From positions 83,307 through 147,306 of the forward strand of contig JAEEIA010000060.1 in assembly GCA_016281125.1 (NCBI GenBank): a stretch of 64,000 nt of DNA. The letters run 5' to 3'. Positions 1 through 64,000 of the stretch are shown piece by piece. The notes under the pieces were generated by a model. It saw only the letters and a program-made list of their open reading frames with translations, searched no databases and was not told the origin of the DNA. The DNA is from Oscillospiraceae bacterium (GTDB lineage: Bacteria; Bacillota; Clostridia; Oscillospirales; Ruminococcaceae). Position 1 is the stretch's first letter. Every line of letters begins with the position of its first letter. A program made the position numbers and the translations under genes.

Positions 1-1689
1 GTTCGGGATGTCATACTTGACCTTGATCACCAGCTCCATGACGCCGCTGGACTTGATTGCTTCCAGATCGACATGCTCTGCGAGCAGCGCCTTGGTGCGG
101 TGATAGACATGCAGAATCAGCTCCATCATGCGGAACTGCTTATCCAGCGGGACATAGGTATCCTCCGCGTGATACGCATTCTGCTGCAGGAATCCGACGC
201 GGATCAGACGCGCAATCTCAATGACGAGCTTCTGGTCGTCCGGCAGCACATCGGAACCGATCAGGCGGACGATGTCCATGAGCGACTGTTCCTCTTTCAG
301 CAATGCGCTGATCTCGGTGCGGTACTCATTGAACTTCATGTCAACCTGTTTTTCGTAATACGGTGCGAGATCGTCCAGATACTCGCTGTAACTCATATTC
401 CAGTTGATTGCCGGGTAGTGGCGGGCATAGGCCAACGCCTTGTCCAGACCCCAGAAGCAGCGCACAAAGCGGCGCGTATTCTGTGTGACCGGCTCGGAAA
501 AATCAGAGCCCTGCGGCGAAACAGCGCCGATGACCGTCACGCTGCCCTCTCTGCCGTTGAGCGTTTCGTAAGCGCCGGTGCGCTCGTAGAACTCGGACAG
601 TCTGGACGGCAGATAGGCCGGATAGCCTTCCTCAGCGGGCATCTCCTCCAGACGGCCGGAGATTTCGCGGAGCGCCTCCGCCCAGCGGGAGGTGGAATCC
701 GCCATGATGGCGATATGATAACCCATGTCGCGGTAATATTCCGCCAGCGTGATGCCGGTGTAGATGGACGCCTCACGCGCCGCAACCGGCATGTTCGAGG
801 TGTTGGCGATCAGCACGGTGCGCTCCATCAGGGACTTGCCCGTGCGCGGATCCTTCAGTGCGGTAAATTCTTCGAGCACCTGCGTCATCTCGTTGCCGCG
901 CTCGCCGCAGCCGATATACACAATAATATCCGCGTCGCACCACTTTGCGATCTGGTGCTGCGTCATGGTCTTGCCGGTGCCGAAGCCGCCCGGAATCGCC
1001 GCTGTGCCGCCTCTTGCAATCGGGAACAGCGTATCCAGCACACGCTGACCGGTGATCATCGGGCGGGACGGCGCAAGACGCTTTGCGGCAGGTCTTGCGC
1101 GGCGGATCGGCCACTTCTGGCAGAGCGTCAGCGAATGGACTCTGCCGGCCGCATCCTCAAGGCGCACGATTTCGTCATTGATCTTGTATTTGCCGTCCGG
1201 CGCGGCATACACAACCTTGCCGGAGAGATTCGGCGGAACCATGCACAGGTGCAGGATCGCGGAGGTTTCCGGGCAGGAAGCATAGGCCTCGCCCGGCTGC
1301 ATCATCGTTCCGACCCTGACCTTGATGTCAACGTCGTATTCTTTTTCGGTATTCAGGATCGGCACGTCCAGTCCGTCCCCGATGAACGCGCCGGAGGCCT
1401 GCTCCAGCGCACGGAGCGGACGCTCAATGCCGTCAAAGATATTCGTCAGGATGCCCGGGCCGAGTGTCACGGACATCGGCGCGCCGGTCGGCTCAACAGG
1501 CTCACCCGTTTGCAGGCCGGAGGTGCTCTCGTAAACCTGAATGGTCGTTTCGGTATCCGTCAGGCCGATGACCTCACCGATCAGTCTGCGGTTGCCGACA
1601 TAGACCATTTCCATCATGGAGAACACATTGGTATTGCGGATTTTCACAACAGGGCCGTTGACGCTGTAAATAACCGGCTGCTGCATCAT
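1..1689 (-). CDS. ntpA: V-type ATP synthase catalytic subunit A (partial; C-terminus lies beyond the window start)
   Basis: Absent from the ORF track because no stop falls in the window. My reverse translation from the ATG at 1687-1689 gives [15 protein letters not shown]... and a Walker [23 protein letters not shown] (about 960-1030). ATGA overlap with the subunit E stop. Confidence 0.9.
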
Positions 1690-2276
1690 TCGTTCCCCCC
1701 GTCGATTTTATGATTGCGGTAAAAGTTGCGCAGCTGCTCCGCATACGCCTCATCAAGCGTATGGTTTTTGCAGCGTCTGCCGTCTGCGGACAGCACGGAA
1801 AGCCCGCCGAGCAGAATGCTCTTGTCCGCGCGGAAGCTGACAGGAACAGAAATCGCCTGACTGAGCGCCTGCTGCATCGGCAGATCCGCCTCGCGCAGCA
1901 GAACCGTCGCGTTCTCCTCCGGGGCATTCTCCGAAAGCAGCTTCTTCATCCACGGCAGATAATCCTCCGAGGCCGTAAAGGCCGTCAGCTTTTCCCGCAG
2001 TGCATCGAACAGCCCCATCAGGAGCGTCTGCCGGCGGCTGAGCAGCGCAGTCTTGCCGTTATAGCCGATTTGTGACATCCGTTTCTGATACTTGGCAGTG
2101 ATGCGGGCGCGCGCCTTTGCAACGGTATGCTCTGCATCCGCTCTGCAACGCGTTTCCGCCTCCTGCAGGATCTGTTCCGCCTCCTGCTGCGCCTCGCGCT
2201 CTGCCTGTGCGATCTCCGCATCCGTGCTGCGGGTGACCGATTCCATAAACTGCGTTAGCTTCTGATTTGCGTCCAT
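1686..2276 (-). CDS. ntpE: V-type ATP synthase subunit E (peripheral stalk)
   Basis: ORF 1686..2312. Charged coiled-coil N-terminus (AEREAQQEAEQILQEAE). Operon position between F and A. Start chosen at MDANQKL (ATG 2274-2276); the upstream ATG at 2312 is also possible. Confidence 0.8.
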   Translation of the reverse strand: MDANQKLTQFMESVTRSTDAEIAQAEREAQQEAEQILQEAETRCRADAEHTVAKARARITAKYQKRMSQIGYNGKTALLSRRQTLLMGLFDALREKLTAFTASEDYLPWMKKLLSENAPEENATVLLREADLPMQQALSQAISVPVSFRADKSILLGGLSVLSADGRRCKNHTLDEAYAEQLRNFYRNHKIDGGNE

Positions 2277-2339
2277 TTCAAACCAATCCTTATAAACAGG
2301 TACACGGAGCAAGGAGCAGCCCTCGCCCCGCGCACAATC

Positions 2340-2648
2340 TTATATGTGGATACCGACCGTTTCCGCCAGATAGCGGGAAATCGCAGCGGTCATATCCGCG
2401 CTTCCGTGCCGGTCCGGGATCACAACAAGCAACGGCACGGAAACATGTGTTTTCAGCTCCAGCACCTCCGCCTCACAGAGTGCCGCGAGCTTTTCCGTAA
2501 TGAGCACAACCGCGACCTGATCCTCATGCATCGCTTTGCTGAGTACGGCGAGCGCTTCCTCGCGTGTATGCGCAATCTGACCCGCAAAGCCGGCGAGGCG
2601 CATGCCCATGAGGGTATCGGTGTTGTCGCTGATGACAAACCCACGCAT
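2340..2648 (-). CDS. ntpF: V-type ATP synthase subunit F
   Basis: 102 aa with typical size and sequence (MRGFVISDNTDTLMGMRLAGF...). Sits in the operon and overlaps the K stop by 1 nt. Confidence 0.8.
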   Translation of the reverse strand: MRGFVISDNTDTLMGMRLAGFAGQIAHTREEALAVLSKAMHEDQVAVVLITEKLAALCEAEVLELKTHVSVPLLVVIPDRHGSADMTAAISRYLAETVGIHI

Positions 2649-3088
2649 TACAGCTTATTGATGATCATGATGGCGATCAGAACGCCGTAGATGCCAACGC
2701 CTTCGCCCAGTGCAACGAAAATCAGCGCCTTGGAGAAGGACTTTGCATCCTCAGCCAGCGCACCGATTGCAGCCGTTGCCGCATTGCCGACGGCCATGCC
2801 GCAGCCGATACATGCAACGCCGACGGAGAGTGCAGCCGACAGGAAGCCGAGTCCCTGTGCAGAGCCGCTTGCTGCTGCCTGTGCCGTATCCGCAGAAACA
2901 AAGCCGCCGATCGGCAGTGCGACCGCCGCCAGCATGACAGCACCGAATGCACAGATATTCGTGATCATTGCACGGCGCAGTGTTTTTCCGTCCTTCTTCT
3001 TGGTGATTGCCGCATAAACCGGCAGGAACAGCATTGCCACGATCAGCAGCGGCAGCAGGATGATCTCCAGAATTTCATAAACAGACAT
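2648..3088 (-). CDS. ntpK: V-type ATP synthase subunit K (proteolipid c-ring)
   Basis: 146 aa. Gly/Ala-rich hydrophobic helices with a conserved acidic site (ALGEGVGIYG). Confidence 0.85.
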   Translation of the reverse strand: MSVYEILEIILLPLLIVAMLFLPVYAAITKKKDGKTLRRAMITNICAFGAVMLAAVALPIGGFVSADTAQAAASGSAQGLGFLSAALSVGVACIGCGMAVGNAATAAIGALAEDAKSFSKALIFVALGEGVGIYGVLIAIMIINKL

Positions 3089-3108
3089 AGTTTTTACCTC
3101 CTAAAAAT

Positions 3109-5076
3109 TCAAGCGTGTGCAGTCTGCTCGGACTGCCTTGTTTCGGAATAATCGTCGAACGTCACCGTGACCGGTGTAAAGGGCTTGCCGTCGCCGTCGT
3201 AGCAGCGGGAGAAGATTTCGTAGAATTCCAGACGCAGCACCTGAATGCCGACGATCAGGCCCTCCAGACACATGACAAACAGGTTGCCGATGATGACTGT
3301 GATGACGGATTTGTGATCCTTGCCGATATTCTCGGCCAGTGTCATGACCACGCCCATCAGTCCGGCATGGGAGAACACAAAGCCGCCGACACGGACAAAC
3401 GAAATCGTGTTGGACGTGTAGCCAATCAGGAATTCAATGCATTCGCACAGATTACATGCGATAAACTCGCCGATCGGGGGCATCTCATAATGCTTGCGTG
3501 CCATCCAGTGGCCGAGCGGCTCACGGAAGAACATCAGCAGCAGCGTGCCGCCGAGAACTGCGAATGCAGCGCCCTGCGGAATGATCTGCTTTCCGGTCAC
3601 AAGCCCGACAATCAGCAGCAGGGCGGATGAGAAGAATGCCAGACCTGCAATGCCGTTGTTGCCGAATACCGCTTCATCATATTCGCGGTGCTTCAGCCGC
3701 ATGACGATGTTGATGAGAATGGAGATGAGGATGATTGCCGCACCGATGCCGATTGCACCGTAGATAAAGACATTCGTGTTTTCCATCGCCTTCAGCGGCA
3801 GGAACGGAATGCCGGTTTTCTCCCACAGCGGATCGAGTGCCTCCTCAAAGCCGAACACCGATCCGTACAGCGTACCGAACACCGCACTGGAAACGCCGAT
3901 GCGCGTCATGATGCCGCCGAGCGAGAAATTCTTTTTCTTGTCGAGGAACCAGCCGATCAGTGCAAGTACAAGACCCTGCCCGAGGTCGCCGAACATGATG
4001 CCGAACAGCAGCGTGTAGGTGATTGCCACAAAGGACGTCGGGTTGTAGCCGTTGTAATTCGGCAGGCCATACATTTCCACGAACATGGAAAACGGTTTGG
4101 AGAACCAGCCGTTTTTCAGCCGGACAGGCGGCTGTACCCTGGAATCCGCCCACGGCGCCTCATAGGTCACACTGATGTCCGGCACCTTGTCGATGAACTT
4201 TTTGAAGTTCTCCTTTTCCGAAACCGGAACATAGCCCATCAGGCTGAATTTATCCTGTGTCCGGATGCACTGCGAACGCAGCTTCCAGATCTCGCTCTCG
4301 TACTTGGCAAAGCGGTACATCCGGCCGAGCTGATCCGCTTCGGCCTCGATGATGCCGTCCTCTGCCTTTTCCAGCCGCTCCAGATCCGCTTTCCGTTCGG
4401 TCAGCCGGATCTGAATGTCCTTGAGCGCCTGCTCCGGCGTGCCGGTCAGATCCGGCGGGAGCTCATAGCGTTCAAAGAGCAGCCCCTTCATGATCGCATC
4501 GGCGGACATGATCCGCTCCTGCGCGGCGAAGTAAAAGCCCCACACATATTCATGCGCGGTGTGATACGCCTGGAAAATGAAGCCTGCATCGGTATAAAAA
4601 TCCAGCTTCTGCAAATTCTCCTCCGGCATTCTGCCGAAGCGGTAGAGAATATGTTTGCATTTGGTCAGCTCTCCGAGATCCAGCTCTGAGGGCTGAAGAT
4701 GTTTCAGGTGGATCGCCGCGCTTTCATAATCCGCAATCTGTCTGCGTGCGTTCTCCAGCTCATCGCGGACGGTTTTCAGCCGGTCTGAGATCCGCTTTGC
4801 TTCATCAAGGATCTGCTCCGGCGTAAACTCCTCCGGCAGCGGCTCTGCATCGGGATCCAGCTGAATCTTCCGCAGATCCAGCTCCAGCAGCGCATGCAGC
4901 GGATCGGCATAGGGATTGATCAGCCCTGCGCCGCCGCCGGAATCCTCCGTGCTGCCGAGCAGCTTGGCGGCATTCTCAATATGGAACACCTTGCTGCGCA
5001 GACAGGCTGTAATCGCTGCATTGAGCTGCGGGAGAGCGCCGGCGATGCTGACCAGCTCCAGCTTTTCAATGGACAA
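3109..5076 (-). CDS. ntpI: V-type ATP synthase subunit I (membrane a-subunit)
   Basis: 655 aa. Soluble coiled-coil N-terminal half plus a multi-TM C-terminal half. Operon context. Confidence 0.85.
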   Translation of the reverse strand: MSIEKLELVSIAGALPQLNAAITACLRSKVFHIENAAKLLGSTEDSGGGAGLINPYADPLHALLELDLRKIQLDPDAEPLPEEFTPEQILDEAKRISDRLKTVRDELENARRQIADYESAAIHLKHLQPSELDLGELTKCKHILYRFGRMPEENLQKLDFYTDAGFIFQAYHTAHEYVWGFYFAAQERIMSADAIMKGLLFERYELPPDLTGTPEQALKDIQIRLTERKADLERLEKAEDGIIEAEADQLGRMYRFAKYESEIWKLRSQCIRTQDKFSLMGYVPVSEKENFKKFIDKVPDISVTYEAPWADSRVQPPVRLKNGWFSKPFSMFVEMYGLPNYNGYNPTSFVAITYTLLFGIMFGDLGQGLVLALIGWFLDKKKNFSLGGIMTRIGVSSAVFGTLYGSVFGFEEALDPLWEKTGIPFLPLKAMENTNVFIYGAIGIGAAIILISILINIVMRLKHREYDEAVFGNNGIAGLAFFSSALLLIVGLVTGKQIIPQGAAFAVLGGTLLLMFFREPLGHWMARKHYEMPPIGEFIACNLCECIEFLIGYTSNTISFVRVGGFVFSHAGLMGVVMTLAENIGKDHKSVITVIIGNLFVMCLEGLIVGIQVLRLEFYEIFSRCYDGDGKPFTPVTVTFDDYSETRQSEQTAHA

Positions 5077-5095
5077 AATAACACCTCCCGGACGG

Positions 5096-6151
5096 TCAGT
5101 CCTCCATAATCAGGAGCGACTGTATATACGGTACGGATTTTTCGTACCGGATACCTTCAATGATGGTTATGAGGTTGCGCACCTCAATCTGAAAGAGCAC
5201 ATGCACCGCGTACAGACTGACGGCTGCATGGCCGGAAAAATGAAGCGCCTTGCGCGCGCTCTTCCAGCGCAGGCACTGGAATGCATGCTCCAGCCGGACG
5301 GATTCCGGCGTATCCGAATGAGAGAGCTCATCGAGCATCCGCCCGTAGCGCGTGGTATGCAGCACCTCAATGAACGTGTTAAGGTCAGGCGCCGAATAGA
5401 GCTGCTCACAGGTTTTCTTCGGCAGACGTCCCTGAATCGGGAGCATCATCTCTCTGAGAACTTCCTCATCCGCCGAAAAGACGCGCTTTAAGCGATAGGC
5501 GTTGATCAGATTGATCAGGTCGATCTGCTCCCCGATCAGCTCCTTGAGCGCGTTCAGATCGTCGCCCTTGACGGTTTCCTCCGCCTCTTTCAGAATGCGT
5601 TCCAGACAGCAGGCGCGCAGGCCGATCTCACAGGCGGAATAATCCCGGACGATATTCCCCTTGCTGCAAAACTTTTTCAGCACCGCAGCATAGGGCGTCT
5701 GGGCAACCGCCGCAATGATTTCGTCGGTTGTTTCCGCACGCGCGAGCTTTTCCTGCGAAAAGCTGAGATACGGATCAAGCCACGCATCCATGGCGGAGAT
5801 ATAGGCCTCCGGTCCGCTCGGAATCAGCTGAATCTTTTTGATCAGCTCGCGGATCTCGTAATCGTAGATAAAAAAGCGGAAAAACGGCGTATGCTGCAAG
5901 TGCTCCAGGCTGCAAAAACGCAGACACTGCGTAAACAGATTGCGGCTGAGCAGCATTTCCAGGTATCCGCGGTGTGTATAGGACGGCTCCAGACCCTGAA
6001 GCAGTTCGCCGTAGCCCTCGGTTTCCTTCAGGAACGCGACAATCTCCGCGACGGAATGCATGTTCATCAGGTCGCGGTAATCGGCTGCTTGAAGGCGCTG
6101 GCCGTAGGCTGCGCGGATTGCAGCGGCGGTCGCATGATAACTCTTTGCCAT
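5096..6151 (-). CDS. ntpC: V-type ATP synthase subunit C (V0 d-like)
   Basis: 351 aa. Size and position upstream of subunit I are typical of the A/V-type C subunit. Confidence 0.75.
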   Translation of the reverse strand: MAKSYHATAAAIRAAYGQRLQAADYRDLMNMHSVAEIVAFLKETEGYGELLQGLEPSYTHRGYLEMLLSRNLFTQCLRFCSLEHLQHTPFFRFFIYDYEIRELIKKIQLIPSGPEAYISAMDAWLDPYLSFSQEKLARAETTDEIIAAVAQTPYAAVLKKFCSKGNIVRDYSACEIGLRACCLERILKEAEETVKGDDLNALKELIGEQIDLINLINAYRLKRVFSADEEVLREMMLPIQGRLPKKTCEQLYSAPDLNTFIEVLHTTRYGRMLDELSHSDTPESVRLEHAFQCLRWKSARKALHFSGHAAVSLYAVHVLFQIEVRNLITIIEGIRYEKSVPYIQSLLIMED

Positions 6152-6156
6152 CGGCT

Positions 6157-6477
6157 TTATGCCTCCGCTGCACGCAGGGTTTCTTCAAACAGCGTATTCA
6201 GCAGTGTATTGTGCTGCGTTTCAAACTGCCGCTCCATCGCCTCGGAACGGCTCTCAAAGCCGGCGCGCAGCTCCGCGATTTTGCGGTCGCATTCGGTGCG
6301 TGCCTGCTCCTCCAGCTCCGTGACGGTATCGCGCGTCTGGTGCTTCTGTGCCTGTGCAATGGCATCCGCCTGCGCTCTGGCGTTTTCAAGAATCTGCGCA
6401 CATGTATTCCGGGAGGCCGTAAGGCGTTCCTCGGTCTGTGCATCCAGCTCCAGAATTTTCCGGATCGTCTGATCCAT
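6157..6477 (-). CDS. Small coiled-coil V-ATPase stalk protein (G/H-like)
   Basis: 106 aa. Highly charged helical sequence and first gene of the operon. The call rests on context only. Confidence 0.5.
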   Translation of the reverse strand: MDQTIRKILELDAQTEERLTASRNTCAQILENARAQADAIAQAQKHQTRDTVTELEEQARTECDRKIAELRAGFESRSEAMERQFETQHNTLLNTLFEETLRAAEA

Positions 6478-6647
6478 TGACGCCGCCCCTTTCTGTATCA
6501 GTAGGATTTTTGTGCAATCTGACAGGACAAATCCGCAGAAATATACGGATGCATGTCGGAATGCGGCATTCCCGCGGTGCGAATCCGGCCTTATGGGACA
6601 AATCTTTCGGAAAACTGCACAAACGCGAGCTTCAAAAATACAGGTTC

Positions 6648-6676
6648 ATTATACTCCAATTTGTATGAAATGTCAA
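6648..6676 (-). promoter_or_regulatory. Sigma-A type promoter of the V-ATPase operon
   Basis: The minus strand reads TTGACA (6671-6676), an exact 17-nt spacer, then TATAAT (6648-6653). Confidence 0.6.
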
Positions 6677-6978
6677 GAGAAACGCCGCTTTTTTATAAGC
6701 GAAAAAAACCGCCCGTACAGGCGATTTTTTGGGCATACGGCACACCGCGGAAGCAGGCGTGCATTCAGGCGCAGAAAACGGTGAACAGAGAATTTTGCTG
6801 CAAGGTTCTAGGGGTTCCTGCACTGAGATGCAGGCGCTGATTCTTCGGTCAGCGCCTCAGACAGCAAGGGGGCGCTGTGCGATGATCTGTTATGAGGGCT
6901 TTGATCTCAACCTCCCGCCGGGGATGAATTCCCAGACAACATTTCTGCATAAAACAACGCAGCTGCAAGCATTTTATC

Positions 6979-7089
6979 AAAATGGGATTCTTAAAGGCCA
7001 GCAGCCCTTAAGCGGGGTTTGGGTGAATTTGCGGTGCAAACTCAGAGCGAAGCGGGCGAACGCCCCCTTATGAATCAGCCGGAGGCACC
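6979..7089 (-). repeat. GGTATC-end structured repeat, copy G (divergent, with a ~30-nt insertion)
   Basis: The reverse complement aligns to copy E: GGGATTCTTAAAGGCCAGCAGCCCTTAAGCGGGG...GGGCGAACGCCCCCTTATGAATCAGCCGGAGGCACC. It overlaps the last codons and the stop of the AI-2E gene. Confidence 0.7.
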
Positions 7090-8186
7090 TCAATAATCAG
7101 CGCATACAAAACGGCGGCAGCCGGGACGCCGAGCAGCATTCCGGCTGCGCCGCAGAGTCCGCCGCCGACCACAATCGCGGCCATGACCCACGCGGGCGGA
7201 AGGCCGATTGAATGCCCGACCACCCGCGGATAAATCAGATTGCTCTCGATTTGCTGGAGGACGACAATATACACCAAAAACCAGAGTGCGGCATCCGGCT
7301 TTACCAGCAGCAGAAGCAGTGCGCACGGTACGGTTCCGGCAATCGGTCCGAAATACGGCACGATATTCGTGATGCCGATGACCGTGCCGATCAGCACCGG
7401 AAACGGAAAATGGAACAGCCGCATCCCGCCCCAGCACAGCACCCCGAGAATCAGCGACTCTCTGCACTGTGAACCGAGAAACCGTGCAAACGTGCCGCAG
7501 ATCATCCGAAGCCGCCGCAGAAGCCGCAGCATTTGTACGCAGCCGCCCCTCCTGCCGGAGAGTGCCAGCAGCTCCCGCCTCAGCCGCGGCTTGTCCGCGA
7601 GCAGATACAGCGAAAACACCGTCCCGATGCCGATATCCAGCAGCACGCCGAGCAGCGCTGCCGTTCCGTCGCAGGTTCGGTGCAGCAGCGACGGAATGCG
7701 CGTCCGGAGCTCCGCAAGCAGGTTTTCGAGCCTTGCCTGCGGGAACAGCGCCGCCAGCTTCGTATCCGTGAAACGCCTCGCCCACCGGATCAGATTATCG
7801 CTGTAAATGCTGATATTTTCCGAGATCATACGCATCGAGGCCGTCACCTGCGGCACCAGGATACACAGCAGACTGATCAGCACCAGCAGCGGCGGCAGGA
7901 TCGCACCGGTCAGCGCCGCCGGCCGGATCCAGCCTGTTCGCACCGGATGCCGGCGGCTTTCCGCAAATGCGGTCAGATCTGCGCGCAGCCGCTCATAGGA
8001 CGGCTCCAGCATCGTTGCGAACAGCACCCCGAGCAGCAGCGGACGCAGCACATGCAGCAGACGACGCAGCATGGCAAGCACGCTCTGGCCGTGCAGCAGC
8101 AAGGCTGCCAGCCCGAGCAGTACCGCGCCGCTGCCGGTGATGATCCGGAACAGCGGCTCCCGGAACAGTGTTTGCTTCTGCTGCAT
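7068..8186 (-). CDS. AI-2E family transporter (PerM-like permease)
   Basis: 372 aa polytopic membrane protein with NIVPYFGPIAGTVP and IYPRVVG motifs typical of AI-2E/UPF0118. Confidence 0.8.
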   Translation of the reverse strand: MQQKQTLFREPLFRIITGSGAVLLGLAALLLHGQSVLAMLRRLLHVLRPLLLGVLFATMLEPSYERLRADLTAFAESRRHPVRTGWIRPAALTGAILPPLLVLISLLCILVPQVTASMRMISENISIYSDNLIRWARRFTDTKLAALFPQARLENLLAELRTRIPSLLHRTCDGTAALLGVLLDIGIGTVFSLYLLADKPRLRRELLALSGRRGGCVQMLRLLRRLRMICGTFARFLGSQCRESLILGVLCWGGMRLFHFPFPVLIGTVIGITNIVPYFGPIAGTVPCALLLLLVKPDAALWFLVYIVVLQQIESNLIYPRVVGHSIGLPPAWVMAAIVVGGGLCGAAGMLLGVPAAAVLYALIIEVPPADS

Positions 8187-8201
8187 GGGGTTTCTCCTTT
8201 C

Positions 8202-8708
8202 TCAGACGGTCAGGCTGTTGAACATCATCGCCAGCCGGTTCCATGCCGCGAGATTGAGCTCTCCCGTTTCCGGCAGACCGGCCAGCTGCTGCAAGCTCCT
8301 GACGGCAGCCTCCGTTTCCCCGTCAAATACGCCGGACATCCCGGCAGGCGCAATATTGGCATATCGCTTTGCCGCCAGATTCAGCAGGCTCTGCACAAGC
8401 AGCACCTGCTCTCCGCTGTCGCCGCGCCGCAGCAGAAAGCTGCCGGACGGGAATACGCGTAGCGGGATTGCTTCTGCGGTCAGTCTGCGGTATGCCTCCG
8501 TAATCTGATTCCAGGTCTGCCCGTCGATCTCGCCGGTCACGGGCAGACCGTAAGCCTCCTGAAACGCGCGGACGGCCAGCGCCGCTTCCTCGGAATATTC
8601 CTTCTGCGGCAGGACAATCGGGATGCGGCTGTCCCGCAGTGCGACCTGATAGAGCATACCGAGAATCTCCTCGATATGCTCCTGCTTCTGAGCTTCTGTA
8701 TACAGCAT
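8202..8708 (-). CDS. Peptidoglycan-binding domain protein (two PG_binding_1-like repeats)
   Basis: 168 aa. Two copies of the AVRxFQxxxGLPxTGExD motif. Confidence 0.7.
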   Translation of the reverse strand: MLYTEAQKQEHIEEILGMLYQVALRDSRIPIVLPQKEYSEEAALAVRAFQEAYGLPVTGEIDGQTWNQITEAYRRLTAEAIPLRVFPSGSFLLRRGDSGEQVLLVQSLLNLAAKRYANIAPAGMSGVFDGETEAAVRSLQQLAGLPETGELNLAAWNRLAMMFNSLTV

Positions 8709-8718
8709 CGCTGCCTCC

Positions 8719-10113
8719 TTATCGGATCGTATAGCCCGGCGCCTGATAGGGACGTTTGCCCGCGCCGCATTTCATCTCGGAATACACGCCGGTGATGATA
8801 TCCCACGTCACCGCGCCGACCTGTCCGTTCGGCGTCAGGCCGTATTCCCGCTGGAAGGCCTGCACCGCCGCTTTGGTGATCGGCCCGAAATATCCGGTAT
8901 CCGTCACCGGCTGAATGTTCGGATCAAATTGCGCAATGTACGTCAGATATTGCTGCAACAGGCGGACATTTTCGCTGGATACGCCCTCGCGCAGCACCTC
9001 GTTCGGAAAGATCCGGACGCATTCTGCCTCCGGCTCGGACGCAAGGATTCCGGCATAGGCGCGGTAGAGCTCGTTCCAGGTGCGCTTATCGGCAATTCCG
9101 GTCTGCGGCAGCCCGTAGGTCTGCTGAAAGGAGCGCACGGAATCCGCGGTGGCCGCGTCGTAGCTTCCGGTGATCTGAAGCGGAATCACACTCTGGTAGT
9201 ATGCCCCGACAACCGCAAGATAATACTGAAATGCACGGACGGCATTGCCGTAATCGCCCTGCCGGAGAATCTCCGGATAGCTTCGCGTCAGCTCGTCGTA
9301 CTGCAAGCCCTCCGACCGGAGCTCCGCCAGCTGCTTGACGCTGACATAGATATACGATAAGCGGTACCATGTGGCCTCATTGACAATGCCGGTCGGCTCC
9401 AGCTCAAACACCGACTGAAAGACGCGCACCGCGTTTGCAGTGTTTTCGTCGAAGATGCCGTCGGCATCCGCGATTTTGGGGATTGCGGGGAAATTCTGTG
9501 CAACGCGGTTAAGCTGAATCTGGATTGTCTGGACGTCATTGCCGACCATGCCGGTCTGCTGATCGGCGCCCGGCCAGCTCGGCGTGACAGCGCGGATTTC
9601 CTGTGCGCGGATCAGGTCAATGTCCTCGCCGTAGTAATACTGCAAAATCTCATACGGCGTCATGCCCTGATTGGCCAGTCCGACCGTTCCCCACTGGGAA
9701 AGCCCCTCACAGCGGGTGCGGGAGCCGTCGCAGAACGCGGCGAACAGCGGCTCAAAGCTGCCCTGCCTGCGGATGTAAGAGCGGATCAGCTCATCGGTCA
9801 GGCGGCTGATGTTCTCAAAGATTTCGCGCCCGTAAACAAAGGCCTGATCGTACTGCGTGGAATTGGTAATGTCAAACGGATACCCGCGGGAACGGTACCA
9901 TTCAGTATAAATGCGGTTGAGCGCAAAGCTGTTGATCACGTAGATATTGGCACGCAGAGCGTTTTCCGGCCATGTCGGAAAGATCTCGCTTGAGGCGGTA
10001 TTCTGAACATAGCGGATGTAGGGAATTGTCACATTGGCGGCGTCGGCGTCCGGCGGCCCGAGATGAACCGTGATTGTTTCGGGGATAAAGACCTCTCCGC
10101 TGAGCATTGGCAT
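8719..10113 (-). CDS. SleC-like spore cortex-lytic enzyme core plus three PG-binding repeats
   Basis: 464 aa. The N-terminal block IPYIRYVQNTASSEIFPTWPENALRANIYVINSFALNRIYTEWYRSRGYPFDIT...FCDGSRTRCEGLSQWG resembles my recollection of the clostridial SleC catalytic region. It is followed by repeated VRxFQxxxGLxxTG modules. RBS GGGGA lies before the ATG. Confidence 0.7.
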   Translation of the reverse strand: MPMLSGEVFIPETITVHLGPPDADAANVTIPYIRYVQNTASSEIFPTWPENALRANIYVINSFALNRIYTEWYRSRGYPFDITNSTQYDQAFVYGREIFENISRLTDELIRSYIRRQGSFEPLFAAFCDGSRTRCEGLSQWGTVGLANQGMTPYEILQYYYGEDIDLIRAQEIRAVTPSWPGADQQTGMVGNDVQTIQIQLNRVAQNFPAIPKIADADGIFDENTANAVRVFQSVFELEPTGIVNEATWYRLSYIYVSVKQLAELRSEGLQYDELTRSYPEILRQGDYGNAVRAFQYYLAVVGAYYQSVIPLQITGSYDAATADSVRSFQQTYGLPQTGIADKRTWNELYRAYAGILASEPEAECVRIFPNEVLREGVSSENVRLLQQYLTYIAQFDPNIQPVTDTGYFGPITKAAVQAFQREYGLTPNGQVGAVTWDIITGVYSEMKCGAGKRPYQAPGYTIR

Positions 10114-10120
10114 TCCCCTT

Positions 10121-10900
10121 TCAAAGCTGCGGCATGTTGTTGTAGTATGTGAAATCGCCGCCGTTTACGGGATCATCGCCCGCGGGCAGCGGAATCAGAA
10201 CGAAGGTCTGCACGGAGGTGACGCCCGGAAAAACCGGCACATCCGTGCTGTGCTCGCGGTAATAGCCCTCTGCCTGCACGGAAATATCGTAGAGGAAGGA
10301 GACCGGATGCCGCTGGTCTGCGGAGGGCGGCGGCGCCGGCACCGTGATGGTATCCGTTTCGCCGCTGTCATCGGTGATACGGAGCGCAGTCAGCTCCGGC
10401 TCGCCGTCGATAAACCGCACAACGGTCACGGCCGCACCCGCAACCGGACGCGCACCCTCCGCCGTGACGGTGTGTACGCGGATACAGCCGGTGTATGCGC
10501 GCTTCGGCAGTGCAGGCTCCTCCGGCGCGTCAAAGCGTTCCGGTTCTTCCTGTTCTGTCACGCGCTTAGGTTCCCCGTCAGCGGAACGCTCTGAGGATGC
10601 CATCGCCGGAACGGAAAACGGAGGAGGAGGAGGCAGAACTGGCTTCGCTGAGTTAGGCGGCGGAGGCGGAGGAGGCAAGACCGGTTTCGGTACGCTGGGC
10701 GGCGGGGGAGGAGGAGGCAAGACCGGTTTCGGTGCGCCGGGCGGCGGGGGCGGAGGAGGCAAGACCGGTTTCGGTACGCCGGGCGGTGGGGCAGGCTTCG
10801 GCTTTTGATTCGCCGGCGGAGAAAGATTCTGGCTGGCGTACATGCGGAACAGCTCCTCGCGGTAGCGCCGGGCGGTGTCCTCAAATTCCTGACGGTTCAT
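10121..10900 (-). CDS. Proline-rich protein with a C-terminal SleC prodomain-like beta-sandwich
   Basis: ORF 10121..11047. Start chosen at MNRQEF (ATG 10898-10900, RBS AAAGGAG). Contains a (PKPVLPPPPPPPxx)x3-4 repeat. The tail IRVHTVTAEGARPVAGAAVTV...DDSGETDTITVPAP...ISVQAEGYY resembles the SleC N-terminal pre-pro region. Confidence 0.65.
   Translation of the reverse strand: MNRQEFEDTARRYREELFRMYASQNLSPPANQKPKPAPPPGVPKPVLPPPPPPPGAPKPVLPPPPPPPSVPKPVLPPPPPPPNSAKPVLPPPPPFSVPAMASSERSADGEPKRVTEQEEPERFDAPEEPALPKRAYTGCIRVHTVTAEGARPVAGAAVTVVRFIDGEPELTALRITDDSGETDTITVPAPPPSADQRHPVSFLYDISVQAEGYYREHSTDVPVFPGVTSVQTFVLIPLPAGDDPVNGGDFTYYNNMPQL
10615..10800. repeat. 42-bp in-frame tandem repeat (about 4.5 copies) encoding the poly-proline block
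   Basis: Three near-identical units GGCGGCGGRGGMGGAGGAGGCAAGACCGGTTTCGGTRCGCYG at 10656-10697, 10698-10739 and 10740-10781, plus degenerate flanking copies. Confidence 0.9.
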
Positions 10901-11040
10901 ATGAATGCTCCTTTCGGTATCTGCATCATAATGCAGTCTATGCAGCACATGTTGGAAACTTGCGCGCGCCGCCCGCACTTGATTTTTCCGGGTGAAACTG
11001 CTATAATAAACGCAGAAATTGACTGGGAGGAGGATGCGCT

Positions 11041-11988
11041 GTGACAAAAGAAGAACAGTACCGCGCGGTGGAACGCAAATACGGCAAAATCAAACGCAGG
11101 GAAAGACGAAAGCGGTATGCGCTCCGGCTGCTCGGCTTCGCTGCGATTCTGGCCGCCGTCCTCGGCCTGTACGCGGTTTGGACACTCCGGCAGCCAAAGC
11201 CGGAAGCCGCACTCCCCGACGCGCTGCGCGTCTGGTTTTTTGACGTCGGACAGGGCGACGCCGCGCTGATCCGTACCCCGGGGCGTGCCGTGCTCATTGA
11301 CGCAGGCGACTGCGATCAGGGATACCCCCTTGTGCAGAAGCTGAAATCGCTCGGCGTCACGCGGCTGGATGCCGCTGTCTGTTCACATCCTCACGCCGAC
11401 CACATCGGCGGCATGGAAACGGTGCTCTCCTGCATTCCGACGGATACACTGTATATGCCGGATATTCCGGATGCGATGATTCCCGCGGCGCCGTATTATG
11501 CCGGGCTGCTCCGGGCGGCGGAACAGAATCACACTGCGATCCGGATTCCGGCATGTCATGACACGGCCGAACTGGGCGGCGCATCCCTGACATTTTTATG
11601 CACGGACAACGCTGCATTTGAGGATCTCAATAACTGCTCGCTCGGCTGCCTTGTCAGCTGCGGGGATATCCGCTTTTTCCTTGCAGGCGATCTGGAAAAG
11701 GACGGCGAGGCCGCCATGCTCAGCGCGGGACTGATTCCGCCGGTCAATGTGCTGAAGGTTTCGCACCACGGGAGCAGCGGTGCAACGACGGAGGCGTTTT
11801 TGCAGACGGCTCAGCCTGATTATGCAGTGATTTCCGTCGGCAGCGGGAATGACTACGGGCATCCGGCACGGCGGACGCTGGAACGTCTTGCAGCAGCCGG
11901 CTGTGAGATTTACCGCACCGACCTGGACGGTACAGTGCTGTTTGCCGCGGACGGCCGGACGCTGCAAACATATGCTGCCGGAAAATAA
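11041..11988 (+). CDS. ComEC/Rec2-related MBL-fold metallohydrolase (membrane-anchored)
   Basis: 315 aa. N-terminal TM segment, then FFDVGQGDAALIRTPG, HPHADHIGG and VSHHGS motifs. GTG start. Confidence 0.8.
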   Translation: MTKEEQYRAVERKYGKIKRRERRKRYALRLLGFAAILAAVLGLYAVWTLRQPKPEAALPDALRVWFFDVGQGDAALIRTPGRAVLIDAGDCDQGYPLVQKLKSLGVTRLDAAVCSHPHADHIGGMETVLSCIPTDTLYMPDIPDAMIPAAPYYAGLLRAAEQNHTAIRIPACHDTAELGGASLTFLCTDNAAFEDLNNCSLGCLVSCGDIRFFLAGDLEKDGEAAMLSAGLIPPVNVLKVSHHGSSGATTEAFLQTAQPDYAVISVGSGNDYGHPARRTLERLAAAGCEIYRTDLDGTVLFAADGRTLQTYAAGK

Positions 11989-12078
11989 AGCGGCGTGATG
12001 CGGGGATGCCATATCATATATTTCGTGTCCGGTGTCGGGACACGCAAAGAGGAAAAAACAGTACAGAAATCATTTGAG

Positions 12079-12110
12079 AAAGCCGTTCATTCTTGGACGG
12101 CTTTTCTGAT
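12079..12110 (+). terminator. Putative intrinsic terminator after the comEC-like gene
   Basis: Stem AAAGCCGT/ACGGCTTT with a 10-nt loop, followed by a T-rich tail. Confidence 0.45.
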
Positions 12111-12119
12111 GAAAATCTC

Positions 12120-12148
12120 TTGAAATTCGAGTTAGCATATGCTATAAT
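12120..12148 (+). promoter_or_regulatory. Consensus sigma-A promoter of the AT-rich accessory operon, overlapped by a palindromic operator
   Basis: TTGAAA (12120-12125), 17-nt spacer, TGC-TATAAT (12143-12148). Palindrome TAGCATATGCTA at 12133-12144. A further ATGCTAAC half-site at 12167-12174. Confidence 0.65.
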
Positions 12149-12202
12149 ATAATTATGAGTTTGCGGATGCTAACTTTTGCTTGATTCGTGAGGTGATGCT
12201 GT

Positions 12203-12847
12203 ATGCTGAAATACACTTGTAAATACTGGATTTTCCTTGCGCCGCTTGTCAGAAAAACGCTGAAAAAGCATTACGGAAAGGCGTTTGCAGATAAGACGAT
12301 GCGAAAGGCGAAATCGGAATATCGGGCAATGCTGGATCGTGTGGATGATATCGGCGCAGATAATCCGATGGCTTCAAATATCTATATGAGCTTTGTGTTT
12401 TTCGCAGTGTATAAGGCTGCAAACGGAAAAATTACGATCAAGGCTCTGAGAATGACCGCACATGAAGCGATGGAATGGAAACCGCTGAGATTGATGGGAA
12501 TATTCGTAAACGCCAATAAATCAAGCGGTATCCGGGCGATTCGCAAAATGATGCTGAAAAATGCTGAATGGCTCGAAAAGCACCCGGAGTACAAGAAAGT
12601 ATCGTGGGACTTCAATTTTGACGAAAGCAAGCATCGTGACGGATATTACTATCATTTTACGCAGTGCCCGCTGAACAGCTTTGCAAGGCGGGAGGGAATG
12701 CTTGATGTACTGCCGGTGATGTGCGATATGGACTTTCTGACCGCCGGTCTGATGCACGCAAAGCTGCACCGTGAGAATACGCTTGCAGGCGGCGGAAAAA
12801 TATGCGATTACTGGTATGTGGGAGATAAAGTGAAAAATCCGAAATAA
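12203..12847 (+). CDS. L-2-amino-thiazoline-4-carboxylic acid hydrolase-family (ATC-hydrolase-like) protein
   Basis: 214 aa. Cys-containing C-terminal signature CPLNSF...MCDMDF...RENTLAGGGKICDYWY, recalled from that family. Function unknown. Confidence 0.55.
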   Translation: MLKYTCKYWIFLAPLVRKTLKKHYGKAFADKTMRKAKSEYRAMLDRVDDIGADNPMASNIYMSFVFFAVYKAANGKITIKALRMTAHEAMEWKPLRLMGIFVNANKSSGIRAIRKMMLKNAEWLEKHPEYKKVSWDFNFDESKHRDGYYYHFTQCPLNSFARREGMLDVLPVMCDMDFLTAGLMHAKLHRENTLAGGGKICDYWYVGDKVKNPK

Positions 12848-12963
12848 CAGCTCGGATATAACAGAAAGCAGCACCGCGTACAAAGCGTTTTTTATGCTGA
12901 TATGCTTTTTGCTATTGGCTTTTGTATTTTCAGGAATGCAGCAGACAGTTGGGAGCGTGTATT

Positions 12964-13452
12964 ATGATATATCTGCAATTATGCTTATACTGCCTGCTGT
13001 TCACGGCAATGGTCAAATACGCCGTCCGCGGCGGCGCGATCAACGGACTGTATTTCTATCCGAAAGCCGTGCAGGAACGGGCGTATGAGATCGGTCTGAC
13101 CGACAGGGAAACGGTGAAAAAGCAGCGCAGCCGCTTTATGACGCTGTTCTATATCGTAATGCTGACTGCCCTTGTACTTATCATCGCCGTGTGGAATCGT
13201 GTCAGCAGCTTCAAAACTGCCTATTTGCATGCACTTCTCTTTCTGGAGGTCATGAATCTCTATGACGGCGTTGTGATCGACAAGCTGTGGGTTGGGCACA
13301 GCAAATTCTGGATTCTGAAAGGCACGGAGGATATTCCGTTTGTGCAGACATGGACGCAGGTGCTGAAAAAGCGTTCATTTCTCGCAGTGATATGGGTGAT
13401 CGGGGCAGCAATCGCCGCAGGACTTGCGGTTCTGTCTGCAAAAGCAATATAA
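12964..13452 (+). CDS. Membrane protein, unknown function (paralogous to 15118..15618)
   Basis: ORF 12922..13452. Start chosen at MIYLQL. About 4 TM segments. Shares an LYDG/LYDM-containing helix pattern with the last gene of the operon. Confidence 0.55.
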   Translation: MIYLQLCLYCLLFTAMVKYAVRGGAINGLYFYPKAVQERAYEIGLTDRETVKKQRSRFMTLFYIVMLTALVLIIAVWNRVSSFKTAYLHALLFLEVMNLYDGVVIDKLWVGHSKFWILKGTEDIPFVQTWTQVLKKRSFLAVIWVIGAAIAAGLAVLSAKAI

Positions 13453-13465
13453 AGGAAGTGATCGA

Positions 13466-14101
13466 ATGAAAGATTATGAACGGGGCAAAGAAAAACAGAC
13501 CGCAGAAACAATCATGAAAAAGAAACAGTTTATAAAAGCAGAAATGGACAGGCAGATTTCAGCGGAATTGAGCGAGAAAATCTGGAAACAGTCTACTGCT
13601 TTATTGGCCCGGATTCTTCGGAAATATGCAGATATTCCGGATGGCGTTCATGCACATACGGATGTGTTCATATTTCCGTCAGCCGCAGTTTACCTTATGG
13701 CACAAAAATATGTGCGCAAAGAACAGGCGTATTCTTTCATTGAAAACGCCGCCGCTGAAAGAACGGAAAAACTCGGAAGCATGCTTGCTAAAACCATGAA
13801 ACTGCCCTTTGTGCGTGACATCTTTATCAATATGATGGATCGGATGACAAAAAAGAAGTTCGGGAAAGAATGCGGTTTTCAGAATCGGTTTTATCCGAAG
13901 AAAAAAGGAGAATACCGCATGGATATCCTGGCCTGTCCGTATTGCAAATACTTCACGGAGCTTGGTTGTCCGGAACTGACAAAAATATTCTGCGAGAATG
14001 ATGAGCGCGGCTACGGAAATCTGCCCGGATTAAAGTTTGAACGCAAGACAACACTTGGAAAGGGCGGAGATCGCTGCAATTTCTATTTCCGTAAAGTATG
14101 A
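13466..14101 (+). CDS. Second ATC-hydrolase-family protein
   Basis: ORF 13424..14101. Start at MKDYERG (RBS AAGGAAG). C-terminus CPYCKYF...FCENDE...KTTLGKGGDRCNFYF parallels the gene at 12203. Confidence 0.55.
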   Translation: MKDYERGKEKQTAETIMKKKQFIKAEMDRQISAELSEKIWKQSTALLARILRKYADIPDGVHAHTDVFIFPSAAVYLMAQKYVRKEQAYSFIENAAAERTEKLGSMLAKTMKLPFVRDIFINMMDRMTKKKFGKECGFQNRFYPKKKGEYRMDILACPYCKYFTELGCPELTKIFCENDERGYGNLPGLKFERKTTLGKGGDRCNFYFRKV

Positions 14102-15111
14102 AAAGAGAGGAAAAGAAGCGGTTTATGAAATTTGATAAAAGTGATAAAGTGGTAAAAGCGCCCGACGGGCTGAATCATCCGCTTTACAAACTGACAAAGG
14201 CTGTCGTAAAGGCAGCAAAAATCAAAAACAGCCTGGTCGGTTCAAAAGAAGAAGTCCTTGCGAAAGCAGCGAAAATGAACGCAAAAAGCCGCCATTTCAT
14301 CATGCCGACCGATAACAAAGCGCACTATACCGATCATCTGATACAGGGACAGTATCACTGCATTGAAATTGATATTGAAAAGACACGGCGCAAACATGCG
14401 ATACTCTTTGTGTTCGGCGGCGGAATGATCCTCGGCTCTGACAAGGGCGATATCGGACTTTCAAGAAAGATTGCAGAGAGAACAGGCTCGGATGTGTGGT
14501 TCCCGTATTATCCCCTATGCCACGAACACGATATGCTTGAAAATGTGCAGATGATATTGGAATGCTGTGAGAAAATGCTGACATTCTATAAGCCTGAAAG
14601 CATCGTATTTCTTGGTTTTTCATCAGGCGGTGCGCTGATACTCGACCTTATCACATACATCAACGAGCTGAACGGCAGCGGCAAAGATATTCCCATGCCC
14701 GGATTGCTGATTCCCGTATCGCCGGGAAGTGTTCCCGTTACCGATGCGGAAAAAGCCGCAATCAATAAACTTGATGAAAGGGATATCATGATACCTGCTG
14801 AATATATGTACACTGCCCGTGAAATCATGTGTCACGGCAGGGATATTCCCGAAAAATATCTTGCAACTGCGCACGGCGACTTCCGCAATGCTCCCATGGC
14901 GCATTTCTATTACGGTTCTGCGGAAACGCTGTATGCCTTTGCACCGAGCTATGCGGAAAGTTTCAGAAAAGCAGGCGCAAAGTGCGTCATTCATGTAGGA
15001 AAGGGAATGCATCACTGCTATGCAATCCAATACTTCATTCCCGGCTGCAAGCCTGCATTTGACGAGGTCATGGGGCTGATCCTGTATCATATCCAGAAGC
15101 ATAAGGGGTGA
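14098..15111 (+). CDS. Alpha/beta hydrolase (fold-3 esterase/lipase type)
   Basis: 337 aa. Oxyanion FVFGGGMILG and nucleophile elbow GFSSGG. ATGA overlap with the upstream stop. Confidence 0.7.
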   Translation: MKREEKKRFMKFDKSDKVVKAPDGLNHPLYKLTKAVVKAAKIKNSLVGSKEEVLAKAAKMNAKSRHFIMPTDNKAHYTDHLIQGQYHCIEIDIEKTRRKHAILFVFGGGMILGSDKGDIGLSRKIAERTGSDVWFPYYPLCHEHDMLENVQMILECCEKMLTFYKPESIVFLGFSSGGALILDLITYINELNGSGKDIPMPGLLIPVSPGSVPVTDAEKAAINKLDERDIMIPAEYMYTAREIMCHGRDIPEKYLATAHGDFRNAPMAHFYYGSAETLYAFAPSYAESFRKAGAKCVIHVGKGMHHCYAIQYFIPGCKPAFDEVMGLILYHIQKHKG

Positions 15112-15117
15112 GATACA

Positions 15118-15618
15118 ATGATACTGACATTTTTCCTTGCAATCGTATTCTGTGCTGCTATTACGATCATGCTTTTATCGGCGGTTGCATTTGTACAGAA
15201 GAAAGAATTCTTCTCGTCCGCACCGAAGGAAGCACAGGAAGTGATTCTGCCGAGAGAACATGAGTTATTCTGCGGTGCAAGAGCAATCGGCTGGACGCTG
15301 ATGATATTCAGCATACTCATGATTGCAGGCGTAGGCGTCATCTCAATTTGGGACGGTTTCAGAAGCGGCTTTACGTTTTTTCAGTTCTTTCTGCGATTTG
15401 TTTTCATCTTCACCGTTTACAAACTATACGACATGATCTGCTTTGATTATTTTCTTCTGATGAAATTTCAGTTCTTTCAGTTTTATTACCCGGAGATCAA
15501 AAGCGTATATGCGGGAAGAAAATACGGATACAACATCAAAAGCCAGCTGTTGAAGCTGCTTGTCATTTTTCCTGCGGCCTCCGCACTTGCGGCCTGGATA
15601 TGCACATTATTTCAATAA
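15118..15618 (+). CDS. Membrane protein, unknown function
   Basis: 166 aa. Four hydrophobic segments. Last gene of the AT-rich operon. Confidence 0.55.
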   Translation: MILTFFLAIVFCAAITIMLLSAVAFVQKKEFFSSAPKEAQEVILPREHELFCGARAIGWTLMIFSILMIAGVGVISIWDGFRSGFTFFQFFLRFVFIFTVYKLYDMICFDYFLLMKFQFFQFYYPEIKSVYAGRKYGYNIKSQLLKLLVIFPAASALAAWICTLFQ

Positions 15619-15628
15619 CACCGCAAAA

Positions 15629-15745
15629 GTATATGATAAAGGGATCACTGCACGGGAATCTGAAATGGAGATTCGCACGCTTCGCTGTCCGCCAAAGGCT
15701 CTGACCTTTGAAAAGCATGGAAACGAAGGAGATACATTGTTTTCA
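15629..15745 (+). repeat. Possible degenerate copy J of the GGTATC-end repeat
   Basis: GTATATGATAAAGGGAT...AATCTGAAATGGAG...CGCCAAAGGCTCTGACCTTTG...ACGAAGGAGATAC. The interior aligns loosely with copy F (CGCCAAAGGGACTTGTCCCTTTGG) and the ends are an imperfect inverted repeat. Confidence 0.3.
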
Positions 15746-15762
15746 TCACAACGGAATGCTGA

Positions 15763-15797
15763 AGGGCGCTGATTGATTTCAGCGCCCTGTGTTTTTA
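15763..15797. terminator. Stem-loop/terminator between convergent genes
   Basis: AGGGCGCTGA (15763-15772) pairs with TCAGCGCCCT (15779-15788), followed by GTGTTTTTA. Confidence 0.6.
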
Positions 15798-15804
15798 TAT
15801 CCGA

Positions 15805-16416
15805 TTATCCGAACATATACACGCCGTCCGTAGTTTTCACCACGTAAAGCTCCTTGTTCGTCACGACTGCGACCGGTTCGTCATCTCCCGCATACAGCGC
15901 ATACAGCGTGAACAGAATGTCGTTGATCTCTGTCGTTTCCTTTTTGCAACGCTCCCCGAAGTCCTCGTCCAGAATGCCTGCATTGGCATATGCCTTGAAA
16001 AAGCCGTCCGGATCCCGCCGTTCCTCCGGATAATACTCGATCTGGAGCACTGTCAGTTCCCAGCTCTCATAGCCGTCCTCGTCAAAGCGCTTGCAGAGAT
16101 CCTCCCGGAACGACTGCTCCAGGCTTGAGCCCTTGGATTGCAGATACTTGTCATAGCTCTCCCGGAACGGCGGATACAGCGCCTTCTCATACGCCGCATA
16201 ATCCTTGTTGTTTATCGCCTCAAAATAGCTTGTCAGCAGCTCCGTATACGCCGGATCCATGCTCTCGCTGCTGACGACGTTCAGCCCGTCCTTCTTTTCC
16301 TGCGTCTGCTGACTGCTCTCCGCAGCACCGGAGCTGCCGGAGCCGCCCCAGCTGCTGCATCCCGTGCCGCAAAGCGCGAGCACCGCCGCGCAGCAGACCG
16401 TCATAAACCGTTTCAT
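15805..16416 (-). CDS. Lipoprotein, unknown function
   Basis: 203 aa. Lipobox signal MKRFMTVCCAAVLALCGTGCSS. Confidence 0.7.
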   Translation of the reverse strand: MKRFMTVCCAAVLALCGTGCSSWGGSGSSGAAESSQQTQEKKDGLNVVSSESMDPAYTELLTSYFEAINNKDYAAYEKALYPPFRESYDKYLQSKGSSLEQSFREDLCKRFDEDGYESWELTVLQIEYYPEERRDPDGFFKAYANAGILDEDFGERCKKETTEINDILFTLYALYAGDDEPVAVVTNKELYVVKTTDGVYMFG

Positions 16417-16428
16417 GCTTCTCCTCCG

Positions 16429-17070
16429 TCAGGTATAGATCAGATACCACTGATTCTTATATTTTGCCGCAAACAGCTGACTGCCCTTTGTCACGGAAAC
16501 CGTGTCGCCCGTTTTGCCGGAGCCGCGGTCGCAGAGATAGCAGTCATTGCTCAGCTCGTACAGCGCCTGAAGATCGTTCACAAAATTCTTGTCGCCCTCA
16601 TCCGCTGCAAGCTGCTGAAGCATCAGGTTCAGCGCATCGCGGACAGTGGACTGCCCGTCCCGCACCGTCAGACTGACGACGTCGATCAGGGAAAAATCAA
16701 ATTCCTTGCCGAAATCCTCCTCGTAGGAATCGTGGATCATTTTCAGCATATCCGCTTCGGTATACCGATCCTTATACACCACGTCCATCTCATAGTTGTG
16801 ATACAGCGGAAACAGCAGCTTCGAGTACGCCGCCGTATCCTGCTCCTGCACAGCATGATAAAATGCCGAGATCTGCTTTGCGAGCGGCTCCTCCACAAAT
16901 CTGTGGTCATACCGCACCTGCACGGGCAGATCCGAGCTGGAAATCAGCGTGGCACCGTAGGGAAGATCCGCCTCGGACACATCCCCGCCGTTATCGCCGC
17001 AGGCTGTCAGCGGACAGAGCATCATCAGCAGCGCCCCGGCTAGTGCAATGAATTTGCGTTTCATATCCAT
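16429..17070 (-). CDS. Lipoprotein, unknown function (paralogue of 15805..16416)
   Basis: 213 aa. Lipobox LMMLCPLTACGD. Shares the AYxKxLxPxY pattern and a similar C-terminal beta pattern with its neighbour. Confidence 0.7.
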   Translation of the reverse strand: MDMKRKFIALAGALLMMLCPLTACGDNGGDVSEADLPYGATLISSSDLPVQVRYDHRFVEEPLAKQISAFYHAVQEQDTAAYSKLLFPLYHNYEMDVVYKDRYTEADMLKMIHDSYEEDFGKEFDFSLIDVVSLTVRDGQSTVRDALNLMLQQLAADEGDKNFVNDLQALYELSNDCYLCDRGSGKTGDTVSVTKGSQLFAAKYKNQWYLIYT

Positions 17071-17090
17071 TCTCCTTTTCCTCTGCCGGA

Positions 17091-19010
17091 TTATGCATCC
17101 TCCAGCAGAATCAGCTCCTCCAGCAGATCGTCCTGCTGCTGCCGGATTTCCTCCAGCCGCATGCAGACCTGCTGCATTTTCCCGTAATCGCCCGAAACAG
17201 CAGGATCCGAAAGGGAATCCTGCAATGTATTCTGCTCCGCTTGCAGCGCATCCATTTCCTGCTCGATGCGCTTCTGCTCAGCGCGGCGCTTTGCCTCCAG
17301 ACTGCGCTGCTCCCTGGAACGGTAGCCGGATTTTTTGTCCTCCTCGGCCTTTCTGCGCTTCTCCTCGGCAGCAGCGGTCTGTTCCGCTTCGGTCTTTCTG
17401 CGAATCTGCTCCTGATACGCAGAAAATCTGCCCTTGAAGCGTTCCAGCGCACCGTTCTCCATCACAAACAGATTGTCCGCGATGCGGTCCAGCAGATAGC
17501 GGTCGTGGCTGACAAAGAGGATCGTGCCGTCAAACTCGCAGAGCGCCTGTTCCAGCACCTCCTTGGTTGCAAGGTCAAGGTGGTTCGTCGGCTCGTCGAG
17601 CAGCAGCACATTGCCGTGCTCCATCATCAGAATCGCAAAGCAGAGCTTGGCGCGCTCACCGCCGGAGATCACGCCGGTTTCCTTAAACACATTCTCGCCG
17701 GTCAGTCGCACCTGCCCCAGCAGACTGCGCACCTCAAAATCACTGAGCGCCGGATAGCGGTCATGCAGCTCATCAAACACAGTTGCATAGGGATTCAGAC
17801 TTTCGCTTTCCTGCTCAAAGCAGCCGAGCCGCGTGCCTGCCGCCCAGCGTACCAGCCCCTTGTGCGGCAGAATATTCCGCAGCACCTTGAGCAAGGTCGA
17901 TTTGCCTGCGCCGTTTTCCCCGATGATGCCGATTTTCTCGCCGCGGCGCACCGTGAACGAGATGCCGTCCATCAGCGTTTTCTGCGACAGGCCGCTGCCG
18001 ACGGTCAGGTCAATATTTTTGACCTCCAGCAAATCAAGCGGCGGAACCACGCTGTATGTAAATTGCAGCTTGGCCTGCTTGGCTGCCGTATACGGCCTGT
18101 CGATGCGCTCCATTTTTTCCAGCTGCTTTTCGCGGGACTTCGCGGATTTCGCCGTGGATGCGCGCACCTTGTTCCGCGCGACGTAATCCTCCAGCTTGGC
18201 AATTTCCCGCTGCTGCGCCTCGTATTCCTTCTGCTGCCGTTCCCGCGATTCCGTGCGCAGCTTTGTAAAGGCGGTGTAGTTGCCCTTGTAGCGCGTCAGC
18301 TCGCCGCGCTCCAGCTCGCAGATGCTCGTACAGAGGCGGTCGAGGAAGAAGCGGTCATGGCTGACGATCAGCAGCGCGCCGCGCCAGCCCTTCAGGTAAT
18401 CCTCCAGCCAGCCGACCGTCTGGAAATCGAGGTGGTTCGTCGGTTCGTCGAGGATCAGCAGATCCGGCGCCTCCAGCAGCAGCTTGCAGAGTGCCAGGCG
18501 TGTTTTTTCACCGCCGGAAAATCCCGAAACGGTGCGGGAAAGATCCGCCTCCGAAAAGCCCATGCCGTACAGCACCGTGCGGATACGCACATCTGTCGTA
18601 TATCCGTCATTCGTTTCAAAATACGCGGAAAGCCGCGCATATTCATCGGTTTCCTCATCCGTCAGGCCGGATTCCATTTTCGCTTCCAGCGCCTGCATGA
18701 TCTGCTTTGCTTCCCGCAGCGGGGCAAAGGCGCTGTTCATCTCCTCCTGCACGGTCTTGCTGCCGTCGAGTCCTGCATTCTGCGCCAGATAGCCGATCCG
18801 GAGATTCGGCGCTTTTGCGATTGCAGGTTCATCATGCTCAAAGGCATCCGGCAGCTCCTTTTCGGTCAGAATGCGCAGAAAGGTACTCTTGCCGCAGCCG
18901 TTGTCGCCGACCAGCCCGATCCGGTCCTGATTCTCCACAGTCAGCGCAACCGACCGCAGCACATGGTTATCCTGATAGAACTTGTTGATTCCGGTACATG
19001 AAATCAGCAT
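17091..19010 (-). CDS. ABC-F family ATPase with C-terminal coiled-coil extension (Uup-like, housekeeping type)
   Basis: 639 aa. Two ABC cassettes (GDNGCGKST, GENGAGKST; LSGGE x2). Charged inter-domain linker and a long charged tail. No leader region. Confidence 0.85.
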   Translation of the reverse strand: MLISCTGINKFYQDNHVLRSVALTVENQDRIGLVGDNGCGKSTFLRILTEKELPDAFEHDEPAIAKAPNLRIGYLAQNAGLDGSKTVQEEMNSAFAPLREAKQIMQALEAKMESGLTDEETDEYARLSAYFETNDGYTTDVRIRTVLYGMGFSEADLSRTVSGFSGGEKTRLALCKLLLEAPDLLILDEPTNHLDFQTVGWLEDYLKGWRGALLIVSHDRFFLDRLCTSICELERGELTRYKGNYTAFTKLRTESRERQQKEYEAQQREIAKLEDYVARNKVRASTAKSAKSREKQLEKMERIDRPYTAAKQAKLQFTYSVVPPLDLLEVKNIDLTVGSGLSQKTLMDGISFTVRRGEKIGIIGENGAGKSTLLKVLRNILPHKGLVRWAAGTRLGCFEQESESLNPYATVFDELHDRYPALSDFEVRSLLGQVRLTGENVFKETGVISGGERAKLCFAILMMEHGNVLLLDEPTNHLDLATKEVLEQALCEFDGTILFVSHDRYLLDRIADNLFVMENGALERFKGRFSAYQEQIRRKTEAEQTAAAEEKRRKAEEDKKSGYRSREQRSLEAKRRAEQKRIEQEMDALQAEQNTLQDSLSDPAVSGDYGKMQQVCMRLEEIRQQQDDLLEELILLEDA

Positions 19011-19037
19011 ACTTACTCCAATTTTCTTTCATTATCG

Positions 19038-20918
19038 TTACAGCTCGACCTTGACCGCCGCAAAGCCGTAGGGCGGCAGCTTCACGTCATTGCCCTGAAT
19101 ATCGCCGTGGATGACGTCAAACATCGTATAGCGGTCGGTGAACGGCGTCTTGTCCACGCCGAAGCAGACCTCGTGATCCGAACGGTTCAGCGCAATGACC
19201 ATCGCCTTTCTGCGGTGCTTTCTGTACCGCGCAAACACGATATAATCATCGTCAAGCATGAGGAATTTCAGGTCGCCGTCCACAAACACCTTGGACAGAT
19301 GCCGGATCTTTGCCAGCGTTTTCGTGAATTCGATCAGATCCTGATCCTCATGCCCCCACGGATAGCAGCGCCGGTTGAACGGGTCGCCGTAGCCGTCCAG
19401 TCCCGCTTCGTCGCCGTAGTAGATGCTCGGGACGCCGGGCAGGAAGAATTGCAGCACCATCGCACATTTCAGCTTCTTTTTTCCGAGCTCGTACTGCTGC
19501 GGATTGAGCCGCCGTTCTGCCGCCCAGTCCTTGCTTTTGCCCGCCGACGGTTCGCCGCCGAGCACGGTGATTGCTCGCTCAATGTCATGCGTCGAAACAA
19601 AATTCATCAGCACGTCCACGGCGCATTTCGGATAATTCTCCAGAATCGTCATGATCTGACAGCGGAAGTCATACGGGCTGCACCCGCCGAGATACTGCAT
19701 GATTGCCGTGCGGAACGGATAATTCATGACAGAATCAAGCTGTGCGCCGAGCAGATAACGCCGCCGGACACCGTAGGCCTCCTTGGTTGTTGCGTCCTCC
19801 CAGACCTCACCGATCACGACATGCTCACCGTCCGCGCGCTTGACGCAGTCATGCAGCCGCTCCAGGAACGCATCCGGCAGCTCGTCCGCAACGTCCAGAC
19901 GGAAGCCCGCTGCGCCGAGGCTCATCCAGTATTCCAGCACGCCGTCCCTGCCGCAGATGTAGTCGGTATACTCCGGCTGGTTTTCGTTGACATTCGGCAG
20001 CGTGTCGATGCCCCACCAGCTCTCATAGCTGTTCGGGTACTGATGAAACGTGTACCACTTGTAATACGGGCTGTCCGGCGAATTGTACGCACCGACCGTA
20101 TCGTAGCGGCAGAACTTGTTGAAATAGATGCTGTCCGCGCCGGTGTGCGAGAACACGCCGTCCAGAATCACGCTGATGCCGAAGCGCGCCGCCTCCTTGC
20201 AGAGCCGCGCAAAATCCTGATTTGTGCCGAGCAGCGGATCGACCTGCCGGTAATTCGCCGTATTGTAGCGGTGATTTTCATGCGATTCAAAGATCGGGTT
20301 CAGATAGATACAGGTCACGCCGAGGGATTCCAGATACGGCAGCTTCTGCACAATGCCCTCCAGATCCCCGCCGAAATAGTCATTGTTCCAGACATGCCCG
20401 TTCTGATCCGGCCGGTACCACGGCGTTCCGCCCCAGTCGTCGCGGAGCACGCGGTCCTGCGGGACATTCTCATGCGGCAGGCCGCTTTTGCAGAAGCGGT
20501 CGGGGAAGATCTGATACATGATGCCGCCCTTTAAGAAGTCCGGCGTTTCGTAATGCTCATCGTAGACCGTCAGCTGAAAGAGGCCGCCGTCCCCGATGAC
20601 GCCCTCATGTCCGGCCGCCTTTTTGATATAAAACCACTGTCCGCCGGACATAAACGAGAAGTAATAGTAATGCACGCCGGGAATTTTGGCAGAGCAGGTC
20701 GCGGAATACAGGATCTGATCCCCGCTTTCCGAAACCGTGTTCATCGGAATGAACCGCTCCTTCATGCCCGGGCGGTACAGCACAAGCATCGGGTTGGAAT
20801 CCGGCTTTGTATCACGAGGCAGACAGATCGTAAAAGTACACGGCTCATTCTGCCGCAGCGCCCCGAACACGGATTTATAGCGCCTGTCCCAGCTGTCATA
20901 GATTCGTTTCATACCCAT
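19038..20918 (-). CDS. GH13 alpha-glucan hydrolase (neopullulanase/cyclomaltodextrinase-like)
   Basis: 626 aa. GH13 conserved regions: YLNPIFESHENHRYN, GFRLDVADELP, VIGEVWEDA, FVSTHDIERA. Confidence 0.8.
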   Translation of the reverse strand: MGMKRIYDSWDRRYKSVFGALRQNEPCTFTICLPRDTKPDSNPMLVLYRPGMKERFIPMNTVSESGDQILYSATCSAKIPGVHYYYFSFMSGGQWFYIKKAAGHEGVIGDGGLFQLTVYDEHYETPDFLKGGIMYQIFPDRFCKSGLPHENVPQDRVLRDDWGGTPWYRPDQNGHVWNNDYFGGDLEGIVQKLPYLESLGVTCIYLNPIFESHENHRYNTANYRQVDPLLGTNQDFARLCKEAARFGISVILDGVFSHTGADSIYFNKFCRYDTVGAYNSPDSPYYKWYTFHQYPNSYESWWGIDTLPNVNENQPEYTDYICGRDGVLEYWMSLGAAGFRLDVADELPDAFLERLHDCVKRADGEHVVIGEVWEDATTKEAYGVRRRYLLGAQLDSVMNYPFRTAIMQYLGGCSPYDFRCQIMTILENYPKCAVDVLMNFVSTHDIERAITVLGGEPSAGKSKDWAAERRLNPQQYELGKKKLKCAMVLQFFLPGVPSIYYGDEAGLDGYGDPFNRRCYPWGHEDQDLIEFTKTLAKIRHLSKVFVDGDLKFLMLDDDYIVFARYRKHRRKAMVIALNRSDHEVCFGVDKTPFTDRYTMFDVIHGDIQGNDVKLPPYGFAAVKVEL

Positions 20919-21112
20919 CCCTCTTTACAAGGAATCGCTGATCAAACCGCGCCCGGCGGCTCGGCACGCAATCTGCTCGCATCCTGCGCACCGGATTTAT
21001 GCAGCGATTCCGTAAGAAAAAGGGGCGATCATCTGACCGCCCGCTCCCCACACAGTATCTATGCGCATGCCGCCGGTCCGCCGGGCAGCGGATCAGCGGA
21101 TGCGTTTGTTTC

Positions 21113-23497
21113 TTACAGATGCCAGATATTCTTTGCGTACTCGGTCACGGCGCGGTCTGCGGAGAACACGCCTGCGCCCGCGATGTTGTTCAGGCTCATC
21201 TTTGCAAAGTGCAGCTTATCCGCATAGCACTGTGCAGCATAGGCCTGTGCCGCGCGGTAGCTGTCGAAGTCCGCAAGCACCATATACGGATCCTGCGTCC
21301 GGAGCGACTGTGCGATATCCGGGAAACGGTCACCGTTGATGCCGTTTGCGATGCGGTCCACGCAGGCACGGATCAGACCGTGGTTGTGATAGATTTCCTG
21401 CGGGTTGTAATACGGCTTGCGGGAGTTGACCTCCTCGGTCTTCATGCCGAAGATGATGATATTCTCATCGCCCGCCGCTTCCTTGATCTCAATGTTCGCG
21501 CCGTCCAGCGTGCCGATTGTGACAGCGCCGTTCAGCATCAGCTTCATGTTGCCGGTGCCGGAGGCCTCCGTACCTGCCAGAGAGATCTGCTCGGAGAAGT
21601 CAGAAGCCGGCATCAGCATCTCGGAAAGCGTGACGCAGTAATTTTCAAGGAACACGACTGCGAGCTTTTCGCTGATTTTCGGATTCTTCCGGATTTCCTC
21701 GGAGATGCACCAGATCATCTTGATAATCTGTTTTGCAAGGTAGTATCCCGGGGCAGCCTTCGCCGCGAAGATATAGGTCTTGGGATGGAAGTCCATATCC
21801 GGATTTTCCAGCAGCATCTGATAATCCGCGAGGATATTCAGCGCATTGAGGTGCTGGCGCTTATACTCGTGCAGACGCTTGACCTGCACGTCGAACACGC
21901 TGTCCGGATCCAGAACGATGCCGTTCTTCGTCTTGACATATTTTGCAAAATCCTGCTTGTTCGCACGCTTGACCGCCATCAGCTTTTCAAGCACCTTGGC
22001 GTCATCCTGGAAGGCACGCAGCTTTTCCAGCTCTGCGCCGCTCTTGAGGAATCCGCTGCCGATGGTATCCTTCAGCAGCCTGGTCAGCCCCGGATTGGAC
22101 TGATACAGCCAGCGGCGGTATGCGATGCCGTTTGTGACGTTCGTGAACTTCTGCGGAGCTGCGCAGAATTCATTGTGGAACACGGATTCCTTGATGATTT
22201 CGGAGTGCAGTCTGGAAACGCCGTTGACGCTGTGCGATGCTGCAACGCAGAGCGTGGCCATGTGGATCATGTTGTCCTTGATAATGGACATCTGCGTGGT
22301 CAGATCGCTGTTCTGCGTCTTTGCAAAAATCTCCGCGCAGTAGCGGTTGTTGATCTCCACGATAATGGAGAACACACGCGGAATCACTCTGCGGACAAGG
22401 TTGATGTCCCACTTTTCAAGCGCTTCGGCCATGACGGTATGGTTCGTATAGGCAAAGACTCTGGTGGTGATGTCCCAGGCCTTCTCCCATGTATAGCCGC
22501 AGTCATCGAGCAGAATACGCATCAGCTCCGGAATTGCAAGCGTCGGGTGCGTATCGTTGATATGGATTGCGACCTTGTCGGCAAGGTTATCGAGCGTGCC
22601 GTAAACGGCCATGTGATTGTTGACAATGTCACCGACGGCCGCCGCGCAGAGGAAATACTGCTGCCGCAGACGGAGCGACTTGCCCTCCAGGTGATTGTCG
22701 TTCGGATAGAGCACCTTGGAGATTGCATTTGCAATGGAATTCGGTGCAAGCGCCTTGGAATAATCGCCCTGATTGAACATCGCCATATCAAAGCTCGGCG
22801 CCTTTGCAGCCCACAGACGCAGCACAGAAACCGCGTTGCTGTTGTAGCCGGATACATACATATCATACGGAATCGCCGTTACGGTGCTGTAATTCACATG
22901 GGAAACATGGTGATACTGCTGATCCCAGTATTCCTCCAGATCACCCTCAAAATGCACCTCAATGGCCTGCTCCGGACGCGGATCCAGCCAAACCTCGCCG
23001 CCGGGAAGCCAGTTATCGGGCAGCTCCGTCTGCCAGCCCTCCTCGAGCTTCTGCTTGAAGATGCCGTACTCATAGCAGATCGAATGGCCGGTTGCCGGAT
23101 AGCCCGTGGTTGCAAGGCCGTCCAGATAGCAGGCTGCCAGTCTGCCGAGGCCGCCGTTGCCGAGTCCCGCATCCGGCTCGTAGTCATAGATGCGGTCCAG
23201 CTTGATATCAAACTTTTTGAGGAATTTCTCCACATCCTCCGCCAGTTCCAGATTGTACAGGCTGGTCTTTAAGGATCTGCCCATCAGAAATTCCATCGAG
23301 AGATAGAAGATCTGCTTTTCACCGGTCGAGTTGACATGATTCATGAACTTCTGGCGCTTGGTCTTCATCAGCTCCGTCACGACGGCGGACAGCGCAAGGT
23401 AAATCTGCTTGTCGCTGGCTTCGTCCGGTGAAACATTGAACTGTGTCTGGAGCCGGTTCAGGAAATCCTGCGTCACCTTTTCGGAAAATTTGGACAT
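21113..23497 (-). CDS. glgP: Glycogen/maltodextrin phosphorylase
   Basis: ORF 21113..23542. Start chosen at MSKFSEK (RBS GGAG). PLP-lysine motif EASGTGNMKLMLNGA. Confidence 0.9.
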   Translation of the reverse strand: MSKFSEKVTQDFLNRLQTQFNVSPDEASDKQIYLALSAVVTELMKTKRQKFMNHVNSTGEKQIFYLSMEFLMGRSLKTSLYNLELAEDVEKFLKKFDIKLDRIYDYEPDAGLGNGGLGRLAACYLDGLATTGYPATGHSICYEYGIFKQKLEEGWQTELPDNWLPGGEVWLDPRPEQAIEVHFEGDLEEYWDQQYHHVSHVNYSTVTAIPYDMYVSGYNSNAVSVLRLWAAKAPSFDMAMFNQGDYSKALAPNSIANAISKVLYPNDNHLEGKSLRLRQQYFLCAAAVGDIVNNHMAVYGTLDNLADKVAIHINDTHPTLAIPELMRILLDDCGYTWEKAWDITTRVFAYTNHTVMAEALEKWDINLVRRVIPRVFSIIVEINNRYCAEIFAKTQNSDLTTQMSIIKDNMIHMATLCVAASHSVNGVSRLHSEIIKESVFHNEFCAAPQKFTNVTNGIAYRRWLYQSNPGLTRLLKDTIGSGFLKSGAELEKLRAFQDDAKVLEKLMAVKRANKQDFAKYVKTKNGIVLDPDSVFDVQVKRLHEYKRQHLNALNILADYQMLLENPDMDFHPKTYIFAAKAAPGYYLAKQIIKMIWCISEEIRKNPKISEKLAVVFLENYCVTLSEMLMPASDFSEQISLAGTEASGTGNMKLMLNGAVTIGTLDGANIEIKEAAGDENIIIFGMKTEEVNSRKPYYNPQEIYHNHGLIRACVDRIANGINGDRFPDIAQSLRTQDPYMVLADFDSYRAAQAYAAQCYADKLHFAKMSLNNIAGAGVFSADRAVTEYAKNIWHL

Positions 23498-23626
23498 GAT
23501 AAACTCCATTCTCCGGCGTATCCAAAAATCGGTTTGCCGCAAGGGAACCGCACGCCGTTACGCCGGAAGCGCGGCAGCGGTCAGAGCCTGCGCCGGTGCG
23601 CAGGGATCTGCAAACAATACCAATTT

Positions 23627-23655
23627 ATTATACCCCATTCACGCTGAAAATGCAA
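23627..23655 (-). promoter_or_regulatory. Sigma-A type promoter for glgP
   Basis: The minus strand reads TTGCAT, a 17-nt spacer, then TATAAT. Immediately upstream lies the palindrome GCTGAATT-N5-AATTCAGC (23659-23679). Confidence 0.5.
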
Positions 23656-23900
23656 TAGCTGAATTATACAAATTCAGCAGGCGGGAACAGTGATTTTCCA
23701 CAATGCAGCGGAGCCGCGCACTGTCAGATTTAACAAATCGCACAAAGAGTTTCCATGCAAAACACCGAACGCGACGAACCGGACTGCCGTTTTTTGTTCA
23801 GAACTGCAAAAACGGAACAAATGCGGCCGTTTGATGCATCCGGCGGGGATTTCTCCGTTTTATCCGGTTATCCGCCGGGAACAGGTTTGATTTTTGTGTG

Positions 23901-25133
23901 TTATGAAGGCGCATCCGCGTGCAGACTGTCCGCCGCCCAGAGCGCAAGCTGATCCCAGTCCATCGCCGCCAGCTTGTGCGCCGCCCGCCGGATCGTATCG
24001 CGGCTGCCGAACGAGGAGAACCGCAGCCAGCCCTCACCCTGCGCGCCGAAGCCCGCACCCGGCGAGGTGACAATGCCGTAATGCGAGAGCAGCAGCCCGA
24101 AGCACTTCCAGGAATCCATGTGATACGGGCATTCCATCCAGACATAGGGCGCGTGCTCGCCGCCGGTTGTGAACACGCCGCTCCGGTGCAGCGCCCCGCG
24201 GATGATGTCCGCGTTCTCCATATAATACTGCACATCCTGCCGCACCTGCCGCTGTCCCTCCGCAGAGAGCGCCGCCGCCGCGCCGCGCTGAACGATATAT
24301 GATGTGCCGTTATACTTTGTGGACTGCCGCCGCATCCAGAGCCGGTGCAGCGACTGTCCTTCCTGTGTCAGCGTCCGCGGCACAATGACCCAACTGCACC
24401 GCACGCCGGTGAAGCCCGCCATTTTGGAGAGCGAATTGATCTCAATGGCGCAGGTTTCCGCACCTGCAATCTCAAAGATGCTCCGCGGGAGCGCCGCACT
24501 GCGGATATAGGCCTCATAAGCGGCATCGTAGATGATGCAGGCATTCTGTGCGCGGGCATATTCCACCCACTGCCGCAGCTGTGCCCGCGAATAGACCGCG
24601 CCGGTCGGGTTGTTCGGGGAGCAGAGATAGATCAGATCCGTGCGGATGCTTTCATCCGGCATCGGCAGAAAGCCGTTCTCTTTCGTTCCGCGCGCAAAGC
24701 ATACGCGCCGCCCCGCCATGACGCTGGTATCGTAAAACACCGGATACACCGGATTCGGAAGCAGAACGGTGCTGTCCGGCGCGAACAGGTCGCAGAGGTT
24801 GGCAAGGTCGCTCTTGGCGCCGTCGCTGACGAACACATCCTCCGCGCCGATGCTGACATGAAAGCTGCGGTAGTAATCCGCAATCATCTGCCGCAGAAAC
24901 GGCTCTCCCTGCACGTCGCCGTAGCCGTGAAAGCGTGCGGCCTCGCGCATTTCCCGCGCTGCCGCTGCCATGGCATCGCAGACGGCAGGTGCCAGCGGAC
25001 GCGTCACATCGTTGATGCCGAGCGAGAGAATCTCCGCGTCCGGATGCGCCTCGCGGAAATGCTTCACGCGCAGGCCGATCTCCGCAAAGAGATAGTTCTG
25101 CTCCAGCTTCCGGATATTTTCGTTGAGCTGCAT
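23901..25133 (-). CDS. dapL: LL-diaminopimelate aminotransferase
   Basis: ORF 23901..25148. Start at MQLNENIRKLEQNYLFAEI (RBS AAAGGAGG). N-terminal signature plus class I/II aminotransferase body. Confidence 0.8.
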   Translation of the reverse strand: MQLNENIRKLEQNYLFAEIGLRVKHFREAHPDAEILSLGINDVTRPLAPAVCDAMAAAAREMREAARFHGYGDVQGEPFLRQMIADYYRSFHVSIGAEDVFVSDGAKSDLANLCDLFAPDSTVLLPNPVYPVFYDTSVMAGRRVCFARGTKENGFLPMPDESIRTDLIYLCSPNNPTGAVYSRAQLRQWVEYARAQNACIIYDAAYEAYIRSAALPRSIFEIAGAETCAIEINSLSKMAGFTGVRCSWVIVPRTLTQEGQSLHRLWMRRQSTKYNGTSYIVQRGAAAALSAEGQRQVRQDVQYYMENADIIRGALHRSGVFTTGGEHAPYVWMECPYHMDSWKCFGLLLSHYGIVTSPGAGFGAQGEGWLRFSSFGSRDTIRRAAHKLAAMDWDQLALWAADSLHADAPS

Positions 25134-25199
25134 GCAGCCTCCTTTCATTCGGAAACAGGTACGCCGCCGCAGGCTGTTCTGCGGCGGCGGAATAATCGC

Positions 25200-27158
25200 T
25201 CAGGTCTTGGGTTTGCACTGCTGCTTCAGATATTTGGACGGGAACCGCTTTTTCTTCTCCTCGTACATCTTGCTGTCCGCCAGCGTGATGAGCTGGAAGA
25301 TCGTGCTGCCCTCCGGCGGCACCGTGATGCAGGCGCCCATGCTCAGGCTCAGCTGATACGGCAGGCCGGAATGCGCATTGCAGATGTCCAGAGAGGACTG
25401 GATCCGGTTCCGGAGCGCCGCGGCGTCCGCCTCGGTATAATCCGCACTGAAAATGAAGAACTCATCGCCGCCGAACCGGCAGACGATTTCCCCGCGGGAG
25501 CAGGCCTCCTGCAAAATCAGCGCAATGGAGCGGAGCGCGTGATCGCCCGCGGCATGGCCGTAGGAATCGTTGATGCTTTTCAGCTCATCCATATCGGCAA
25601 ACATCACCATCACAGAGCGGTGCTCGCGGATGCACTGGTCAAAGACAACCTGTGCGCTGCGCTTGAAGCCGTTGCGGTTGAAGATGCCGGTCAGCGTGTC
25701 AATCGCATACAGCTTGTCGAGCTCCTCGACGATCTCGTCCAGGCAGAGGATCTTGCGGAAGTTCTCCAGGGTATTGCTGATATTGATGCTCCAGGAGTGG
25801 AACATGGTGCTGGCCATCGGGAATTCGGAATTGACAATCGCAAAATAGCCGAGGCAGCGCTCCCGGAAATGCAGCGGAATAAAGAAAATGTTCCGCGGAT
25901 GGTCGCTTTCCGTGCGCAGACGCGGCAGCATATCCGATGACGTAAAGCTGGCTTCGATCTTCTGGAACGCGCCGTCATAATATGCAATCGGCATCAGCAT
26001 TCTGCCGGAATAGCCCTCCGTGATATAGGTATCCGGTGCGAGCACACCGTCATAGCCGTTCTCCTGCCGGATCTGGCGCACATGCCAGTTGTCGTTCAGG
26101 CAGAGGTAGAATTCCTCGCAGCGTGTCTGAAGGACAAATTCCTTCAGCGTGTCAATATATTCCTCAAAGCGGTCGCATTCGACGAGCGCACAGGACATCT
26201 GATTGTTCAGCGAAATATCCCGGAGCATATTCTCGGTCGTCTGATAGCTGCGCTTTTTGTAGGCGCTGATGTCCTCGGTGTCGGTCTGGTGGCAGCCGCA
26301 GCTTTCCGAGAAAATCGGAACGGCGCTGAGCCTTGCGCTCCGTTCGAGTGTTTCACCGGCCGCATGCAGACAGATTTTCTCGCAGGCCAGCACGCCGGAC
26401 TGCACCAGCGGGCGCTCAACGGTCGTCAGCGCAGGCGAGAAGTTCCGCGCCTTATAGGTGTTGTCAAAACCGGAAACGAGGACGTCCTCCGGGCAGCGGA
26501 TGCCGTTCTCCTCCAGCGTCAGCACGGCGGAAACCGCCATGGCATCATTTGCGCAGACGATTGCCTGCGGAAAGCTGAGATCGGATTTCAGGAAGCACTC
26601 AATGGCGCGGCGGCCGTCCCGGGAGCGGAACGCGCCGTGATAGACACGGTCGGGCTCCAGCGGAATCTGATGCTCCCGCAGCACGCGGCAGAACGCCGCA
26701 AAGCGCTCGTTGCTCTCCGAATTGGTATCCGGGCCGGAGATGAAGTTCAGCCGGGTGACGCCGTGCTCCTCGATCATGTGGCGGGTAATCTGCTCCATGG
26801 CCGTATCGTTCTGCACGCCGATATAGTAGAGGTCACCGAGCTCGCGGTCAATGCTCACCGCCGGAATTCCGGCTGCCTTGATCCGCCGGTACAGCATTTC
26901 TGCCGTTTCGCCGGAAAAGGTATTGGACAGCAGAATCGCGCCGTCGAACTTGGAAAAGTTTGGCAGCTCGAAGATATTGTATTCGCCCTGATCGTATTTC
27001 GGATTCGGGAGAATCCCGCCGAACGCGATGAAGTGGGCGATATTGACCTGATGCTGCGCGGCATAGCGATGGATCCCGCGCAGAATGGCCTGCTGATACT
27101 CCTCATCAATGCCGGATGCGATCACGGCGATCGTGAAATCATAGCTGTATTTTGGCAT
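25200..27158 (-). CDS. Cytoplasmic LacI/GalR-type sugar-binding domain fused to a GGDEF diguanylate cyclase
   Basis: 652 aa. N-terminus has no HTH and no signal peptide but carries a Peripla_BP pattern (AIVCANDAMAVS...VSGFDN...PALTTV). C-terminus has DxLTGIFNRNGF and RFGGDEFFIF. Confidence 0.8.
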   Translation of the reverse strand: MPKYSYDFTIAVIASGIDEEYQQAILRGIHRYAAQHQVNIAHFIAFGGILPNPKYDQGEYNIFELPNFSKFDGAILLSNTFSGETAEMLYRRIKAAGIPAVSIDRELGDLYYIGVQNDTAMEQITRHMIEEHGVTRLNFISGPDTNSESNERFAAFCRVLREHQIPLEPDRVYHGAFRSRDGRRAIECFLKSDLSFPQAIVCANDAMAVSAVLTLEENGIRCPEDVLVSGFDNTYKARNFSPALTTVERPLVQSGVLACEKICLHAAGETLERSARLSAVPIFSESCGCHQTDTEDISAYKKRSYQTTENMLRDISLNNQMSCALVECDRFEEYIDTLKEFVLQTRCEEFYLCLNDNWHVRQIRQENGYDGVLAPDTYITEGYSGRMLMPIAYYDGAFQKIEASFTSSDMLPRLRTESDHPRNIFFIPLHFRERCLGYFAIVNSEFPMASTMFHSWSINISNTLENFRKILCLDEIVEELDKLYAIDTLTGIFNRNGFKRSAQVVFDQCIREHRSVMVMFADMDELKSINDSYGHAAGDHALRSIALILQEACSRGEIVCRFGGDEFFIFSADYTEADAAALRNRIQSSLDICNAHSGLPYQLSLSMGACITVPPEGSTIFQLITLADSKMYEEKKKRFPSKYLKQQCKPKT

Positions 27159-27250
27159 AGGTTCACCTCATTACCTCTGCCGCAGTCACGCGGCGGCGGA
27201 ATATGTGCTTGCCGGTTTCGGAGCCGTTTCTTCGGATCCCATACAGGATT

Positions 27251-27279
27251 ATTTTAACATACCCGCACGGTTTTGTCAA
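27251..27279 (-). promoter_or_regulatory. Consensus sigma-A promoter for the GGDEF gene
   Basis: The minus strand reads TTGACA (27274-27279), a 17-nt spacer, then TAAAAT (27251-27256). Confidence 0.55.
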
Positions 27280-27437
27280 GATTCTTTGCACTGTCCGAAG
27301 GGTTTTCGTCAATCTCACCGTTATTTCGCACCGGATTTGTGCAGCCTGACGAAGCACGAAAAAACATCTCTCAATACATATTCTGACAGTATCTGACAAA
27401 TTGGATATAAAACGACAGTTGATAGTACAATCCCGCA

Positions 27438-27466
27438 TTGCATTGAACATATTGCTGTGCTATAAT
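27438..27466 (+). promoter_or_regulatory. Orphan sigma-A promoter with extended -10
   Basis: TTGCAT (27438-27443), 17-nt spacer, TGC-TATAAT (27458-27466). No credible CDS lies downstream on the plus strand. Confidence 0.55.
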
Positions 27467-27471
27467 GAAAA

Positions 27472-27643
27472 TGCAGATAAGCAACAGCGCTTATCACGAA
27501 AACACGCCGCAGGGCACCGTAGTCCCGGCACCCCCTCCGTCGGGCTCCCTCTCCATTACGGATACGCTGCGGCTGCAAAGCAGATGACGGTACACATCTG
27601 TTTTCTCTCTGAAATCACTGCTTCGGCGGTGATTTTCTTTTTG
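27472..27643 (+). ncRNA. Candidate ~170-nt small RNA with C-rich (anti-SD-like) loops
   Basis: Bounded by the promoter above and a terminator AAATCACTGC-TTCG-GCGGTGATTT plus TCTTTTT (27612-27642). Nested helices GATAAGC/GCTTATC, GCCGCAG/CTGCGGC, CCGTA/TACGG and CCCGGC/GTCGGG. The last has loop ACCCCCUCC and is followed by CUCCCUCUCC. Confidence 0.4.
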
Positions 27644-27756
27644 CGTCCGGCAGCAGAATACGGTGAAAGCAGACAACTTTTCCGGGAAACATCCGGACAA
27701 TTTGCCGGAAGATACCGTACATCTGAAAAACAGCTTATTCGCAGGGCTTCTGCATG

Positions 27757-27794
27757 CAAAACGGGCGCTGACTCGAAAGGTCAGCGCCCGTTTG
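27757..27794. terminator. ychF terminator (bidirectional-looking hairpin)
   Basis: AAAACGGGCGCTGAC-tcgaaag-GTCAGCGCCCGTTT. On the minus strand it is followed by TTTTGC. Confidence 0.65.
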
Positions 27795-27797
27795 TGA

Positions 27798-28895
27798 TCA
27801 GCTCGTAAAGTGGAACGTAATGATGTCGCCGTCTGCGACCTCGTAGGTCTTGCCCTCCATGCGCACGACGCCTTTTTCCTTGGCCGCGACCATATTGCCG
27901 CCGTTCGCCATGAAGTCCTCAAAGGAAATGACCTCCGCACGGATAAAGCCCTTTTCAAAATCCGAGTGAATCTTACCGGCTGCCTGCGGCGCCTTGGTGC
28001 CTTTTCTGATCGTCCATGCACGGCACTCATCCGCACCGCCGGTGAGATAGGAAATCAGCCCCAGCAGAGAATAGCCCGCATGAATGATGCGCGTCAGGCC
28101 GGATTCCTCCAGCCCGAGATCCGCAAGGAACATCTTCTGCTCCTCCTCGTCCATGTCGGAGATTTCCGCCTCGATCTGCGCACAGATCGGGAACACGGCT
28201 GCGTGCTCCGCCTCTGCAATCGCCCTGACCGCCTGGAAATGTGCATTGCTGTTCAGATCGCCGGAGAAATCGGCTTCGGAGAGGTTCGCCGCATAGATGA
28301 CCGGTTTTGCGGTCAGCAGCGGGGTTTCCAGAATGACAGCCAGTTCGTCCTCGGTGCAGTCGAAGCTGCGCGCGGGCTTGCCGTCACTCAGATGCGCCAG
28401 CAGCTTTTTCAGCAGCTCGACGTCCGCAGCGTATTTCTTGTCGCCCTTGGCGAGCTTTGCGGTCTTGTCGATGCGGCGCTCGATCAGCTCGATATCCGAA
28501 AAGACCAGCTCCAGATTGATGACCTCAATATCCCGCTTCGGATCAATGGAGCCGTCCACATGCACGATGTTGTCATCCTCAAAGCAGCGCACGACATGGA
28601 TGATGGCATCCACCTCGCGGATATCCGCAAGGAAGCGGTTGCCGAGGCCCTCGCCCTTGGACGCGCCCTTGACCAGACCTGCGATGTCCACGAATTGCAG
28701 TGTTGCCGGTGTAAACTTCTTCGGCTGATAGATTTCCGCCAGCTTTTCCAGTCTTGCGTCCGGCACGGATACGATACCGACATTCTTGTCAATCGTGCAG
28801 AACGGATAGTTTGCAGATTCCGCGCCTGCATTTGTCAGTGCGTTGAACAGGGTACTTTTGCCGACGTTCGGCAGACCGACCATTCCGAGTTTCAT
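27798..28895 (-). CDS. ychF: Redox-regulated ribosome-binding ATPase YchF
   Basis: 365 aa. [22 protein letters not shown]-loop, and a TGS-like C-terminus ending ...GDIITFHF. Confidence 0.9.
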
Positions 28896-28951
28896 GAAAA
28901 ATGATTCCTCCTGATATATGTATATTTGACCGGAGATTCCGGTGTGTTGGC

Positions 28952-29638
28952 TTATTTCCGCAGATTTTTCTCATGCAGTGCGCGGTAAACGAGCACCGAG
29001 CCGACTGCAATGCAGGCAGCAGCAGCCGTCAGGCAGATTGCCTTTTTCGGGATCGCTGTGCGCTTTCCGTCGGGGAACGCGCGCTTTGTTCCGGCCGGAT
29101 AGCCCGACGGGAATACGACGTTGTAGCGCTGCGGGCTGCCGGTTTCCGGCGGATCGGGCGTCAGCGCCTCGCAGGCCGCCATATCCATATCCGGAATGCC
29201 CGCGACCGTGCAGACCGCGCCTGCCGCGACAAACCGGAAGTGCAGCTCCTCGGCAGCCTCCGGCGCCGTAAACGGAATGCCGTAGAGCAGCCAGTGATTC
29301 TTCTCGAGCAGCGGTCTGGTGCGGGCGCGGTTCAGCGGAAAGCAGAGCCGTTCCTCCCAGTCATCCCCGAAAATTTCCAGCATGCAGGTTTCGTCCTGTC
29401 TGCTGTTTTCGCCGCCGTTAAGCCAGAAGCAGAAGCGGTAATCCTCGCCCGGCTCCAGCCAGCCCGTTTCCACGGGAATCACGGCACTGATTGCAGACCA
29501 GCTGCCCTGCCAGTCCCCGAGCTGCCACGCATCGGCCATTTTGCCGGAAAAGCTCCTGACCTGCCGCATCACGGCTTCGTTGCCGGAGATCATGGGATCC
29601 GGTTCCCAGCGTTCGGGACAAAAAAACAGATCCGTCAT
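28952..29638 (-). CDS. Hypothetical protein with C-terminal TM anchor
   Basis: 228 aa with no recognisable motif. Has its own consensus promoter. Confidence 0.5.
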   Translation of the reverse strand: MTDLFFCPERWEPDPMISGNEAVMRQVRSFSGKMADAWQLGDWQGSWSAISAVIPVETGWLEPGEDYRFCFWLNGGENSRQDETCMLEIFGDDWEERLCFPLNRARTRPLLEKNHWLLYGIPFTAPEAAEELHFRFVAAGAVCTVAGIPDMDMAACEALTPDPPETGSPQRYNVVFPSGYPAGTKRAFPDGKRTAIPKKAICLTAAAACIAVGSVLVYRALHEKNLRK

Positions 29639-29671
29639 ACCGCACCGCCTTTCCAGAATTCTTTTATTGTT

Positions 29672-29700
29672 ATTATACCCGAAACTTCATATTCTGTCAA
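29672..29700 (-). promoter_or_regulatory. Consensus sigma-A promoter
   Basis: The minus strand reads TTGACA (29695-29700), a 17-nt spacer, then TATAAT (29672-29677). Confidence 0.55.
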
Positions 29701-29720
29701 GGAGGCGGCAGGGCGCCACG

Positions 29721-30584
29721 TCAGAACAGCGTCAGCTGCTCCTGATCGGGCGGACATTCTTTCAGATAGGCAAATACATCGTCTGGCCGGTGCAGAATCC
29801 CATGCGCCTCGCAGGTATCCTGAAACAGCCGCATCAGCCTTGCGTGATTCGGGCTGACAACCTCGTATGCGTCGCCGTAGGTCTGCTCATAGCGGCGGCG
29901 CAGTCCGGGGAAATGCCTGTCCAGTGCCGCATAAAAATATTCCCGGTCGCCTGCGCGGAGCGTCACACCGATTCCGAAGCAGACGATGCCCTTTACCTGT
30001 GCTTCAATGCAGTACCGCAGAATCCCGCGCAGGTTTTCCTCCGTATCATTGAGAAACGGCAGCAGCGGCGTCAGCCAGACAACCGCCGGAATCCGGTGCT
30101 CCCGCATCGTTTCCAGCACCGCAAAGCGCCGCGCCGTCGTGCAGACATGCGGTTCAATGATCCGGCAGAGATCTTCGTCGGCAGTCGTCAGCGTCATCTG
30201 CACAACTGCTTTTTTCTGTTCGTTGATCTGCTCCAGCAGGTCAAGATCCCGCAGAATCAGGTCGGATTTTGTAAGCACCGCCGCCCCGAAGCCGTACTGC
30301 GCAATCAGCTCCAGGCAGCGCCGCGTCAGCCGGAGCTCCCGTTCCGGCGGCATATACGGATCGCTCATGGAGCCGGTTGCGATGATGCATTTTCTGCGCT
30401 TTGTCCTGAGCGCCTGTTCCAGCAGCGCCGGTGCATTTTCCTTGACTTCAATATCCTCAAACGCATGCGTGAACTGATAGCAGTCGCTGCGGCTGTCGCA
30501 GTAAATGCAGCCGTGCAGGCAGCCGCGGTAAATATTCATGCCGTTCTGCGCCGAGAGAATCGACTTTGCCTTTACTCTATGCAT
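29721..30584 (-). CDS. Radical SAM protein (SPL/DNA-photolyase-like family)
   Basis: 287 aa. CLHGCIYCDS = CxxxCxxC cluster near the N-terminus. Size and pattern resemble COG1533-type proteins. Confidence 0.7.
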   Translation of the reverse strand: MHRVKAKSILSAQNGMNIYRGCLHGCIYCDSRSDCYQFTHAFEDIEVKENAPALLEQALRTKRRKCIIATGSMSDPYMPPERELRLTRRCLELIAQYGFGAAVLTKSDLILRDLDLLEQINEQKKAVVQMTLTTADEDLCRIIEPHVCTTARRFAVLETMREHRIPAVVWLTPLLPFLNDTEENLRGILRYCIEAQVKGIVCFGIGVTLRAGDREYFYAALDRHFPGLRRRYEQTYGDAYEVVSPNHARLMRLFQDTCEAHGILHRPDDVFAYLKECPPDQEQLTLF

Positions 30585-30588
30585 CTGC

Positions 30589-31179
30589 TCACCCTTTCGG
30601 CTGATACGGCAGCTCCCGCGGCAGCAGCGCGGAGATATCTTCTCCCGCTTTCCGCCGGAGATTCAGCGCCCGCACCTGCTCTGAAATGTCAGTGATGCGC
30701 ACAATCCAGTCCTGCACATAGTCCTGCACGGCCTTTCCGCGCAGACCGAGCTGAATGGAGCGGTACGGCAGATCCTGCCCGCTGACGTCCTTTTCCGGAT
30801 CCCACTGCACGCGGACATCCGAGTGCTGCACGGCAGCCTGCCATTGCTCCTTAGTCATGCCGCATTCCGGCCGGTACGAGGACGCGACCGCCTGCCGGAC
30901 GGCGCTGTCAAAGCCGGTGCGCCTGATATCAATTGCAAGCACATGCTCCTGATTTTCCTTTTCCGCCCAGCCGCAGTGGTACATCATCCACAGAAACGAC
31001 GGCTTGATCCATGTCATGCGGTTCATGCTGAAATGCGGCCCGAACGTCCCGAGCCGGACAGCCTCCTCCGCAATGACACGGTGATATGCCTGATACACGC
31101 GGACGGTTTCAGCATCGTAAACCGCACGGATTTCTTTTTCCTGCACAGCGCTCCCTCCTTTTCCATGATTATACCACAC
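30589..31179 (-). CDS. DUF4291-like protein
   Basis: 196 aa. RVYQAY...NRMTWIKPSFLWMMYHCGWA block, recalled from DUF4291. Confidence 0.55.
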   Translation of the reverse strand: MWYNHGKGGSAVQEKEIRAVYDAETVRVYQAYHRVIAEEAVRLGTFGPHFSMNRMTWIKPSFLWMMYHCGWAEKENQEHVLAIDIRRTGFDSAVRQAVASSYRPECGMTKEQWQAAVQHSDVRVQWDPEKDVSGQDLPYRSIQLGLRGKAVQDYVQDWIVRITDISEQVRALNLRRKAGEDISALLPRELPYQPKG

Positions 31180-31207
31180 GGAAACAGAAAATGCAATGAT
31201 ATGAAAC

Positions 31208-31293
31208 GGGGCTCCGCCCGGACTTTGCCAAAGGAATCATCCCTATGGCGAAGTCTGAGGCGGAGCCCCCATAATCAATCCGTCGGAGATATT
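31208..31293 (-). repeat. GGTATC-end structured repeat, copy H
   Basis: The minus strand reads AATATCTCCGACGGATTGATTATGGGGGCTCCGCC...GGCGGAGCCCC, a long hairpin. It starts 4 nt after the GH5 stop. Confidence 0.7.
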
Positions 31294-31297
31294 TCTG

Positions 31298-33124
31298 TTA
31301 CCCGCGGTTCTTGGTTGCCTCGTTCATGGCAGCCATGATCTTCGGGTACTGGATCTGGAGCGTGCCGCGGTTCAGAAGACCGAACTGCTCGCCGTTGCCC
31401 GCAAACAGGTTGTTGTCCCACCAGACACACGGAATACCGTAGGAATCCGCGAGTTCCAGATAGCACTTCACCCATGCCGCGCGCTGATCCTCATTATCGC
31501 GGTTCATGGCGCCGAACTCGTCGATGATGACCGGAACGCCGTTGTTCAGGAACTTGCTCTTGAGATTGTTGAACATCTCGACCAGCTCGCCCTTGTCCGT
31601 TGCCTCGTTGAACGTGCTGACCTGGGTGCCGTCGTTTGCAAGCGCGAACTTGTACGGTCTGTATGCGTGAATCTCAGCGATGATGTGCTTGTCGTCCGGA
31701 ATGGCATAGCCCGCGAGGTTCTGCGGATCCGGGCTCGCCGAATAGGTCGGCATCATGACAAAGCGCTTCTCATTGTTGCCGCCGGATTTGCGGATCGTGC
31801 TCAGTGCCGCTGCATTCAGCTTGTTGACGCAGTTCATGGCATCCTTGCAGTCATTGCTGTTGGAGTCGATCCACCACTCATTCTGATGTCCGACAAGGCG
31901 CGGCTCATTGAGCGTTTCAAAGATCAGGTGATTGTCATAGTTCTCAAAGCGGTCAGCGACCTGCGACCAGACAGAGGTCACGAACTTCTCGGACTGTGCA
32001 TAGTGTGCGGAATCCGGATAGAAATACGGGAAGTCCGGATAATAATGTATCTTGGTGTCGTAGTCATAATCCGTGTTGTCATGGTGGATGTTCAGGATGC
32101 AGTACATATCGTTGTCAATGACATAATTGACGACCTCCTGCACGCGGTCCATCCAGTCCTTGCTGATCTGATAGCTGCTCTTGTCCATCTTGGCGCCCCA
32201 GGAAACCGGGATGCGGACGGTATTGAAGCCTGCCGCCTTGATCGCGTCGATCATTTCCTTCGTCGTGTACGGATTGCCCCAGCTCTTTTCATAGTTCTTT
32301 GCCGGCTGATTCTGCTCCGAATAATGTCCCTGCGAATCAAGGGTATTGCCGAGGTTCCAGCCCAGCTTGATATGCTTGACGAATTCCATGCCGGTTTCAT
32401 CCGTGATCTGGGTCTGCTGATTCAGCGAGCCGTCCAGAATGCCGCGCTTCAGCATCGTCAGGTCGATTGCGTTCAGCTGCTTGCTGCCGTCCATATCGGC
32501 ATTTGCGGCAGATTCAATCGCCGTGCTCTTGGTCAGATAATTGACCAGATCCGAAACGTCATCCTTATTGACGCTCTTGCTCAGATCGACGTCGCCCTTT
32601 CGGGTGACCATGCCGATGTCGGGATCGTTGCTTGTGCCGCCCCCGACACAGACACCGACCGCATTCAGCGTAAAGTAGTCCAGGGACTCGCCCACCTCGC
32701 CCCAGCACTGAATCTGGAACTTGTCCGGCATCGTGTATTTGTCGGAAACCTCGAATGTCACGACAGACTGCGCATCCGGTGTCTGCATCCAGAGGCCGTC
32801 GGAGTACCAGTCATACTCACCGCAGCCCGGCGCGTAGTAGCCGAACGCAGGCATGGTCGGCAGCGATTTGGACGTATCAACCGATATGTCGATCCAGACT
32901 TCCTTAACGGCGGCACCTGCCGGAACGCCGAGCTCTGCGGCGGAAAACTCCACCGGCTCGCCGCGTTCGACCTTTATGCCGTCCGTCAGCTTATAGTAAT
33001 CGCAGGCATCAATGCCTTTGGATGCCTGATCGGCAGCTGAGCCCTGCATCAGGCTAAGCTGCGACAGCAGCATGACGGCTGCCGTCAGTGTCCCGCCGAA
33101 GCGGGATAGCTTGTTGTGTTTCAT
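31298..33124 (-). CDS. Secreted GH5 endoglucanase with an internal dockerin and an unknown N-terminal module
   Basis: 608 aa. Signal peptide. Dockerin duplicated segments GDVDLSKSVNKDDVSDLVNYL and ADMDGSKQLNAIDLTMLK. GH5 motifs FETLNEPR and IIDEFG. Confidence 0.8.
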   Translation of the reverse strand: MKHNKLSRFGGTLTAAVMLLSQLSLMQGSAADQASKGIDACDYYKLTDGIKVERGEPVEFSAAELGVPAGAAVKEVWIDISVDTSKSLPTMPAFGYYAPGCGEYDWYSDGLWMQTPDAQSVVTFEVSDKYTMPDKFQIQCWGEVGESLDYFTLNAVGVCVGGGTSNDPDIGMVTRKGDVDLSKSVNKDDVSDLVNYLTKSTAIESAANADMDGSKQLNAIDLTMLKRGILDGSLNQQTQITDETGMEFVKHIKLGWNLGNTLDSQGHYSEQNQPAKNYEKSWGNPYTTKEMIDAIKAAGFNTVRIPVSWGAKMDKSSYQISKDWMDRVQEVVNYVIDNDMYCILNIHHDNTDYDYDTKIHYYPDFPYFYPDSAHYAQSEKFVTSVWSQVADRFENYDNHLIFETLNEPRLVGHQNEWWIDSNSNDCKDAMNCVNKLNAAALSTIRKSGGNNEKRFVMMPTYSASPDPQNLAGYAIPDDKHIIAEIHAYRPYKFALANDGTQVSTFNEATDKGELVEMFNNLKSKFLNNGVPVIIDEFGAMNRDNEDQRAAWVKCYLELADSYGIPCVWWDNNLFAGNGEQFGLLNRGTLQIQYPKIMAAMNEATKNRG

Positions 33125-33383
33125 ACGAATTTACCCCCTCGTAATGATTGAAACAGGTTCGGATAATTTCGGCATCATCCACGCATATTATAGCATACGG
33201 GATATTGCAAGTAAATACACTAAATCGCTGCGGTTATGTCGAATTATCATCATTTGCGCCGCAAATATTTAATTATTGCGAATCTTCATATTCTGTTCAT
33301 ATTCTATTTACGAAATCCGGTTCAATCCCTGCGCATGATTTGCTATAATGAATAGATAAACTGCGTAAAAGGGAGGTGCCGGA

Positions 33384-34478
33384 ATGGGCAGCGAACGCGT
33401 TGACGTCGTAGAGGATTTTGAATACGATTCGGAAAATGAACAGTACAATCAGGATTACCGGCACTGGCGGAGGCACAACAAGGGTGCATTTATGTTCCGG
33501 TTCAGCGACAACAGCCGCGAGCATGTTTACGTGGACGGCGCACCCGGCAGCATCACGGACGCCGCATTTGCTGAGCGGCAGGCGATCCTGAACCTGAGCA
33601 GCCGCATCGGCGTTGCACTGCTGGTGTTCCTGATTTCGGAGGTGCTCGGCAGCTCGCTGCTGATTGCGGTCATGCGCATGTTCCACATCCCGATCAGCAT
33701 CAACTTCCTGACCTATCAGATGGACGGAAACCAGTGGGCGGCAACCGGCATCCGCATCCTCTGCCTTGTCCTGAAATACTGCCTGCCGACGGCCATTCTG
33801 ACACGCATGTGCAGGCTGCCGCAGCCTGTTTACATGCCTGCGGCGCTCGGCGCCATCCCGGAATTCATCGGGAGCGTCGGCGCCGGTATGATTGTGGCCG
33901 CGGTGTACTGTGTGGCAGCGATTCCGACGAGCGTGCAGATCTCGCAGCGGCTGTTCTCCTACAAGGAGCTCCCCGCGATTGCGACCTACGGCGTCTTTGA
34001 CGTGCTGGCGGTTTCCGTGCTGGCGGAGCTGTTCTTCCGCGGCGCGCTGCTTCCGCTGCTGCGGCAGTTCGGAGATCCGTTTGCCGTACTGGTCACGGCG
34101 CTGATCGGCTTTCTTTGCCCGAACGCACTGCCGGAGCGCATCTGCGAGCTGCTGATCGGCTTTGCAGCGGGATACCTGATCATCCGCTCCGGCTCCCTGC
34201 TCAAATGCGCCATGCTGCGCATTGTGTATTCCTCGCTGAAATATGCGCGCCTCGGTCTGGTGTATGCCTCGGAGAATATCCGGCTCTGGCAGTATGCAGG
34301 CATTCTGCTGGGCGTCGGCGCGCTGCTGATTCTGTTTTTCATCCACATCCGCAGGACGGCGCTGCCGCTCCGGAACCGCAAAACCTTCCTGCCGATCAAT
34401 CAGAAGCTCTACTATCTGACGCAGTCCGTCCCGATGCTGCCGTGGCTGGCGGTATCCCTGCTGCTGCTGCCGCTCTGA
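33384..34478 (+). CDS. CPBP family intramembrane glutamic endopeptidase (CAAX protease-like)
   Basis: 364 aa polytopic protein. LAELFFRGALLP (EExxxR-type motif). Confidence 0.7.
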   Translation: MGSERVDVVEDFEYDSENEQYNQDYRHWRRHNKGAFMFRFSDNSREHVYVDGAPGSITDAAFAERQAILNLSSRIGVALLVFLISEVLGSSLLIAVMRMFHIPISINFLTYQMDGNQWAATGIRILCLVLKYCLPTAILTRMCRLPQPVYMPAALGAIPEFIGSVGAGMIVAAVYCVAAIPTSVQISQRLFSYKELPAIATYGVFDVLAVSVLAELFFRGALLPLLRQFGDPFAVLVTALIGFLCPNALPERICELLIGFAAGYLIIRSGSLLKCAMLRIVYSSLKYARLGLVYASENIRLWQYAGILLGVGALLILFFIHIRRTALPLRNRKTFLPINQKLYYLTQSVPMLPWLAVSLLLLPL

Positions 34479-34509
34479 CGGCGAACATTCCGATACGGAC
34501 GGTGATTCG

Positions 34510-34974
34510 ATGTTTTTGGACGATTTTGCCTATATGCAGGCGGCGATCCGGCTCGCGGAGGAGGCCGCTGCCGACGGAGAGATTCCCGTCGGCGCCGTCG
34601 TCGTGGACCGGGAAACCGGCGAGATCCTCGGGCGCGGACGCAACCGGCGGGAACGAGATCATTCCCCGACGGCGCACGCCGAAATCCTTGCGATTGAGGA
34701 GGCTGCGAAAAAGCGCGGTTCCTGGCGGCTTTCCGGCTGCAATCTCTACGTGACGCTGGAGCCCTGCCCGATGTGCAGCGGCGCAATCATCAATGCGCGG
34801 ATTGACCGCGTTATCTTCGGCGCCTACGACGAAAAGGCCGGTGCGGTCGTGTCTGTACAGCAGATGTTTTCGCTGCCGTATAACCACAGACCGCGCGTGA
34901 CTGAGGGGCTTCTGGAGGAGCCCTGCGCCGCCGTTTTACAGGCTTTTTTCGCCGGTTTACGTGGCAAAACGTAG
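34510..34974 (+). CDS. tadA: tRNA adenosine(34) deaminase
   Basis: 154 aa. HAEILAIEEA and PCPMCSGAI zinc motifs. Confidence 0.9.
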   Translation: MFLDDFAYMQAAIRLAEEAAADGEIPVGAVVVDRETGEILGRGRNRRERDHSPTAHAEILAIEEAAKKRGSWRLSGCNLYVTLEPCPMCSGAIINARIDRVIFGAYDEKAGAVVSVQQMFSLPYNHRPRVTEGLLEEPCAAVLQAFFAGLRGKT

Positions 34975-35196
34975 GAAACGCTTATTCTTTTGACGTTAAA
35001 ATTGTGCAGAATGTCGAAGCCCTCGTGCAAAACACATACCCCGATGATCAATTTTGTCAAATTTCCTGAAATGCTTGCATTTCTCCGGTTTGTATGATAT
35101 AATAATAGTGAAACAATGTGCCTTTAGTGAGATTTGTACCCCTCTCGCATGCCGGACGGCATGTGCGCATCCCAATACAGAAAGGACTGAATTGTT

Positions 35197-36144
35197 ATGG
35201 CAACCATCCTTGTAACCGGCGGCTGCGGGCTGCTCGGAGATCACATCTGCTCCGGTCTGCTGAAAAAAGGCAATACTGTCATCGCTGCTGATACCAAGCA
35301 GAGTGACTACAATACCGGCAAGGAGCATTTTATCTACCGGGAAGCAGGCGCCCATGATCAGAATGCTTTCGGCGAAATCTTTGACGAATTTCAGATCGAC
35401 TTCGTCGTGCATCTCGCCTGTACTGTCGATAACGATCTCGGTCCGGTCATTGAGAAGCCGCAGGTTGAGGAAAGCGCTGCCTATGACAAATTCATCTACA
35501 AAATGGCAGTCGCCAAGGACGTCAAGAAGTTTATCCTGCTGAGCACCACGCAGGTATATAAGCAGCCCGATTCCCGCGAGCCCGTGCGTGAGGACGAACC
35601 CGTCAAGCCGGTTTCCAATTACGGCAAAATGAAGGCCAATGCAGAGGTCGCCTTTGCAAACGATGTCCGCGGCTCCAAGACAATGGTCTGCTGCGTCATC
35701 CGCACGCCCATGGTCTACTCGCTGAACTTTGTCGATAACCTGATGTCGCGCATCACCGACCCGAAGGATCACTCCGTTTTCGTGTTCCGCACCGGTGAGT
35801 ACGGCTATCATATGTGCTGCATCCACAATATCTCTGATTTCATCATCGGCTTCCTGCGGCAGGCAGACAGCCTGAGCTATACCGGCATCTATAACGTCGC
35901 GGACAGCTCGCTCGTCATGGCGTCGGAGATCATCACGTTCATGAAGGAAAATCACCGCCTCGGCCCCGTGCTCCAGAAGAGCAGCTTCGCGGTCGGACTG
36001 AAGGCCAAGGTGTTCGGGGATCCGGAGCAGAAAACCAATTACCGCTTCCTCGACGTTCTGACCATTGACAAGAACTTCATGTACGATACCACAAAGGCTT
36101 CGCGTATCTGCCCGTTCCGCTGGAACATCAAGAATACGAAGTAA
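35197..36144 (+). CDS. NAD-dependent epimerase/dehydratase (SDR) family protein
   Basis: 315 aa. ILVTGGCGLLG Rossmann motif and YxxxK (YGKMK). Confidence 0.75.
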   Translation: MATILVTGGCGLLGDHICSGLLKKGNTVIAADTKQSDYNTGKEHFIYREAGAHDQNAFGEIFDEFQIDFVVHLACTVDNDLGPVIEKPQVEESAAYDKFIYKMAVAKDVKKFILLSTTQVYKQPDSREPVREDEPVKPVSNYGKMKANAEVAFANDVRGSKTMVCCVIRTPMVYSLNFVDNLMSRITDPKDHSVFVFRTGEYGYHMCCIHNISDFIIGFLRQADSLSYTGIYNVADSSLVMASEIITFMKENHRLGPVLQKSSFAVGLKAKVFGDPEQKTNYRFLDVLTIDKNFMYDTTKASRICPFRWNIKNTK

Positions 36145-36239
36145 GCCGCTTCTCATGTTAAATAAGGCAAGCGACGGTTTCGTGCTGCCGCTTGTTTTAT
36201 TCCATATCAAAATTTGTAAAAGCCAGAAAGGAAAACGCT

Positions 36240-37580
36240 ATGATCCAGCCGATTCTCGACCGTGATTTCGTCCCTGCGGTATATTTCAACCGCGATTTTC
36301 TCGCAAAAGCGACAAAGCCCTTCTCCATCGCCGTGGAGCGCGAGGACGGGCTCGTATACCGCCGCGATACCAAGCTCGGTGACAATAAGGAGGAAAACTG
36401 CCGCTATGCAGAGCGCCTGATCAAAACGATCCTGTGGTGCGCAGGCGGCTGGAAGGTCATGCTCGCCGGCGACCACGATGTGTTTGAATACATCCGCGAT
36501 GCCTACACGAAGGAAGGTCTGCGCGCATTTGACGTCGATTTCTGGAGCACGACCTATGAGCGTGATTTTGAGGTTGAGGAGCGCGATTTTGCGGATATGC
36601 CGGAAAATAAGGTGCGTCCGCTCCCGATCGGCAGAAATCTGAATGGCTGCCGCGTCGGCTTTGACGCAGGCGGATCGGATATGAAGGTCGCAGCGGTCGT
36701 CAACGGCGAAACAGTCTGGGCTGAGGAAATCGTCTGGCTGCCGAAGCTGGCAGAGGACATTGCCTATCACCATGAGCATATCAAGGCTGCGATTCTGAAA
36801 GCCGCGGAGCATATGCCGAGCTTTGACGCAGTCGGCGTCAGCACGGCAGGCGTTCTGGTTGCGAACCGCGCCATGGTTTCACACCTGTTCCTCAAGGTGC
36901 CGAAGGATACGCAGGGCGAAGCCTGCAAGAATGTGTATGTCGATGTGCTGGAGGAGCTCGGCGTCCCGTATGCCGTTGCCAATGACGGCGACGTTGCAGC
37001 GCTGGCAGCCTCTATGGCCATGGACGTCAACGGCGTGCTCGGCATCGCAATGGGTACCTCTGAGGCGGGCGGCTATATCGACGTTGAGGGGCATGTCACC
37101 GGCTGGCACAATGAGCTTGCCTTTGTTCCGGTGGACTACAATCCGGATTCGCCGGTCGATGAGTGGTCGGGCGACTACGGCTGCGGCGTCAAGTATTTCT
37201 CGCAGGATGCCGTCATCCGTCTGGCACCGAAAGCGGGCATCGAGCTCGACGAGAGCCTGACGCTGGCTGAAAAGCTGAAAGCCGTCCAGAAGATTCTGGA
37301 AACCGGCCATGAGGGCGCAAAGGATATCTACCGCACAATCGGCACCTATTTCGGCTATGCAATCGCAAATTACGCGGATTTCTACGACATCCGCTATCTC
37401 CAGATCTCCGGCCGCGTGACCTCCGGCCTCGGCGGTGATCTGATCATCGAAAAGGCAAAGGAAGTCCTCGAAAAGGAATTCCCGGAGCTGTATAAGAAGA
37501 TCGAATTCATCCTGCCGGACGAAATGGACCGCAGAGTCGGCCAGGCCGTTGCCGCGGCATCGCTCCCGGCGACGAAATAA
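36240..37580 (+). CDS. ROK/ASKHA-type sugar kinase-like protein with an extra N-terminal domain
   Basis: ORF 36192..37580. Start at MIQPILD. VGFDAGGSDMKVA and VANDGDVAALA motifs. Sits beside nagA. Confidence 0.6.
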   Translation: MIQPILDRDFVPAVYFNRDFLAKATKPFSIAVEREDGLVYRRDTKLGDNKEENCRYAERLIKTILWCAGGWKVMLAGDHDVFEYIRDAYTKEGLRAFDVDFWSTTYERDFEVEERDFADMPENKVRPLPIGRNLNGCRVGFDAGGSDMKVAAVVNGETVWAEEIVWLPKLAEDIAYHHEHIKAAILKAAEHMPSFDAVGVSTAGVLVANRAMVSHLFLKVPKDTQGEACKNVYVDVLEELGVPYAVANDGDVAALAASMAMDVNGVLGIAMGTSEAGGYIDVEGHVTGWHNELAFVPVDYNPDSPVDEWSGDYGCGVKYFSQDAVIRLAPKAGIELDESLTLAEKLKAVQKILETGHEGAKDIYRTIGTYFGYAIANYADFYDIRYLQISGRVTSGLGGDLIIEKAKEVLEKEFPELYKKIEFILPDEMDRRVGQAVAAASLPATK

Positions 37581-37582
37581 GC

Positions 37583-37666
37583 GGTATCGCTCCGCGATGA
37601 TTCTGAATGGGCTCCGCCCAAACCCGCCAAAGGGACTTGTCCCTTTGGAATCCCATTTTGAATGCC
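37583..37666 (+). repeat. GGTATC-end structured repeat, copy F
   Basis: GGTATCGCTCCGCGATGATTCTGAATGGGCTCCGCCCAAACCCGCCAAAGGGACTTGTCCCTTTGGAATCCCATTTTGAATGCC. It begins 2 nt after the stop. Confidence 0.8.
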
Positions 37667-37691
37667 GTCATAGTAAAAAAGGGGGATCGGA

Positions 37692-38270
37692 ATGAATTTT
37701 TCCGAGGAGATGAAAATGATGCTGCAAATACAGCAGCTTGCACTTCAGGAGCAAAAGAATGCAAGTCTGCGTGCAGCACAGGCTGACTATGATAAGTTGG
37801 TTCAAAAAATCCTTTCCATTCTGAAAGCTCAGATACGAAGCAACGTCAAAGAAGGTGCTTTTTCGCTTTCAATAGAAGGCGATTGCACGCTTCCGAATTC
37901 GCCGAATGTACAATGCAGTTCAATCCCTCAGACAGACGAACAATCTGAGCTGTATTCCTATCAAATGATTAACAATGACAGTTTCTTCTGCTGGTCTGAA
38001 ATTTTCTGCATTAAATATGACGGTAAGCGGCTTGCGAGTAAAAATGTCAGCGTTGAATTGACAGAAGCCAGGAAACGATTGCTGGAGGATTTGAAGAGAT
38101 GTGCCGCCGAAGACGGTATTCAGATTGAGTTCCAGCCCGTACTGGATACGCAGAACGGAAAAATTGTTCTTCCTAAATTCGGGAAATTTGAAAAAGTACC
38201 GGAACTCAAGCGAGGCAAAAAAGGCGTTTTGAACAGCCAGTATGTTAATATACATTACAAGCTGGTATAA
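37692..38270 (+). CDS. Orphan hypothetical protein (visibly AT-rich gene)
   Basis: 192 aa with no recognisable motif. Composition contrasts with both flanks. RBS GGGGGA lies upstream. Confidence 0.5.
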   Translation: MNFSEEMKMMLQIQQLALQEQKNASLRAAQADYDKLVQKILSILKAQIRSNVKEGAFSLSIEGDCTLPNSPNVQCSSIPQTDEQSELYSYQMINNDSFFCWSEIFCIKYDGKRLASKNVSVELTEARKRLLEDLKRCAAEDGIQIEFQPVLDTQNGKIVLPKFGKFEKVPELKRGKKGVLNSQYVNIHYKLV

Positions 38271-38305
38271 TGGATAGCTTATTTCATGAAGAAGGAGAAC
38301 CCGAT

Positions 38306-39367
38306 ATGATTCTGAAAAACCTGCTCTTTGAGGGCAAGCTGACCGACATCACGGTCGAAAACGGCAAGATCACCGCGATCGCACCGGCATCCGCAGACAC
38401 CGCCGGTGAGGACTGCACCGGACTTTCCGTGATCCCGGGTCTGGTCGATATGCACACGCACGGCTGCGTCGGCAAGGACACCATGGACGGCGAATTTGCG
38501 GAAATGAGCGCATTTCTTGCGGAAAACGGCACGACCTCGTGGCTCCCGACAACCATGACGCAGAGCTATGAGGCGATCAAAAAGGTCACCGAGGGCGACC
38601 GCAATGTCAAGGGTGCACAGATTCTCGGCTTCCATATGGAAGGCCCGTACATCAACGCGAAGAAAAAGGGCGCGCAGAACGGCAAGTACATCAAGAACCC
38701 CGATCTTGCGGAATTCAAATCGCTGGACGGCATGCGCGTCGTGACGATTGCGCCTGAGCTGGAAGGCTCCATGGAGTTCATCCGGGAATGCGGCGCACTG
38801 GTCTGCATCGGCCATACCGACGCGGATTATGACACCTGCATCAAGGCGATTGAGGCGGGCGCAAACTGCCTGACGCATACGTTCAATGCGATGCCGGGCA
38901 TTCACCACCGCGAGCCTGGCCCGATCCCGGCAGCTCTCACCAAAAACATCTACGTGCAGGCGATCACAGACGGTCTGCATCTGCATCCGGCAATCGTCAT
39001 GATGCTGTATAAAATGTTCGGCCCCGAGCGCATGGTCATCATCAGCGACGCAATGCGCGCAACCGGTCTGGGTGACGGCATCTATGAATTCGGCGGACAG
39101 GATATTGAGGTCAAAAACGGCGTTGCACGCACAATGGACGGCGCAATCGCAGGCTCCACCTCGACGCTCTGGCGCTGCGTCAAGCAGGCAGCCAGCTTCG
39201 GCATTCCGTTTGAGGATGCTGTCAGAATGGCAACCCGCACACCGGCCGATATGATCGGCGCACCGGAAAAGGGTCGCATTGAGGTCGGTGCGGACGCAGA
39301 TCTCGTGCTGCTCGACAAGGAACGCGAAATCGCAAAGGTCATGATCGCCGGTTCATTCTATAAGTAA
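38306..39367 (+). CDS. nagA: N-acetylglucosamine-6-phosphate deacetylase
   Basis: ORF 38270..39367. Start at MILKNL (RBS GAAGGAG). DMHTHG, the GxHxEGP pattern (GFHMEGPY) and the HTFNAM motif. Confidence 0.85.
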   Translation: MILKNLLFEGKLTDITVENGKITAIAPASADTAGEDCTGLSVIPGLVDMHTHGCVGKDTMDGEFAEMSAFLAENGTTSWLPTTMTQSYEAIKKVTEGDRNVKGAQILGFHMEGPYINAKKKGAQNGKYIKNPDLAEFKSLDGMRVVTIAPELEGSMEFIRECGALVCIGHTDADYDTCIKAIEAGANCLTHTFNAMPGIHHREPGPIPAALTKNIYVQAITDGLHLHPAIVMMLYKMFGPERMVIISDAMRATGLGDGIYEFGGQDIEVKNGVARTMDGAIAGSTSTLWRCVKQAASFGIPFEDAVRMATRTPADMIGAPEKGRIEVGADADLVLLDKEREIAKVMIAGSFYK

Positions 39368-39477
39368 AGTATCCGCGATGTATGCAGACGGAGGACTCTG
39401 CCCCGCCCCGTCCCGGTAAAACAATCCTGCCGGACAAGGGGCGGGCGGAGCCTCAGAGCCAATGCATCCGAGATATT
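39368..39477 (+). repeat. GGTATC-end structured repeat, copy I (divergent, both termini present)
   Basis: AGTATCCGCGATGTATG...long GC hairpin CTCTGCCCCGCCCCGTCC/GGACAAGGGGCGGGCGGAG...CAATGCATCCGAGATAT. It fills the nagA-ddl spacer. Confidence 0.6.
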
Positions 39478-39505
39478 TCAAAATACTGAAAAGAGGTAAT
39501 TTTTC

Positions 39506-40564
39506 ATGCAGACAGTTCTGGTACTGTTTGGCGGCGTTTCGCCGGAGCACGCAGTTTCGCTGGTTTCGGCAGAGGCAGTTCTTCGCAATCTGAACAAGGA
39601 AAACCGCAGAATCCTGCCGGTCGGCATTACACTGACCGGTAAGTGGATGCTGTTCGGCGGGGACAATTATGCTGATATTGCGGCAGATAAATGGGAACAG
39701 AATCCCGCGAACCGCACGGCGTTTCTTTCGCCGGAGCGCGGCGCGGGTCTTTGTATTTTGCAGGAAAGCGGCATCGAAACCGTCCCGGTTGACGTGATCT
39801 TCCCCGTCCTGCACGGCGAAAACGGCGAGGACGGTTCGATTCAGGGGCTGTTCCAGCTCTCCGGCATCCCGTATGTCGGCTGCCACGTCTGCGCGGCGGC
39901 GGCGTCCATGGACAAATCCGTCACCAAGCTGATCGCGGCGACAACGGGCGTCCGGCAGGCAGACTGGCTGACGCTGCACCGTGCCGATTTCCGGGCGGAT
40001 CCCGCTGCGATGTGTACGCAGATCATGGAGAAAATTGCCTTCCCGGTCTTCATCAAGCCGTGCAGCACCGGCTCGTCGGTCGGCGTGTCCAAGGTCAAGT
40101 CCGAGGCAGATCTGCTGCCCGCACTGGAAACCGCGTTCAAATACGACAAAAAGATTCTCGCGGAGGAGTTTATCAACGGCCGCGAGATTGAAGTCGCCGT
40201 ACTCGGCAACGATGCGCCGAAGGCGGCAACTGCCGGTGAAATTGACGCAGGTGCGGAGTTTTACGATTACGAAACAAAATACGTCACCTCAACCTCACAG
40301 GCATTCATTCCGGCGCGCATCAGCGAGGCGCTGAATGCTGAGGTGCGCACATGGGCGGTCAAAATCTTCACAGCGCTCGGCTGCGCCGGACTGTCCCGCG
40401 TGGACTTCTTTGTGACGCGTGACACAAACGAGATCGTGTTCAACGAGATCAACACTTTGCCCGGTTTTACGCCGATTTCGATGTATCCGAAGATGTGGGC
40501 CGCCGACGGTATTCCGTTTGTGGAGCTGCTCGATCGTGTCATCAATCTGGCGCTGGAGGCATAA
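39506..40564 (+). CDS. ddl: D-alanine--D-alanine ligase
   Basis: 352 aa. FPVLHGENGEDGSIQG and the ATP-grasp C-terminus NEINTLPGFT. Confidence 0.9.
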   Translation: MQTVLVLFGGVSPEHAVSLVSAEAVLRNLNKENRRILPVGITLTGKWMLFGGDNYADIAADKWEQNPANRTAFLSPERGAGLCILQESGIETVPVDVIFPVLHGENGEDGSIQGLFQLSGIPYVGCHVCAAAASMDKSVTKLIAATTGVRQADWLTLHRADFRADPAAMCTQIMEKIAFPVFIKPCSTGSSVGVSKVKSEADLLPALETAFKYDKKILAEEFINGREIEVAVLGNDAPKAATAGEIDAGAEFYDYETKYVTSTSQAFIPARISEALNAEVRTWAVKIFTALGCAGLSRVDFFVTRDTNEIVFNEINTLPGFTPISMYPKMWAADGIPFVELLDRVINLALEA

Positions 40565-40565
40565 C

Positions 40566-41987
40566 ATGGGACTGCTCAGCGAAAAGCCGGATCTCCGGAT
40601 GCAGGCATCTGACATTGCGGCGGCGCTCGACGCCGAACTGCAAAACTGCGCAGATGCGTCATTTTCTGTCGCAGGATTCAGTACGGATACCCGCACGATC
40701 ACGCAGGGCAACTGCTTTCTTGCGCTGAAGGGCGAGAACTTCAACGGCAATCTCTATGCGAAGCAGGCTGCCGAAAAGGGCGCTGTTCTGTGCATTTTAT
40801 CGGAAACGCCCACGGAGGATCCGACCGTCCCGTACATCGTCGTGCCGGATACGGTCAAGGCCTACGGCATGCTTGCGCATACGGTTCAGCTCCGGCGGAA
40901 AGCGCAGGGACTGCGTGTGATCGGCGTAACCGGCAGCAGCGGCAAGACCACGGTCAAGGATATGACCGCGCATGTACTTGCTGCAAAATACAACACTTTT
41001 GCAACATCAGGCAACCACAACAATCACATCGGCGTGCCGTATACAATTCTGCACATGCCGGATGAAACAGAAGTCGCCGTCATTGAAATGGGCATGAATC
41101 ATGCCGGTGAGATCGATTATCTGACACATATTGCGGAGCCGGATGCTGCGGTCATCACGAACATCGGTACAGCGCATATCGGCAATCTCGGCTCGCAGGA
41201 GAACATCCTCAAAGCCAAGCTGGAAATCCTGAACGGGATGCACGGTGGTGATCTGATCGTTCCGGCAGACGATCCGCTGCTGCTTTCACAGGCGGATGCG
41301 CTCGCTGACCGCGTCACGCTTCGGTACAGCTCCCGCCTCGGCAATCCGGCCGCAGAGCTGACCGCCTCGGATATTTCCGAAAACGCTGAATCCACGAGCT
41401 TTTCCGTGCATTATCAGAACGAAGCGGCAGCGGTCGTTCTGCCGATGACCGGCATCCACAATGTCACGGATGCACAGCTTGCAATCCATGCCGGACTGCT
41501 CTGCGGCATGACGCTCCGCGAGGCTGCGGACGCACTGGCGGACTTTGTGCCCGGCGCGATGCGCTCGGAGCGCGTGCAGATCGGCAATGCCGCCGTCATC
41601 CGCGATTTCTATAACGCAAACCCGGAGGCCATGGCTGCCGCACTGAACGGAATGCAGACGATTGCCGGAAATGCAAAGAAAATTGCGGTGCTCGGTAATA
41701 TGAACGAGCTCGGCGCATTTGCCGCTGACCGCCACAAAGAGCTCGGCAGGCTTTGCCGTGCGCTGACGGATGCTGCATTCTTCTGCGGCGATAATTATAA
41801 GGATTTTGCGGAAGGCTACGGCAGCTCCGAATCTGCATTCGCTGAACAGGATGCGCTGATCGAAGCGCTGAAAGCATTTGCGTCAGCACAGGGCGACGCG
41901 CCCTGCTGCTACCTGATCAAGGGCTCGCGCGGGCTGCATATGGAGCGCGCGGATGAGGCTCTGGAATCGCTGCTGCGCGGCGCATGA
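40566..41987 (+). CDS. murF: UDP-MurNAc-tripeptide--D-Ala-D-Ala ligase
   Basis: ORF 40419..41987. Start chosen at the ATG at 40566 (MGLLSEK), directly after the ddl stop. GVTGSSGKTT P-loop. Confidence 0.85.
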   Translation: MGLLSEKPDLRMQASDIAAALDAELQNCADASFSVAGFSTDTRTITQGNCFLALKGENFNGNLYAKQAAEKGAVLCILSETPTEDPTVPYIVVPDTVKAYGMLAHTVQLRRKAQGLRVIGVTGSSGKTTVKDMTAHVLAAKYNTFATSGNHNNHIGVPYTILHMPDETEVAVIEMGMNHAGEIDYLTHIAEPDAAVITNIGTAHIGNLGSQENILKAKLEILNGMHGGDLIVPADDPLLLSQADALADRVTLRYSSRLGNPAAELTASDISENAESTSFSVHYQNEAAAVVLPMTGIHNVTDAQLAIHAGLLCGMTLREAADALADFVPGAMRSERVQIGNAAVIRDFYNANPEAMAAALNGMQTIAGNAKKIAVLGNMNELGAFAADRHKELGRLCRALTDAAFFCGDNYKDFAEGYGSSESAFAEQDALIEALKAFASAQGDAPCCYLIKGSRGLHMERADEALESLLRGA

Positions 41988-42011
41988 GCTGCGCGGGAAA
42001 AGGAAGGCAAC

Positions 42012-42647
42012 ATGAAACTGGAATACGAACACGCGGCGCTTGAGGCGGTGCTGTTTGCCGCCGGTGAGCCCATGGAAACCGACCGTCTGGCAGAAGCGCT
42101 GGGAATGGAACCGGACGCCGTGCGCACATCTGCGGCGGCGCTCGCTGCGCATCTGGACGAAACCGGCAGTGCCTTGCAGCTGCTCGCGCTCGGTGACAGC
42201 TGGCAGCTGGCGACCCGCGCCGAATATGCGGAGGAGATCCGCGCGGCGCTGGAGGTCAAGCGCAACACGCCGCTTTCCAACGCGGCCATGGAGGCGCTGA
42301 CGATCATCGCATACAACCAACCCGTGACAAAGGGCTTTGTCGAGCGCGTGCGCGGCGTGGACAGCGGTTCCGTCGTGAACACGCTGGTCGAGCGCGGACT
42401 GCTGGAGGAGGCCGGACGCATCGAGGTTCCCGGCAGACCGGTCACCTACCGCACGACCGCGCATTTTCTGCGGACATTCGGCTTGCAGTCGCTGGCCGAG
42501 CTGCCGCCGCTCCCGACGAGCGGAGAGCCGGATCTGTTTGCGATTCAGACCGGCGACGAGGATATGCTGCCGGAGGAGGATGCGGAAATCCCCGCAGAGC
42601 TCGATAACCTTGAAACGATTGAATCTGCGGAGGATGCCGCAGAATAA
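42012..42647 (+). CDS. scpB: SMC-Scp complex subunit ScpB
   Basis: 211 aa. LEAVLFAAGEP, LSNAAMEALTIIAYNQPVT and GRPVTYRTT motifs. Confidence 0.85.
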   Translation: MKLEYEHAALEAVLFAAGEPMETDRLAEALGMEPDAVRTSAAALAAHLDETGSALQLLALGDSWQLATRAEYAEEIRAALEVKRNTPLSNAAMEALTIIAYNQPVTKGFVERVRGVDSGSVVNTLVERGLLEEAGRIEVPGRPVTYRTTAHFLRTFGLQSLAELPPLPTSGEPDLFAIQTGDEDMLPEEDAEIPAELDNLETIESAEDAAE

Positions 42648-42680
42648 TTCTGCACAATATCACACAGAGGAGGCTTCATC

Positions 42681-43847
42681 ATGGCAAAACGTGTCTTTCT
42701 GATTGTGCTGGACAGCTTCGGCTGCGGCGCGCTGCCGGACGCGGACAGATTCGGGGATGCGGGGACGCATACGCTGCGCTCCTGCTTCGATTCCGGCAAT
42801 TTGTATGTCCCGAATCTGGCGAAAATGGGGCTGTTCAATATTGACGGCGTCGGCTGCGGCACACCGGCTGACGCACCGTCCGCCGCATACGGCAAATGCG
42901 CCGAGCGCTCCGCCGGAAAGGATACCTCGACCGGTCACTGGGAGATTGCCGGACTGATTTCGACCGTCCCGATGAAGACCTATCCGGAGGGCTTTCCGCA
43001 GGAGGTGCTCGACCGTCTGCGCGCGGCGACCGGCAGGGAAATTCTCTGCAATCTGCCGTATTCCGGCACCGAGGTCATCAGGGATTACGGTCAGGAGCAC
43101 ATGAAAACCGGCGCACTGATCGTCTATACCTCTGCGGACAGCGTGCTGCAAATTGCTGCGCACGAGGACGTTATTCCCGTGCCGGAGCTGTACAAAATCT
43201 GCGAAAAAGCACGCGAAATCATGCAGGGCGAATACGCGGTCGGGCGGATTATCGCACGGCCGTTTGTCGGGGAATATCCGAATTTTACGCGCACTGCAAA
43301 CCGGCATGACTACTCCGTTTCCCCGTTTGCACCGACGATGCTCGATCATATCATCAAGGCGGGCAAGCAAGTATTTTCCGTCGGCAAAATCCGCGATATT
43401 TTCAACGGACAGGGCATTTCCGAGGGCTTCCGCACCGTGTCCAATGACGACGGCATGGGCAAGACGCTCCGGCTGACTGTGTGCGATTTTGAGGGGCTGT
43501 GCTTTGTCAATCTCGTGGAGTTTGACAGCGCCTACGGCCACCGCCGCGACATCGCAGGTTATACGCAGGCACTGAACACATTTGATGCGCAGCTCGGCGC
43601 GCTGCTGCCGCAGCTGAATGACGATGACCTGCTGATTCTGACCGCAGACCACGGCTGTGACCCGGCCGCGCACGGCACGGATCACACGCGCGAATATATC
43701 CCGGTGCTCGTGTGGGGCAAGTCCGTGAAGCCGGTGAATCTCGGCATCCGGACAGGCTTTTCCGACATCGGGCAGACCGTCTGCGAGGCGCTGGGCGTAC
43801 CGGCGGACGGGCTCGCAGGAACGGGCTTCCTTTCTGCACTTTTCTAA
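42681..43847 (+). CDS. deoB: Phosphopentomutase
   Basis: 388 aa. RVFLIVLDSFGCG...FGDAGTHTL and ADHGCDP motifs. Confidence 0.9.
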   Translation: MAKRVFLIVLDSFGCGALPDADRFGDAGTHTLRSCFDSGNLYVPNLAKMGLFNIDGVGCGTPADAPSAAYGKCAERSAGKDTSTGHWEIAGLISTVPMKTYPEGFPQEVLDRLRAATGREILCNLPYSGTEVIRDYGQEHMKTGALIVYTSADSVLQIAAHEDVIPVPELYKICEKAREIMQGEYAVGRIIARPFVGEYPNFTRTANRHDYSVSPFAPTMLDHIIKAGKQVFSVGKIRDIFNGQGISEGFRTVSNDDGMGKTLRLTVCDFEGLCFVNLVEFDSAYGHRRDIAGYTQALNTFDAQLGALLPQLNDDDLLILTADHGCDPAAHGTDHTREYIPVLVWGKSVKPVNLGIRTGFSDIGQTVCEALGVPADGLAGTGFLSALF

Positions 43848-43878
43848 GCCATATTCCGGCTTAGTCTGATGAGAAAGC

Positions 43879-43937
43879 GGTATCTCCGATGGATTCAAAA
43901 TAGGGCAGCGCTCCGTGATCAATCCATCGGAGATACC
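43879..43937. repeat. GGTATC-end repeat, copy A: two termini in inverted orientation (minimal form)
   Basis: GGTATCTCCGATGGATT (43879-43895) and its exact complement AATCCATCGGAGATACC (43921-43937), separated by 25 nt. Confidence 0.85.
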
Positions 43938-43953
43938 TAATTACGAGGTTTCT

Positions 43954-44460
43954 ATGAAAAAACAGTTTCTTGAGATCGGCAAGATCGTCAACATTCACGG
44001 GCTCGGCGGCGTGGTCAAGATCATGCCGTGGTGCGACAGCGCAGAATTCCTCTGCGAATTTGAAACGCTCTACCGCGGCAAGCAGCATATCCCCATGGAG
44101 ATTGAGCGCGCATCCGTCCAGAAGAATATGGCGCTGGTCAAGTTCAAAGGCGTTGATACGCCGGACGCGGCCAATGCCCTGCGCAACGCGATCCTTTATA
44201 TGGATCGCAATGACGTTGAGCTGGACGACGACACCTTCTTTATTCAGGATTTGCAGGGCATGCAGGTCGTTGATGCCGATTCCGGGCAGGTTTACGGCGT
44301 GCTGAAGGACGTGCTCCAGACCGGCGCCAACGATGTCTACGAAGTCGAAGCACCGGATGGGCGTTCGCTGCTGGTACCGGTGATCCCGCAGGTCGTCTGC
44401 AACGTTGATTTTGAACACGAACGCATTGAGATCCGTCCGCTGGAGGGGCTGTTTGACTGA
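43954..44460 (+). CDS. rimM: 16S rRNA processing protein RimM
   Basis: ORF 43915..44460. Start at MKKQFLEIGKIVNIHGLGG. PRC-barrel C-terminus. Confidence 0.85.
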   Translation: MKKQFLEIGKIVNIHGLGGVVKIMPWCDSAEFLCEFETLYRGKQHIPMEIERASVQKNMALVKFKGVDTPDAANALRNAILYMDRNDVELDDDTFFIQDLQGMQVVDADSGQVYGVLKDVLQTGANDVYEVEAPDGRSLLVPVIPQVVCNVDFEHERIEIRPLEGLFD

Positions 44461-45155
44461 TGCTGATTGAGATTGCAACGCTGTTTCCGGAAATGTGTGA
44501 AGCGGTGCTCTCCGCGAGCATTCTCGGGCGTGCGCGCGCAAAGGGCGCAATCACCGTCCGCTGCCACCAGATCCGCGACTACACCACGGATAAACACAAC
44601 CGCGTGGACGATTCGCCGTTCGGCGGCGGCATGGGCATGGTTATGCAGGCACAGCCGGTCTTTGACTGCTGGAATGCGGTCAAAGCGCAGTCCGATCTGC
44701 CCATGCATACGGTCTATCTCTCCCCGAAGGGCAGAACGCTGACGCAGCAACGCGTCCGCGAGCTGGCGGAAATGCCGCGGCTGTTCCTGCTCTGCGGCCA
44801 TTACGAGGGCATTGACCAGCGCGTGCTGGATCGCATTGTAGATGAGGAAATCTCAATCGGGGATTATGTCGTGACCGGCGGCGAGCTGCCCGCACTCGTG
44901 CTGACGGATGCCGTCGCGCGCATGTGCGAGGACGTGCTCCCCTCTCCGGATGCCTACATTGAGGAAAGTCACTTCAACGGGCTTCTGGAATACCCACAGT
45001 ATACCCGCCCGGAAACCTGGGAGGGCGAAACTGTCCCCTCTGTGCTTTTGAGCGGTCATCACAAAAATATTGCCGCATGGCGTGCAGAGCAAAGTCAGGA
45101 AATTACCAAAGCGCGGCGGCCGGACCTCTGGGAAAAGTGGATCGCGTCAAAATAA
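44460..45155 (+). CDS. trmD: tRNA (guanine37-N1)-methyltransferase
   Basis: 231 aa. DDSPFGGGMGMVM and GHYEGIDQRV motifs. Confidence 0.9.
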   Translation: MLIEIATLFPEMCEAVLSASILGRARAKGAITVRCHQIRDYTTDKHNRVDDSPFGGGMGMVMQAQPVFDCWNAVKAQSDLPMHTVYLSPKGRTLTQQRVRELAEMPRLFLLCGHYEGIDQRVLDRIVDEEISIGDYVVTGGELPALVLTDAVARMCEDVLPSPDAYIEESHFNGLLEYPQYTRPETWEGETVPSVLLSGHHKNIAAWRAEQSQEITKARRPDLWEKWIASK

Positions 45156-45339
45156 GGGCTTCTGTTGTGACATTCAACAAAATGTTTTGTTGAAAACTAG
45201 GCATCTAAACAAAGGCTTTCAACACATTTTCAACAAACTGCTTTCGTGAATATGCCCAAACCAAGCGCGCCCCGCTTCTCCCGAATGTAGCATAGGGGAG
45301 AATTTTGCCTGTCGGCACTGGTTTTGTGTAGAAAAGACA

Positions 45340-45368
45340 TTGACGAAACGGAAAAAATTCAGTATAAT
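45340..45368 (+). promoter_or_regulatory. Sigma-A promoter giving a ~260-nt leader before ptsH
   Basis: TTGACG (45340-45345), 17-nt spacer, TATAAT (45363-45368). Confidence 0.5.
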
Positions 45369-45631
45369 GATAGCGTGGTTCCGTAAAAAGCGGAAGCTGC
45401 CGGGATTTGAAACGAATGTTCGGCGTTTTACGGTGGGTATATTTTGGAAGGGGTTTACAGAATGTATTTGCATGGCTGGTCAGGCAGAATCGTGCACACA
45501 GCCGTACCGCGCTCTTAAAATTGCAGCTTGCGTCCTAAGCGAATTCACATCCGCACTTTGCGGCGCAGGACGGAACACATATCCGATTGTTCGCAATTTG
45601 GGTTACGAAATCTTAAAGGAGAGAAAAGTTT

Positions 45632-45904
45632 ATGTGTATCAAAGATGTCATGGTTCAGAATCAGGTAGGTCTGCACGCACGTCCCGCTACATTCTTCATT
45701 CAGAAGGCCAACGAGTTCCGTTCGGCCATCTGGATTGAGAAGGAAGAGCGCCGCGTCAACGCGAAGTCCCTGCTCGGTATCCTTTCGCTGGGTATCGTCG
45801 GCGGCACCGCGATCCGCATCATTGCAGACGGCACCGATGAAGAGCAGGCTGTCGCATCTCTGGTTGAGCTGGTTGACAGCGGCTTCAGCGATGAGAGCCG
45901 CTGA
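45632..45904 (+). CDS. ptsH: HPr phosphocarrier protein
   Basis: 90 aa. GLHARPA (His15 site) and NAKSLLGILSLG (Ser46 site). RBS AAAGGAGAG. Confidence 0.9.
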   Translation: MCIKDVMVQNQVGLHARPATFFIQKANEFRSAIWIEKEERRVNAKSLLGILSLGIVGGTAIRIIADGTDEEQAVASLVELVDSGFSDESR

Positions 45905-46008
45905 ACACATCATCTAACGCGCATCTGATATATAAAAAGCAGCCCTGTCCGGGGTTCTGCATACATGGTGGCAGCGCACCTGACATGCTGCTGGTAACTG
46001 AAAGAAAA

Positions 46009-46040
46009 AGGGCGTTTCCGAAGAAACGCCCTCTTTTTTC
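46009..46040. terminator. Bidirectional intrinsic terminator between ptsH and spoIVB
   Basis: AGGGCGTTTC-cgaa-GAAACGCCCT, flanked by an A-run (46003-46008) and a T-run (46034-46039). Confidence 0.8.
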
Positions 46041-47257
46041 TATCTGACTGCGTCGGCAAAGGCCGTTGTCTGCGCGTACATGCGCTCCGCGAAAATCCCG
46101 TATCCTCGGGACGGATCGCGCACGAACACATGCGTCACCGCCCCGACCAGCCGGCCGTTCTGCACAATCGGGCTGCCGCTCATGCCCTGCACAATGCCGC
46201 CAGTCAGCGCAAGCAGCTGCGGATCCGTCACGCGGATCACAAGATCCCGCATGGAGGCATCTGCGCTGCGGATTTCCTCGATTTCCGCAGAATACGCCTG
46301 CGGGACACTGCCGTCCACCGTCGTGTAGATTTCTGCCGGGCCGCGGGAAATATCCTGCCGGAAGCCGACCGGAACCTGCTGCCGCTTTTCCGGGAGCGCA
46401 TGCATGATACCGAAGACACCGCAGGGCGTATTCGCCTGCAAGGTGCCGATGCTGTCACCGGTTTCAAATCGGCCGCGCAGCTCACCGGGTCTGCCCGCGC
46501 TGCCGGATACCACGTCATTGACCGTAACCGCAACCACATCGCCGGAGGCCAGCGGAATCTGCTCGCCGGTGTCCGGATCACAGACGGCATGTCCGAGCCC
46601 CGCAAAGCGAATCTGTCCGACAGCGGAACGCATGTAATACGTCACCGTCCCGATGCCTGCCGTGCTGTCGCGCACCCACATGCCAGTCTGCCACCGCTTG
46701 GTCAGCGGGGAGAAAACCGGCGTGATTTCGACCTTTTCCAATGCATCGCCGCGGATCAGCTCCACGGAAACCGGCGCGCCCGACGAACCGGACACCGCCG
46801 CCTGAAGCTCCGCATTGCTGCTGACCGGCTTTCCGTTGACCGCCTGAATCACGTCCCCGACCGCAATGCCCGCCTCCGCTGCCGGACACGGATCCGCAGG
46901 CAGCCCGGGCACGCCGGTCAGCGACACGACCATGCACCCGGCCATCAGCATCCGGATGCCGAACGGTTCCCCGCCGATATACGCATCTGCGGGCTTCACC
47001 GTCGTCAGCGCAACGGTCTTGACCGGAATCATCCCGAACAGCCGCAGCTCCGCCTCCTGCATCTGCGGCACGGCGGATGCCCGGCCGCGCTCCAGTGTCA
47101 CCGGCAGCACCGTCGCAATGCTCAGCGGACGGTCTGCCGCCTGATAAAAGTGATCGGGCAGCTCCAGCGCGTAATGCTGCACCGCGCCGCCGAGCCCGGC
47201 GAACAGCGCCGCTGCGCATACCGCAAGCCTGCCGATCCATTTTTTCGGAAATCTCAT
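46040..47257 (-). CDS. spoIVB: SpoIVB peptidase (S55, PDZ-containing sporulation signalling protease)
   Basis: ORF 46040..47500. Start chosen at MRFPKKW (alternative ATG at 47263). TM segment, PDZ (GIAVGDVIQAVNG), GIGTVTYY and catalytic GMSGSPI. Confidence 0.85.
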   Translation of the reverse strand: MRFPKKWIGRLAVCAAALFAGLGGAVQHYALELPDHFYQAADRPLSIATVLPVTLERGRASAVPQMQEAELRLFGMIPVKTVALTTVKPADAYIGGEPFGIRMLMAGCMVVSLTGVPGLPADPCPAAEAGIAVGDVIQAVNGKPVSSNAELQAAVSGSSGAPVSVELIRGDALEKVEITPVFSPLTKRWQTGMWVRDSTAGIGTVTYYMRSAVGQIRFAGLGHAVCDPDTGEQIPLASGDVVAVTVNDVVSGSAGRPGELRGRFETGDSIGTLQANTPCGVFGIMHALPEKRQQVPVGFRQDISRGPAEIYTTVDGSVPQAYSAEIEEIRSADASMRDLVIRVTDPQLLALTGGIVQGMSGSPIVQNGRLVGAVTHVFVRDPSRGYGIFAERMYAQTTAFADAVR

Positions 47258-47586
47258 CTGCATTCTTCCTCTCTGCGGAATCCGGACTGTTTCATTCCGC
47301 ACAGCGTTATTATGTGCAGATTTTTGCGCTGCAATCCGTCCGGATCTGCGGCAAACTCCGGCATCAAAAATCGGAAACGGATATAATTCAGCATTTTGCA
47401 TTTTCAGATCGGAATATGCATGACAGTTCCTGACAACAGATGCAAATGTTCGGCAAAAACAAACACGCTTCGTCGGAACATGCCGCACTATAAATCTCAA
47501 AATTTCGTATATACGTTATTTTCATTCTGTTTTGCAGTTTCATTTCTTTCTCGACAGAATCAGCCGTTCTTCGTGATTCTTCGCTC

Positions 47587-47615
47587 TTGCATTTTGTTCT
47601 CCGGTGTGCTAAAAT
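47587..47615 (+). promoter_or_regulatory. Sigma-A-like promoter upstream of spo0A
   Basis: TTGCAT (47587-47592), 17-nt spacer, TGC-TAAAAT (47610-47615). Confidence 0.45.
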
Positions 47616-47644
47616 GGAAACATAACGCAAAAGGAGGTAGAACC

Positions 47645-48400
47645 ATGCAAAAGCAAGTCAAGGTTCTCATCGGAGATGATACGGCAGAATACGGCGTATC
47701 CTGTGCCAGTGTCCTGCGCGCACAGGGAATGTACGCATATACCAGGCCGAAAAACGGCAATACGGTTCTGGAGTCGATCCGCAGCGATACACCGGATGTG
47801 GTCGTCGTGGACGCCATCCTGCCGCATATGGATGCGATTGAGCTGATGAAGAAAACAAACGCCGCAGGCGGAAAGCGTCCGGCGTTCATCGTCACCTCGT
47901 CCTATGACAACAGCTTTGTCGAGCAGCAGGTCATGCAGAACGGCGCTGCATATTTCATGCTGAAACCGTTTGATCTGAACGTCCTCGGTGAGCGCATCTC
48001 ACTGCTGACGAACAAGCAGCCGCTCGGCGCATTTACCAGCCGCGCCGGACAGGATCTCGCCATCACAATCACGGACATCATTCACCAGCTCGGCGTTCCG
48101 GCGCATATCAAGGGCTATCATTATCTGCGCTGCGCGATTGTCAGCGCATATCACGACCCGGAACTGCTGGACAGCGTCACAAAGCAGCTGTATCCGCGCG
48201 TTGCGGATGAGTTCAGCACGACACCCTCCCGCGTGGAACGCGCCATCCGCCACGCCATTGAGATTGCATGGGACAGAGGCAATCTGGACACGCTCAATTC
48301 ATTTTTCGGCTATACAGTCAACACCTGCAAGGGCAAGCCGACCAATTCGGAGTTTATCGCACTCATCACAGACAAGCTCCGCTTGCAGCATAAGCAATAA
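47645..48400 (+). CDS. spo0A: Sporulation master regulator Spo0A
   Basis: ORF 47396..48400. Start at [12 protein letters not shown] (RBS AAAGGAGG). Receiver domain plus the Spo0A-specific C-terminus [18 protein letters not shown]...[15 protein letters not shown]. Confidence 0.9.
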
Positions 48401-48436
48401 GGCAATCACCGCCAAGCGCGGAAAAGGAGGTTCAAT

Positions 48437-48946
48437 ATGAAATTTACAAAAATCACACCCGAACAGCTCAGCTTCAACCCGTTTGAAGCGATCGGCAGGC
48501 AGTGGTTCCTGCTGACGGCCGGCACACAGCAAACCGGCTGGAACCCGATGACCTGCTCCTGGGGCGCCGCGGGCGTCCTGTGGAACAAGCCGTCCGTCAC
48601 CTGCTACGTGCGCCATTCGCGGCATACGCTCGGTTTTATGGAGCAGCAGGAAACCTTTACGCTGTCATTCCTCGGTGATGCGTACCGCAAAGCGCTGTCG
48701 TTCTGCGGCTCGCATTCCGGCCGCGACTGCGACAAGGCCGCCGAAAGCGGTCTGCATCCGCTGGAGCTGGACGGCGCCGTGACCTTTGAGGAGGCCGATC
48801 TGGTGCTGGTCTGCAAAAAGCGCTATGCCGCAGACATGGACATTGCCGACCTGCCGGAGGACGTTGCAGCGGGCTTCTACGGCGACAACGACACGCACCG
48901 TCTGTACATCGGTGAGATTGTTGCCTGCTATCAGAAGGAAGCGTAA
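48437..48946 (+). CDS. Flavin reductase-like (FMN-binding split barrel) protein
   Basis: 169 aa. NPMTCSWG...WNKPSVTCYVRHSRHT pattern typical of flavin reductase domain proteins. Confidence 0.6.
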   Translation: MKFTKITPEQLSFNPFEAIGRQWFLLTAGTQQTGWNPMTCSWGAAGVLWNKPSVTCYVRHSRHTLGFMEQQETFTLSFLGDAYRKALSFCGSHSGRDCDKAAESGLHPLELDGAVTFEEADLVLVCKKRYAADMDIADLPEDVAAGFYGDNDTHRLYIGEIVACYQKEA

Positions 48947-48964
48947 TCGCCGCAAACTGAAAGC

Positions 48965-49057
48965 GGTATCTCCGATGGATTGATAATGGGGTGAGGCTGC
49001 CTGCAAACGCATCGTGAAGCGGGCGGGAGAGCCACGATTCTAATTCGCCGGAGGCAC
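48965..49057 (+). repeat. GGTATC-end structured repeat, copy B
   Basis: GGTATCTCCGATGGATTGATAATGGGGTGAGGCTGCC...GAAGCGGGCGGGAGAGCCACGATTCTAATTCGCCGGAGGCAC. The right end matches the copy G terminus. It lies between the stop and the terminator. Confidence 0.8.
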
Positions 49058-49071
49058 TTTTCTGCATGATG

Positions 49072-49110
49072 AAAGCACCGCAGCGTTTGAACTGCGGTGC
49101 TTTCTTCTTT
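49072..49110 (+). terminator. Intrinsic terminator
   Basis: AAAGCACCGCAG-cgtttgaa-CTGCGGTGCTTT followed by CTTCTTT. Confidence 0.75.
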
Positions 49111-49181
49111 CACGTTTCGGCAAGATTCGCATAGAATAAAGCGATCCGGGAACGGAAATCCCTACACAGGAAGTGATTCGT

Positions 49182-49826
49182 ATGAAACATATCTCACTGC
49201 TCGCAGCGGGCGGTGACCTCCGGCAGCTGACCGCGGCCGCGCGCCTTTCAGAACAGCACAGCGTCAGCGTCACGGGCTTTGACCGCTGCGGCACGCTGCC
49301 CGCGGGCATCACCCCGGCCGACCTTTCCGGCACGCAGCCGCAGTCTTTGGATGCGCTGCTCCTGCCGATGCCGGTCACACAGGACGGCCTGTTCCTTTAC
49401 ACGCCGCTCTGCAGCGGAATGCTCCGCCTCTCAGAGCTGCTGCCGCTTGTGAAAGCAGGCGGCACCGTGTTCGGCGGGCGGTTCCGCGACAGCGAGCGCA
49501 GCATGATCGAAGCTGCGGGACTGCGCGCCGCCGACTACGCGAAAGAGGAAACCTTTGCGCTCCGCAACGCCGTCCCGACCGCAGAGGGCGCAATCCAGAT
49601 CATCATGCAGGAGCTGCCGGTCGTATTGCAGGGACTCCCCTGCCTGATTCTCGGGGCGGGCAGAGTAAGCCGCGCCTTGCAGCAGCGTCTGCGTGCGCTC
49701 GGCGCAGAGGTGACCGTCGCTGCCCGGCGGTGTGCTGACCTTGCGCGGAGGGAGGGCGAGGAGGGGAAACCGGTAACATTGACACGTTTCCAATCCGTCG
49801 GAGATACCGCTTTCCCGACAAACTAA
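49182..49826 (+). pseudogene. dpaA: Dipicolinate synthase subunit A (SpoVFA/DpaA), C-terminally truncated
   Basis: The N-terminal ~190 aa align with my recollection of B. subtilis DpaA (GGDxRQL...GFD; NAVPTAEGAI; ILGAGRVSRAL...LGAEVTVAARRCADLAR). The frame then runs into repeat copy C and stops. No dpaB follows. Confidence 0.55.
49755..49814 (-). repeat. GGTATC-end repeat, copy C (left boundary uncertain)
   Basis: The minus strand reads GAAAGC-GGTATCTCCGACGGATTGGAAACG... The terminus is at 49792-49808. Confidence 0.6.
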
Positions 49827-49888
49827 AACCTCCCTTACGGCTGATGAAGCCATAAGAGAGGTTTGTCATTTGCGGGAGCACCCGCTTT

Positions 49889-51097
49889 TCACGTTTCCTC
49901 CAGCAGTGCGCGAAGCTCGTCCATTTTCTGTTCAAAGATGCTGTTCCGCCAGCACAGGAAGCTGTAATTATTCTGTCCGTCCGGAATCTCGTGCGCCTCG
50001 TTATAGAACTCCCGTATGGAATCCGGCACCTTATCTCCGAGGCGCAGTCCGTTGTAGCCGTCGGCATACGGCTCAAACATGACTCTGAGCAGATCCAGCG
50101 AGCCGTCCAGCACACAGCTTGTTTCGCCGCGCTGCCGTTCGTAGCTGTAATCCACAGCAATATAATCCGAAACAGTCAGTTCCGGCAGACCGCCCCATGC
50201 CCGGATGACCGCAATGTCGCGGATATACCGGATATCTGCCTTTGAGATCGGGGAAGGCCCTCTGCCGTCCGCGCTCAGGTGGCTGTCATCGCCGACCAGC
50301 CGGTCTACATTGCCGCGGTCAATCGCGTCATTCTCCAGTGCAATGCTGTTCCGGTAGCTCGGCTGCTGGATATAATACTCACGGGCTGCCCAGAAATAGT
50401 CGAGCAGCGTGATATCGCCGTCGCCGTCCACATCGCCGAGCAGTGCATCCTGCGTAAACGGCACATACTGATGATTTCCCTGCGGAACGCTGTACGCGGT
50501 CGTGACCGTCGGCTCTGCAGTCGTTGTCCCGGTTGTTTCCGCGGGGACGGCGGTTGTCTGCCTGGCCGCAGTCGTCGGCTCCGTTCCGGCAGGCGTCTGC
50601 ACGGTCGTTTCTGCTGCCTGCGTACCGGTTTCCGTCACGGCGGCTTCGGTGCCTGTCACGCGCGGCTCCGTTTTTTCGGGATCGGCCGCGGTCGTATGCG
50701 TCGCCGGCGCCGTAGTTCCATCTGCCGGGACATAAGCCGTTGTCTGGTAAATATCGGTCTGCATCCGGGTTTCGCAAACCTCCGAATACTCGGAATCCGC
50801 TGTGATGCTGTCCTCGTTATCTGTCGGATAGAGATGCACGATCACACCGACGCCCGCGATGCACGCCGCAGCACTTGCAAGCAGCGCAATATAGTGCATT
50901 CTGCCGCCGAACGGCTTATCTGCACTGTTTTCCTTTCCGGAGAAGAATCCGGTTTCCTGCCGGATCGGCTTTGCAGTCCGGATTCCTGTGCTGCCGACCG
51001 TTCTATGGGCTGCCGGTTCTTCCGCTGCCTCGGCCATCTGCCGGACATATTTTTCATTGACGTCGCTGAGCGCGTCCATAAAATCAATCGGCTTCAA
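49889..51097 (-). CDS. Putative membrane anti-sigma factor with Thr/Pro linker, dockerin-like module and unknown C-terminal domain
   Basis: 402 aa. Cytoplasmic N-terminus, one TM segment (YIALLASAAACIAGVGVIVHLY), a T/A/E/P-rich linker and GDVDGDGDITLLDY (Ca-binding dockerin-type loop). ATGA-coupled to the sigma gene. Confidence 0.6.
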   Translation of the reverse strand: MKPIDFMDALSDVNEKYVRQMAEAAEEPAAHRTVGSTGIRTAKPIRQETGFFSGKENSADKPFGGRMHYIALLASAAACIAGVGVIVHLYPTDNEDSITADSEYSEVCETRMQTDIYQTTAYVPADGTTAPATHTTAADPEKTEPRVTGTEAAVTETGTQAAETTVQTPAGTEPTTAARQTTAVPAETTGTTTAEPTVTTAYSVPQGNHQYVPFTQDALLGDVDGDGDITLLDYFWAAREYYIQQPSYRNSIALENDAIDRGNVDRLVGDDSHLSADGRGPSPISKADIRYIRDIAVIRAWGGLPELTVSDYIAVDYSYERQRGETSCVLDGSLDLLRVMFEPYADGYNGLRLGDKVPDSIREFYNEAHEIPDGQNNYSFLCWRNSIFEQKMDELRALLEET

Positions 51098-51678
51098 AGG
51101 TATCCCTCCTCCTTCAGAAATTGATTCAGCTTGTTTCGCGTCCGCATCAGTGAGATTTTCACTGCGCTGACACCAATGCCGTAGGCGTCCGCAATTCCGC
51201 GGACGGAATCTGCCATATAGTACCGCCGCATAAAAATATTCCGCGGTTTCTGAGGAAGCGTGTCCAGAAAGCGCTCGATTGCGCGCGTCAGTTCACGCTT
51301 TTCAACGGCAGCGCTGATATTATCATCTGAAACAAGAGTATCTTCCAATTCGTCCAGTGCTTCGTCAAACTGTGTTCCGCCCCGTTTTTTTGCTGTTTGT
51401 AAATGATATCTGTCTATCGCCAGATGCCGGATCAGCGTGATGAGATACGCTTTCAGACTCTCCGGGTGATTCGGCGGAATGGTCTGCCAGACCTTCATCA
51501 GCATATCGCTGACGCATTCCTCCGAGTCCTCCCAGGATCCAAGGATGTCATAAGCGAGCTTTCCGCACAGCTTTCCGTATCCGCTCTGAACCTGCTCCAG
51601 GGCAGATTCGTCACGGCGGTTCAGACGTGCAATGATCGCTTGCTCATCCTGATGGTCCAAGGTGCCGCACCTCCTCAT
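51094..51678 (-). CDS. ECF-type sigma-70 family RNA polymerase sigma factor
   Basis: 194 aa. Region 2 (DMLMKVWQ...LIRHLAIDRYH) and region 4 HTH (IADAYGIGVSAVKISLMRTRNKL). The true start may be the TTG at 51660, which lies behind GAGGAGG. Confidence 0.8.
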   Translation of the reverse strand: MRRCGTLDHQDEQAIIARLNRRDESALEQVQSGYGKLCGKLAYDILGSWEDSEECVSDMLMKVWQTIPPNHPESLKAYLITLIRHLAIDRYHLQTAKKRGGTQFDEALDELEDTLVSDDNISAAVEKRELTRAIERFLDTLPQKPRNIFMRRYYMADSVRGIADAYGIGVSAVKISLMRTRNKLNQFLKEEGYL

Positions 51679-51746
51679 TTACTGGGACGGCAAACGTCCC
51701 CGTTTGGTTACATCCGTTCTTTTGCACAGAACTGCATATTTCTTTT

Positions 51747-51775
51747 ATTATACAGTCTTTCCGGAAAAAAGTCAA
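51747..51775 (-). promoter_or_regulatory. Sigma-A type promoter for the sigma/anti-sigma pair
   Basis: The minus strand reads TTGACT (51770-51775), a 17-nt spacer, then TATAAT (51747-51752). Confidence 0.5.
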
Positions 51776-51821
51776 CTTCCCCCGTATTGTTATATAGAAT
51801 TATCACCGTCCGGAAAATCGC

Positions 51822-51850
51822 TTGCATTTTTCCGGGAGATGTGCTATACT
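51822..51850 (+). promoter_or_regulatory. Sigma-A type promoter for the permease gene
   Basis: TTGCAT (51822-51827), 17-nt spacer, TGC-TATACT (51845-51850). Confidence 0.5.
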
Positions 51851-51882
51851 TATCCCTGCAAAAATATGGAAGGATCTGTAAC

Positions 51883-53028
51883 ATGAATAAGATCGTGCGT
51901 TTTCTGAAAAAAGAGCCGATGCTGACGGTTTCCGCAGCTGCGGCTGTCATCAGCATGTTCATCACGCCGCCGTCCGTGCGGCTGCTGCATGACATTGACT
52001 GGCATACACTCGGCACGCTGCTGATGATGCTCTGTGTGCTGGAGGGCTTCAAGCAGGAGCATATCCTGAATCCGCTGCTCCGGTTTACCGCAAGGCTGCG
52101 GAACATGACAAGCCTGTCGCTGTTCCTGATCTTCGGCGTGTTTTTCTCGTCCATGTTCGTGACGAATGACGTTTCGCTGGTGATTTTCGTTCCGCTGACG
52201 ATTCTGATTTTCCGCGCGGGCGGCAAGGAAAAATACATTCTGCCGGTGATCTCGATGGAGAACATCGCGGCAATCAGAGGCTCGCTGCTGATGCCGTTCG
52301 GCAGTCCGCAGAATCTGTTTCTGTTCTCGCAGTCCGGCACAAGCGTCTGGAATTTCATGCTGCATATGCTGCCGCTCTGTGCGATGTCCGCCGTGCTGCT
52401 GATTGTGTTTGTCTGTGTGCTGTACCGCAAAAACCTGCGGGAGCCGATCCGTTTTCCGGCAGAGGAGGCACAGGGTACGCTGGCGCCGGAGCGAAAGGGC
52501 ATCCGCACGGCGTATCTCTCGATGTTCGTGCTCATCATCCTGACGATTGTCACGCGGACGCAGTTCTGGTATATCGCCGTCGGCATTGTGCTCGCGGTGA
52601 TTGCGGTTGCCGACCGGCAGATGTTCCGCAAGGTCGATTACGTGCTGCTGTTCACATTCCTCTGCTTCTTTATCTTCTCCTCGTCGATTGCGGCGAATGC
52701 CCGCATCGCGTCGGTGCTGGAAACGGCGGTGGCCGGACATGAATACTGGTGGGCAATCGGCCTGAGCCAGATCATTTCCAATGTGCCTGCTTCGATTGTA
52801 CTCTATCCGTTCACGGAGAATTTCGCCGGACTGATTTACGGCGCGGATACCGCGGGGCTCTGCTCGCTGATCGGCTCGCTGGCATCGGTCATCAATTACC
52901 GGATCTATGTGCGGGAGTATCCGCAGAACGGAAAGCAGTTTATCAAGGTATTCACGCTGGTGAGCTGGGCGTTTTTCGTTATTGTTGTGATTCCCGGTCT
53001 TCTTCTGTCCCGCTGGCGGTTCTTTTAA
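51883..53028 (+). CDS. Anion permease (ArsB/NhaD superfamily, YbiR/citrate-transporter-like)
   Basis: ORF 51403..53028. Start chosen at MNKIVRFLKKEP (ATG 51883, RBS GGAAGGA). About 10 TM segments. Confidence 0.65.
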   Translation: MNKIVRFLKKEPMLTVSAAAAVISMFITPPSVRLLHDIDWHTLGTLLMMLCVLEGFKQEHILNPLLRFTARLRNMTSLSLFLIFGVFFSSMFVTNDVSLVIFVPLTILIFRAGGKEKYILPVISMENIAAIRGSLLMPFGSPQNLFLFSQSGTSVWNFMLHMLPLCAMSAVLLIVFVCVLYRKNLREPIRFPAEEAQGTLAPERKGIRTAYLSMFVLIILTIVTRTQFWYIAVGIVLAVIAVADRQMFRKVDYVLLFTFLCFFIFSSSIAANARIASVLETAVAGHEYWWAIGLSQIISNVPASIVLYPFTENFAGLIYGADTAGLCSLIGSLASVINYRIYVREYPQNGKQFIKVFTLVSWAFFVIVVIPGLLLSRWRFF

Positions 53029-53044
53029 GGTTAAAGGTATCTCT

Positions 53045-53095
53045 GACGGATCCGGAACAGCGGCGCTGCCCCCATCCCTCTGGTTAAGGGCTGCC
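53045..53095 (+). repeat. GGTATC-end repeat, copy D (3'-truncated)
   Basis: GGTATCTCTGACGGATCCGGAACAGCGGCGCTGCCCCCATCCCTCTGGTTAAGGGCTGCC aligns with the 5' two-thirds of copy E. Confidence 0.65.
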
Positions 53096-53129
53096 GCGCA
53101 AATTCTATTGTATTTCGCAGACAAATCAA

Positions 53130-53163
53130 ATGCCCCGAAGCATATGAAAACGCTTCGGGGCAT
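53130..53163. terminator. Strong hairpin between convergent genes
   Basis: ATGCCCCGAAGC-N10-GCTTCGGGGCAT, a 12-bp stem. Flanked by A-rich sequence (plus strand) and T-rich sequence (minus-strand reading). Confidence 0.6.
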
Positions 53164-53229
53164 TGTATCTTATACCGTTGTTAAGATAAATCAGAATATA
53201 TCATAGTGTTTTCAGTCATCCTCGCTTGA

Positions 53230-54498
53230 TCATTTTGTCCGTTGTTTATTTTGGCTGGGCGCGGGGCGCGAATGCGAGGGCTCGGGGGGCGAAAAACTAG
53301 GGGGATAGGGGGAATAAGCCGCTGGCGGCGCATGGACAGCCTTCACATTGTAGTAATCCTCCGGCACATCCGCAAGCCCGCTGCCGTAGTCCGCACGGTT
53401 GCCGCCCGCGGTGATCTCCGTGAACCAACCGTCCACTGCATACATCTTCCGGTTCGGATCCGGCACGCCGTAAGGCTGATCCATATAAACGGTGTTATTG
53501 CAGAAGCTGTTCTGATGCCCCCAGCCCTCGGCCTGTTCATGAATCTCAAATGCCGCGACAATCTTCGGATTGTTGTTCCGGTATCCGGTATTGTCATGCA
53601 CGGAGCAGCCGTTCCCTGCAATATCGACAAAGCTGCCCGCATAATTCTCGCCGGTCATGCCGTCGCCGTAAAAGGTGCAGAACGCGATCTCTGTGCCGGT
53701 CGTGTATTCCTTGACGTCAACATCCTCCGCGGCAATGTTTTTGAAGGTGCAGTGCAGAATTTTGTTGTTGTCGCATTTGTAGTCAAAGCCGGTCGTGGAC
53801 TTTGCGCTGCCGACATACACGCCCTCGCCGTAGCCCGGGGAAACCAGCCCCGTGTCATGGATGCTGCAATGCGAAACGGTGCATTCCGAGCTGCCGTCCC
53901 GCAGGGCAACCGCCTCCGCACCGGTCTGATAAATCTCGCAGTTCCGGAGCACGGAATGACAGGAATGATCGAACACGACGCCCTTTTGCGCATTCGTGAT
54001 TTTCAGGTTTTCGAGGATCCAGTAATCCCCCTGAATGTGCAGCACATAGCCGTGCGCCGTGCCGCTGCCGGTCAGCACAGGCGGATTCTCCGAATCTGCG
54101 GCCGTGAGCGTGACGGGCGCCTCCGCAGTGCCGGCCGCTTTGGTATCAATTTTATCCGCGCCCTGATACTTTGTATAATCATAGGTGCCGGGGGCAATGC
54201 GGATCACATCGCCAGGCTTTGCGCTCCGCATTGCGGTGAAAATCCCTTCAATATCGTTCACATCAACGGTATGCGCCGGTGCTCCGGGCGTATCCGCGTT
54301 CCGTTTCAGCAGCGTCAGGTCACGGGCGTCCAGTGTGCCGTCCTGATTCCGGTCGGCAGCCGCAGGATCCGTCAGCGCTGCGTCCGGCTTTGCAAGCAGC
54401 CAGTCCCGCAGCGCAGAAAACGGCAGTTCCGCTGCAAAAGCAGGCAGGGCAAGGAGCATCAAAGCCGCAGCTGCGGCGAGCATCCGGATTCGCTTCAT
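53230..54498 (-). CDS. Secreted right-handed beta-helix (pectate-lyase-fold) protein with an N-terminal dockerin-like segment
   Basis: ORF 53230..54540. Start at MKRIRML (RBS GGGGAGGGAG). Signal peptide, DRNQDGTLDARDLTLLKR, repeated beta-helix turns (NCEIY.., HCSIHD.., HCTFKN..) and a Pro-rich tail. Confidence 0.65.
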   Translation of the reverse strand: MKRIRMLAAAAALMLLALPAFAAELPFSALRDWLLAKPDAALTDPAAADRNQDGTLDARDLTLLKRNADTPGAPAHTVDVNDIEGIFTAMRSAKPGDVIRIAPGTYDYTKYQGADKIDTKAAGTAEAPVTLTAADSENPPVLTGSGTAHGYVLHIQGDYWILENLKITNAQKGVVFDHSCHSVLRNCEIYQTGAEAVALRDGSSECTVSHCSIHDTGLVSPGYGEGVYVGSAKSTTGFDYKCDNNKILHCTFKNIAAEDVDVKEYTTGTEIAFCTFYGDGMTGENYAGSFVDIAGNGCSVHDNTGYRNNNPKIVAAFEIHEQAEGWGHQNSFCNNTVYMDQPYGVPDPNRKMYAVDGWFTEITAGGNRADYGSGLADVPEDYYNVKAVHAPPAAYSPYPPSFSPPEPSHSRPAPSQNKQRTK

Positions 54499-55373
54499 AC
54501 CGGTTCTCCCTCCCCAAGAATCCCGCGGAAGAACGCGCATTCCGCATCATTTGCGGCTTTCGCCTGTTCATCGCGGATGTTGCAGTGGAACACATGTCCG
54601 CGCGGCTGTGCGTCATCGCCGTACAGTTTGTATGCATGCCGGATGCCGTGCTTTTCAAGCAAAGGCAGCAGCAGCTTCGGCTCATCTTTCAGAAAATCCT
54701 GGTTCGCGGTTATGACAAAGCATGGCGGGAAATCTGCCGTGATATGCTGCACAAGATCGAGCGTGCGCAGTGCCTCCGCCGCATTTTTCTTCGGGAGAAA
54801 GTCGCGCATTGCATCTGCTTTGTCCGCAGTCGTATACAAGCCGCAGTTCAGCGCAAGCCCGCGCAGCGCGATTCCGGCGGGCGGCGTGAACGCGTACCGT
54901 TTTGCGTAGTCCGGATTGGTCAGAATGCAGGCATACAGCGCAATGCCGAGCGCACCCGCGGAATCCCCGACGCCGAACATCCGCGCCGTGTCAAGACCGT
55001 ATTCCGCGGCGTGCTCCGCGATCCACCGAAAGACCGCGTTCGTGTCTTCAAAGGGCGCGGGAAAGCGGTATTTCGGCGCTAAGCGGTAATTGTAACTGAC
55101 AACCGCAAAGCCTCTCTGTGCAAGGCTCATGCAGTAATACTGATAGACCTCCTTGGTGCCGTAAACCCAGCCGCCGCCGTGAAAGCTGACGATCACAGGC
55201 AGCTTTTCCGCCGTGTTCTTCGGGCGGTAGACATCCAGCAGATGCCATTTGCGGTCAGTGCCGTACAGAATATTGTCGTGCCGCGCGATGTCCGCAGGCG
55301 TCGTCAGTCCCGCATCGCGTCTGCGGTCGCTTCTGGAACACATATGCCGGAAAATATACGGATAAAGTGACAT
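54495..55373 (-). CDS. Alpha/beta hydrolase (fold-3 esterase)
   Basis: 292 aa. HGGGW oxyanion motif and GDSAGA nucleophile. ATGA overlap with the downstream beta-helix gene. Confidence 0.75.
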   Translation of the reverse strand: MSLYPYIFRHMCSRSDRRRDAGLTTPADIARHDNILYGTDRKWHLLDVYRPKNTAEKLPVIVSFHGGGWVYGTKEVYQYYCMSLAQRGFAVVSYNYRLAPKYRFPAPFEDTNAVFRWIAEHAAEYGLDTARMFGVGDSAGALGIALYACILTNPDYAKRYAFTPPAGIALRGLALNCGLYTTADKADAMRDFLPKKNAAEALRTLDLVQHITADFPPCFVITANQDFLKDEPKLLLPLLEKHGIRHAYKLYGDDAQPRGHVFHCNIRDEQAKAANDAECAFFRGILGEGEPV

Positions 55374-55513
55374 GGGAATCCCTCCTTCTGCGGCAGACTG
55401 CCGCCGCTGCCCTCAGTATAGCATACCGCACCGGAAAAAGCAAGTCAAAACACTTGACGGATCCGCGGATTTGTGGTATGATGCAGAGGAAATATCAGCA
55501 TACGGAGGAACCT

Positions 55514-55951
55514 ATGAAACAGTATCGCTTTTACGGCTGGGCGCATGCCGATGTCCCCGCCGCTGCCAATGACTATGCCGGGATCCGGACGCCGCGCGAC
55601 CTGTATGACGCGCTTTTGAACATCTGGTGCGCCGAAACCTGCGCGCCGCGGCTGCGGGACAAATGGAGCCCGGAAAATCCGACGCTCGGACAGTGCTCAA
55701 TCACTGCGTTTCTGGCACAGGATATTTTCGGCGGCGCAGTGTACGGCATTCCGCGCCCCGGCGGGAATTATCACTGCTACAACGTCATCGGGAACTGTGT
55801 ATTCGACCTGACAAGCGAGCAGTTCGTGGACGAGGTGCTCTGCTATGAGAACAACCCGGAACAGTTCCGCGCGGTGCATTTTGCAAAAGAGGAAAAGCGC
55901 CTGCGGTATGAAGCGCTCAAAGCGGCGCTGAAGCGATACTGCAAACGGTGA
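55514..55951 (+). CDS. Small conserved hypothetical protein (YunG-like?)
   Basis: ORF 55367..55951. Start at MKQYRFY (RBS GGAGGAA). The W..ENP..GQC..TA block is a weak recollection of YunG-type proteins. Confidence 0.45.
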   Translation: MKQYRFYGWAHADVPAAANDYAGIRTPRDLYDALLNIWCAETCAPRLRDKWSPENPTLGQCSITAFLAQDIFGGAVYGIPRPGGNYHCYNVIGNCVFDLTSEQFVDEVLCYENNPEQFRAVHFAKEEKRLRYEALKAALKRYCKR

Positions 55952-55952
55952 C

Positions 55953-55981
55953 TTGACTTTTTTCCCGATCTGTGCTATACT
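55953..55981 (+). promoter_or_regulatory. Sigma-A promoter of the ARE ABC-F leader
   Basis: TTGACT (55953-55958), 17-nt spacer, TGC-TATACT (55976-55981). Confidence 0.6.
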
Positions 55982-55995
55982 GAATGCAATCAGAC

Positions 55996-56240
55996 GAAAG
56001 AGGTGAGAGGATGAAATAATAATTCGCTTTTGTTCACATGAATATCCGGTCAGTACACATGAAGGCATGTGTACCGGTCTGTCATGCTGTCAAAAGTGGA
56101 TTATGTTTTCATAACCTCTTTTTTGTTTGTATATTCTGAAATTGCAGCCGCGCTCTGCGCAGGCGTTTCTGCGGGCGTTCCCCGCTTTTGAGGTTATCGG
56201 ACATAACGGAACTGTTTGGCGGCAAACGGTTCCGTTTTTG
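55996..56240 (+). promoter_or_regulatory. Attenuator leader: 2-codon uORF (ATG AAA TAA, 56011-56019) plus alternative helices and terminators
   Basis: RBS AAAGAGGTGAGAGG lies before the uORF. AAAGAGGT (55997-56004) can pair with ACCTCTTT (56114-56121). Hairpin GGATTATG/CATAACC plus a T-run at about 56098-56127. Confidence 0.6.
56205..56240 (+). terminator. Leader terminator immediately upstream of the ABC-F RBS
   Basis: AACGGAAC (56205-56212) pairs with GTTCCGTT (56229-56236), followed by TTTTTG. Confidence 0.6.
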
Positions 56241-56271
56241 TATCCGGAGCCGCATCAAAGGAGGAATGCGT

Positions 56272-57795
56272 ATGTCACAGATCAGTGTAAAGGATCTGAC
56301 CTTTTACTACGACGGCAGCTTTGACAATGTGTTTGAGCACGCCTCGTTTTCCATCGACACAAACTGGCGTCTTGGCTTTATCGGGCGCAACGGCAAGGGC
56401 AAAACGACCTTCCTGCGCCTGCTGTGCGGGGCGTACCCCTATCAGGGCAGCATTGAGAGCGCCGTGCCGTTTTCGTATTTTCCGTATCCGGTCACGCCGG
56501 AGCAGATGCAGCAGCCCGCCGCAGATTTTCTGGAGGCGCTGCGTCCCGGCTGCGAGCAGTGGCGCGTGATCTGCGAGCTCTCCCTGCTGGATACGGATGC
56601 AGAGGTACTGTACCGCCCGTTTGCGCAGCTCAGCCCCGGCGAACGGACAAAGGTACTGCTGGCGCTGCTCTTTTCCGGCGGAAACGATTTCCTGCTGATC
56701 GACGAGCCGACGAATCATCTGGATCAGGATTCCAGAGAAACGGTCAAGCGCTATCTTGCAGGAAAGCAGGGGTTCATTCTTGTTTCCCATGACCGCGACC
56801 TGCTCGATGCCTGCATTGACCATGTACTTGTTCTGAACCGCAGAACCATTACGGTGCAGAGCGGAAATTTTACGGTCTGGCAGGAGAACAAGCAGCGGAG
56901 CGATCAGTTTGAAGAGGCAGAAAACGAAAAGCACCGCCGCGAAATCAAAAAGCTGAAACAAGCGGCAAAGCGCACGGCGGACTGGGCGGATCAGAACGAG
57001 CGCACCAAGATCGGGTTTGATCCGGTCAAAGAGCACGACCGCTGCATCAGCTCCCGCTCGTTTATCGGAGCCAAAACCAAGAAGATGCAGAGCCGTGTGA
57101 AGCAGATCGAAAACCGCATCAGCCGCGAAATCGCGGAAAAGGAAGATCTGTTGCAGGACGTGGAGCAGACCGCCCCGCTGAAGCTGACGCCGCTTTCCCA
57201 TCACAAAAGCACGCTGGTGACGCTCCGGGATCTCACGCTGCGGTATCCGGGTGCAGAGCCGCTGTTTGCGCATCTGAATCTGAGCGTGCAGCGCGGCGAC
57301 CGCATCGCCCTGCACGGCAAAAACGGCTGCGGCAAATCCACGCTGCTGCGGCTCCTGCTGCATCAGTCCGGCACGGAAACGGCGGGCATCCTGCCGGAAG
57401 CGGACGGCGTCTGCGCGCTTGCTTCCGGGCTGGTGATTTCATGGGTGCCGCAGGATACCTCCGGGCTGACCGGCACGGTTCCGGATTACTGCACGGAAAA
57501 CGGGCTTGATCAGACGCTGTTCTGCACACTGCTCCGCCGGATGGATCTTTCGCGCGCACAGCTTGCAAAGCCGTTTTCGGATTACTCTGAGGGACAGAAG
57601 AAAAAGGTGCTGCTCGCGGCGAGCCTTGCAACGCCCGCGCATCTGTACATCTGGGACGAGCCGCTGAATTATATCGACGTTTTTTCCCGCATGCAGATTG
57701 AGGAGCTGCTGCTGAGCTGTCAGCCGACCATGCTGTTTGTCGAGCATGACGTCCGGTTCCGCGAGCGCATCGCAACAGGGACAGTCATGCTGTAA
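56272..57795 (+). CDS. Lsa-like ARE ABC-F ribosomal protection protein
   Basis: ORF 56188..57795. Start at MSQISVKDL (RBS AAAGGAGGAA). The N-terminus SIDTNWRLGFIGRNGKGKTTFLRLL resembles Lsa/Vga-type proteins. Two ABC cassettes, a charged linker and no TM domain. Confidence 0.75.
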   Translation: MSQISVKDLTFYYDGSFDNVFEHASFSIDTNWRLGFIGRNGKGKTTFLRLLCGAYPYQGSIESAVPFSYFPYPVTPEQMQQPAADFLEALRPGCEQWRVICELSLLDTDAEVLYRPFAQLSPGERTKVLLALLFSGGNDFLLIDEPTNHLDQDSRETVKRYLAGKQGFILVSHDRDLLDACIDHVLVLNRRTITVQSGNFTVWQENKQRSDQFEEAENEKHRREIKKLKQAAKRTADWADQNERTKIGFDPVKEHDRCISSRSFIGAKTKKMQSRVKQIENRISREIAEKEDLLQDVEQTAPLKLTPLSHHKSTLVTLRDLTLRYPGAEPLFAHLNLSVQRGDRIALHGKNGCGKSTLLRLLLHQSGTETAGILPEADGVCALASGLVISWVPQDTSGLTGTVPDYCTENGLDQTLFCTLLRRMDLSRAQLAKPFSDYSEGQKKKVLLAASLATPAHLYIWDEPLNYIDVFSRMQIEELLLSCQPTMLFVEHDVRFRERIATGTVML

Positions 57796-57799
57796 ATAA

Positions 57800-57880
57800 G
57801 GTATCTCCGATAGATTCAAAATGGGGCGCTGCCCCATACCCCGCTTAAGGGCTACTAGCCCTTAAGAATCCCGTTTTTAA
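57800..57880 (+). repeat. GGTATC-end structured repeat, copy E (reference copy)
   Basis: GGTATCTCCGATAGATTCAAAATGGGGCGCTGCCCCATACCCCGCTTAAGGGCTACTAGCCCTTAAGAATCCCGTTTTT. It starts 4 nt after the stop. Internal hairpins GGGGCGCTGCCCC and TTAAGGGC/GCCCTTAA. Confidence 0.85.
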
Positions 57881-57986
57881 TAAAAGCAACGTATTTACAT
57901 GACTTTTTTGTTCTACGGATATCTCAAGGAATTTATCTCTGTGGTGGATCTTGGATACATTTGCAGTACAAACTCACCGCAAAGCG

Positions 57987-58025
57987 AACGGGCGCTCCCT
58001 GCGTATCGGAAGCGCCCGTTTTATC
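57987..58025. terminator. Intrinsic terminator between convergent ABC-F and flavodoxin genes
   Basis: ACGGGCGCT-N14-AGCGCCCGT followed by TTTTAT. Confidence 0.65.
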
Positions 58026-58079
58026 CATTGTTCCGGGGAACCGTCCCCGCATTTCAGGTCATCGCAAAGCAATCCCGGA

Positions 58080-58559
58080 TTACAGCCCCAGCGAAGCCAG
58101 CCACGGCTTCAGGCTTGCAGCGGAGGGTCTGCCGTTGAGCATTTTGCCCTCGGTGAGCTCTGCGCACGGTGCGCTCGGCCGCAGGAACTCCGCGCTCTTT
58201 CCGAGCTTGCTGCCGCCGGAGGTCGCAAACAGAATAATCCGCTTTCCGGAAAAATCGTAGCTTTCCAGAAAGCTGTTGATAATCGTCGGCGCAATGTACC
58301 ACCAGACCGGGAACCCGACAAAGATTACATCATGCGATGCAATGTCCGCATCGGTATCCGCCAGCGCAGGACGCGAGCTCTTGTCCGCCATTTCCACGCT
58401 GCTGCGGGACTGCTTGTTGTGCCAGTCCAGATCCGCCTCCGTGTACGGTACCGCCGGTTTGATCTCATAAAGATCGGCATCTGCCGCCTCTGCCAGTGTT
58501 TTTGCGGCGTAGTCCGTGATGCCGCTCGCCGAAAAATACGCGACCAGAATGTTGCTCAT
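58080..58559 (-). CDS. Flavodoxin family protein
   Basis: ORF 58080..58679. Start at MSNILVAYFSASG. The FVGFPVWW motif is typical of long flavodoxin-like proteins. Confidence 0.75.
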   Translation of the reverse strand: MSNILVAYFSASGITDYAAKTLAEAADADLYEIKPAVPYTEADLDWHNKQSRSSVEMADKSSRPALADTDADIASHDVIFVGFPVWWYIAPTIINSFLESYDFSGKRIILFATSGGSKLGKSAEFLRPSAPCAELTEGKMLNGRPSAASLKPWLASLGL

Positions 58560-58721
58560 TGTTGTTACCGCCCTTTCATTTGTTTCTTTTTGATGCGGCA
58601 GAATCCCCGCCGCAGTTCCAGTATAGCACAGTTTTTCCGGCGCTGCAATACAAATACAGCATTTCGGCGCATCATACAAATCAGGGGGCGTGTTTTCGGC
58701 TATATTGCCGGATATTCCGCA

Positions 58722-59291
58722 TCACAGGAACGTAACGGTGCCGTCCTCCAGCCGGTACAGTGCGCCGCAGACGACGAGGCCGTATTCCGTTTCGTCTTTC
58801 CGGATTTGCAGGCTTTCCTCGATTGCATTGCAGCTGCCCTGCACATTCAGGCAGGCGGCGCGGACGGGATCCTTTTCATCTCCGATTGCGTCCAGAATTT
58901 CGTCTGTGATGTCTTTGATATAGCCGTCCGGCTCATGATGCATCGCGGCCTCCACGGCACCGCAGTGTGTATGCCCGAGCACGACGATCAGCCCCGTGCC
59001 GAGATGCTCCGCGGCATATTCGATGCTGCCGAGCTGATGCGGGTCAATCACATTGCCCGCCACGCGGATCACGAACAGATCCCCGATGCCCGCAGAGAAG
59101 ATCAGCTCCGGAACGACGCGGGAATCCGAGCAGGTCACAATGACCGCATACGGCTGCTGCCCGTGACGGCTCGCACGCAGCAGCGCCGCCGGAGAAACAT
59201 CGGCAGTCAGTGTCTGTGCTTCGGTATATTTCCGGTTGCCATCCAGCAGCCGCTGCTTTGCTTCTTTTGCAGTGATTCTGTATGCTTCCAT
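58722..59291 (-). CDS. Beta-class carbonic anhydrase
   Basis: Start at MEAYRITAKEA (RBS GGGAGGA). CSDSR and HTHCGA zinc-ligand motifs. The longer ORF to 59606 runs through the tRNA and is rejected. Confidence 0.8.
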   Translation of the reverse strand: MEAYRITAKEAKQRLLDGNRKYTEAQTLTADVSPAALLRASRHGQQPYAVIVTCSDSRVVPELIFSAGIGDLFVIRVAGNVIDPHQLGSIEYAAEHLGTGLIVVLGHTHCGAVEAAMHHEPDGYIKDITDEILDAIGDEKDPVRAACLNVQGSCNAIEESLQIRKDETEYGLVVCGALYRLEDGTVTFL

Positions 59292-59368
59292 GGCGATATC
59301 CTCCCTGTTTCTGATATAAAGAAAGCCCTTACCTGAACAGCGGTTCGGATAAGGACTTTTTGTTATGA

Positions 59369-59441
<73 letters not shown>

Positions 59442-59457
59442 GTTTGAATACCGTATT

Positions 59458-59486
59458 ATTATAGCACAATCGTTTTCTTTTGTCAA
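59458..59486 (-). promoter_or_regulatory. Consensus sigma-A promoter for tRNA-Ala
   Basis: The minus strand reads TTGACA (59481-59486), a 17-nt spacer, then TGC-TATAAT (59458-59463). Confidence 0.65.
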
Positions 59487-59551
59487 GCACTTTTCCCCAA
59501 AATATTTTCCGTGCGCGGGCAGCGCCCGACTGCAATTTATCTTCCATGCAG

Positions 59552-59598
59552 CGAAGTATAAACTTTTTTGCCGCACGAAGTATAAACTTTTTTGCCGC
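59552..59598. repeat. Perfect 23-nt tandem duplication (CGAAGTATAAACTTTTTTGCCGC x2, 1-nt spacer)
   Basis: 59552-59574 and 59576-59598 are identical. The duplication abuts the miaB promoter. Confidence 0.9.
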
Positions 59599-59605
59599 TC
59601 TCCCA

Positions 59606-59634
59606 TTGAAATTCACCTGATAATATGCTATAAT
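59606..59634 (+). promoter_or_regulatory. Consensus sigma-A promoter for miaB
   Basis: TTGAAA (59606-59611), 17-nt spacer, TGC-TATAAT (59629-59634). Confidence 0.6.
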
Positions 59635-59687
59635 ATAAGTTGGCTTGTTATCAACAGGTGAAGCTGAACGGAGAAAGGAAGATTATA

Positions 59688-61067
59688 ATGGCAGAAACCG
59701 GCACGCAGTCCAGACTGGAAATCCGCGCCGTCCTAGAGAGCTTTTCGCATCCTCCGCGCGCGCATGTCCAGAGCTTCGGCTGCCAGCTCAATTTCTGTGA
59801 CGGAGAAAAATACAAGGGCATTTTGCAGGATCTCGGCTATGAGCTAACGGACACGCCGGAGGAGGCGGACGTCATTCTGTTCAATGCCTGTGCCGTGCGT
59901 GCACATGCGGAATCCCGCGTAATCGGCAGGCTCGGCGCACTCAAACCGATCTACGAAAAGAACCCGCGGCTGGTCGTCGGACTATGCGGCTGCATGGCAG
60001 AGGAGGAGGAAGTCCGCGCGCTGCTCCGGAAATCCTATCCGTTTGTGAAGCTGGTGCTCGGCGCCGGTGCCATGGAGCGTCTGCCGGACGCACTCGCAGA
60101 GATTTACCGCGGCGAAAAGCGCACGGAAACGCTGGCCTTTGCCGGTCTGCCGGACGAATCGCTCCCGACCGTGCGCGATTCCGCATTTCAGGCGAGCGTC
60201 CCGGTCATGTACGGCTGCAACAATTTCTGCACCTACTGCATCGTGCCGTATGTCCGCGGCAGAGAGCGCAGCAGAACACCGGAGGCCATCGAGCAGGAGG
60301 TGCGCGGTCTGATTCAGCAGGGGTACAAAGAGATCCTACTGCTCGGGCAGAACGTCAACAGCTACGGCCGCGGTCTTGCGGAGGAAATCAGCTTTCCGGC
60401 GCTGCTCCGGCGTCTGGATGCGATTGAGGGGGATTATTTCATCCGCTTCATGAGCTCGCACCCGAAGGACGCGACCCCGGAGCTGATTGACACGATGCTG
60501 CACTCACAGCATATCGAGCATCATCTGCATCTGCCGGTACAGTGCGGCAGCGACCGCGTCCTGAAAGAGATGAACCGGCATTATACGCTGGAAACCTATC
60601 TGAAAACCGTGGATTATGCCCGTGCAAAGGATCCGGATTTCGGATTTTCCAGCGACCTGATTGTCGGATTCCCGACAGAAACAGATGCGGATTTTGAGGG
60701 CACCATGGAGATCGTCGAACGCGTGAAATACGACAATCTCTATACATTTATATACAGCAGACGCGCCGGAACCAAGGCAGCGGATATGGAATTTGTCTGC
60801 ACGGAGGAGCAGATCGCGGCGCGCATGAGCCGGCTGCTCAAACGGCAGAGAGAAATCTCCGAGGAATTCAACAAGCGGTTCCTCGGCAAGAACGTCCGGT
60901 TCCTTGCGGAAAAGCGCGACGCCGAAACCGGTCTGCTCCTCGGCAAAACGCGGCACGGCCTTGTACTCGAAGCGCCGGGTTCGGCGGAGGACGTCGGGCG
61001 GCTGCTGGACGTGAAGGTCACCGGTGTCAAGAACTGGGCGCTTTCCGGCGAAAAGCTGCCGGAATAA
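59688..61067 (+). CDS. miaB: tRNA-i6A37 methylthiotransferase MiaB
   Basis: ORF 59640..61067. Start at MAETGTQ (RBS GGAGAAAGGAAG). UPF0004 Cys (FGCQLN), radical SAM CNNFCTYCIVP and a TRAM C-terminus. Confidence 0.9.
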   Translation: MAETGTQSRLEIRAVLESFSHPPRAHVQSFGCQLNFCDGEKYKGILQDLGYELTDTPEEADVILFNACAVRAHAESRVIGRLGALKPIYEKNPRLVVGLCGCMAEEEEVRALLRKSYPFVKLVLGAGAMERLPDALAEIYRGEKRTETLAFAGLPDESLPTVRDSAFQASVPVMYGCNNFCTYCIVPYVRGRERSRTPEAIEQEVRGLIQQGYKEILLLGQNVNSYGRGLAEEISFPALLRRLDAIEGDYFIRFMSSHPKDATPELIDTMLHSQHIEHHLHLPVQCGSDRVLKEMNRHYTLETYLKTVDYARAKDPDFGFSSDLIVGFPTETDADFEGTMEIVERVKYDNLYTFIYSRRAGTKAADMEFVCTEEQIAARMSRLLKRQREISEEFNKRFLGKNVRFLAEKRDAETGLLLGKTRHGLVLEAPGSAEDVGRLLDVKVTGVKNWALSGEKLPE

Positions 61068-61110
61068 ATACACAAACGATTTACCACAACAGCGAAAAGG
61101 AGCATTCATT

Positions 61111-61545
61111 ATGCAAAAGAAAGCAGCAATCATAACAGCAATCATCCTTGCAGCGGGTATCGCATTTCTGTATCACATGGGATGCGGCATTTCGCTGTTC
61201 GCAAGGGTCAGCACCAAAGACAGCGGCAGCACCCACTCGCAGAAGGACATCCGTGAAGCCGTTTCGATCGTGCGAAAGGAATTTCGCGGGTTAAGCGGCT
61301 GCATCATGACAGATCTTCATTACAGCGAAGAAAAAACACAGCAAGAGCTCGACGAATTGCATGCACTGGGATTCACCAGTCTGGGCAGCGGTTTTGACGA
61401 TGTGATCATCATGGAATCCGACTTCACAACCAGCAAACTGTTTTCTTCGCTGCCCTTTGCAGGCTGCACACAGCGCGGCTATGAATGGATCATCACGCAT
61501 AACGAAGCGGACGGCTGGCAGCTCAGGACTGCCGGATACGCGTAA
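61111..61545 (+). CDS. Membrane-anchored hypothetical protein
   Basis: ORF 61024..61545. Start at MQKKAAIITAIILAAG (RBS AAAAGGAG). Single N-terminal TM segment. Confidence 0.55.
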   Translation: MQKKAAIITAIILAAGIAFLYHMGCGISLFARVSTKDSGSTHSQKDIREAVSIVRKEFRGLSGCIMTDLHYSEEKTQQELDELHALGFTSLGSGFDDVIIMESDFTTSKLFSSLPFAGCTQRGYEWIITHNEADGWQLRTAGYA

Positions 61546-61597
61546 TCCGCATTATTTTACCCGTTTGAAATCATTTGATATAAAGGAGTTTTTTACC

Positions 61598-62011
61598 ATG
61601 GCAGATCTTTTGGAAATGGCAAAGCAGCTCGGCAGAGAGCTGCAAAAGGACGAGCGTTATCTTGCATTCCGCAAGGCGTCCGAGGAAAACGATAACGATG
61701 CCGCCCTGCAAAACCTGATTGCGCAGTTCAATCAGAAGCGTCTTGACCTCGGCAATGCGGAGGACGCATCGGAGCAGGACGAAGCCCGCGTCAAGGCGCT
61801 CGGAGAGGAAGTGCGCGGTCTGTATTCGCAGATCATGGCGAATGATGCCATGCGGAAATATCAGGCTGTGCGCGCCGAATTTGAGCAGCTGCTCGACGGC
61901 ATCAACCGCGTGATCGCATACAGTGCCGCCGGACAGGATCCGGATACGTTTGATGCGACGGCTGCGGCGTCCTGCACCGGCGACTGCTCGGCCTGCGGCG
62001 GCTGCCACTGA
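61598..62011 (+). CDS. YlbF/YmcA family protein with a C-terminal Cys cluster
   Basis: ORF 61457..62011. Start at MADLLEMAKQLG (RBS AAAGGAG). Position between miaB and mutS matches B. subtilis ymcA. The tail is CTGDCSACGGCH. Confidence 0.65.
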   Translation: MADLLEMAKQLGRELQKDERYLAFRKASEENDNDAALQNLIAQFNQKRLDLGNAEDASEQDEARVKALGEEVRGLYSQIMANDAMRKYQAVRAEFEQLLDGINRVIAYSAAGQDPDTFDATAAASCTGDCSACGGCH

Positions 62012-62019
62012 TCCGCGCC

Positions 62020-64000
62020 ATGGGTATGGAGATCGACCGCTCCAAGCTGTCGCCGATGATGCAGCAGTATCTTGCGGTCAAGGATGCATCCGGTGATGCG
62101 ATTGTGTTCTTCCGGCTCGGGGACTTCTATGAGATGTTCTTTGACGATGCAATCCTTGTTTCCAAGCTGCTGGAGCTGACGCTGACCGGCCGCGACTGCG
62201 GTCTGCCGACGCGCGCGCCGATGTGCGGCGTGCCGTATCATGCCGTGGAGCAGTATCTGAAACGGCTTGTCAATCTCGGCTACCGCGTTGCCATTTGCGA
62301 GCAGATGGAGGATCCGGCACTGGCAAAGGGACTTGTCGAGCGCGGCGTCATCCGCGTGGTCACGCCGGGAACGCTGATTGAATCCAGCATGCTCGACGAA
62401 TCCAACTGCAATTATCTGGCTGCGGTGTGGAGCCGCGAAGAAGAAATCGCATTCTGCGCGGCGGATATTTCGACCGGCGCGGTCAATCTGCACCGGCTGG
62501 AGGGCAAATCCCGCACGGATGATTTAATCAGCCTGCTCGACCGCTATCATCCGTCCGAGCTGCTGATTACAAAGGATTTTCTGGATTATAAGCCTGTTGC
62601 AGACTTTCTCAAAACACGCACGAACTGCATGGTCACACTGCGGGACGACGCCTGCTTCTCTCCGGAGCAGCAGCGCGATACCGTGTTAAAGCAGTGCGCC
62701 GCCGAGAGCCTCACCGCACTCGGCATCTCCGAAAACGGTGCAGATGCGTGTGTCTGCTGCGGCCTGTTCCAGTATATCGCGGAAACGCAGCGCGCGCTGG
62801 TCGGCCGCTTTACCGAAATCACGATTCACGGCAAGGACGGCATCATGGGGCTGGACGCGAATGCCCGGCGCAATCTGGAGCTGACCGAAACGCTGCGCTC
62901 GCATGAGAAAAAGGGCTCACTGCTCGGCGTGCTCGACCAGACGGAAACCGCCATGGGGCGGCGTATGCTCCGCACATGGATGGAGCAGCCGCTGACGACG
63001 CCCGTCCGGATCATGGACAGACTGAACGCCGTCGAGGTGCTGATGAAGAACAGCGTCGCCATGACCGAGCTGCGTGACCTGCTGGACAAGGTGTTCGATC
63101 TGGAGCGCCTGATGTCCCGCGTCATGTTCCAGAAGGCGACGCCACGTGATATGAAGGCACTTTCGCAGACTGCCCTGCAGCTTCCCGCGATCAAGGCACA
63201 GCTTCAAACGCTGACGCAGTCCAAGCTGCTCAGTAAACTTGAATCCGAAATCTCCCCGCTGAACGAAATCTCCGACCTGATTGAGCGTGCGCTTGTCGAT
63301 GAACCGCCCGTGCAGATCAAGGACGGCGGCGTCATCCGCGAGGGCTTCCACCAGGAGCTCGACCAGCTCCGCCATGCGATGAACCACGGCACGGAGCTGA
63401 TTGCCGAAATCGAAAACCGCGAGCGCGAACGCACCGGCATCAAGAATCTGAAAACCGGATACAACCGCGTGTTCGGCTATTATCTTGAGGTGTCGCGGTC
63501 GTATTACGAGCAGGTGCCGCCGGAGTGGATCCGCAAGCAGACGCTCGCAAACTGTGAACGCTACATCACGCAGGAGCTCCGCGATGCGGAGAACACGATT
63601 GTCGGCGCAAAGGATAAGGCGCTGGCGCTTGAGGGCGTGATTTTCTCGGAGCTGCGCGAATTTCTGGCGCAGCAGCTCAAAACGGTGCAGGATACGGCGG
63701 CAGCCGTCGCGCAGGTAGACGTGCTTTGCTCGCTCGCGCTGACCGCACTGGAAAACGAATACTGCAAGCCGGAAATCGCAGTGGACGGCCGCATTGAAAT
63801 CCACGGCGGACGGCATCCGGTCGTGGAGCAGATGCTGACGGATTCGGTCTTTGTGCCGAATGACGTCCTGCTCGACCAGAAGGCAAACCGCCTTGCGATC
63901 ATCACCGGCCCGAACATGAGCGGCAAATCGACGTACATGCGTCAGACCGCGCTGATCGTGCTGATGGCGCAGATGGGCAGCTTTGTGCCCGCTTCGTATG
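62020..64000 (+). CDS. mutS: DNA mismatch repair protein MutS (N-terminal ~660 aa; continues past the window end)
   Basis: Absent from the ORF track because no stop falls in the window. My translation gives MGMEIDRSKLSPMMQQYLAVKD...FFRLGDFYEMFFDDA and a Walker A ITGPNMSGKSTYMRQ near 63900-63945. Confidence 0.9.
   Translation, partial: MGMEIDRSKLSPMMQQYLAVKDASGDAIVFFRLGDFYEMFFDDAILVSKLLELTLTGRDCGLPTRAPMCGVPYHAVEQYLKRLVNLGYRVAICEQMEDPALAKGLVERGVIRVVTPGTLIESSMLDESNCNYLAAVWSREEEIAFCAADISTGAVNLHRLEGKSRTDDLISLLDRYHPSELLITKDFLDYKPVADFLKTRTNCMVTLRDDACFSPEQQRDTVLKQCAAESLTALGISENGADACVCCGLFQYIAETQRALVGRFTEITIHGKDGIMGLDANARRNLELTETLRSHEKKGSLLGVLDQTETAMGRRMLRTWMEQPLTTPVRIMDRLNAVEVLMKNSVAMTELRDLLDKVFDLERLMSRVMFQKATPRDMKALSQTALQLPAIKAQLQTLTQSKLLSKLESEISPLNEISDLIERALVDEPPVQIKDGGVIREGFHQELDQLRHAMNHGTELIAEIENRERERTGIKNLKTGYNRVFGYYLEVSRSYYEQVPPEWIRKQTLANCERYITQELRDAENTIVGAKDKALALEGVIFSELREFLAQQLKTVQDTAAAVAQVDVLCSLALTALENEYCKPEIAVDGRIEIHGGRHPVVEQMLTDSVFVPNDVLLDQKANRLAIITGPNMSGKSTYMRQTALIVLMAQMGSFVPASY

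Follow-up and report, generated by a model that had tools for sequence, protein, structure and literature searches.

A gene-oriented family of short interspersed repeats with a triplex-type covariation signature in rumen and gut Oscillospiraceae

BOX repeats of bacterial genomes can encode a stop codon, and an excess of repeats is found between convergent genes (PMC3049150). A precedent for repeats that follow the sequence rule of an intrastrand triplex is provided by BoxC/PIT/TMECO; DNA triplexes of the purine motif keep their stability at neutral pH (TMECO), and purine arm, pyrimidine arm and pyrimidine tract were identified as the sole order able to form an RNA triplex (PMC4666352). Here we describe a repeat family detected in a 64-kb stretch of Oscillospiraceae DNA (the window), in which a first-pass annotation had reported ten copies, A to J, of a MITE- or REPIN-like structured repeat with imperfect terminal inverted repeats, a description that our analysis supports.

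The terminus recurs far above chance, confirming the original observation: GGTATCTCCGAYGGATT with at most three mismatches has seven matches in the window against 0.2 expected, and the terminus 27-mer has five against 0 expected. A covariance model, R1, was built from the canonical copies and run unfiltered on the window and with default filters in a pooled search. It recovered eight of the ten claimed copies (A, C, D, F, G, H, I and J; Table 1), matching F once on each strand because F is a palindrome. Copy E forms a strong hairpin (-58.4 kcal/mol) with terminal inverted repeats and degenerate termini, and is therefore treated as a diverged relative despite its low R1 score. The membership of copy B is doubtful, as this copy was not detected by R1 in the window, folds no better than shuffles and retains fragments only (CGCTTCGCT, CCAAAGG..CCTTTG and GGAGATAC). 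One additional degenerate copy, absent from the earlier list, lies tail-to-tail with A; R1 does not reach it at E<=10, and it was read directly and compared with L011:5600-5683.

Table 1. Copies of the repeat in the window, with the parts of copy J. R1 scores are in bits, with matched positions in brackets; gap is the distance in nt from stop codon to element.
Feature	Position	Strand	R1 score	Fold z	Gap	Parts and neighbours
J, canonical full arm	57800..57880	+	97.7 (57800-57877; unfiltered window run)		4	Follows ABC-F gene; evidence also from fold and upstream ORF Pfam
J terminal stem-loop	57800-57816	+				GGT-ATC-TCC-GAT-AGATT
J hairpin H1	57823-57835	+				GGGGC-GCT-GCCCC
J mirror tract	57839-57843					CCCCG
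J hairpin H2	57844-57866	+				CTTAAGGGCT-ACT-AGCCCTTAAG
J tail tract	57869-57872	+				TCCC, then GTTTTT
D, full arm	37583..37666	+	53.4 (37583-37659; unfiltered window run)		2	Type-2 terminus (GGTATC-GC-TCC-GC-GATGATT); H1 GGGC/GCCC with matching shorter mirror tract CCCG; follows ROK-family gene
A, full arm	6979..7089	-	59.7 (6979-7089; pooled default-filter search)			Type-3 terminus (GGT-GCC-TCC-GGC-TGATT); ~33-nt extra hairpin module in H1 loop; AI-2E transporter ORF runs 22 nt into A, whose TAA is its stop codon
Additional degenerate copy	~6869..6945	+				Type-2-like terminus (GCGCTGTGCGATGATC); H1 GAGGGC...; mirror tract CCTCCCG
C	31208..31293	-	32.1 (31214-31293)	-5.2	4	Terminus AATATCTCCGACGGATT; H1 arm lengthened into long outer hairpin GGGGGCTCCGCC...GGCGGAGCCCC, enclosing H2-like hairpin; follows GH5 cellulase/dockerin gene
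E, diverged hairpin	39368..39477	+	7.6	-7.0	0	Terminal inverted repeats AGTATCCGCGATGTATG ... CAATGCATCCGAGATATT; adjoins stop of amidohydrolase (NagA-like) gene
F, short form	43873..43937	.	32.5 + 31.2 (43879-43937)	-6.9	31	59-nt near-perfect hairpin, two inverted termini around H1-like centre, preceded by GAAAGC; between phosphopentomutase-like gene (stop 43847) and next ORF (ATG 43954)
G	48959..49062	+	24.3 (48965-49046)		18	Terminal inverted repeats, interior unrelated; left type-1 terminus, right inverted type-3 terminus (GCCGGAGGCAC); between flavin-reductase stop (48946) and terminator-like hairpin 49071-49104
H, terminus only	49755..49814	-	13.7 (49759-49808)		~80	Exact terminus (GAAAGCGGTATCTCCGACGGATTGG); opposite strand is last codons of truncated dpaA-like ORF (49173-49826)
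I, decayed arm	53036..53111	+	18.5 (53036-53111)		7	GGTATCTCTGACGGATC..., H1 GGCGCTGCC, half of H2; follows CitMHS transporter; hairpin 53129-53164 after I
B, doubtful	15629..15745	+		-0.4		Scattered family fragments only

The family is large, and frequent among Oscillospiraceae of rumen and gut. Across the sequences searched, R1 gave 97 matches in the window and 60 genome loci and 160 in metagenome loci. Alignments A3 and A4 took in 247 matches, of which 233 were left with duplicates removed; these non-redundant copies come from 1.5 Mb of MAG and metagenome sequence of Oscillospiraceae/Ruminococcus from rumen and gut, the hosts being Oscillospiraceae, Ruminococcus and Clostridia MAGs. The first reading had not recognized a named element, and in agreement with this a search of Rfam gave no match to the repeat and a search of the literature found no description of the family.

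The basic arm of about 78 nt begins with an A-rich flank that is semi-conserved (AAAGC, AAAGA or ATAA), followed by a terminal stem-loop, GGT-(3-5 bp)-TCC-(3-5 bp)-GGATT, whose stem co-varies among copies. Two hairpins with purine-rich 5' arms come next, H1 (about GGGGC/GCCCC) and H2 (about CCAAAGGGAC/GTCCCTTTGG), and the arm ends in CCCATTTT. A common form is a composite of about 195 nt with a BIME-like architecture, in which two unlike arms lie tail-to-tail around a conserved AT-rich centre of about 35 nt and the ends are imperfect inverted repeats; the family also includes half-elements, short hairpin forms and insertion variants. The first-pass annotation had correctly described the hairpins of the interior and the imperfectly inverted termini (seen in F, G and E); the composite, the semi-conserved 5' flank and the three-way covariation reported below were additional to it. 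Double changes are seen in 20 of 23 stem pairs, 95% of stem cells are paired against 85.5% in shuffles, and no shuffle or slid register does as well as the structure itself. The closing helix GGATT/AATCC is weak and has little support, two of its five positions having 16-19 unpaired cells per pair.

A long same-strand ORF ends between -30 and +40 nt from the GGTATC end in 143 of 226 copies, compared with 36 of 196 mirrored controls (Fisher p = 3e-21). The gene-oriented, stop-proximal placement claimed from the window is thereby upheld in two independent data sets (65/93 and 78/133 versus mirrored controls of 17/73 and 19/123), and the gaps within the window, remeasured for C to J and with A overlapping its stop codon, are as first described. 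Most distances are 0-7 nt in the sense orientation, and in some copies the stop codon is part of the element. The upstream genes have unrelated functions (Pfam). The relation of individual copies to terminators required revision: it is G and I, not B and E, that have a stop codon before them and a terminator-like hairpin after them, and H is located after, not before, the terminator-like hairpin of its minus-strand gene (49864-49826, minus strand).

The presence of a T run after a structured region raises the question of whether the copies are themselves repeated intrinsic terminators. The 3' end of the arm has this form, the short forms G, L005 and L086 are long hairpins, with AAAG at the left end and CTTTT at the right end, that resemble bidirectional terminators, and copies are enriched between convergent genes. 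We nevertheless regard this explanation as very improbable: canonical arms have 7 nt between H2 and the T run, and the closing helix is the weak one noted above; about 15-20 nt beyond many copies at the fetched loci there is, by eye, a separate hairpin that is GC-rich and has its own T run; and D, E and F are intercistronic, inside apparent operons, with 17-30 nt left before the next start codon (D because a same-strand ORF begins about 26 nt after it).

Neighbouring copies comprise 38 tail-to-tail, 14 tandem and 0 head-to-head pairs, with spacers that cluster at 31-43 nt, and orientation therefore tracks the gene and not the replichore. This does not support the earlier proposal of single-strand-specific insertion (IS200/IS605 or RAYT style), and it bears on the reading of the repeat as a non-autonomous derivative of such an element that inserts only into the lagging-strand template. 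Subterminal hairpins, a semi-conserved short motif at the left end and the lack of a visible target-site duplication are in keeping with such an origin. However, both orientations occur within the one window and only 31-43 nt apart, always following the adjacent gene, and the elements carry terminal inverted repeats; a local tblastn with an IS200 TnpA query, a search of low sensitivity and weak as evidence, gave 0 matches in 1.5 Mb of element-rich DNA. This origin appears scarcely credible.

Copies occupy non-orthologous sites. J and the copy at L017 are 93% identical yet lie downstream of unrelated genes; among ABC-F orthologues, one at 93% identity carries the element and those at 77-83% are without it. 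Synteny with a 95%-identical locus (L083) breaks exactly at G, the L083 counterpart of I begins at 0 nt from the stop codon (29.3 bits), and F recurs at unchanged spacing in two metagenome contigs encoding the identical protein. Individual copies look neutrally decaying (L039 vs L209; J vs L213), the latter orthologous pair diverging about as fast as the adjoining coding sequence. Stem mismatches are symmetric (113 G.U, or G.T in DNA, versus 100 A.C), and the stems show no sign of RNA-specific wobble tolerance.

Symmetric and neutral decay is what would be expected of a DNA element that is purely selfish (a MITE or REPIN) and has no role as RNA. Its hairpins and triplex-type fold would serve mobilisation only, through a transposase recognizing a single-stranded or extruded DNA form, and the observed pattern would arise from an asymmetric preference for A-rich WWWRM targets, often supplied by stop codons, and from the purging of harmful insertions. 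Presence is sporadic among orthologues, near-identical copies occur at unrelated loci of different MAGs, C is nearly absent at -7 to -2 of the WWWRM flank, about 16% of ORFs end within the element (at -18 to -25), and the neutral-pH stability of TMECO DNA triplexes also favours this explanation. We consider it possible but rather unlikely. The stop-to-element distance is not fixed but even over 0-7 nt, so that the stop codon itself is not the target, and AT-rich promoter regions are unused. As the first-pass annotation had noted for the window, there was no transposase among the 20 ORFs scanned with Pfam, and no target-site duplication or clean empty site was found in the loci compared. Selection on orientation would, moreover, still mean that the element affects expression to some extent in an orientation-dependent way.

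On the 3' side of each hairpin lies a short pyrimidine tract that reads as the parallel complement of the purine arm in that hairpin (for example GAGGG/CCCTC/CTCCC and GGGGAC/GTCCCC/CCCCTG). For H1, the arm and linker pairs are GGGGC/CCCCG, GAGGGC/CTCCCG, GGGGAC/CCCCTG, GGGAC/CCCTG, GGGC/CCCG and GGAGC/CCTCG; for H2, the arm and tail pairs are AGGG/TCCC, GAGGG/CTCCC, GGAGGG/CCTCCC, GGGG/CCCC and GAGGGG/CTCCCC. This covariation is significant by permutation (p <= 0.0002), its relations are replicated in the metagenome set, and in the correct register an arm A stands opposite a tract T in 15 of 22 cases, versus 0-2 of 20-28 in slid registers. The covarying classes are subfamilies, so independent evolutionary events number perhaps 8-10, not hundreds. 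Judged from sequence, the relation matches the rule for an intrastrand triplex and is as would be expected for a small triple helix. The predicted triplexes are short, at 4-6 triples, and a run of three to four C+.G-C triples is unfavourable at neutral pH. For each pyrimidine-motif reading of the sense strand, the opposite DNA strand can be read with equal validity in the purine motif.

The order of arm and tract is the only one capable of forming an RNA triplex (PMC4666352), the mirror tracts are better conserved than the hairpin loops, and the elements start in strict sense orientation 0-7 nt past stop codons. These features could indicate a true cis-acting structured RNA of the 3'-UTR, selected at each site and not primarily mobile, which, through a bound protein or as an acid-responsive triple-helix switch, might control mRNA decay or translation termination. 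Such a role is improbable given that the upstream genes share no common function, orthologous gene ends in relatives are without the element, copies decay and number in the hundreds with terminal inverted repeats, and the second arm of the composites of about 195 nt would be antisense in any read-through transcript. An RNA-level function, as originally suggested, is unproven, given the symmetric stem mismatches, the divergence of one orthologous pair at about the rate of adjoining coding sequence and the lack of the element at more distant orthologous gene ends.

The explanation that we favour, with a probability of roughly one half, is that these short, non-coding, modular repeats form an interspersed family of rumen and gut Oscillospiraceae that had not been described before, and that they are spread by a putative trans-acting enzyme that would recognize the terminal stem-loop. 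From their position, copies would be transcribed as the 3'-UTR of the upstream gene or as intercistronic RNA, and would persist where, and in the orientation in which, expression is unharmed. In the sense RNA, small pyrimidine-motif triplexes may clamp the two hairpins, most likely making a barrier to 3'-to-5' decay that does not terminate transcription, like the 3' adducts of REP and BOX; purine-motif triplexes are an equal possibility on the complementary DNA strand, as in BoxC/TMECO. The WWWRM flank could be a target-site preference which, together with selection, could alone explain stop proximity and orientation. A 3'-UTR barrier and a neutral passenger are both candidate roles for these copies.

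The family is a new one of the REP/BIME/BOX type and carries an unusual triplex signature. In kind it belongs with the REP/BIME, BOX, ERIC and Correia elements, it shows MITE-like behaviour too, and its hairpins follow the same intrastrand-triplex sequence rule as BoxC/PIT/TMECO of E. coli.

The repeat family is real and abundant, and a full-text literature search for its sequence, or for repeats in Ruminococcaceae or Oscillospiraceae, returned nothing relevant. Its kind is already known (REP/BIME, BOX, MITE-like), and three traits are unusual there: copies are associated very tightly and with a fixed polarity with stop codons, a Firmicute clade carries a composite resembling a BIME, and intrastrand triplex modules have comparative support. 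Within the window (~57% G+C, with promoters of Firmicute type) the 17-nt terminus GGTATCTCCGAYGGATT had seven matches at up to three mismatches, where 0.2 were expected, and a 27-mer of the repeat occurred five times against an expectation of zero. All ten claimed copies (A-J) were inspected in their orientation, and a covariance model of the canonical ~78-nt arm (R1) was built from 14 gap-free canonical copies with a structure drawn by hand, then applied to the window unfiltered and in a pooled search with default filters. Eight of the ten copies listed in the first-pass annotation were matched by R1 at 13.7-97.7 bits, while E scored only 7.6 bits and B went undetected (table). Doubtful copy B lies at the 3' edge of a low-GC island that may have been horizontally acquired. 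The promoter-like repeats flagged by a repeat finder were rejected as ordinary sigma-A promoters outside the element family.

Copies of the repeat and other features of the window
Feature	Position in window	Strand	R1 score (bits)	Remarks
Copy J			97.7	Half-element
Copy A			59.7	Extra hairpin in H1 loop
Copy D			53.4	Half-element
Copy F			32.5 + 31.2	Short hairpin form; one match per strand because palindromic
Copy C			32.1	
Copy G			24.3	Terminal inverted repeats around a foreign interior
Copy I			18.5	
Copy H			13.7	Terminus alone
Copy E			7.6	Strong hairpin (z = -7.0); terminal inverted repeats, degenerate termini
Copy B			no match	Fold no better than shuffled sequence
Extra degenerate copy	about 6869-6945	+		Tail-to-tail with A
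42-nt tandem repeat	10619-10786			~4 units, 83-86% identical to reference unit; G-rich (GGAGGAGGAGGCAAGACCGGTTTCGGTACGCTGGGCGGCGG); inside an ORF with no Pfam match
Low-GC island	about 12000-16000			45% vs ~57% G+C; strand opposite to neighbours; has genes for two ATC_hydrolase-family proteins and one alpha/beta hydrolase
Promoter-like CTTGCATTTTTCCGG..TGCTATAMT	35073-35106, 47586-47615, 51820-51853, 55952-55981			-35 and extended -10
Synteny break with L083	48959-49072			Aligned to L083 1-1188; break exactly at copy G
dpaA-like ORF	49173-49826	+		DpaA_N domain; 217 aa only, looks truncated at element; last codons are antisense of terminus H (…FQSVGDTAFPTN*)
Third motif TGGGCGCGGGGCGCGAATGCGAGGG	53256-53280	+		
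tRNA	59369-59441	-		
23-nt direct repeat CGAAGTATAAACTTTTTTGCCGC	59552-59598			Exact; two copies spaced by 24 nt, immediately upstream of the tRNA

An exact scan of the 17-mer against 185,579 species genomes gave at least 96 loci. Among the matches listed, ~60 are real elements, all in Oscillospiraceae, Ruminococcus or Clostridia MAGs, with carrier MAGs from the gut of buffalo, goat, sheep, deer, pig, horse and rabbit; the remainder are chance matches within genes of unrelated phyla. A longer pattern identified 114 further loci in metagenomes. R1 found 97 copies in the first (genome) set and 160 in the second (metagenome) set, of which 247 were taken into alignments and 233 were non-redundant (per 1.5 Mb of related DNA). 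Extrapolated from the roughly 10 copies in the 64-kb window, a few hundred are to be expected in the host genome. The Rfam comparison foreseen in the first-pass annotation assigned the repeat to no family at or above threshold and gave no credible E-value: gathering thresholds returned one tRNA and nothing else from the window, and at E<=5 no family fell on the elements of six element-rich loci. Small interspersed repeats have been little studied beyond a few model bacteria, and this family seems to occupy about one site per 6-7 kb in abundant, mostly uncultured fibre-degrading rumen and gut bacteria, with expected effects on MAG assembly, gene-end annotation and 3'-UTR prediction. Many fetched contigs end within or beside an element, and some stop codons are located inside one.

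We examined placement without gene calling, by scoring same-strand ORFs of at least 80 codons that end between -30 and +40 nt of the element 5' end, with opposite-strand ORFs ending at the element tail as a mirror control. The gene-oriented, stop-proximal placement originally proposed from the window was borne out in the genome set (65/93 vs 17/73 for the control) and the metagenome set (78/133 vs 19/123; Fisher p = 3e-21 for both combined). Stop-to-element distances are evenly spread over a 0-7-nt peak, the gaps remeasured in the window agree with those first reported, and ~16% of ORFs end within the element at -18 to -25, where a TGA or TAA in GGATTGATAATGG-type spacers serves as the stop (copy A, for example). 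The upstream genes are functionally unrelated according to Pfam (AI-2E transporter, GH5 cellulase with dockerin, ROK protein, amidohydrolase, phosphopentomutase-like protein, flavin reductase, CitMHS transporter and ABC-F protein).

Orientation tracks the adjacent gene and not the replichore. Minus-strand copies at 7, 31 and 49.8 kb of the window are interspersed with plus-strand copies, and tail-to-tail pairs are located between convergent genes. Single-strand-specific insertion of the IS200/IS605 or RAYT style, one of the origins suggested in the first-pass annotation, is disfavoured because orientation follows the gene and both strands are used in the window, as they also are within pairs 31-43 nt apart; nor do the copies keep the one orientation relative to replication, on the lagging-strand template, of IS200/IS605-derived PATEs. 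A replication origin had been suspected at the strand switch at ~33-36 kb, with dnaA/dnaN at 36-39 kb, which mattered because gene and replication orientation would have been confounded; Pfam identifies a ROK-family gene and an amidohydrolase instead. Integron attC sites (RYYYAAC ... GTTRRRY, in unidirectional cassette arrays) were also rejected, as the termini read GGTATC.../...GATACC and the neighbours are housekeeping genes on both strands.

With respect to terminators, it is G and I, rather than B and E as initially described, that lie between the stop codon and a terminator-like hairpin, while H follows a terminator-like hairpin and does not precede one. Copies D, E and F lie 17-30 nt ahead of the next start codon. 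Many copies in the fetched loci precede, as judged by eye, a separate GC-rich hairpin and T run; a simple terminator finder under-calls long-loop hairpins. Some short forms themselves fit the GC stem and U tract of an intrinsic terminator; canonical arms, unlike an intrinsic terminator, have a T run 7 nt from the second hairpin and a weak closing helix.

The canonical arm consists of a terminal stem-loop and two hairpins, H1 and H2, followed respectively by pyrimidine tracts termed the linker and the tail (together, the mirror tracts), and reads GGT-ATC-TCC-GAT-GGATT / NNN / AAT-GGGGC-NNN-GCCCC / AAA-CCCCG / CCAAAGGGAC-NNN-GTCCCTTTGG / AA-TCCC-ATTTT. An alignment of 97 copies had 95% of stem cells paired vs 85.5% in shuffles, with changes on both sides at 20 of 23 pairs, and no shuffle or slid register matched the observed pairing values. 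The terminal mini-stem exists in three covarying forms (ATC/GAT; GTC/GAC or GCC/GGC; and the extended ATCGC/GCGAT), and H2 occurs as CCAAAGGG, CTTAAGGG, CCAGAGGG, CCGGAGGG or CTGGGG. A putative closing helix, GGATT/AATCC, is weakly supported; another, AAATGGG/CCCATTT, was rejected because the linker follows H1 and the tail follows H2, each independently, so that H1 variation is unmatched in the tail. The five bases 5' of the terminus are semi-conserved as WWWRM (AAAGC, AAAGA, ATAA) and nearly free of C; this flank is probably part of the element, given its pairing with CTTT at the opposite end of short forms. One subfamily carries an additional ~20-nt outer module (CTAAGGAATCRCTGAT..AATC) with a TAA inside. 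A second interspersed repeat, AAAGTTTCGGTCAAGCCTTTTCAAAGGCTTGCRGRGTCSAGRGGCAG...GCTCACCGCAGTGAGCGAAATACC, had 38 matches in 32 sources (L016, L019, L024, L066, L068, L073 and other loci), none of them in the window, and often adjoins the element's T-rich tail or takes its place (CCCA joined to AAATAAAAGTTT...), which suggests a nested insertion or a longer composite.

Neighbouring copies less than 400 nt apart are arranged tail-to-tail in 38 cases and in tandem in 14, with none head-to-head, and the tail-to-tail spacers cluster at 31-43 nt. Alignment of 15 tail-to-tail pairs revealed a ~195-nt composite in which two arms of different subtypes flank a conserved AT-rich centre. On the left, the terminus is of type 1 and the consensus has GGGGC plus CCAAAGGG; on the right, a GCC/GGC terminus is usual, together with GGGGGC or GAGGGC and, in many cases, CTTAAGGG or CCAGAGGG. 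The two arms differ by compensatory changes. The composite follows BIME logic, with two REP types and linkers. Copies E, F and G and the ~195-nt composites also have the properties of MITEs, namely terminal inverted repeats (imperfect here), a length below 300 bp and no coding capacity.

Beyond mere C-richness, the tract 3' of each hairpin complements that hairpin's purine arm in parallel orientation and therefore mirrors the 3' arm. For H1, the 5' arm, 3' arm and linker vary together as GGGGC/GCCCC/CCCCG, GAGGGC/GCCCTC/CTCCCG, GGGGAC/GTCCCC/CCCCTG, GGGAC/GTCCC/CCCTG, GGGC/GCCC/CCCG and GGAGC/GCTCC/CCTCG; for H2, the purine core and tail vary as AGGG/TCCC, GAGGG/CTCCC, GGAGGG/CCTCCC, GGGG/CCCC and GAGGGG/CTCCCC. 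When tracts were swapped among unique arm/tract combinations in a permutation test, full matches exceeded expectation for both H1 (28 vs 16, p < 0.0002) and H2 (4 vs 0.6, p = 0.0002), and no swap attained the observed match; the same class relations were found again in the independent metagenome set. Arm A residues stood opposite a tract T in 15/22 cases in the correct register vs 0-2 of 20-28 when slid by 1-2 nt. G-quadruplex and i-motif readings leave this in-register mirroring of A/T interruptions unexplained, and we know of no templated mutational process that makes mirror repeats. As the covarying classes are subfamilies, the independent covariation events number perhaps 8-10.

In both data sets three consecutive blocks thus obey the base rule for intrastrand triplexes, as judged with permutation and register controls, and a triplex is predicted from sequence. 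A class III (pyrimidine-motif) intrastrand triplex, in its textbook design, has the purine arm first, then the pyrimidine arm and last the pyrimidine tract, with a loop between successive blocks; this is the sole triplex order available to RNA (PMC4666352). The sense strand of the arm has this design and the complementary strand the class I purine-motif order. Any such triplexes would be short, with 4-6 triples, and rich in C+.G-C. That the three-way covariation reflects selection for real nucleic-acid triple helices, with the two hairpins of each arm clamped by their own 3' pyrimidine tracts in the sense transcript as class III triplexes of C+.G-C and U.A-U triples, appears rather unlikely to us. 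The comparative evidence for constraint on a triplex-type fold is unusually clean. If the selection reading is true, the family would parallel ENE-type 3'-end protection in bacteria and, because C+ triples need protonation, might conceivably switch mRNA stability in response to acid in fermenters of the rumen and gut. To our knowledge, it would also be the first bacterial repeat family, and among very few natural RNAs, with a covariation-supported triplex.

At a probability of roughly one half, we favour the reading that copies act within the upstream gene's 3' UTR or in intercistronic RNA, most likely as a barrier to 3'-to-5' decay. Judging from position, they would be transcribed there, and the sense-oriented RNA could adopt the class III fold. 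For such a barrier REP 3' adducts are reportedly a precedent. The likeliest effect would be a block to 3'-to-5' decay, as for REP and BOX 3' adducts (PMC3049150); interference with the terminating ribosome may also occur, because the structure begins 0-7 nt past the stop codon. The main alternative, held more tentatively, is that polarity and stop proximity arise from an asymmetric preference for A-rich targets plus selection, the fold serving mobilisation as DNA, where the purine-motif triplex of the G-rich strand would be stable at neutral pH. A test for RNA-level selection by G.U vs A.C asymmetry found none among 232 unique copies, G.T mismatches in stems (113) not being in excess of A.C (100). 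The strict stop-codon polarity makes testable the long-standing question of whether such repeats are passengers or 3'-end stabilisers.

Related loci were compared for signs of mobility. Copy J is 93% identical to a copy in a pig-gut Clostridia MAG (L017) with unrelated flanking genes. A 93%-identical orthologue of the ABC-F gene that precedes J has an element at J's position with the same ATAA spacer, its contig ending after 33 nt of the copy; four ABC-F orthologues at 77-83% identity have no element, and one of these has only a bidirectional terminator before a conserved convergent carbonic-anhydrase gene. Presence and absence were thus seen, but the surroundings were too rearranged for a target-site duplication to be defined. 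No direct repeat flanked F, G, the composites or the copies in L004, L005 and L077. No clean empty site was found either: when joined flanks were compared by BLAST with all loci, the sites recovered were all filled or partly deleted. A look-up of exact proteins, made to detect strain polymorphism, found the element in 2/2 identical-protein contigs for F and no record for two other proteins.

The window from 49 to 54 kb is 95% identical to L083 (Oscillospiraceae RGIG7605, water-buffalo omasum), which has copy I at the same site. Synteny between the two breaks at copy G: upstream of this point the window encodes a flavin reductase, and L083 a dockerin/LRR protein; at least one element therefore coincides with a rearrangement junction. 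The third motif, which also occurs in L083 (about 5370-5400) and L011 and has 15 matches in 10 sources overall, may be the end of another mobile element; its site differs by an indel, spanning 51 nt in the window vs 493 nt with long hairpins in L083.

A source of mobility was sought in several ways. In agreement with the first-pass annotation, which had seen no transposase in the window, Pfam identified none among 20 window ORFs scanned, and no RAYT (Y1) either; the G/H interval encloses the truncated dpaA. For an autonomous IS with the same termini, 24 outward-facing pairs 350-5000 bp apart had no recurrent length, most had other termini in between, and the three intervals that were inspected enclosed no transposase. 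An approximate IS200 TnpA query, used in a local tblastn, had no match in 1.5 Mb, at a low sensitivity that would miss distant RAYTs. In near-identical strains, substitutions accumulate in copies, breaking stems and mirror tracts, and some copies lose interior modules. Between L039:5054-5129 and L209, and between L079 and L123, elements diverge more than their flanks (~7 substitutions in 76 nt, or interior lost), which could be faster decay or metagenome consensus errors at repeats. Individual copies look weakly constrained by these comparisons while propagating lineages keep hairpins and mirror tracts, which is the pattern of a proliferating element.

Among known systems, the family is close in form to the REP/BIME elements of Enterobacteria and Pseudomonas. 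Both are short, extragenic imperfect palindromes in hundreds of copies, sited at gene or operon 3' ends and between convergent genes, with inverted pairing of two types that have compensatory differences and conserved linkers. REPs are co-transcribed and protect upstream mRNA against 3' exonucleases, and many reportedly lie within 15 nt of a stop codon. The present family differs in lacking sequence similarity and a GTAG-type head, in having a 3-5-bp terminal stem-loop rather than a long GC stem, in how strongly single arms are polarised towards the stop codon and in mirror tracts with triplex-type covariation; REP/BIME elements also have a cognate RAYT, and none was identified for this family among the 20 window ORFs scanned.

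Constraint on a triplex-type fold has also been argued for the intrastrand-triplex repeats of the BoxC/PIT/TMECO type. Those of E. coli and its relatives are the only described bacterial repeats with the triplex property (PMC4666352). Like the present family, they are multi-copy intergenic repeats whose blocks obey the purine/pyrimidine/Hoogsteen intrastrand-triplex rule (class III or IV on the C-rich strand, class I or II on the G-rich strand), with frequent inverted pairs of two types and no associated transposase. TMECO, from Proteobacteria, has almost invariant 9-nt blocks (CCCTCNCCC / GGGNGAGGG x2), which give little scope for covariation, and copies biased neither in orientation nor in distance with respect to genes (Holder et al. 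2015, PMC4666352). Its pattern CCCTCNCCC-N3-6-GGGNGAGGG-N3-GGGNGAGGG is absent here, the blocks being 4-6 nt and of other sequence; the present arms instead have two short modules (4-6 triples) inside a larger element, in Firmicutes, with real three-way covariation between subfamilies and strict gene-relative polarity.

Pneumococcal BOX/RUP/SPRITE, Yersinia ERIC and Neisseria Correia elements are likewise modular and MITE-like, with terminal inverted repeats and extensive secondary structure; they are over-represented between convergent genes and transcribed as 3' adducts, BOX repeats supply the stop codon of 36 genes, ERIC effects on mRNA depend on orientation, and IS partners or target-site duplications (TA for Correia) have been proposed (PMC3049150). 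Their sequence and host clades are unrelated to those here, and none has the mirror-tract signature or a stop spacing as tight as 0-7 nt. Mycobacterial MIRUs are short repeats that fill intercistronic gaps in one orientation relative to transcription and overlap stop/start codons. This single-orientation filling and overlap with stop codons are shared; unlike the family here, MIRUs are tandem direct repeats with small ORFs and not hairpin/inverted-repeat elements. In ENE-type triple helices (PAN, MALAT1, and plant and fungal transposable-element RNAs), a triplex in the 3' region blocks 3'-to-5' decay, and we know of no ENEs in bacteria. Their likeness to this family is a functional analogy that applies to the RNA reading only: a U-rich internal loop clamps an A-rich tail through U.A-U triples in ENEs, whereas the triples here would be mostly C+.G-C, between a hairpin and its own 3' pyrimidine tract.
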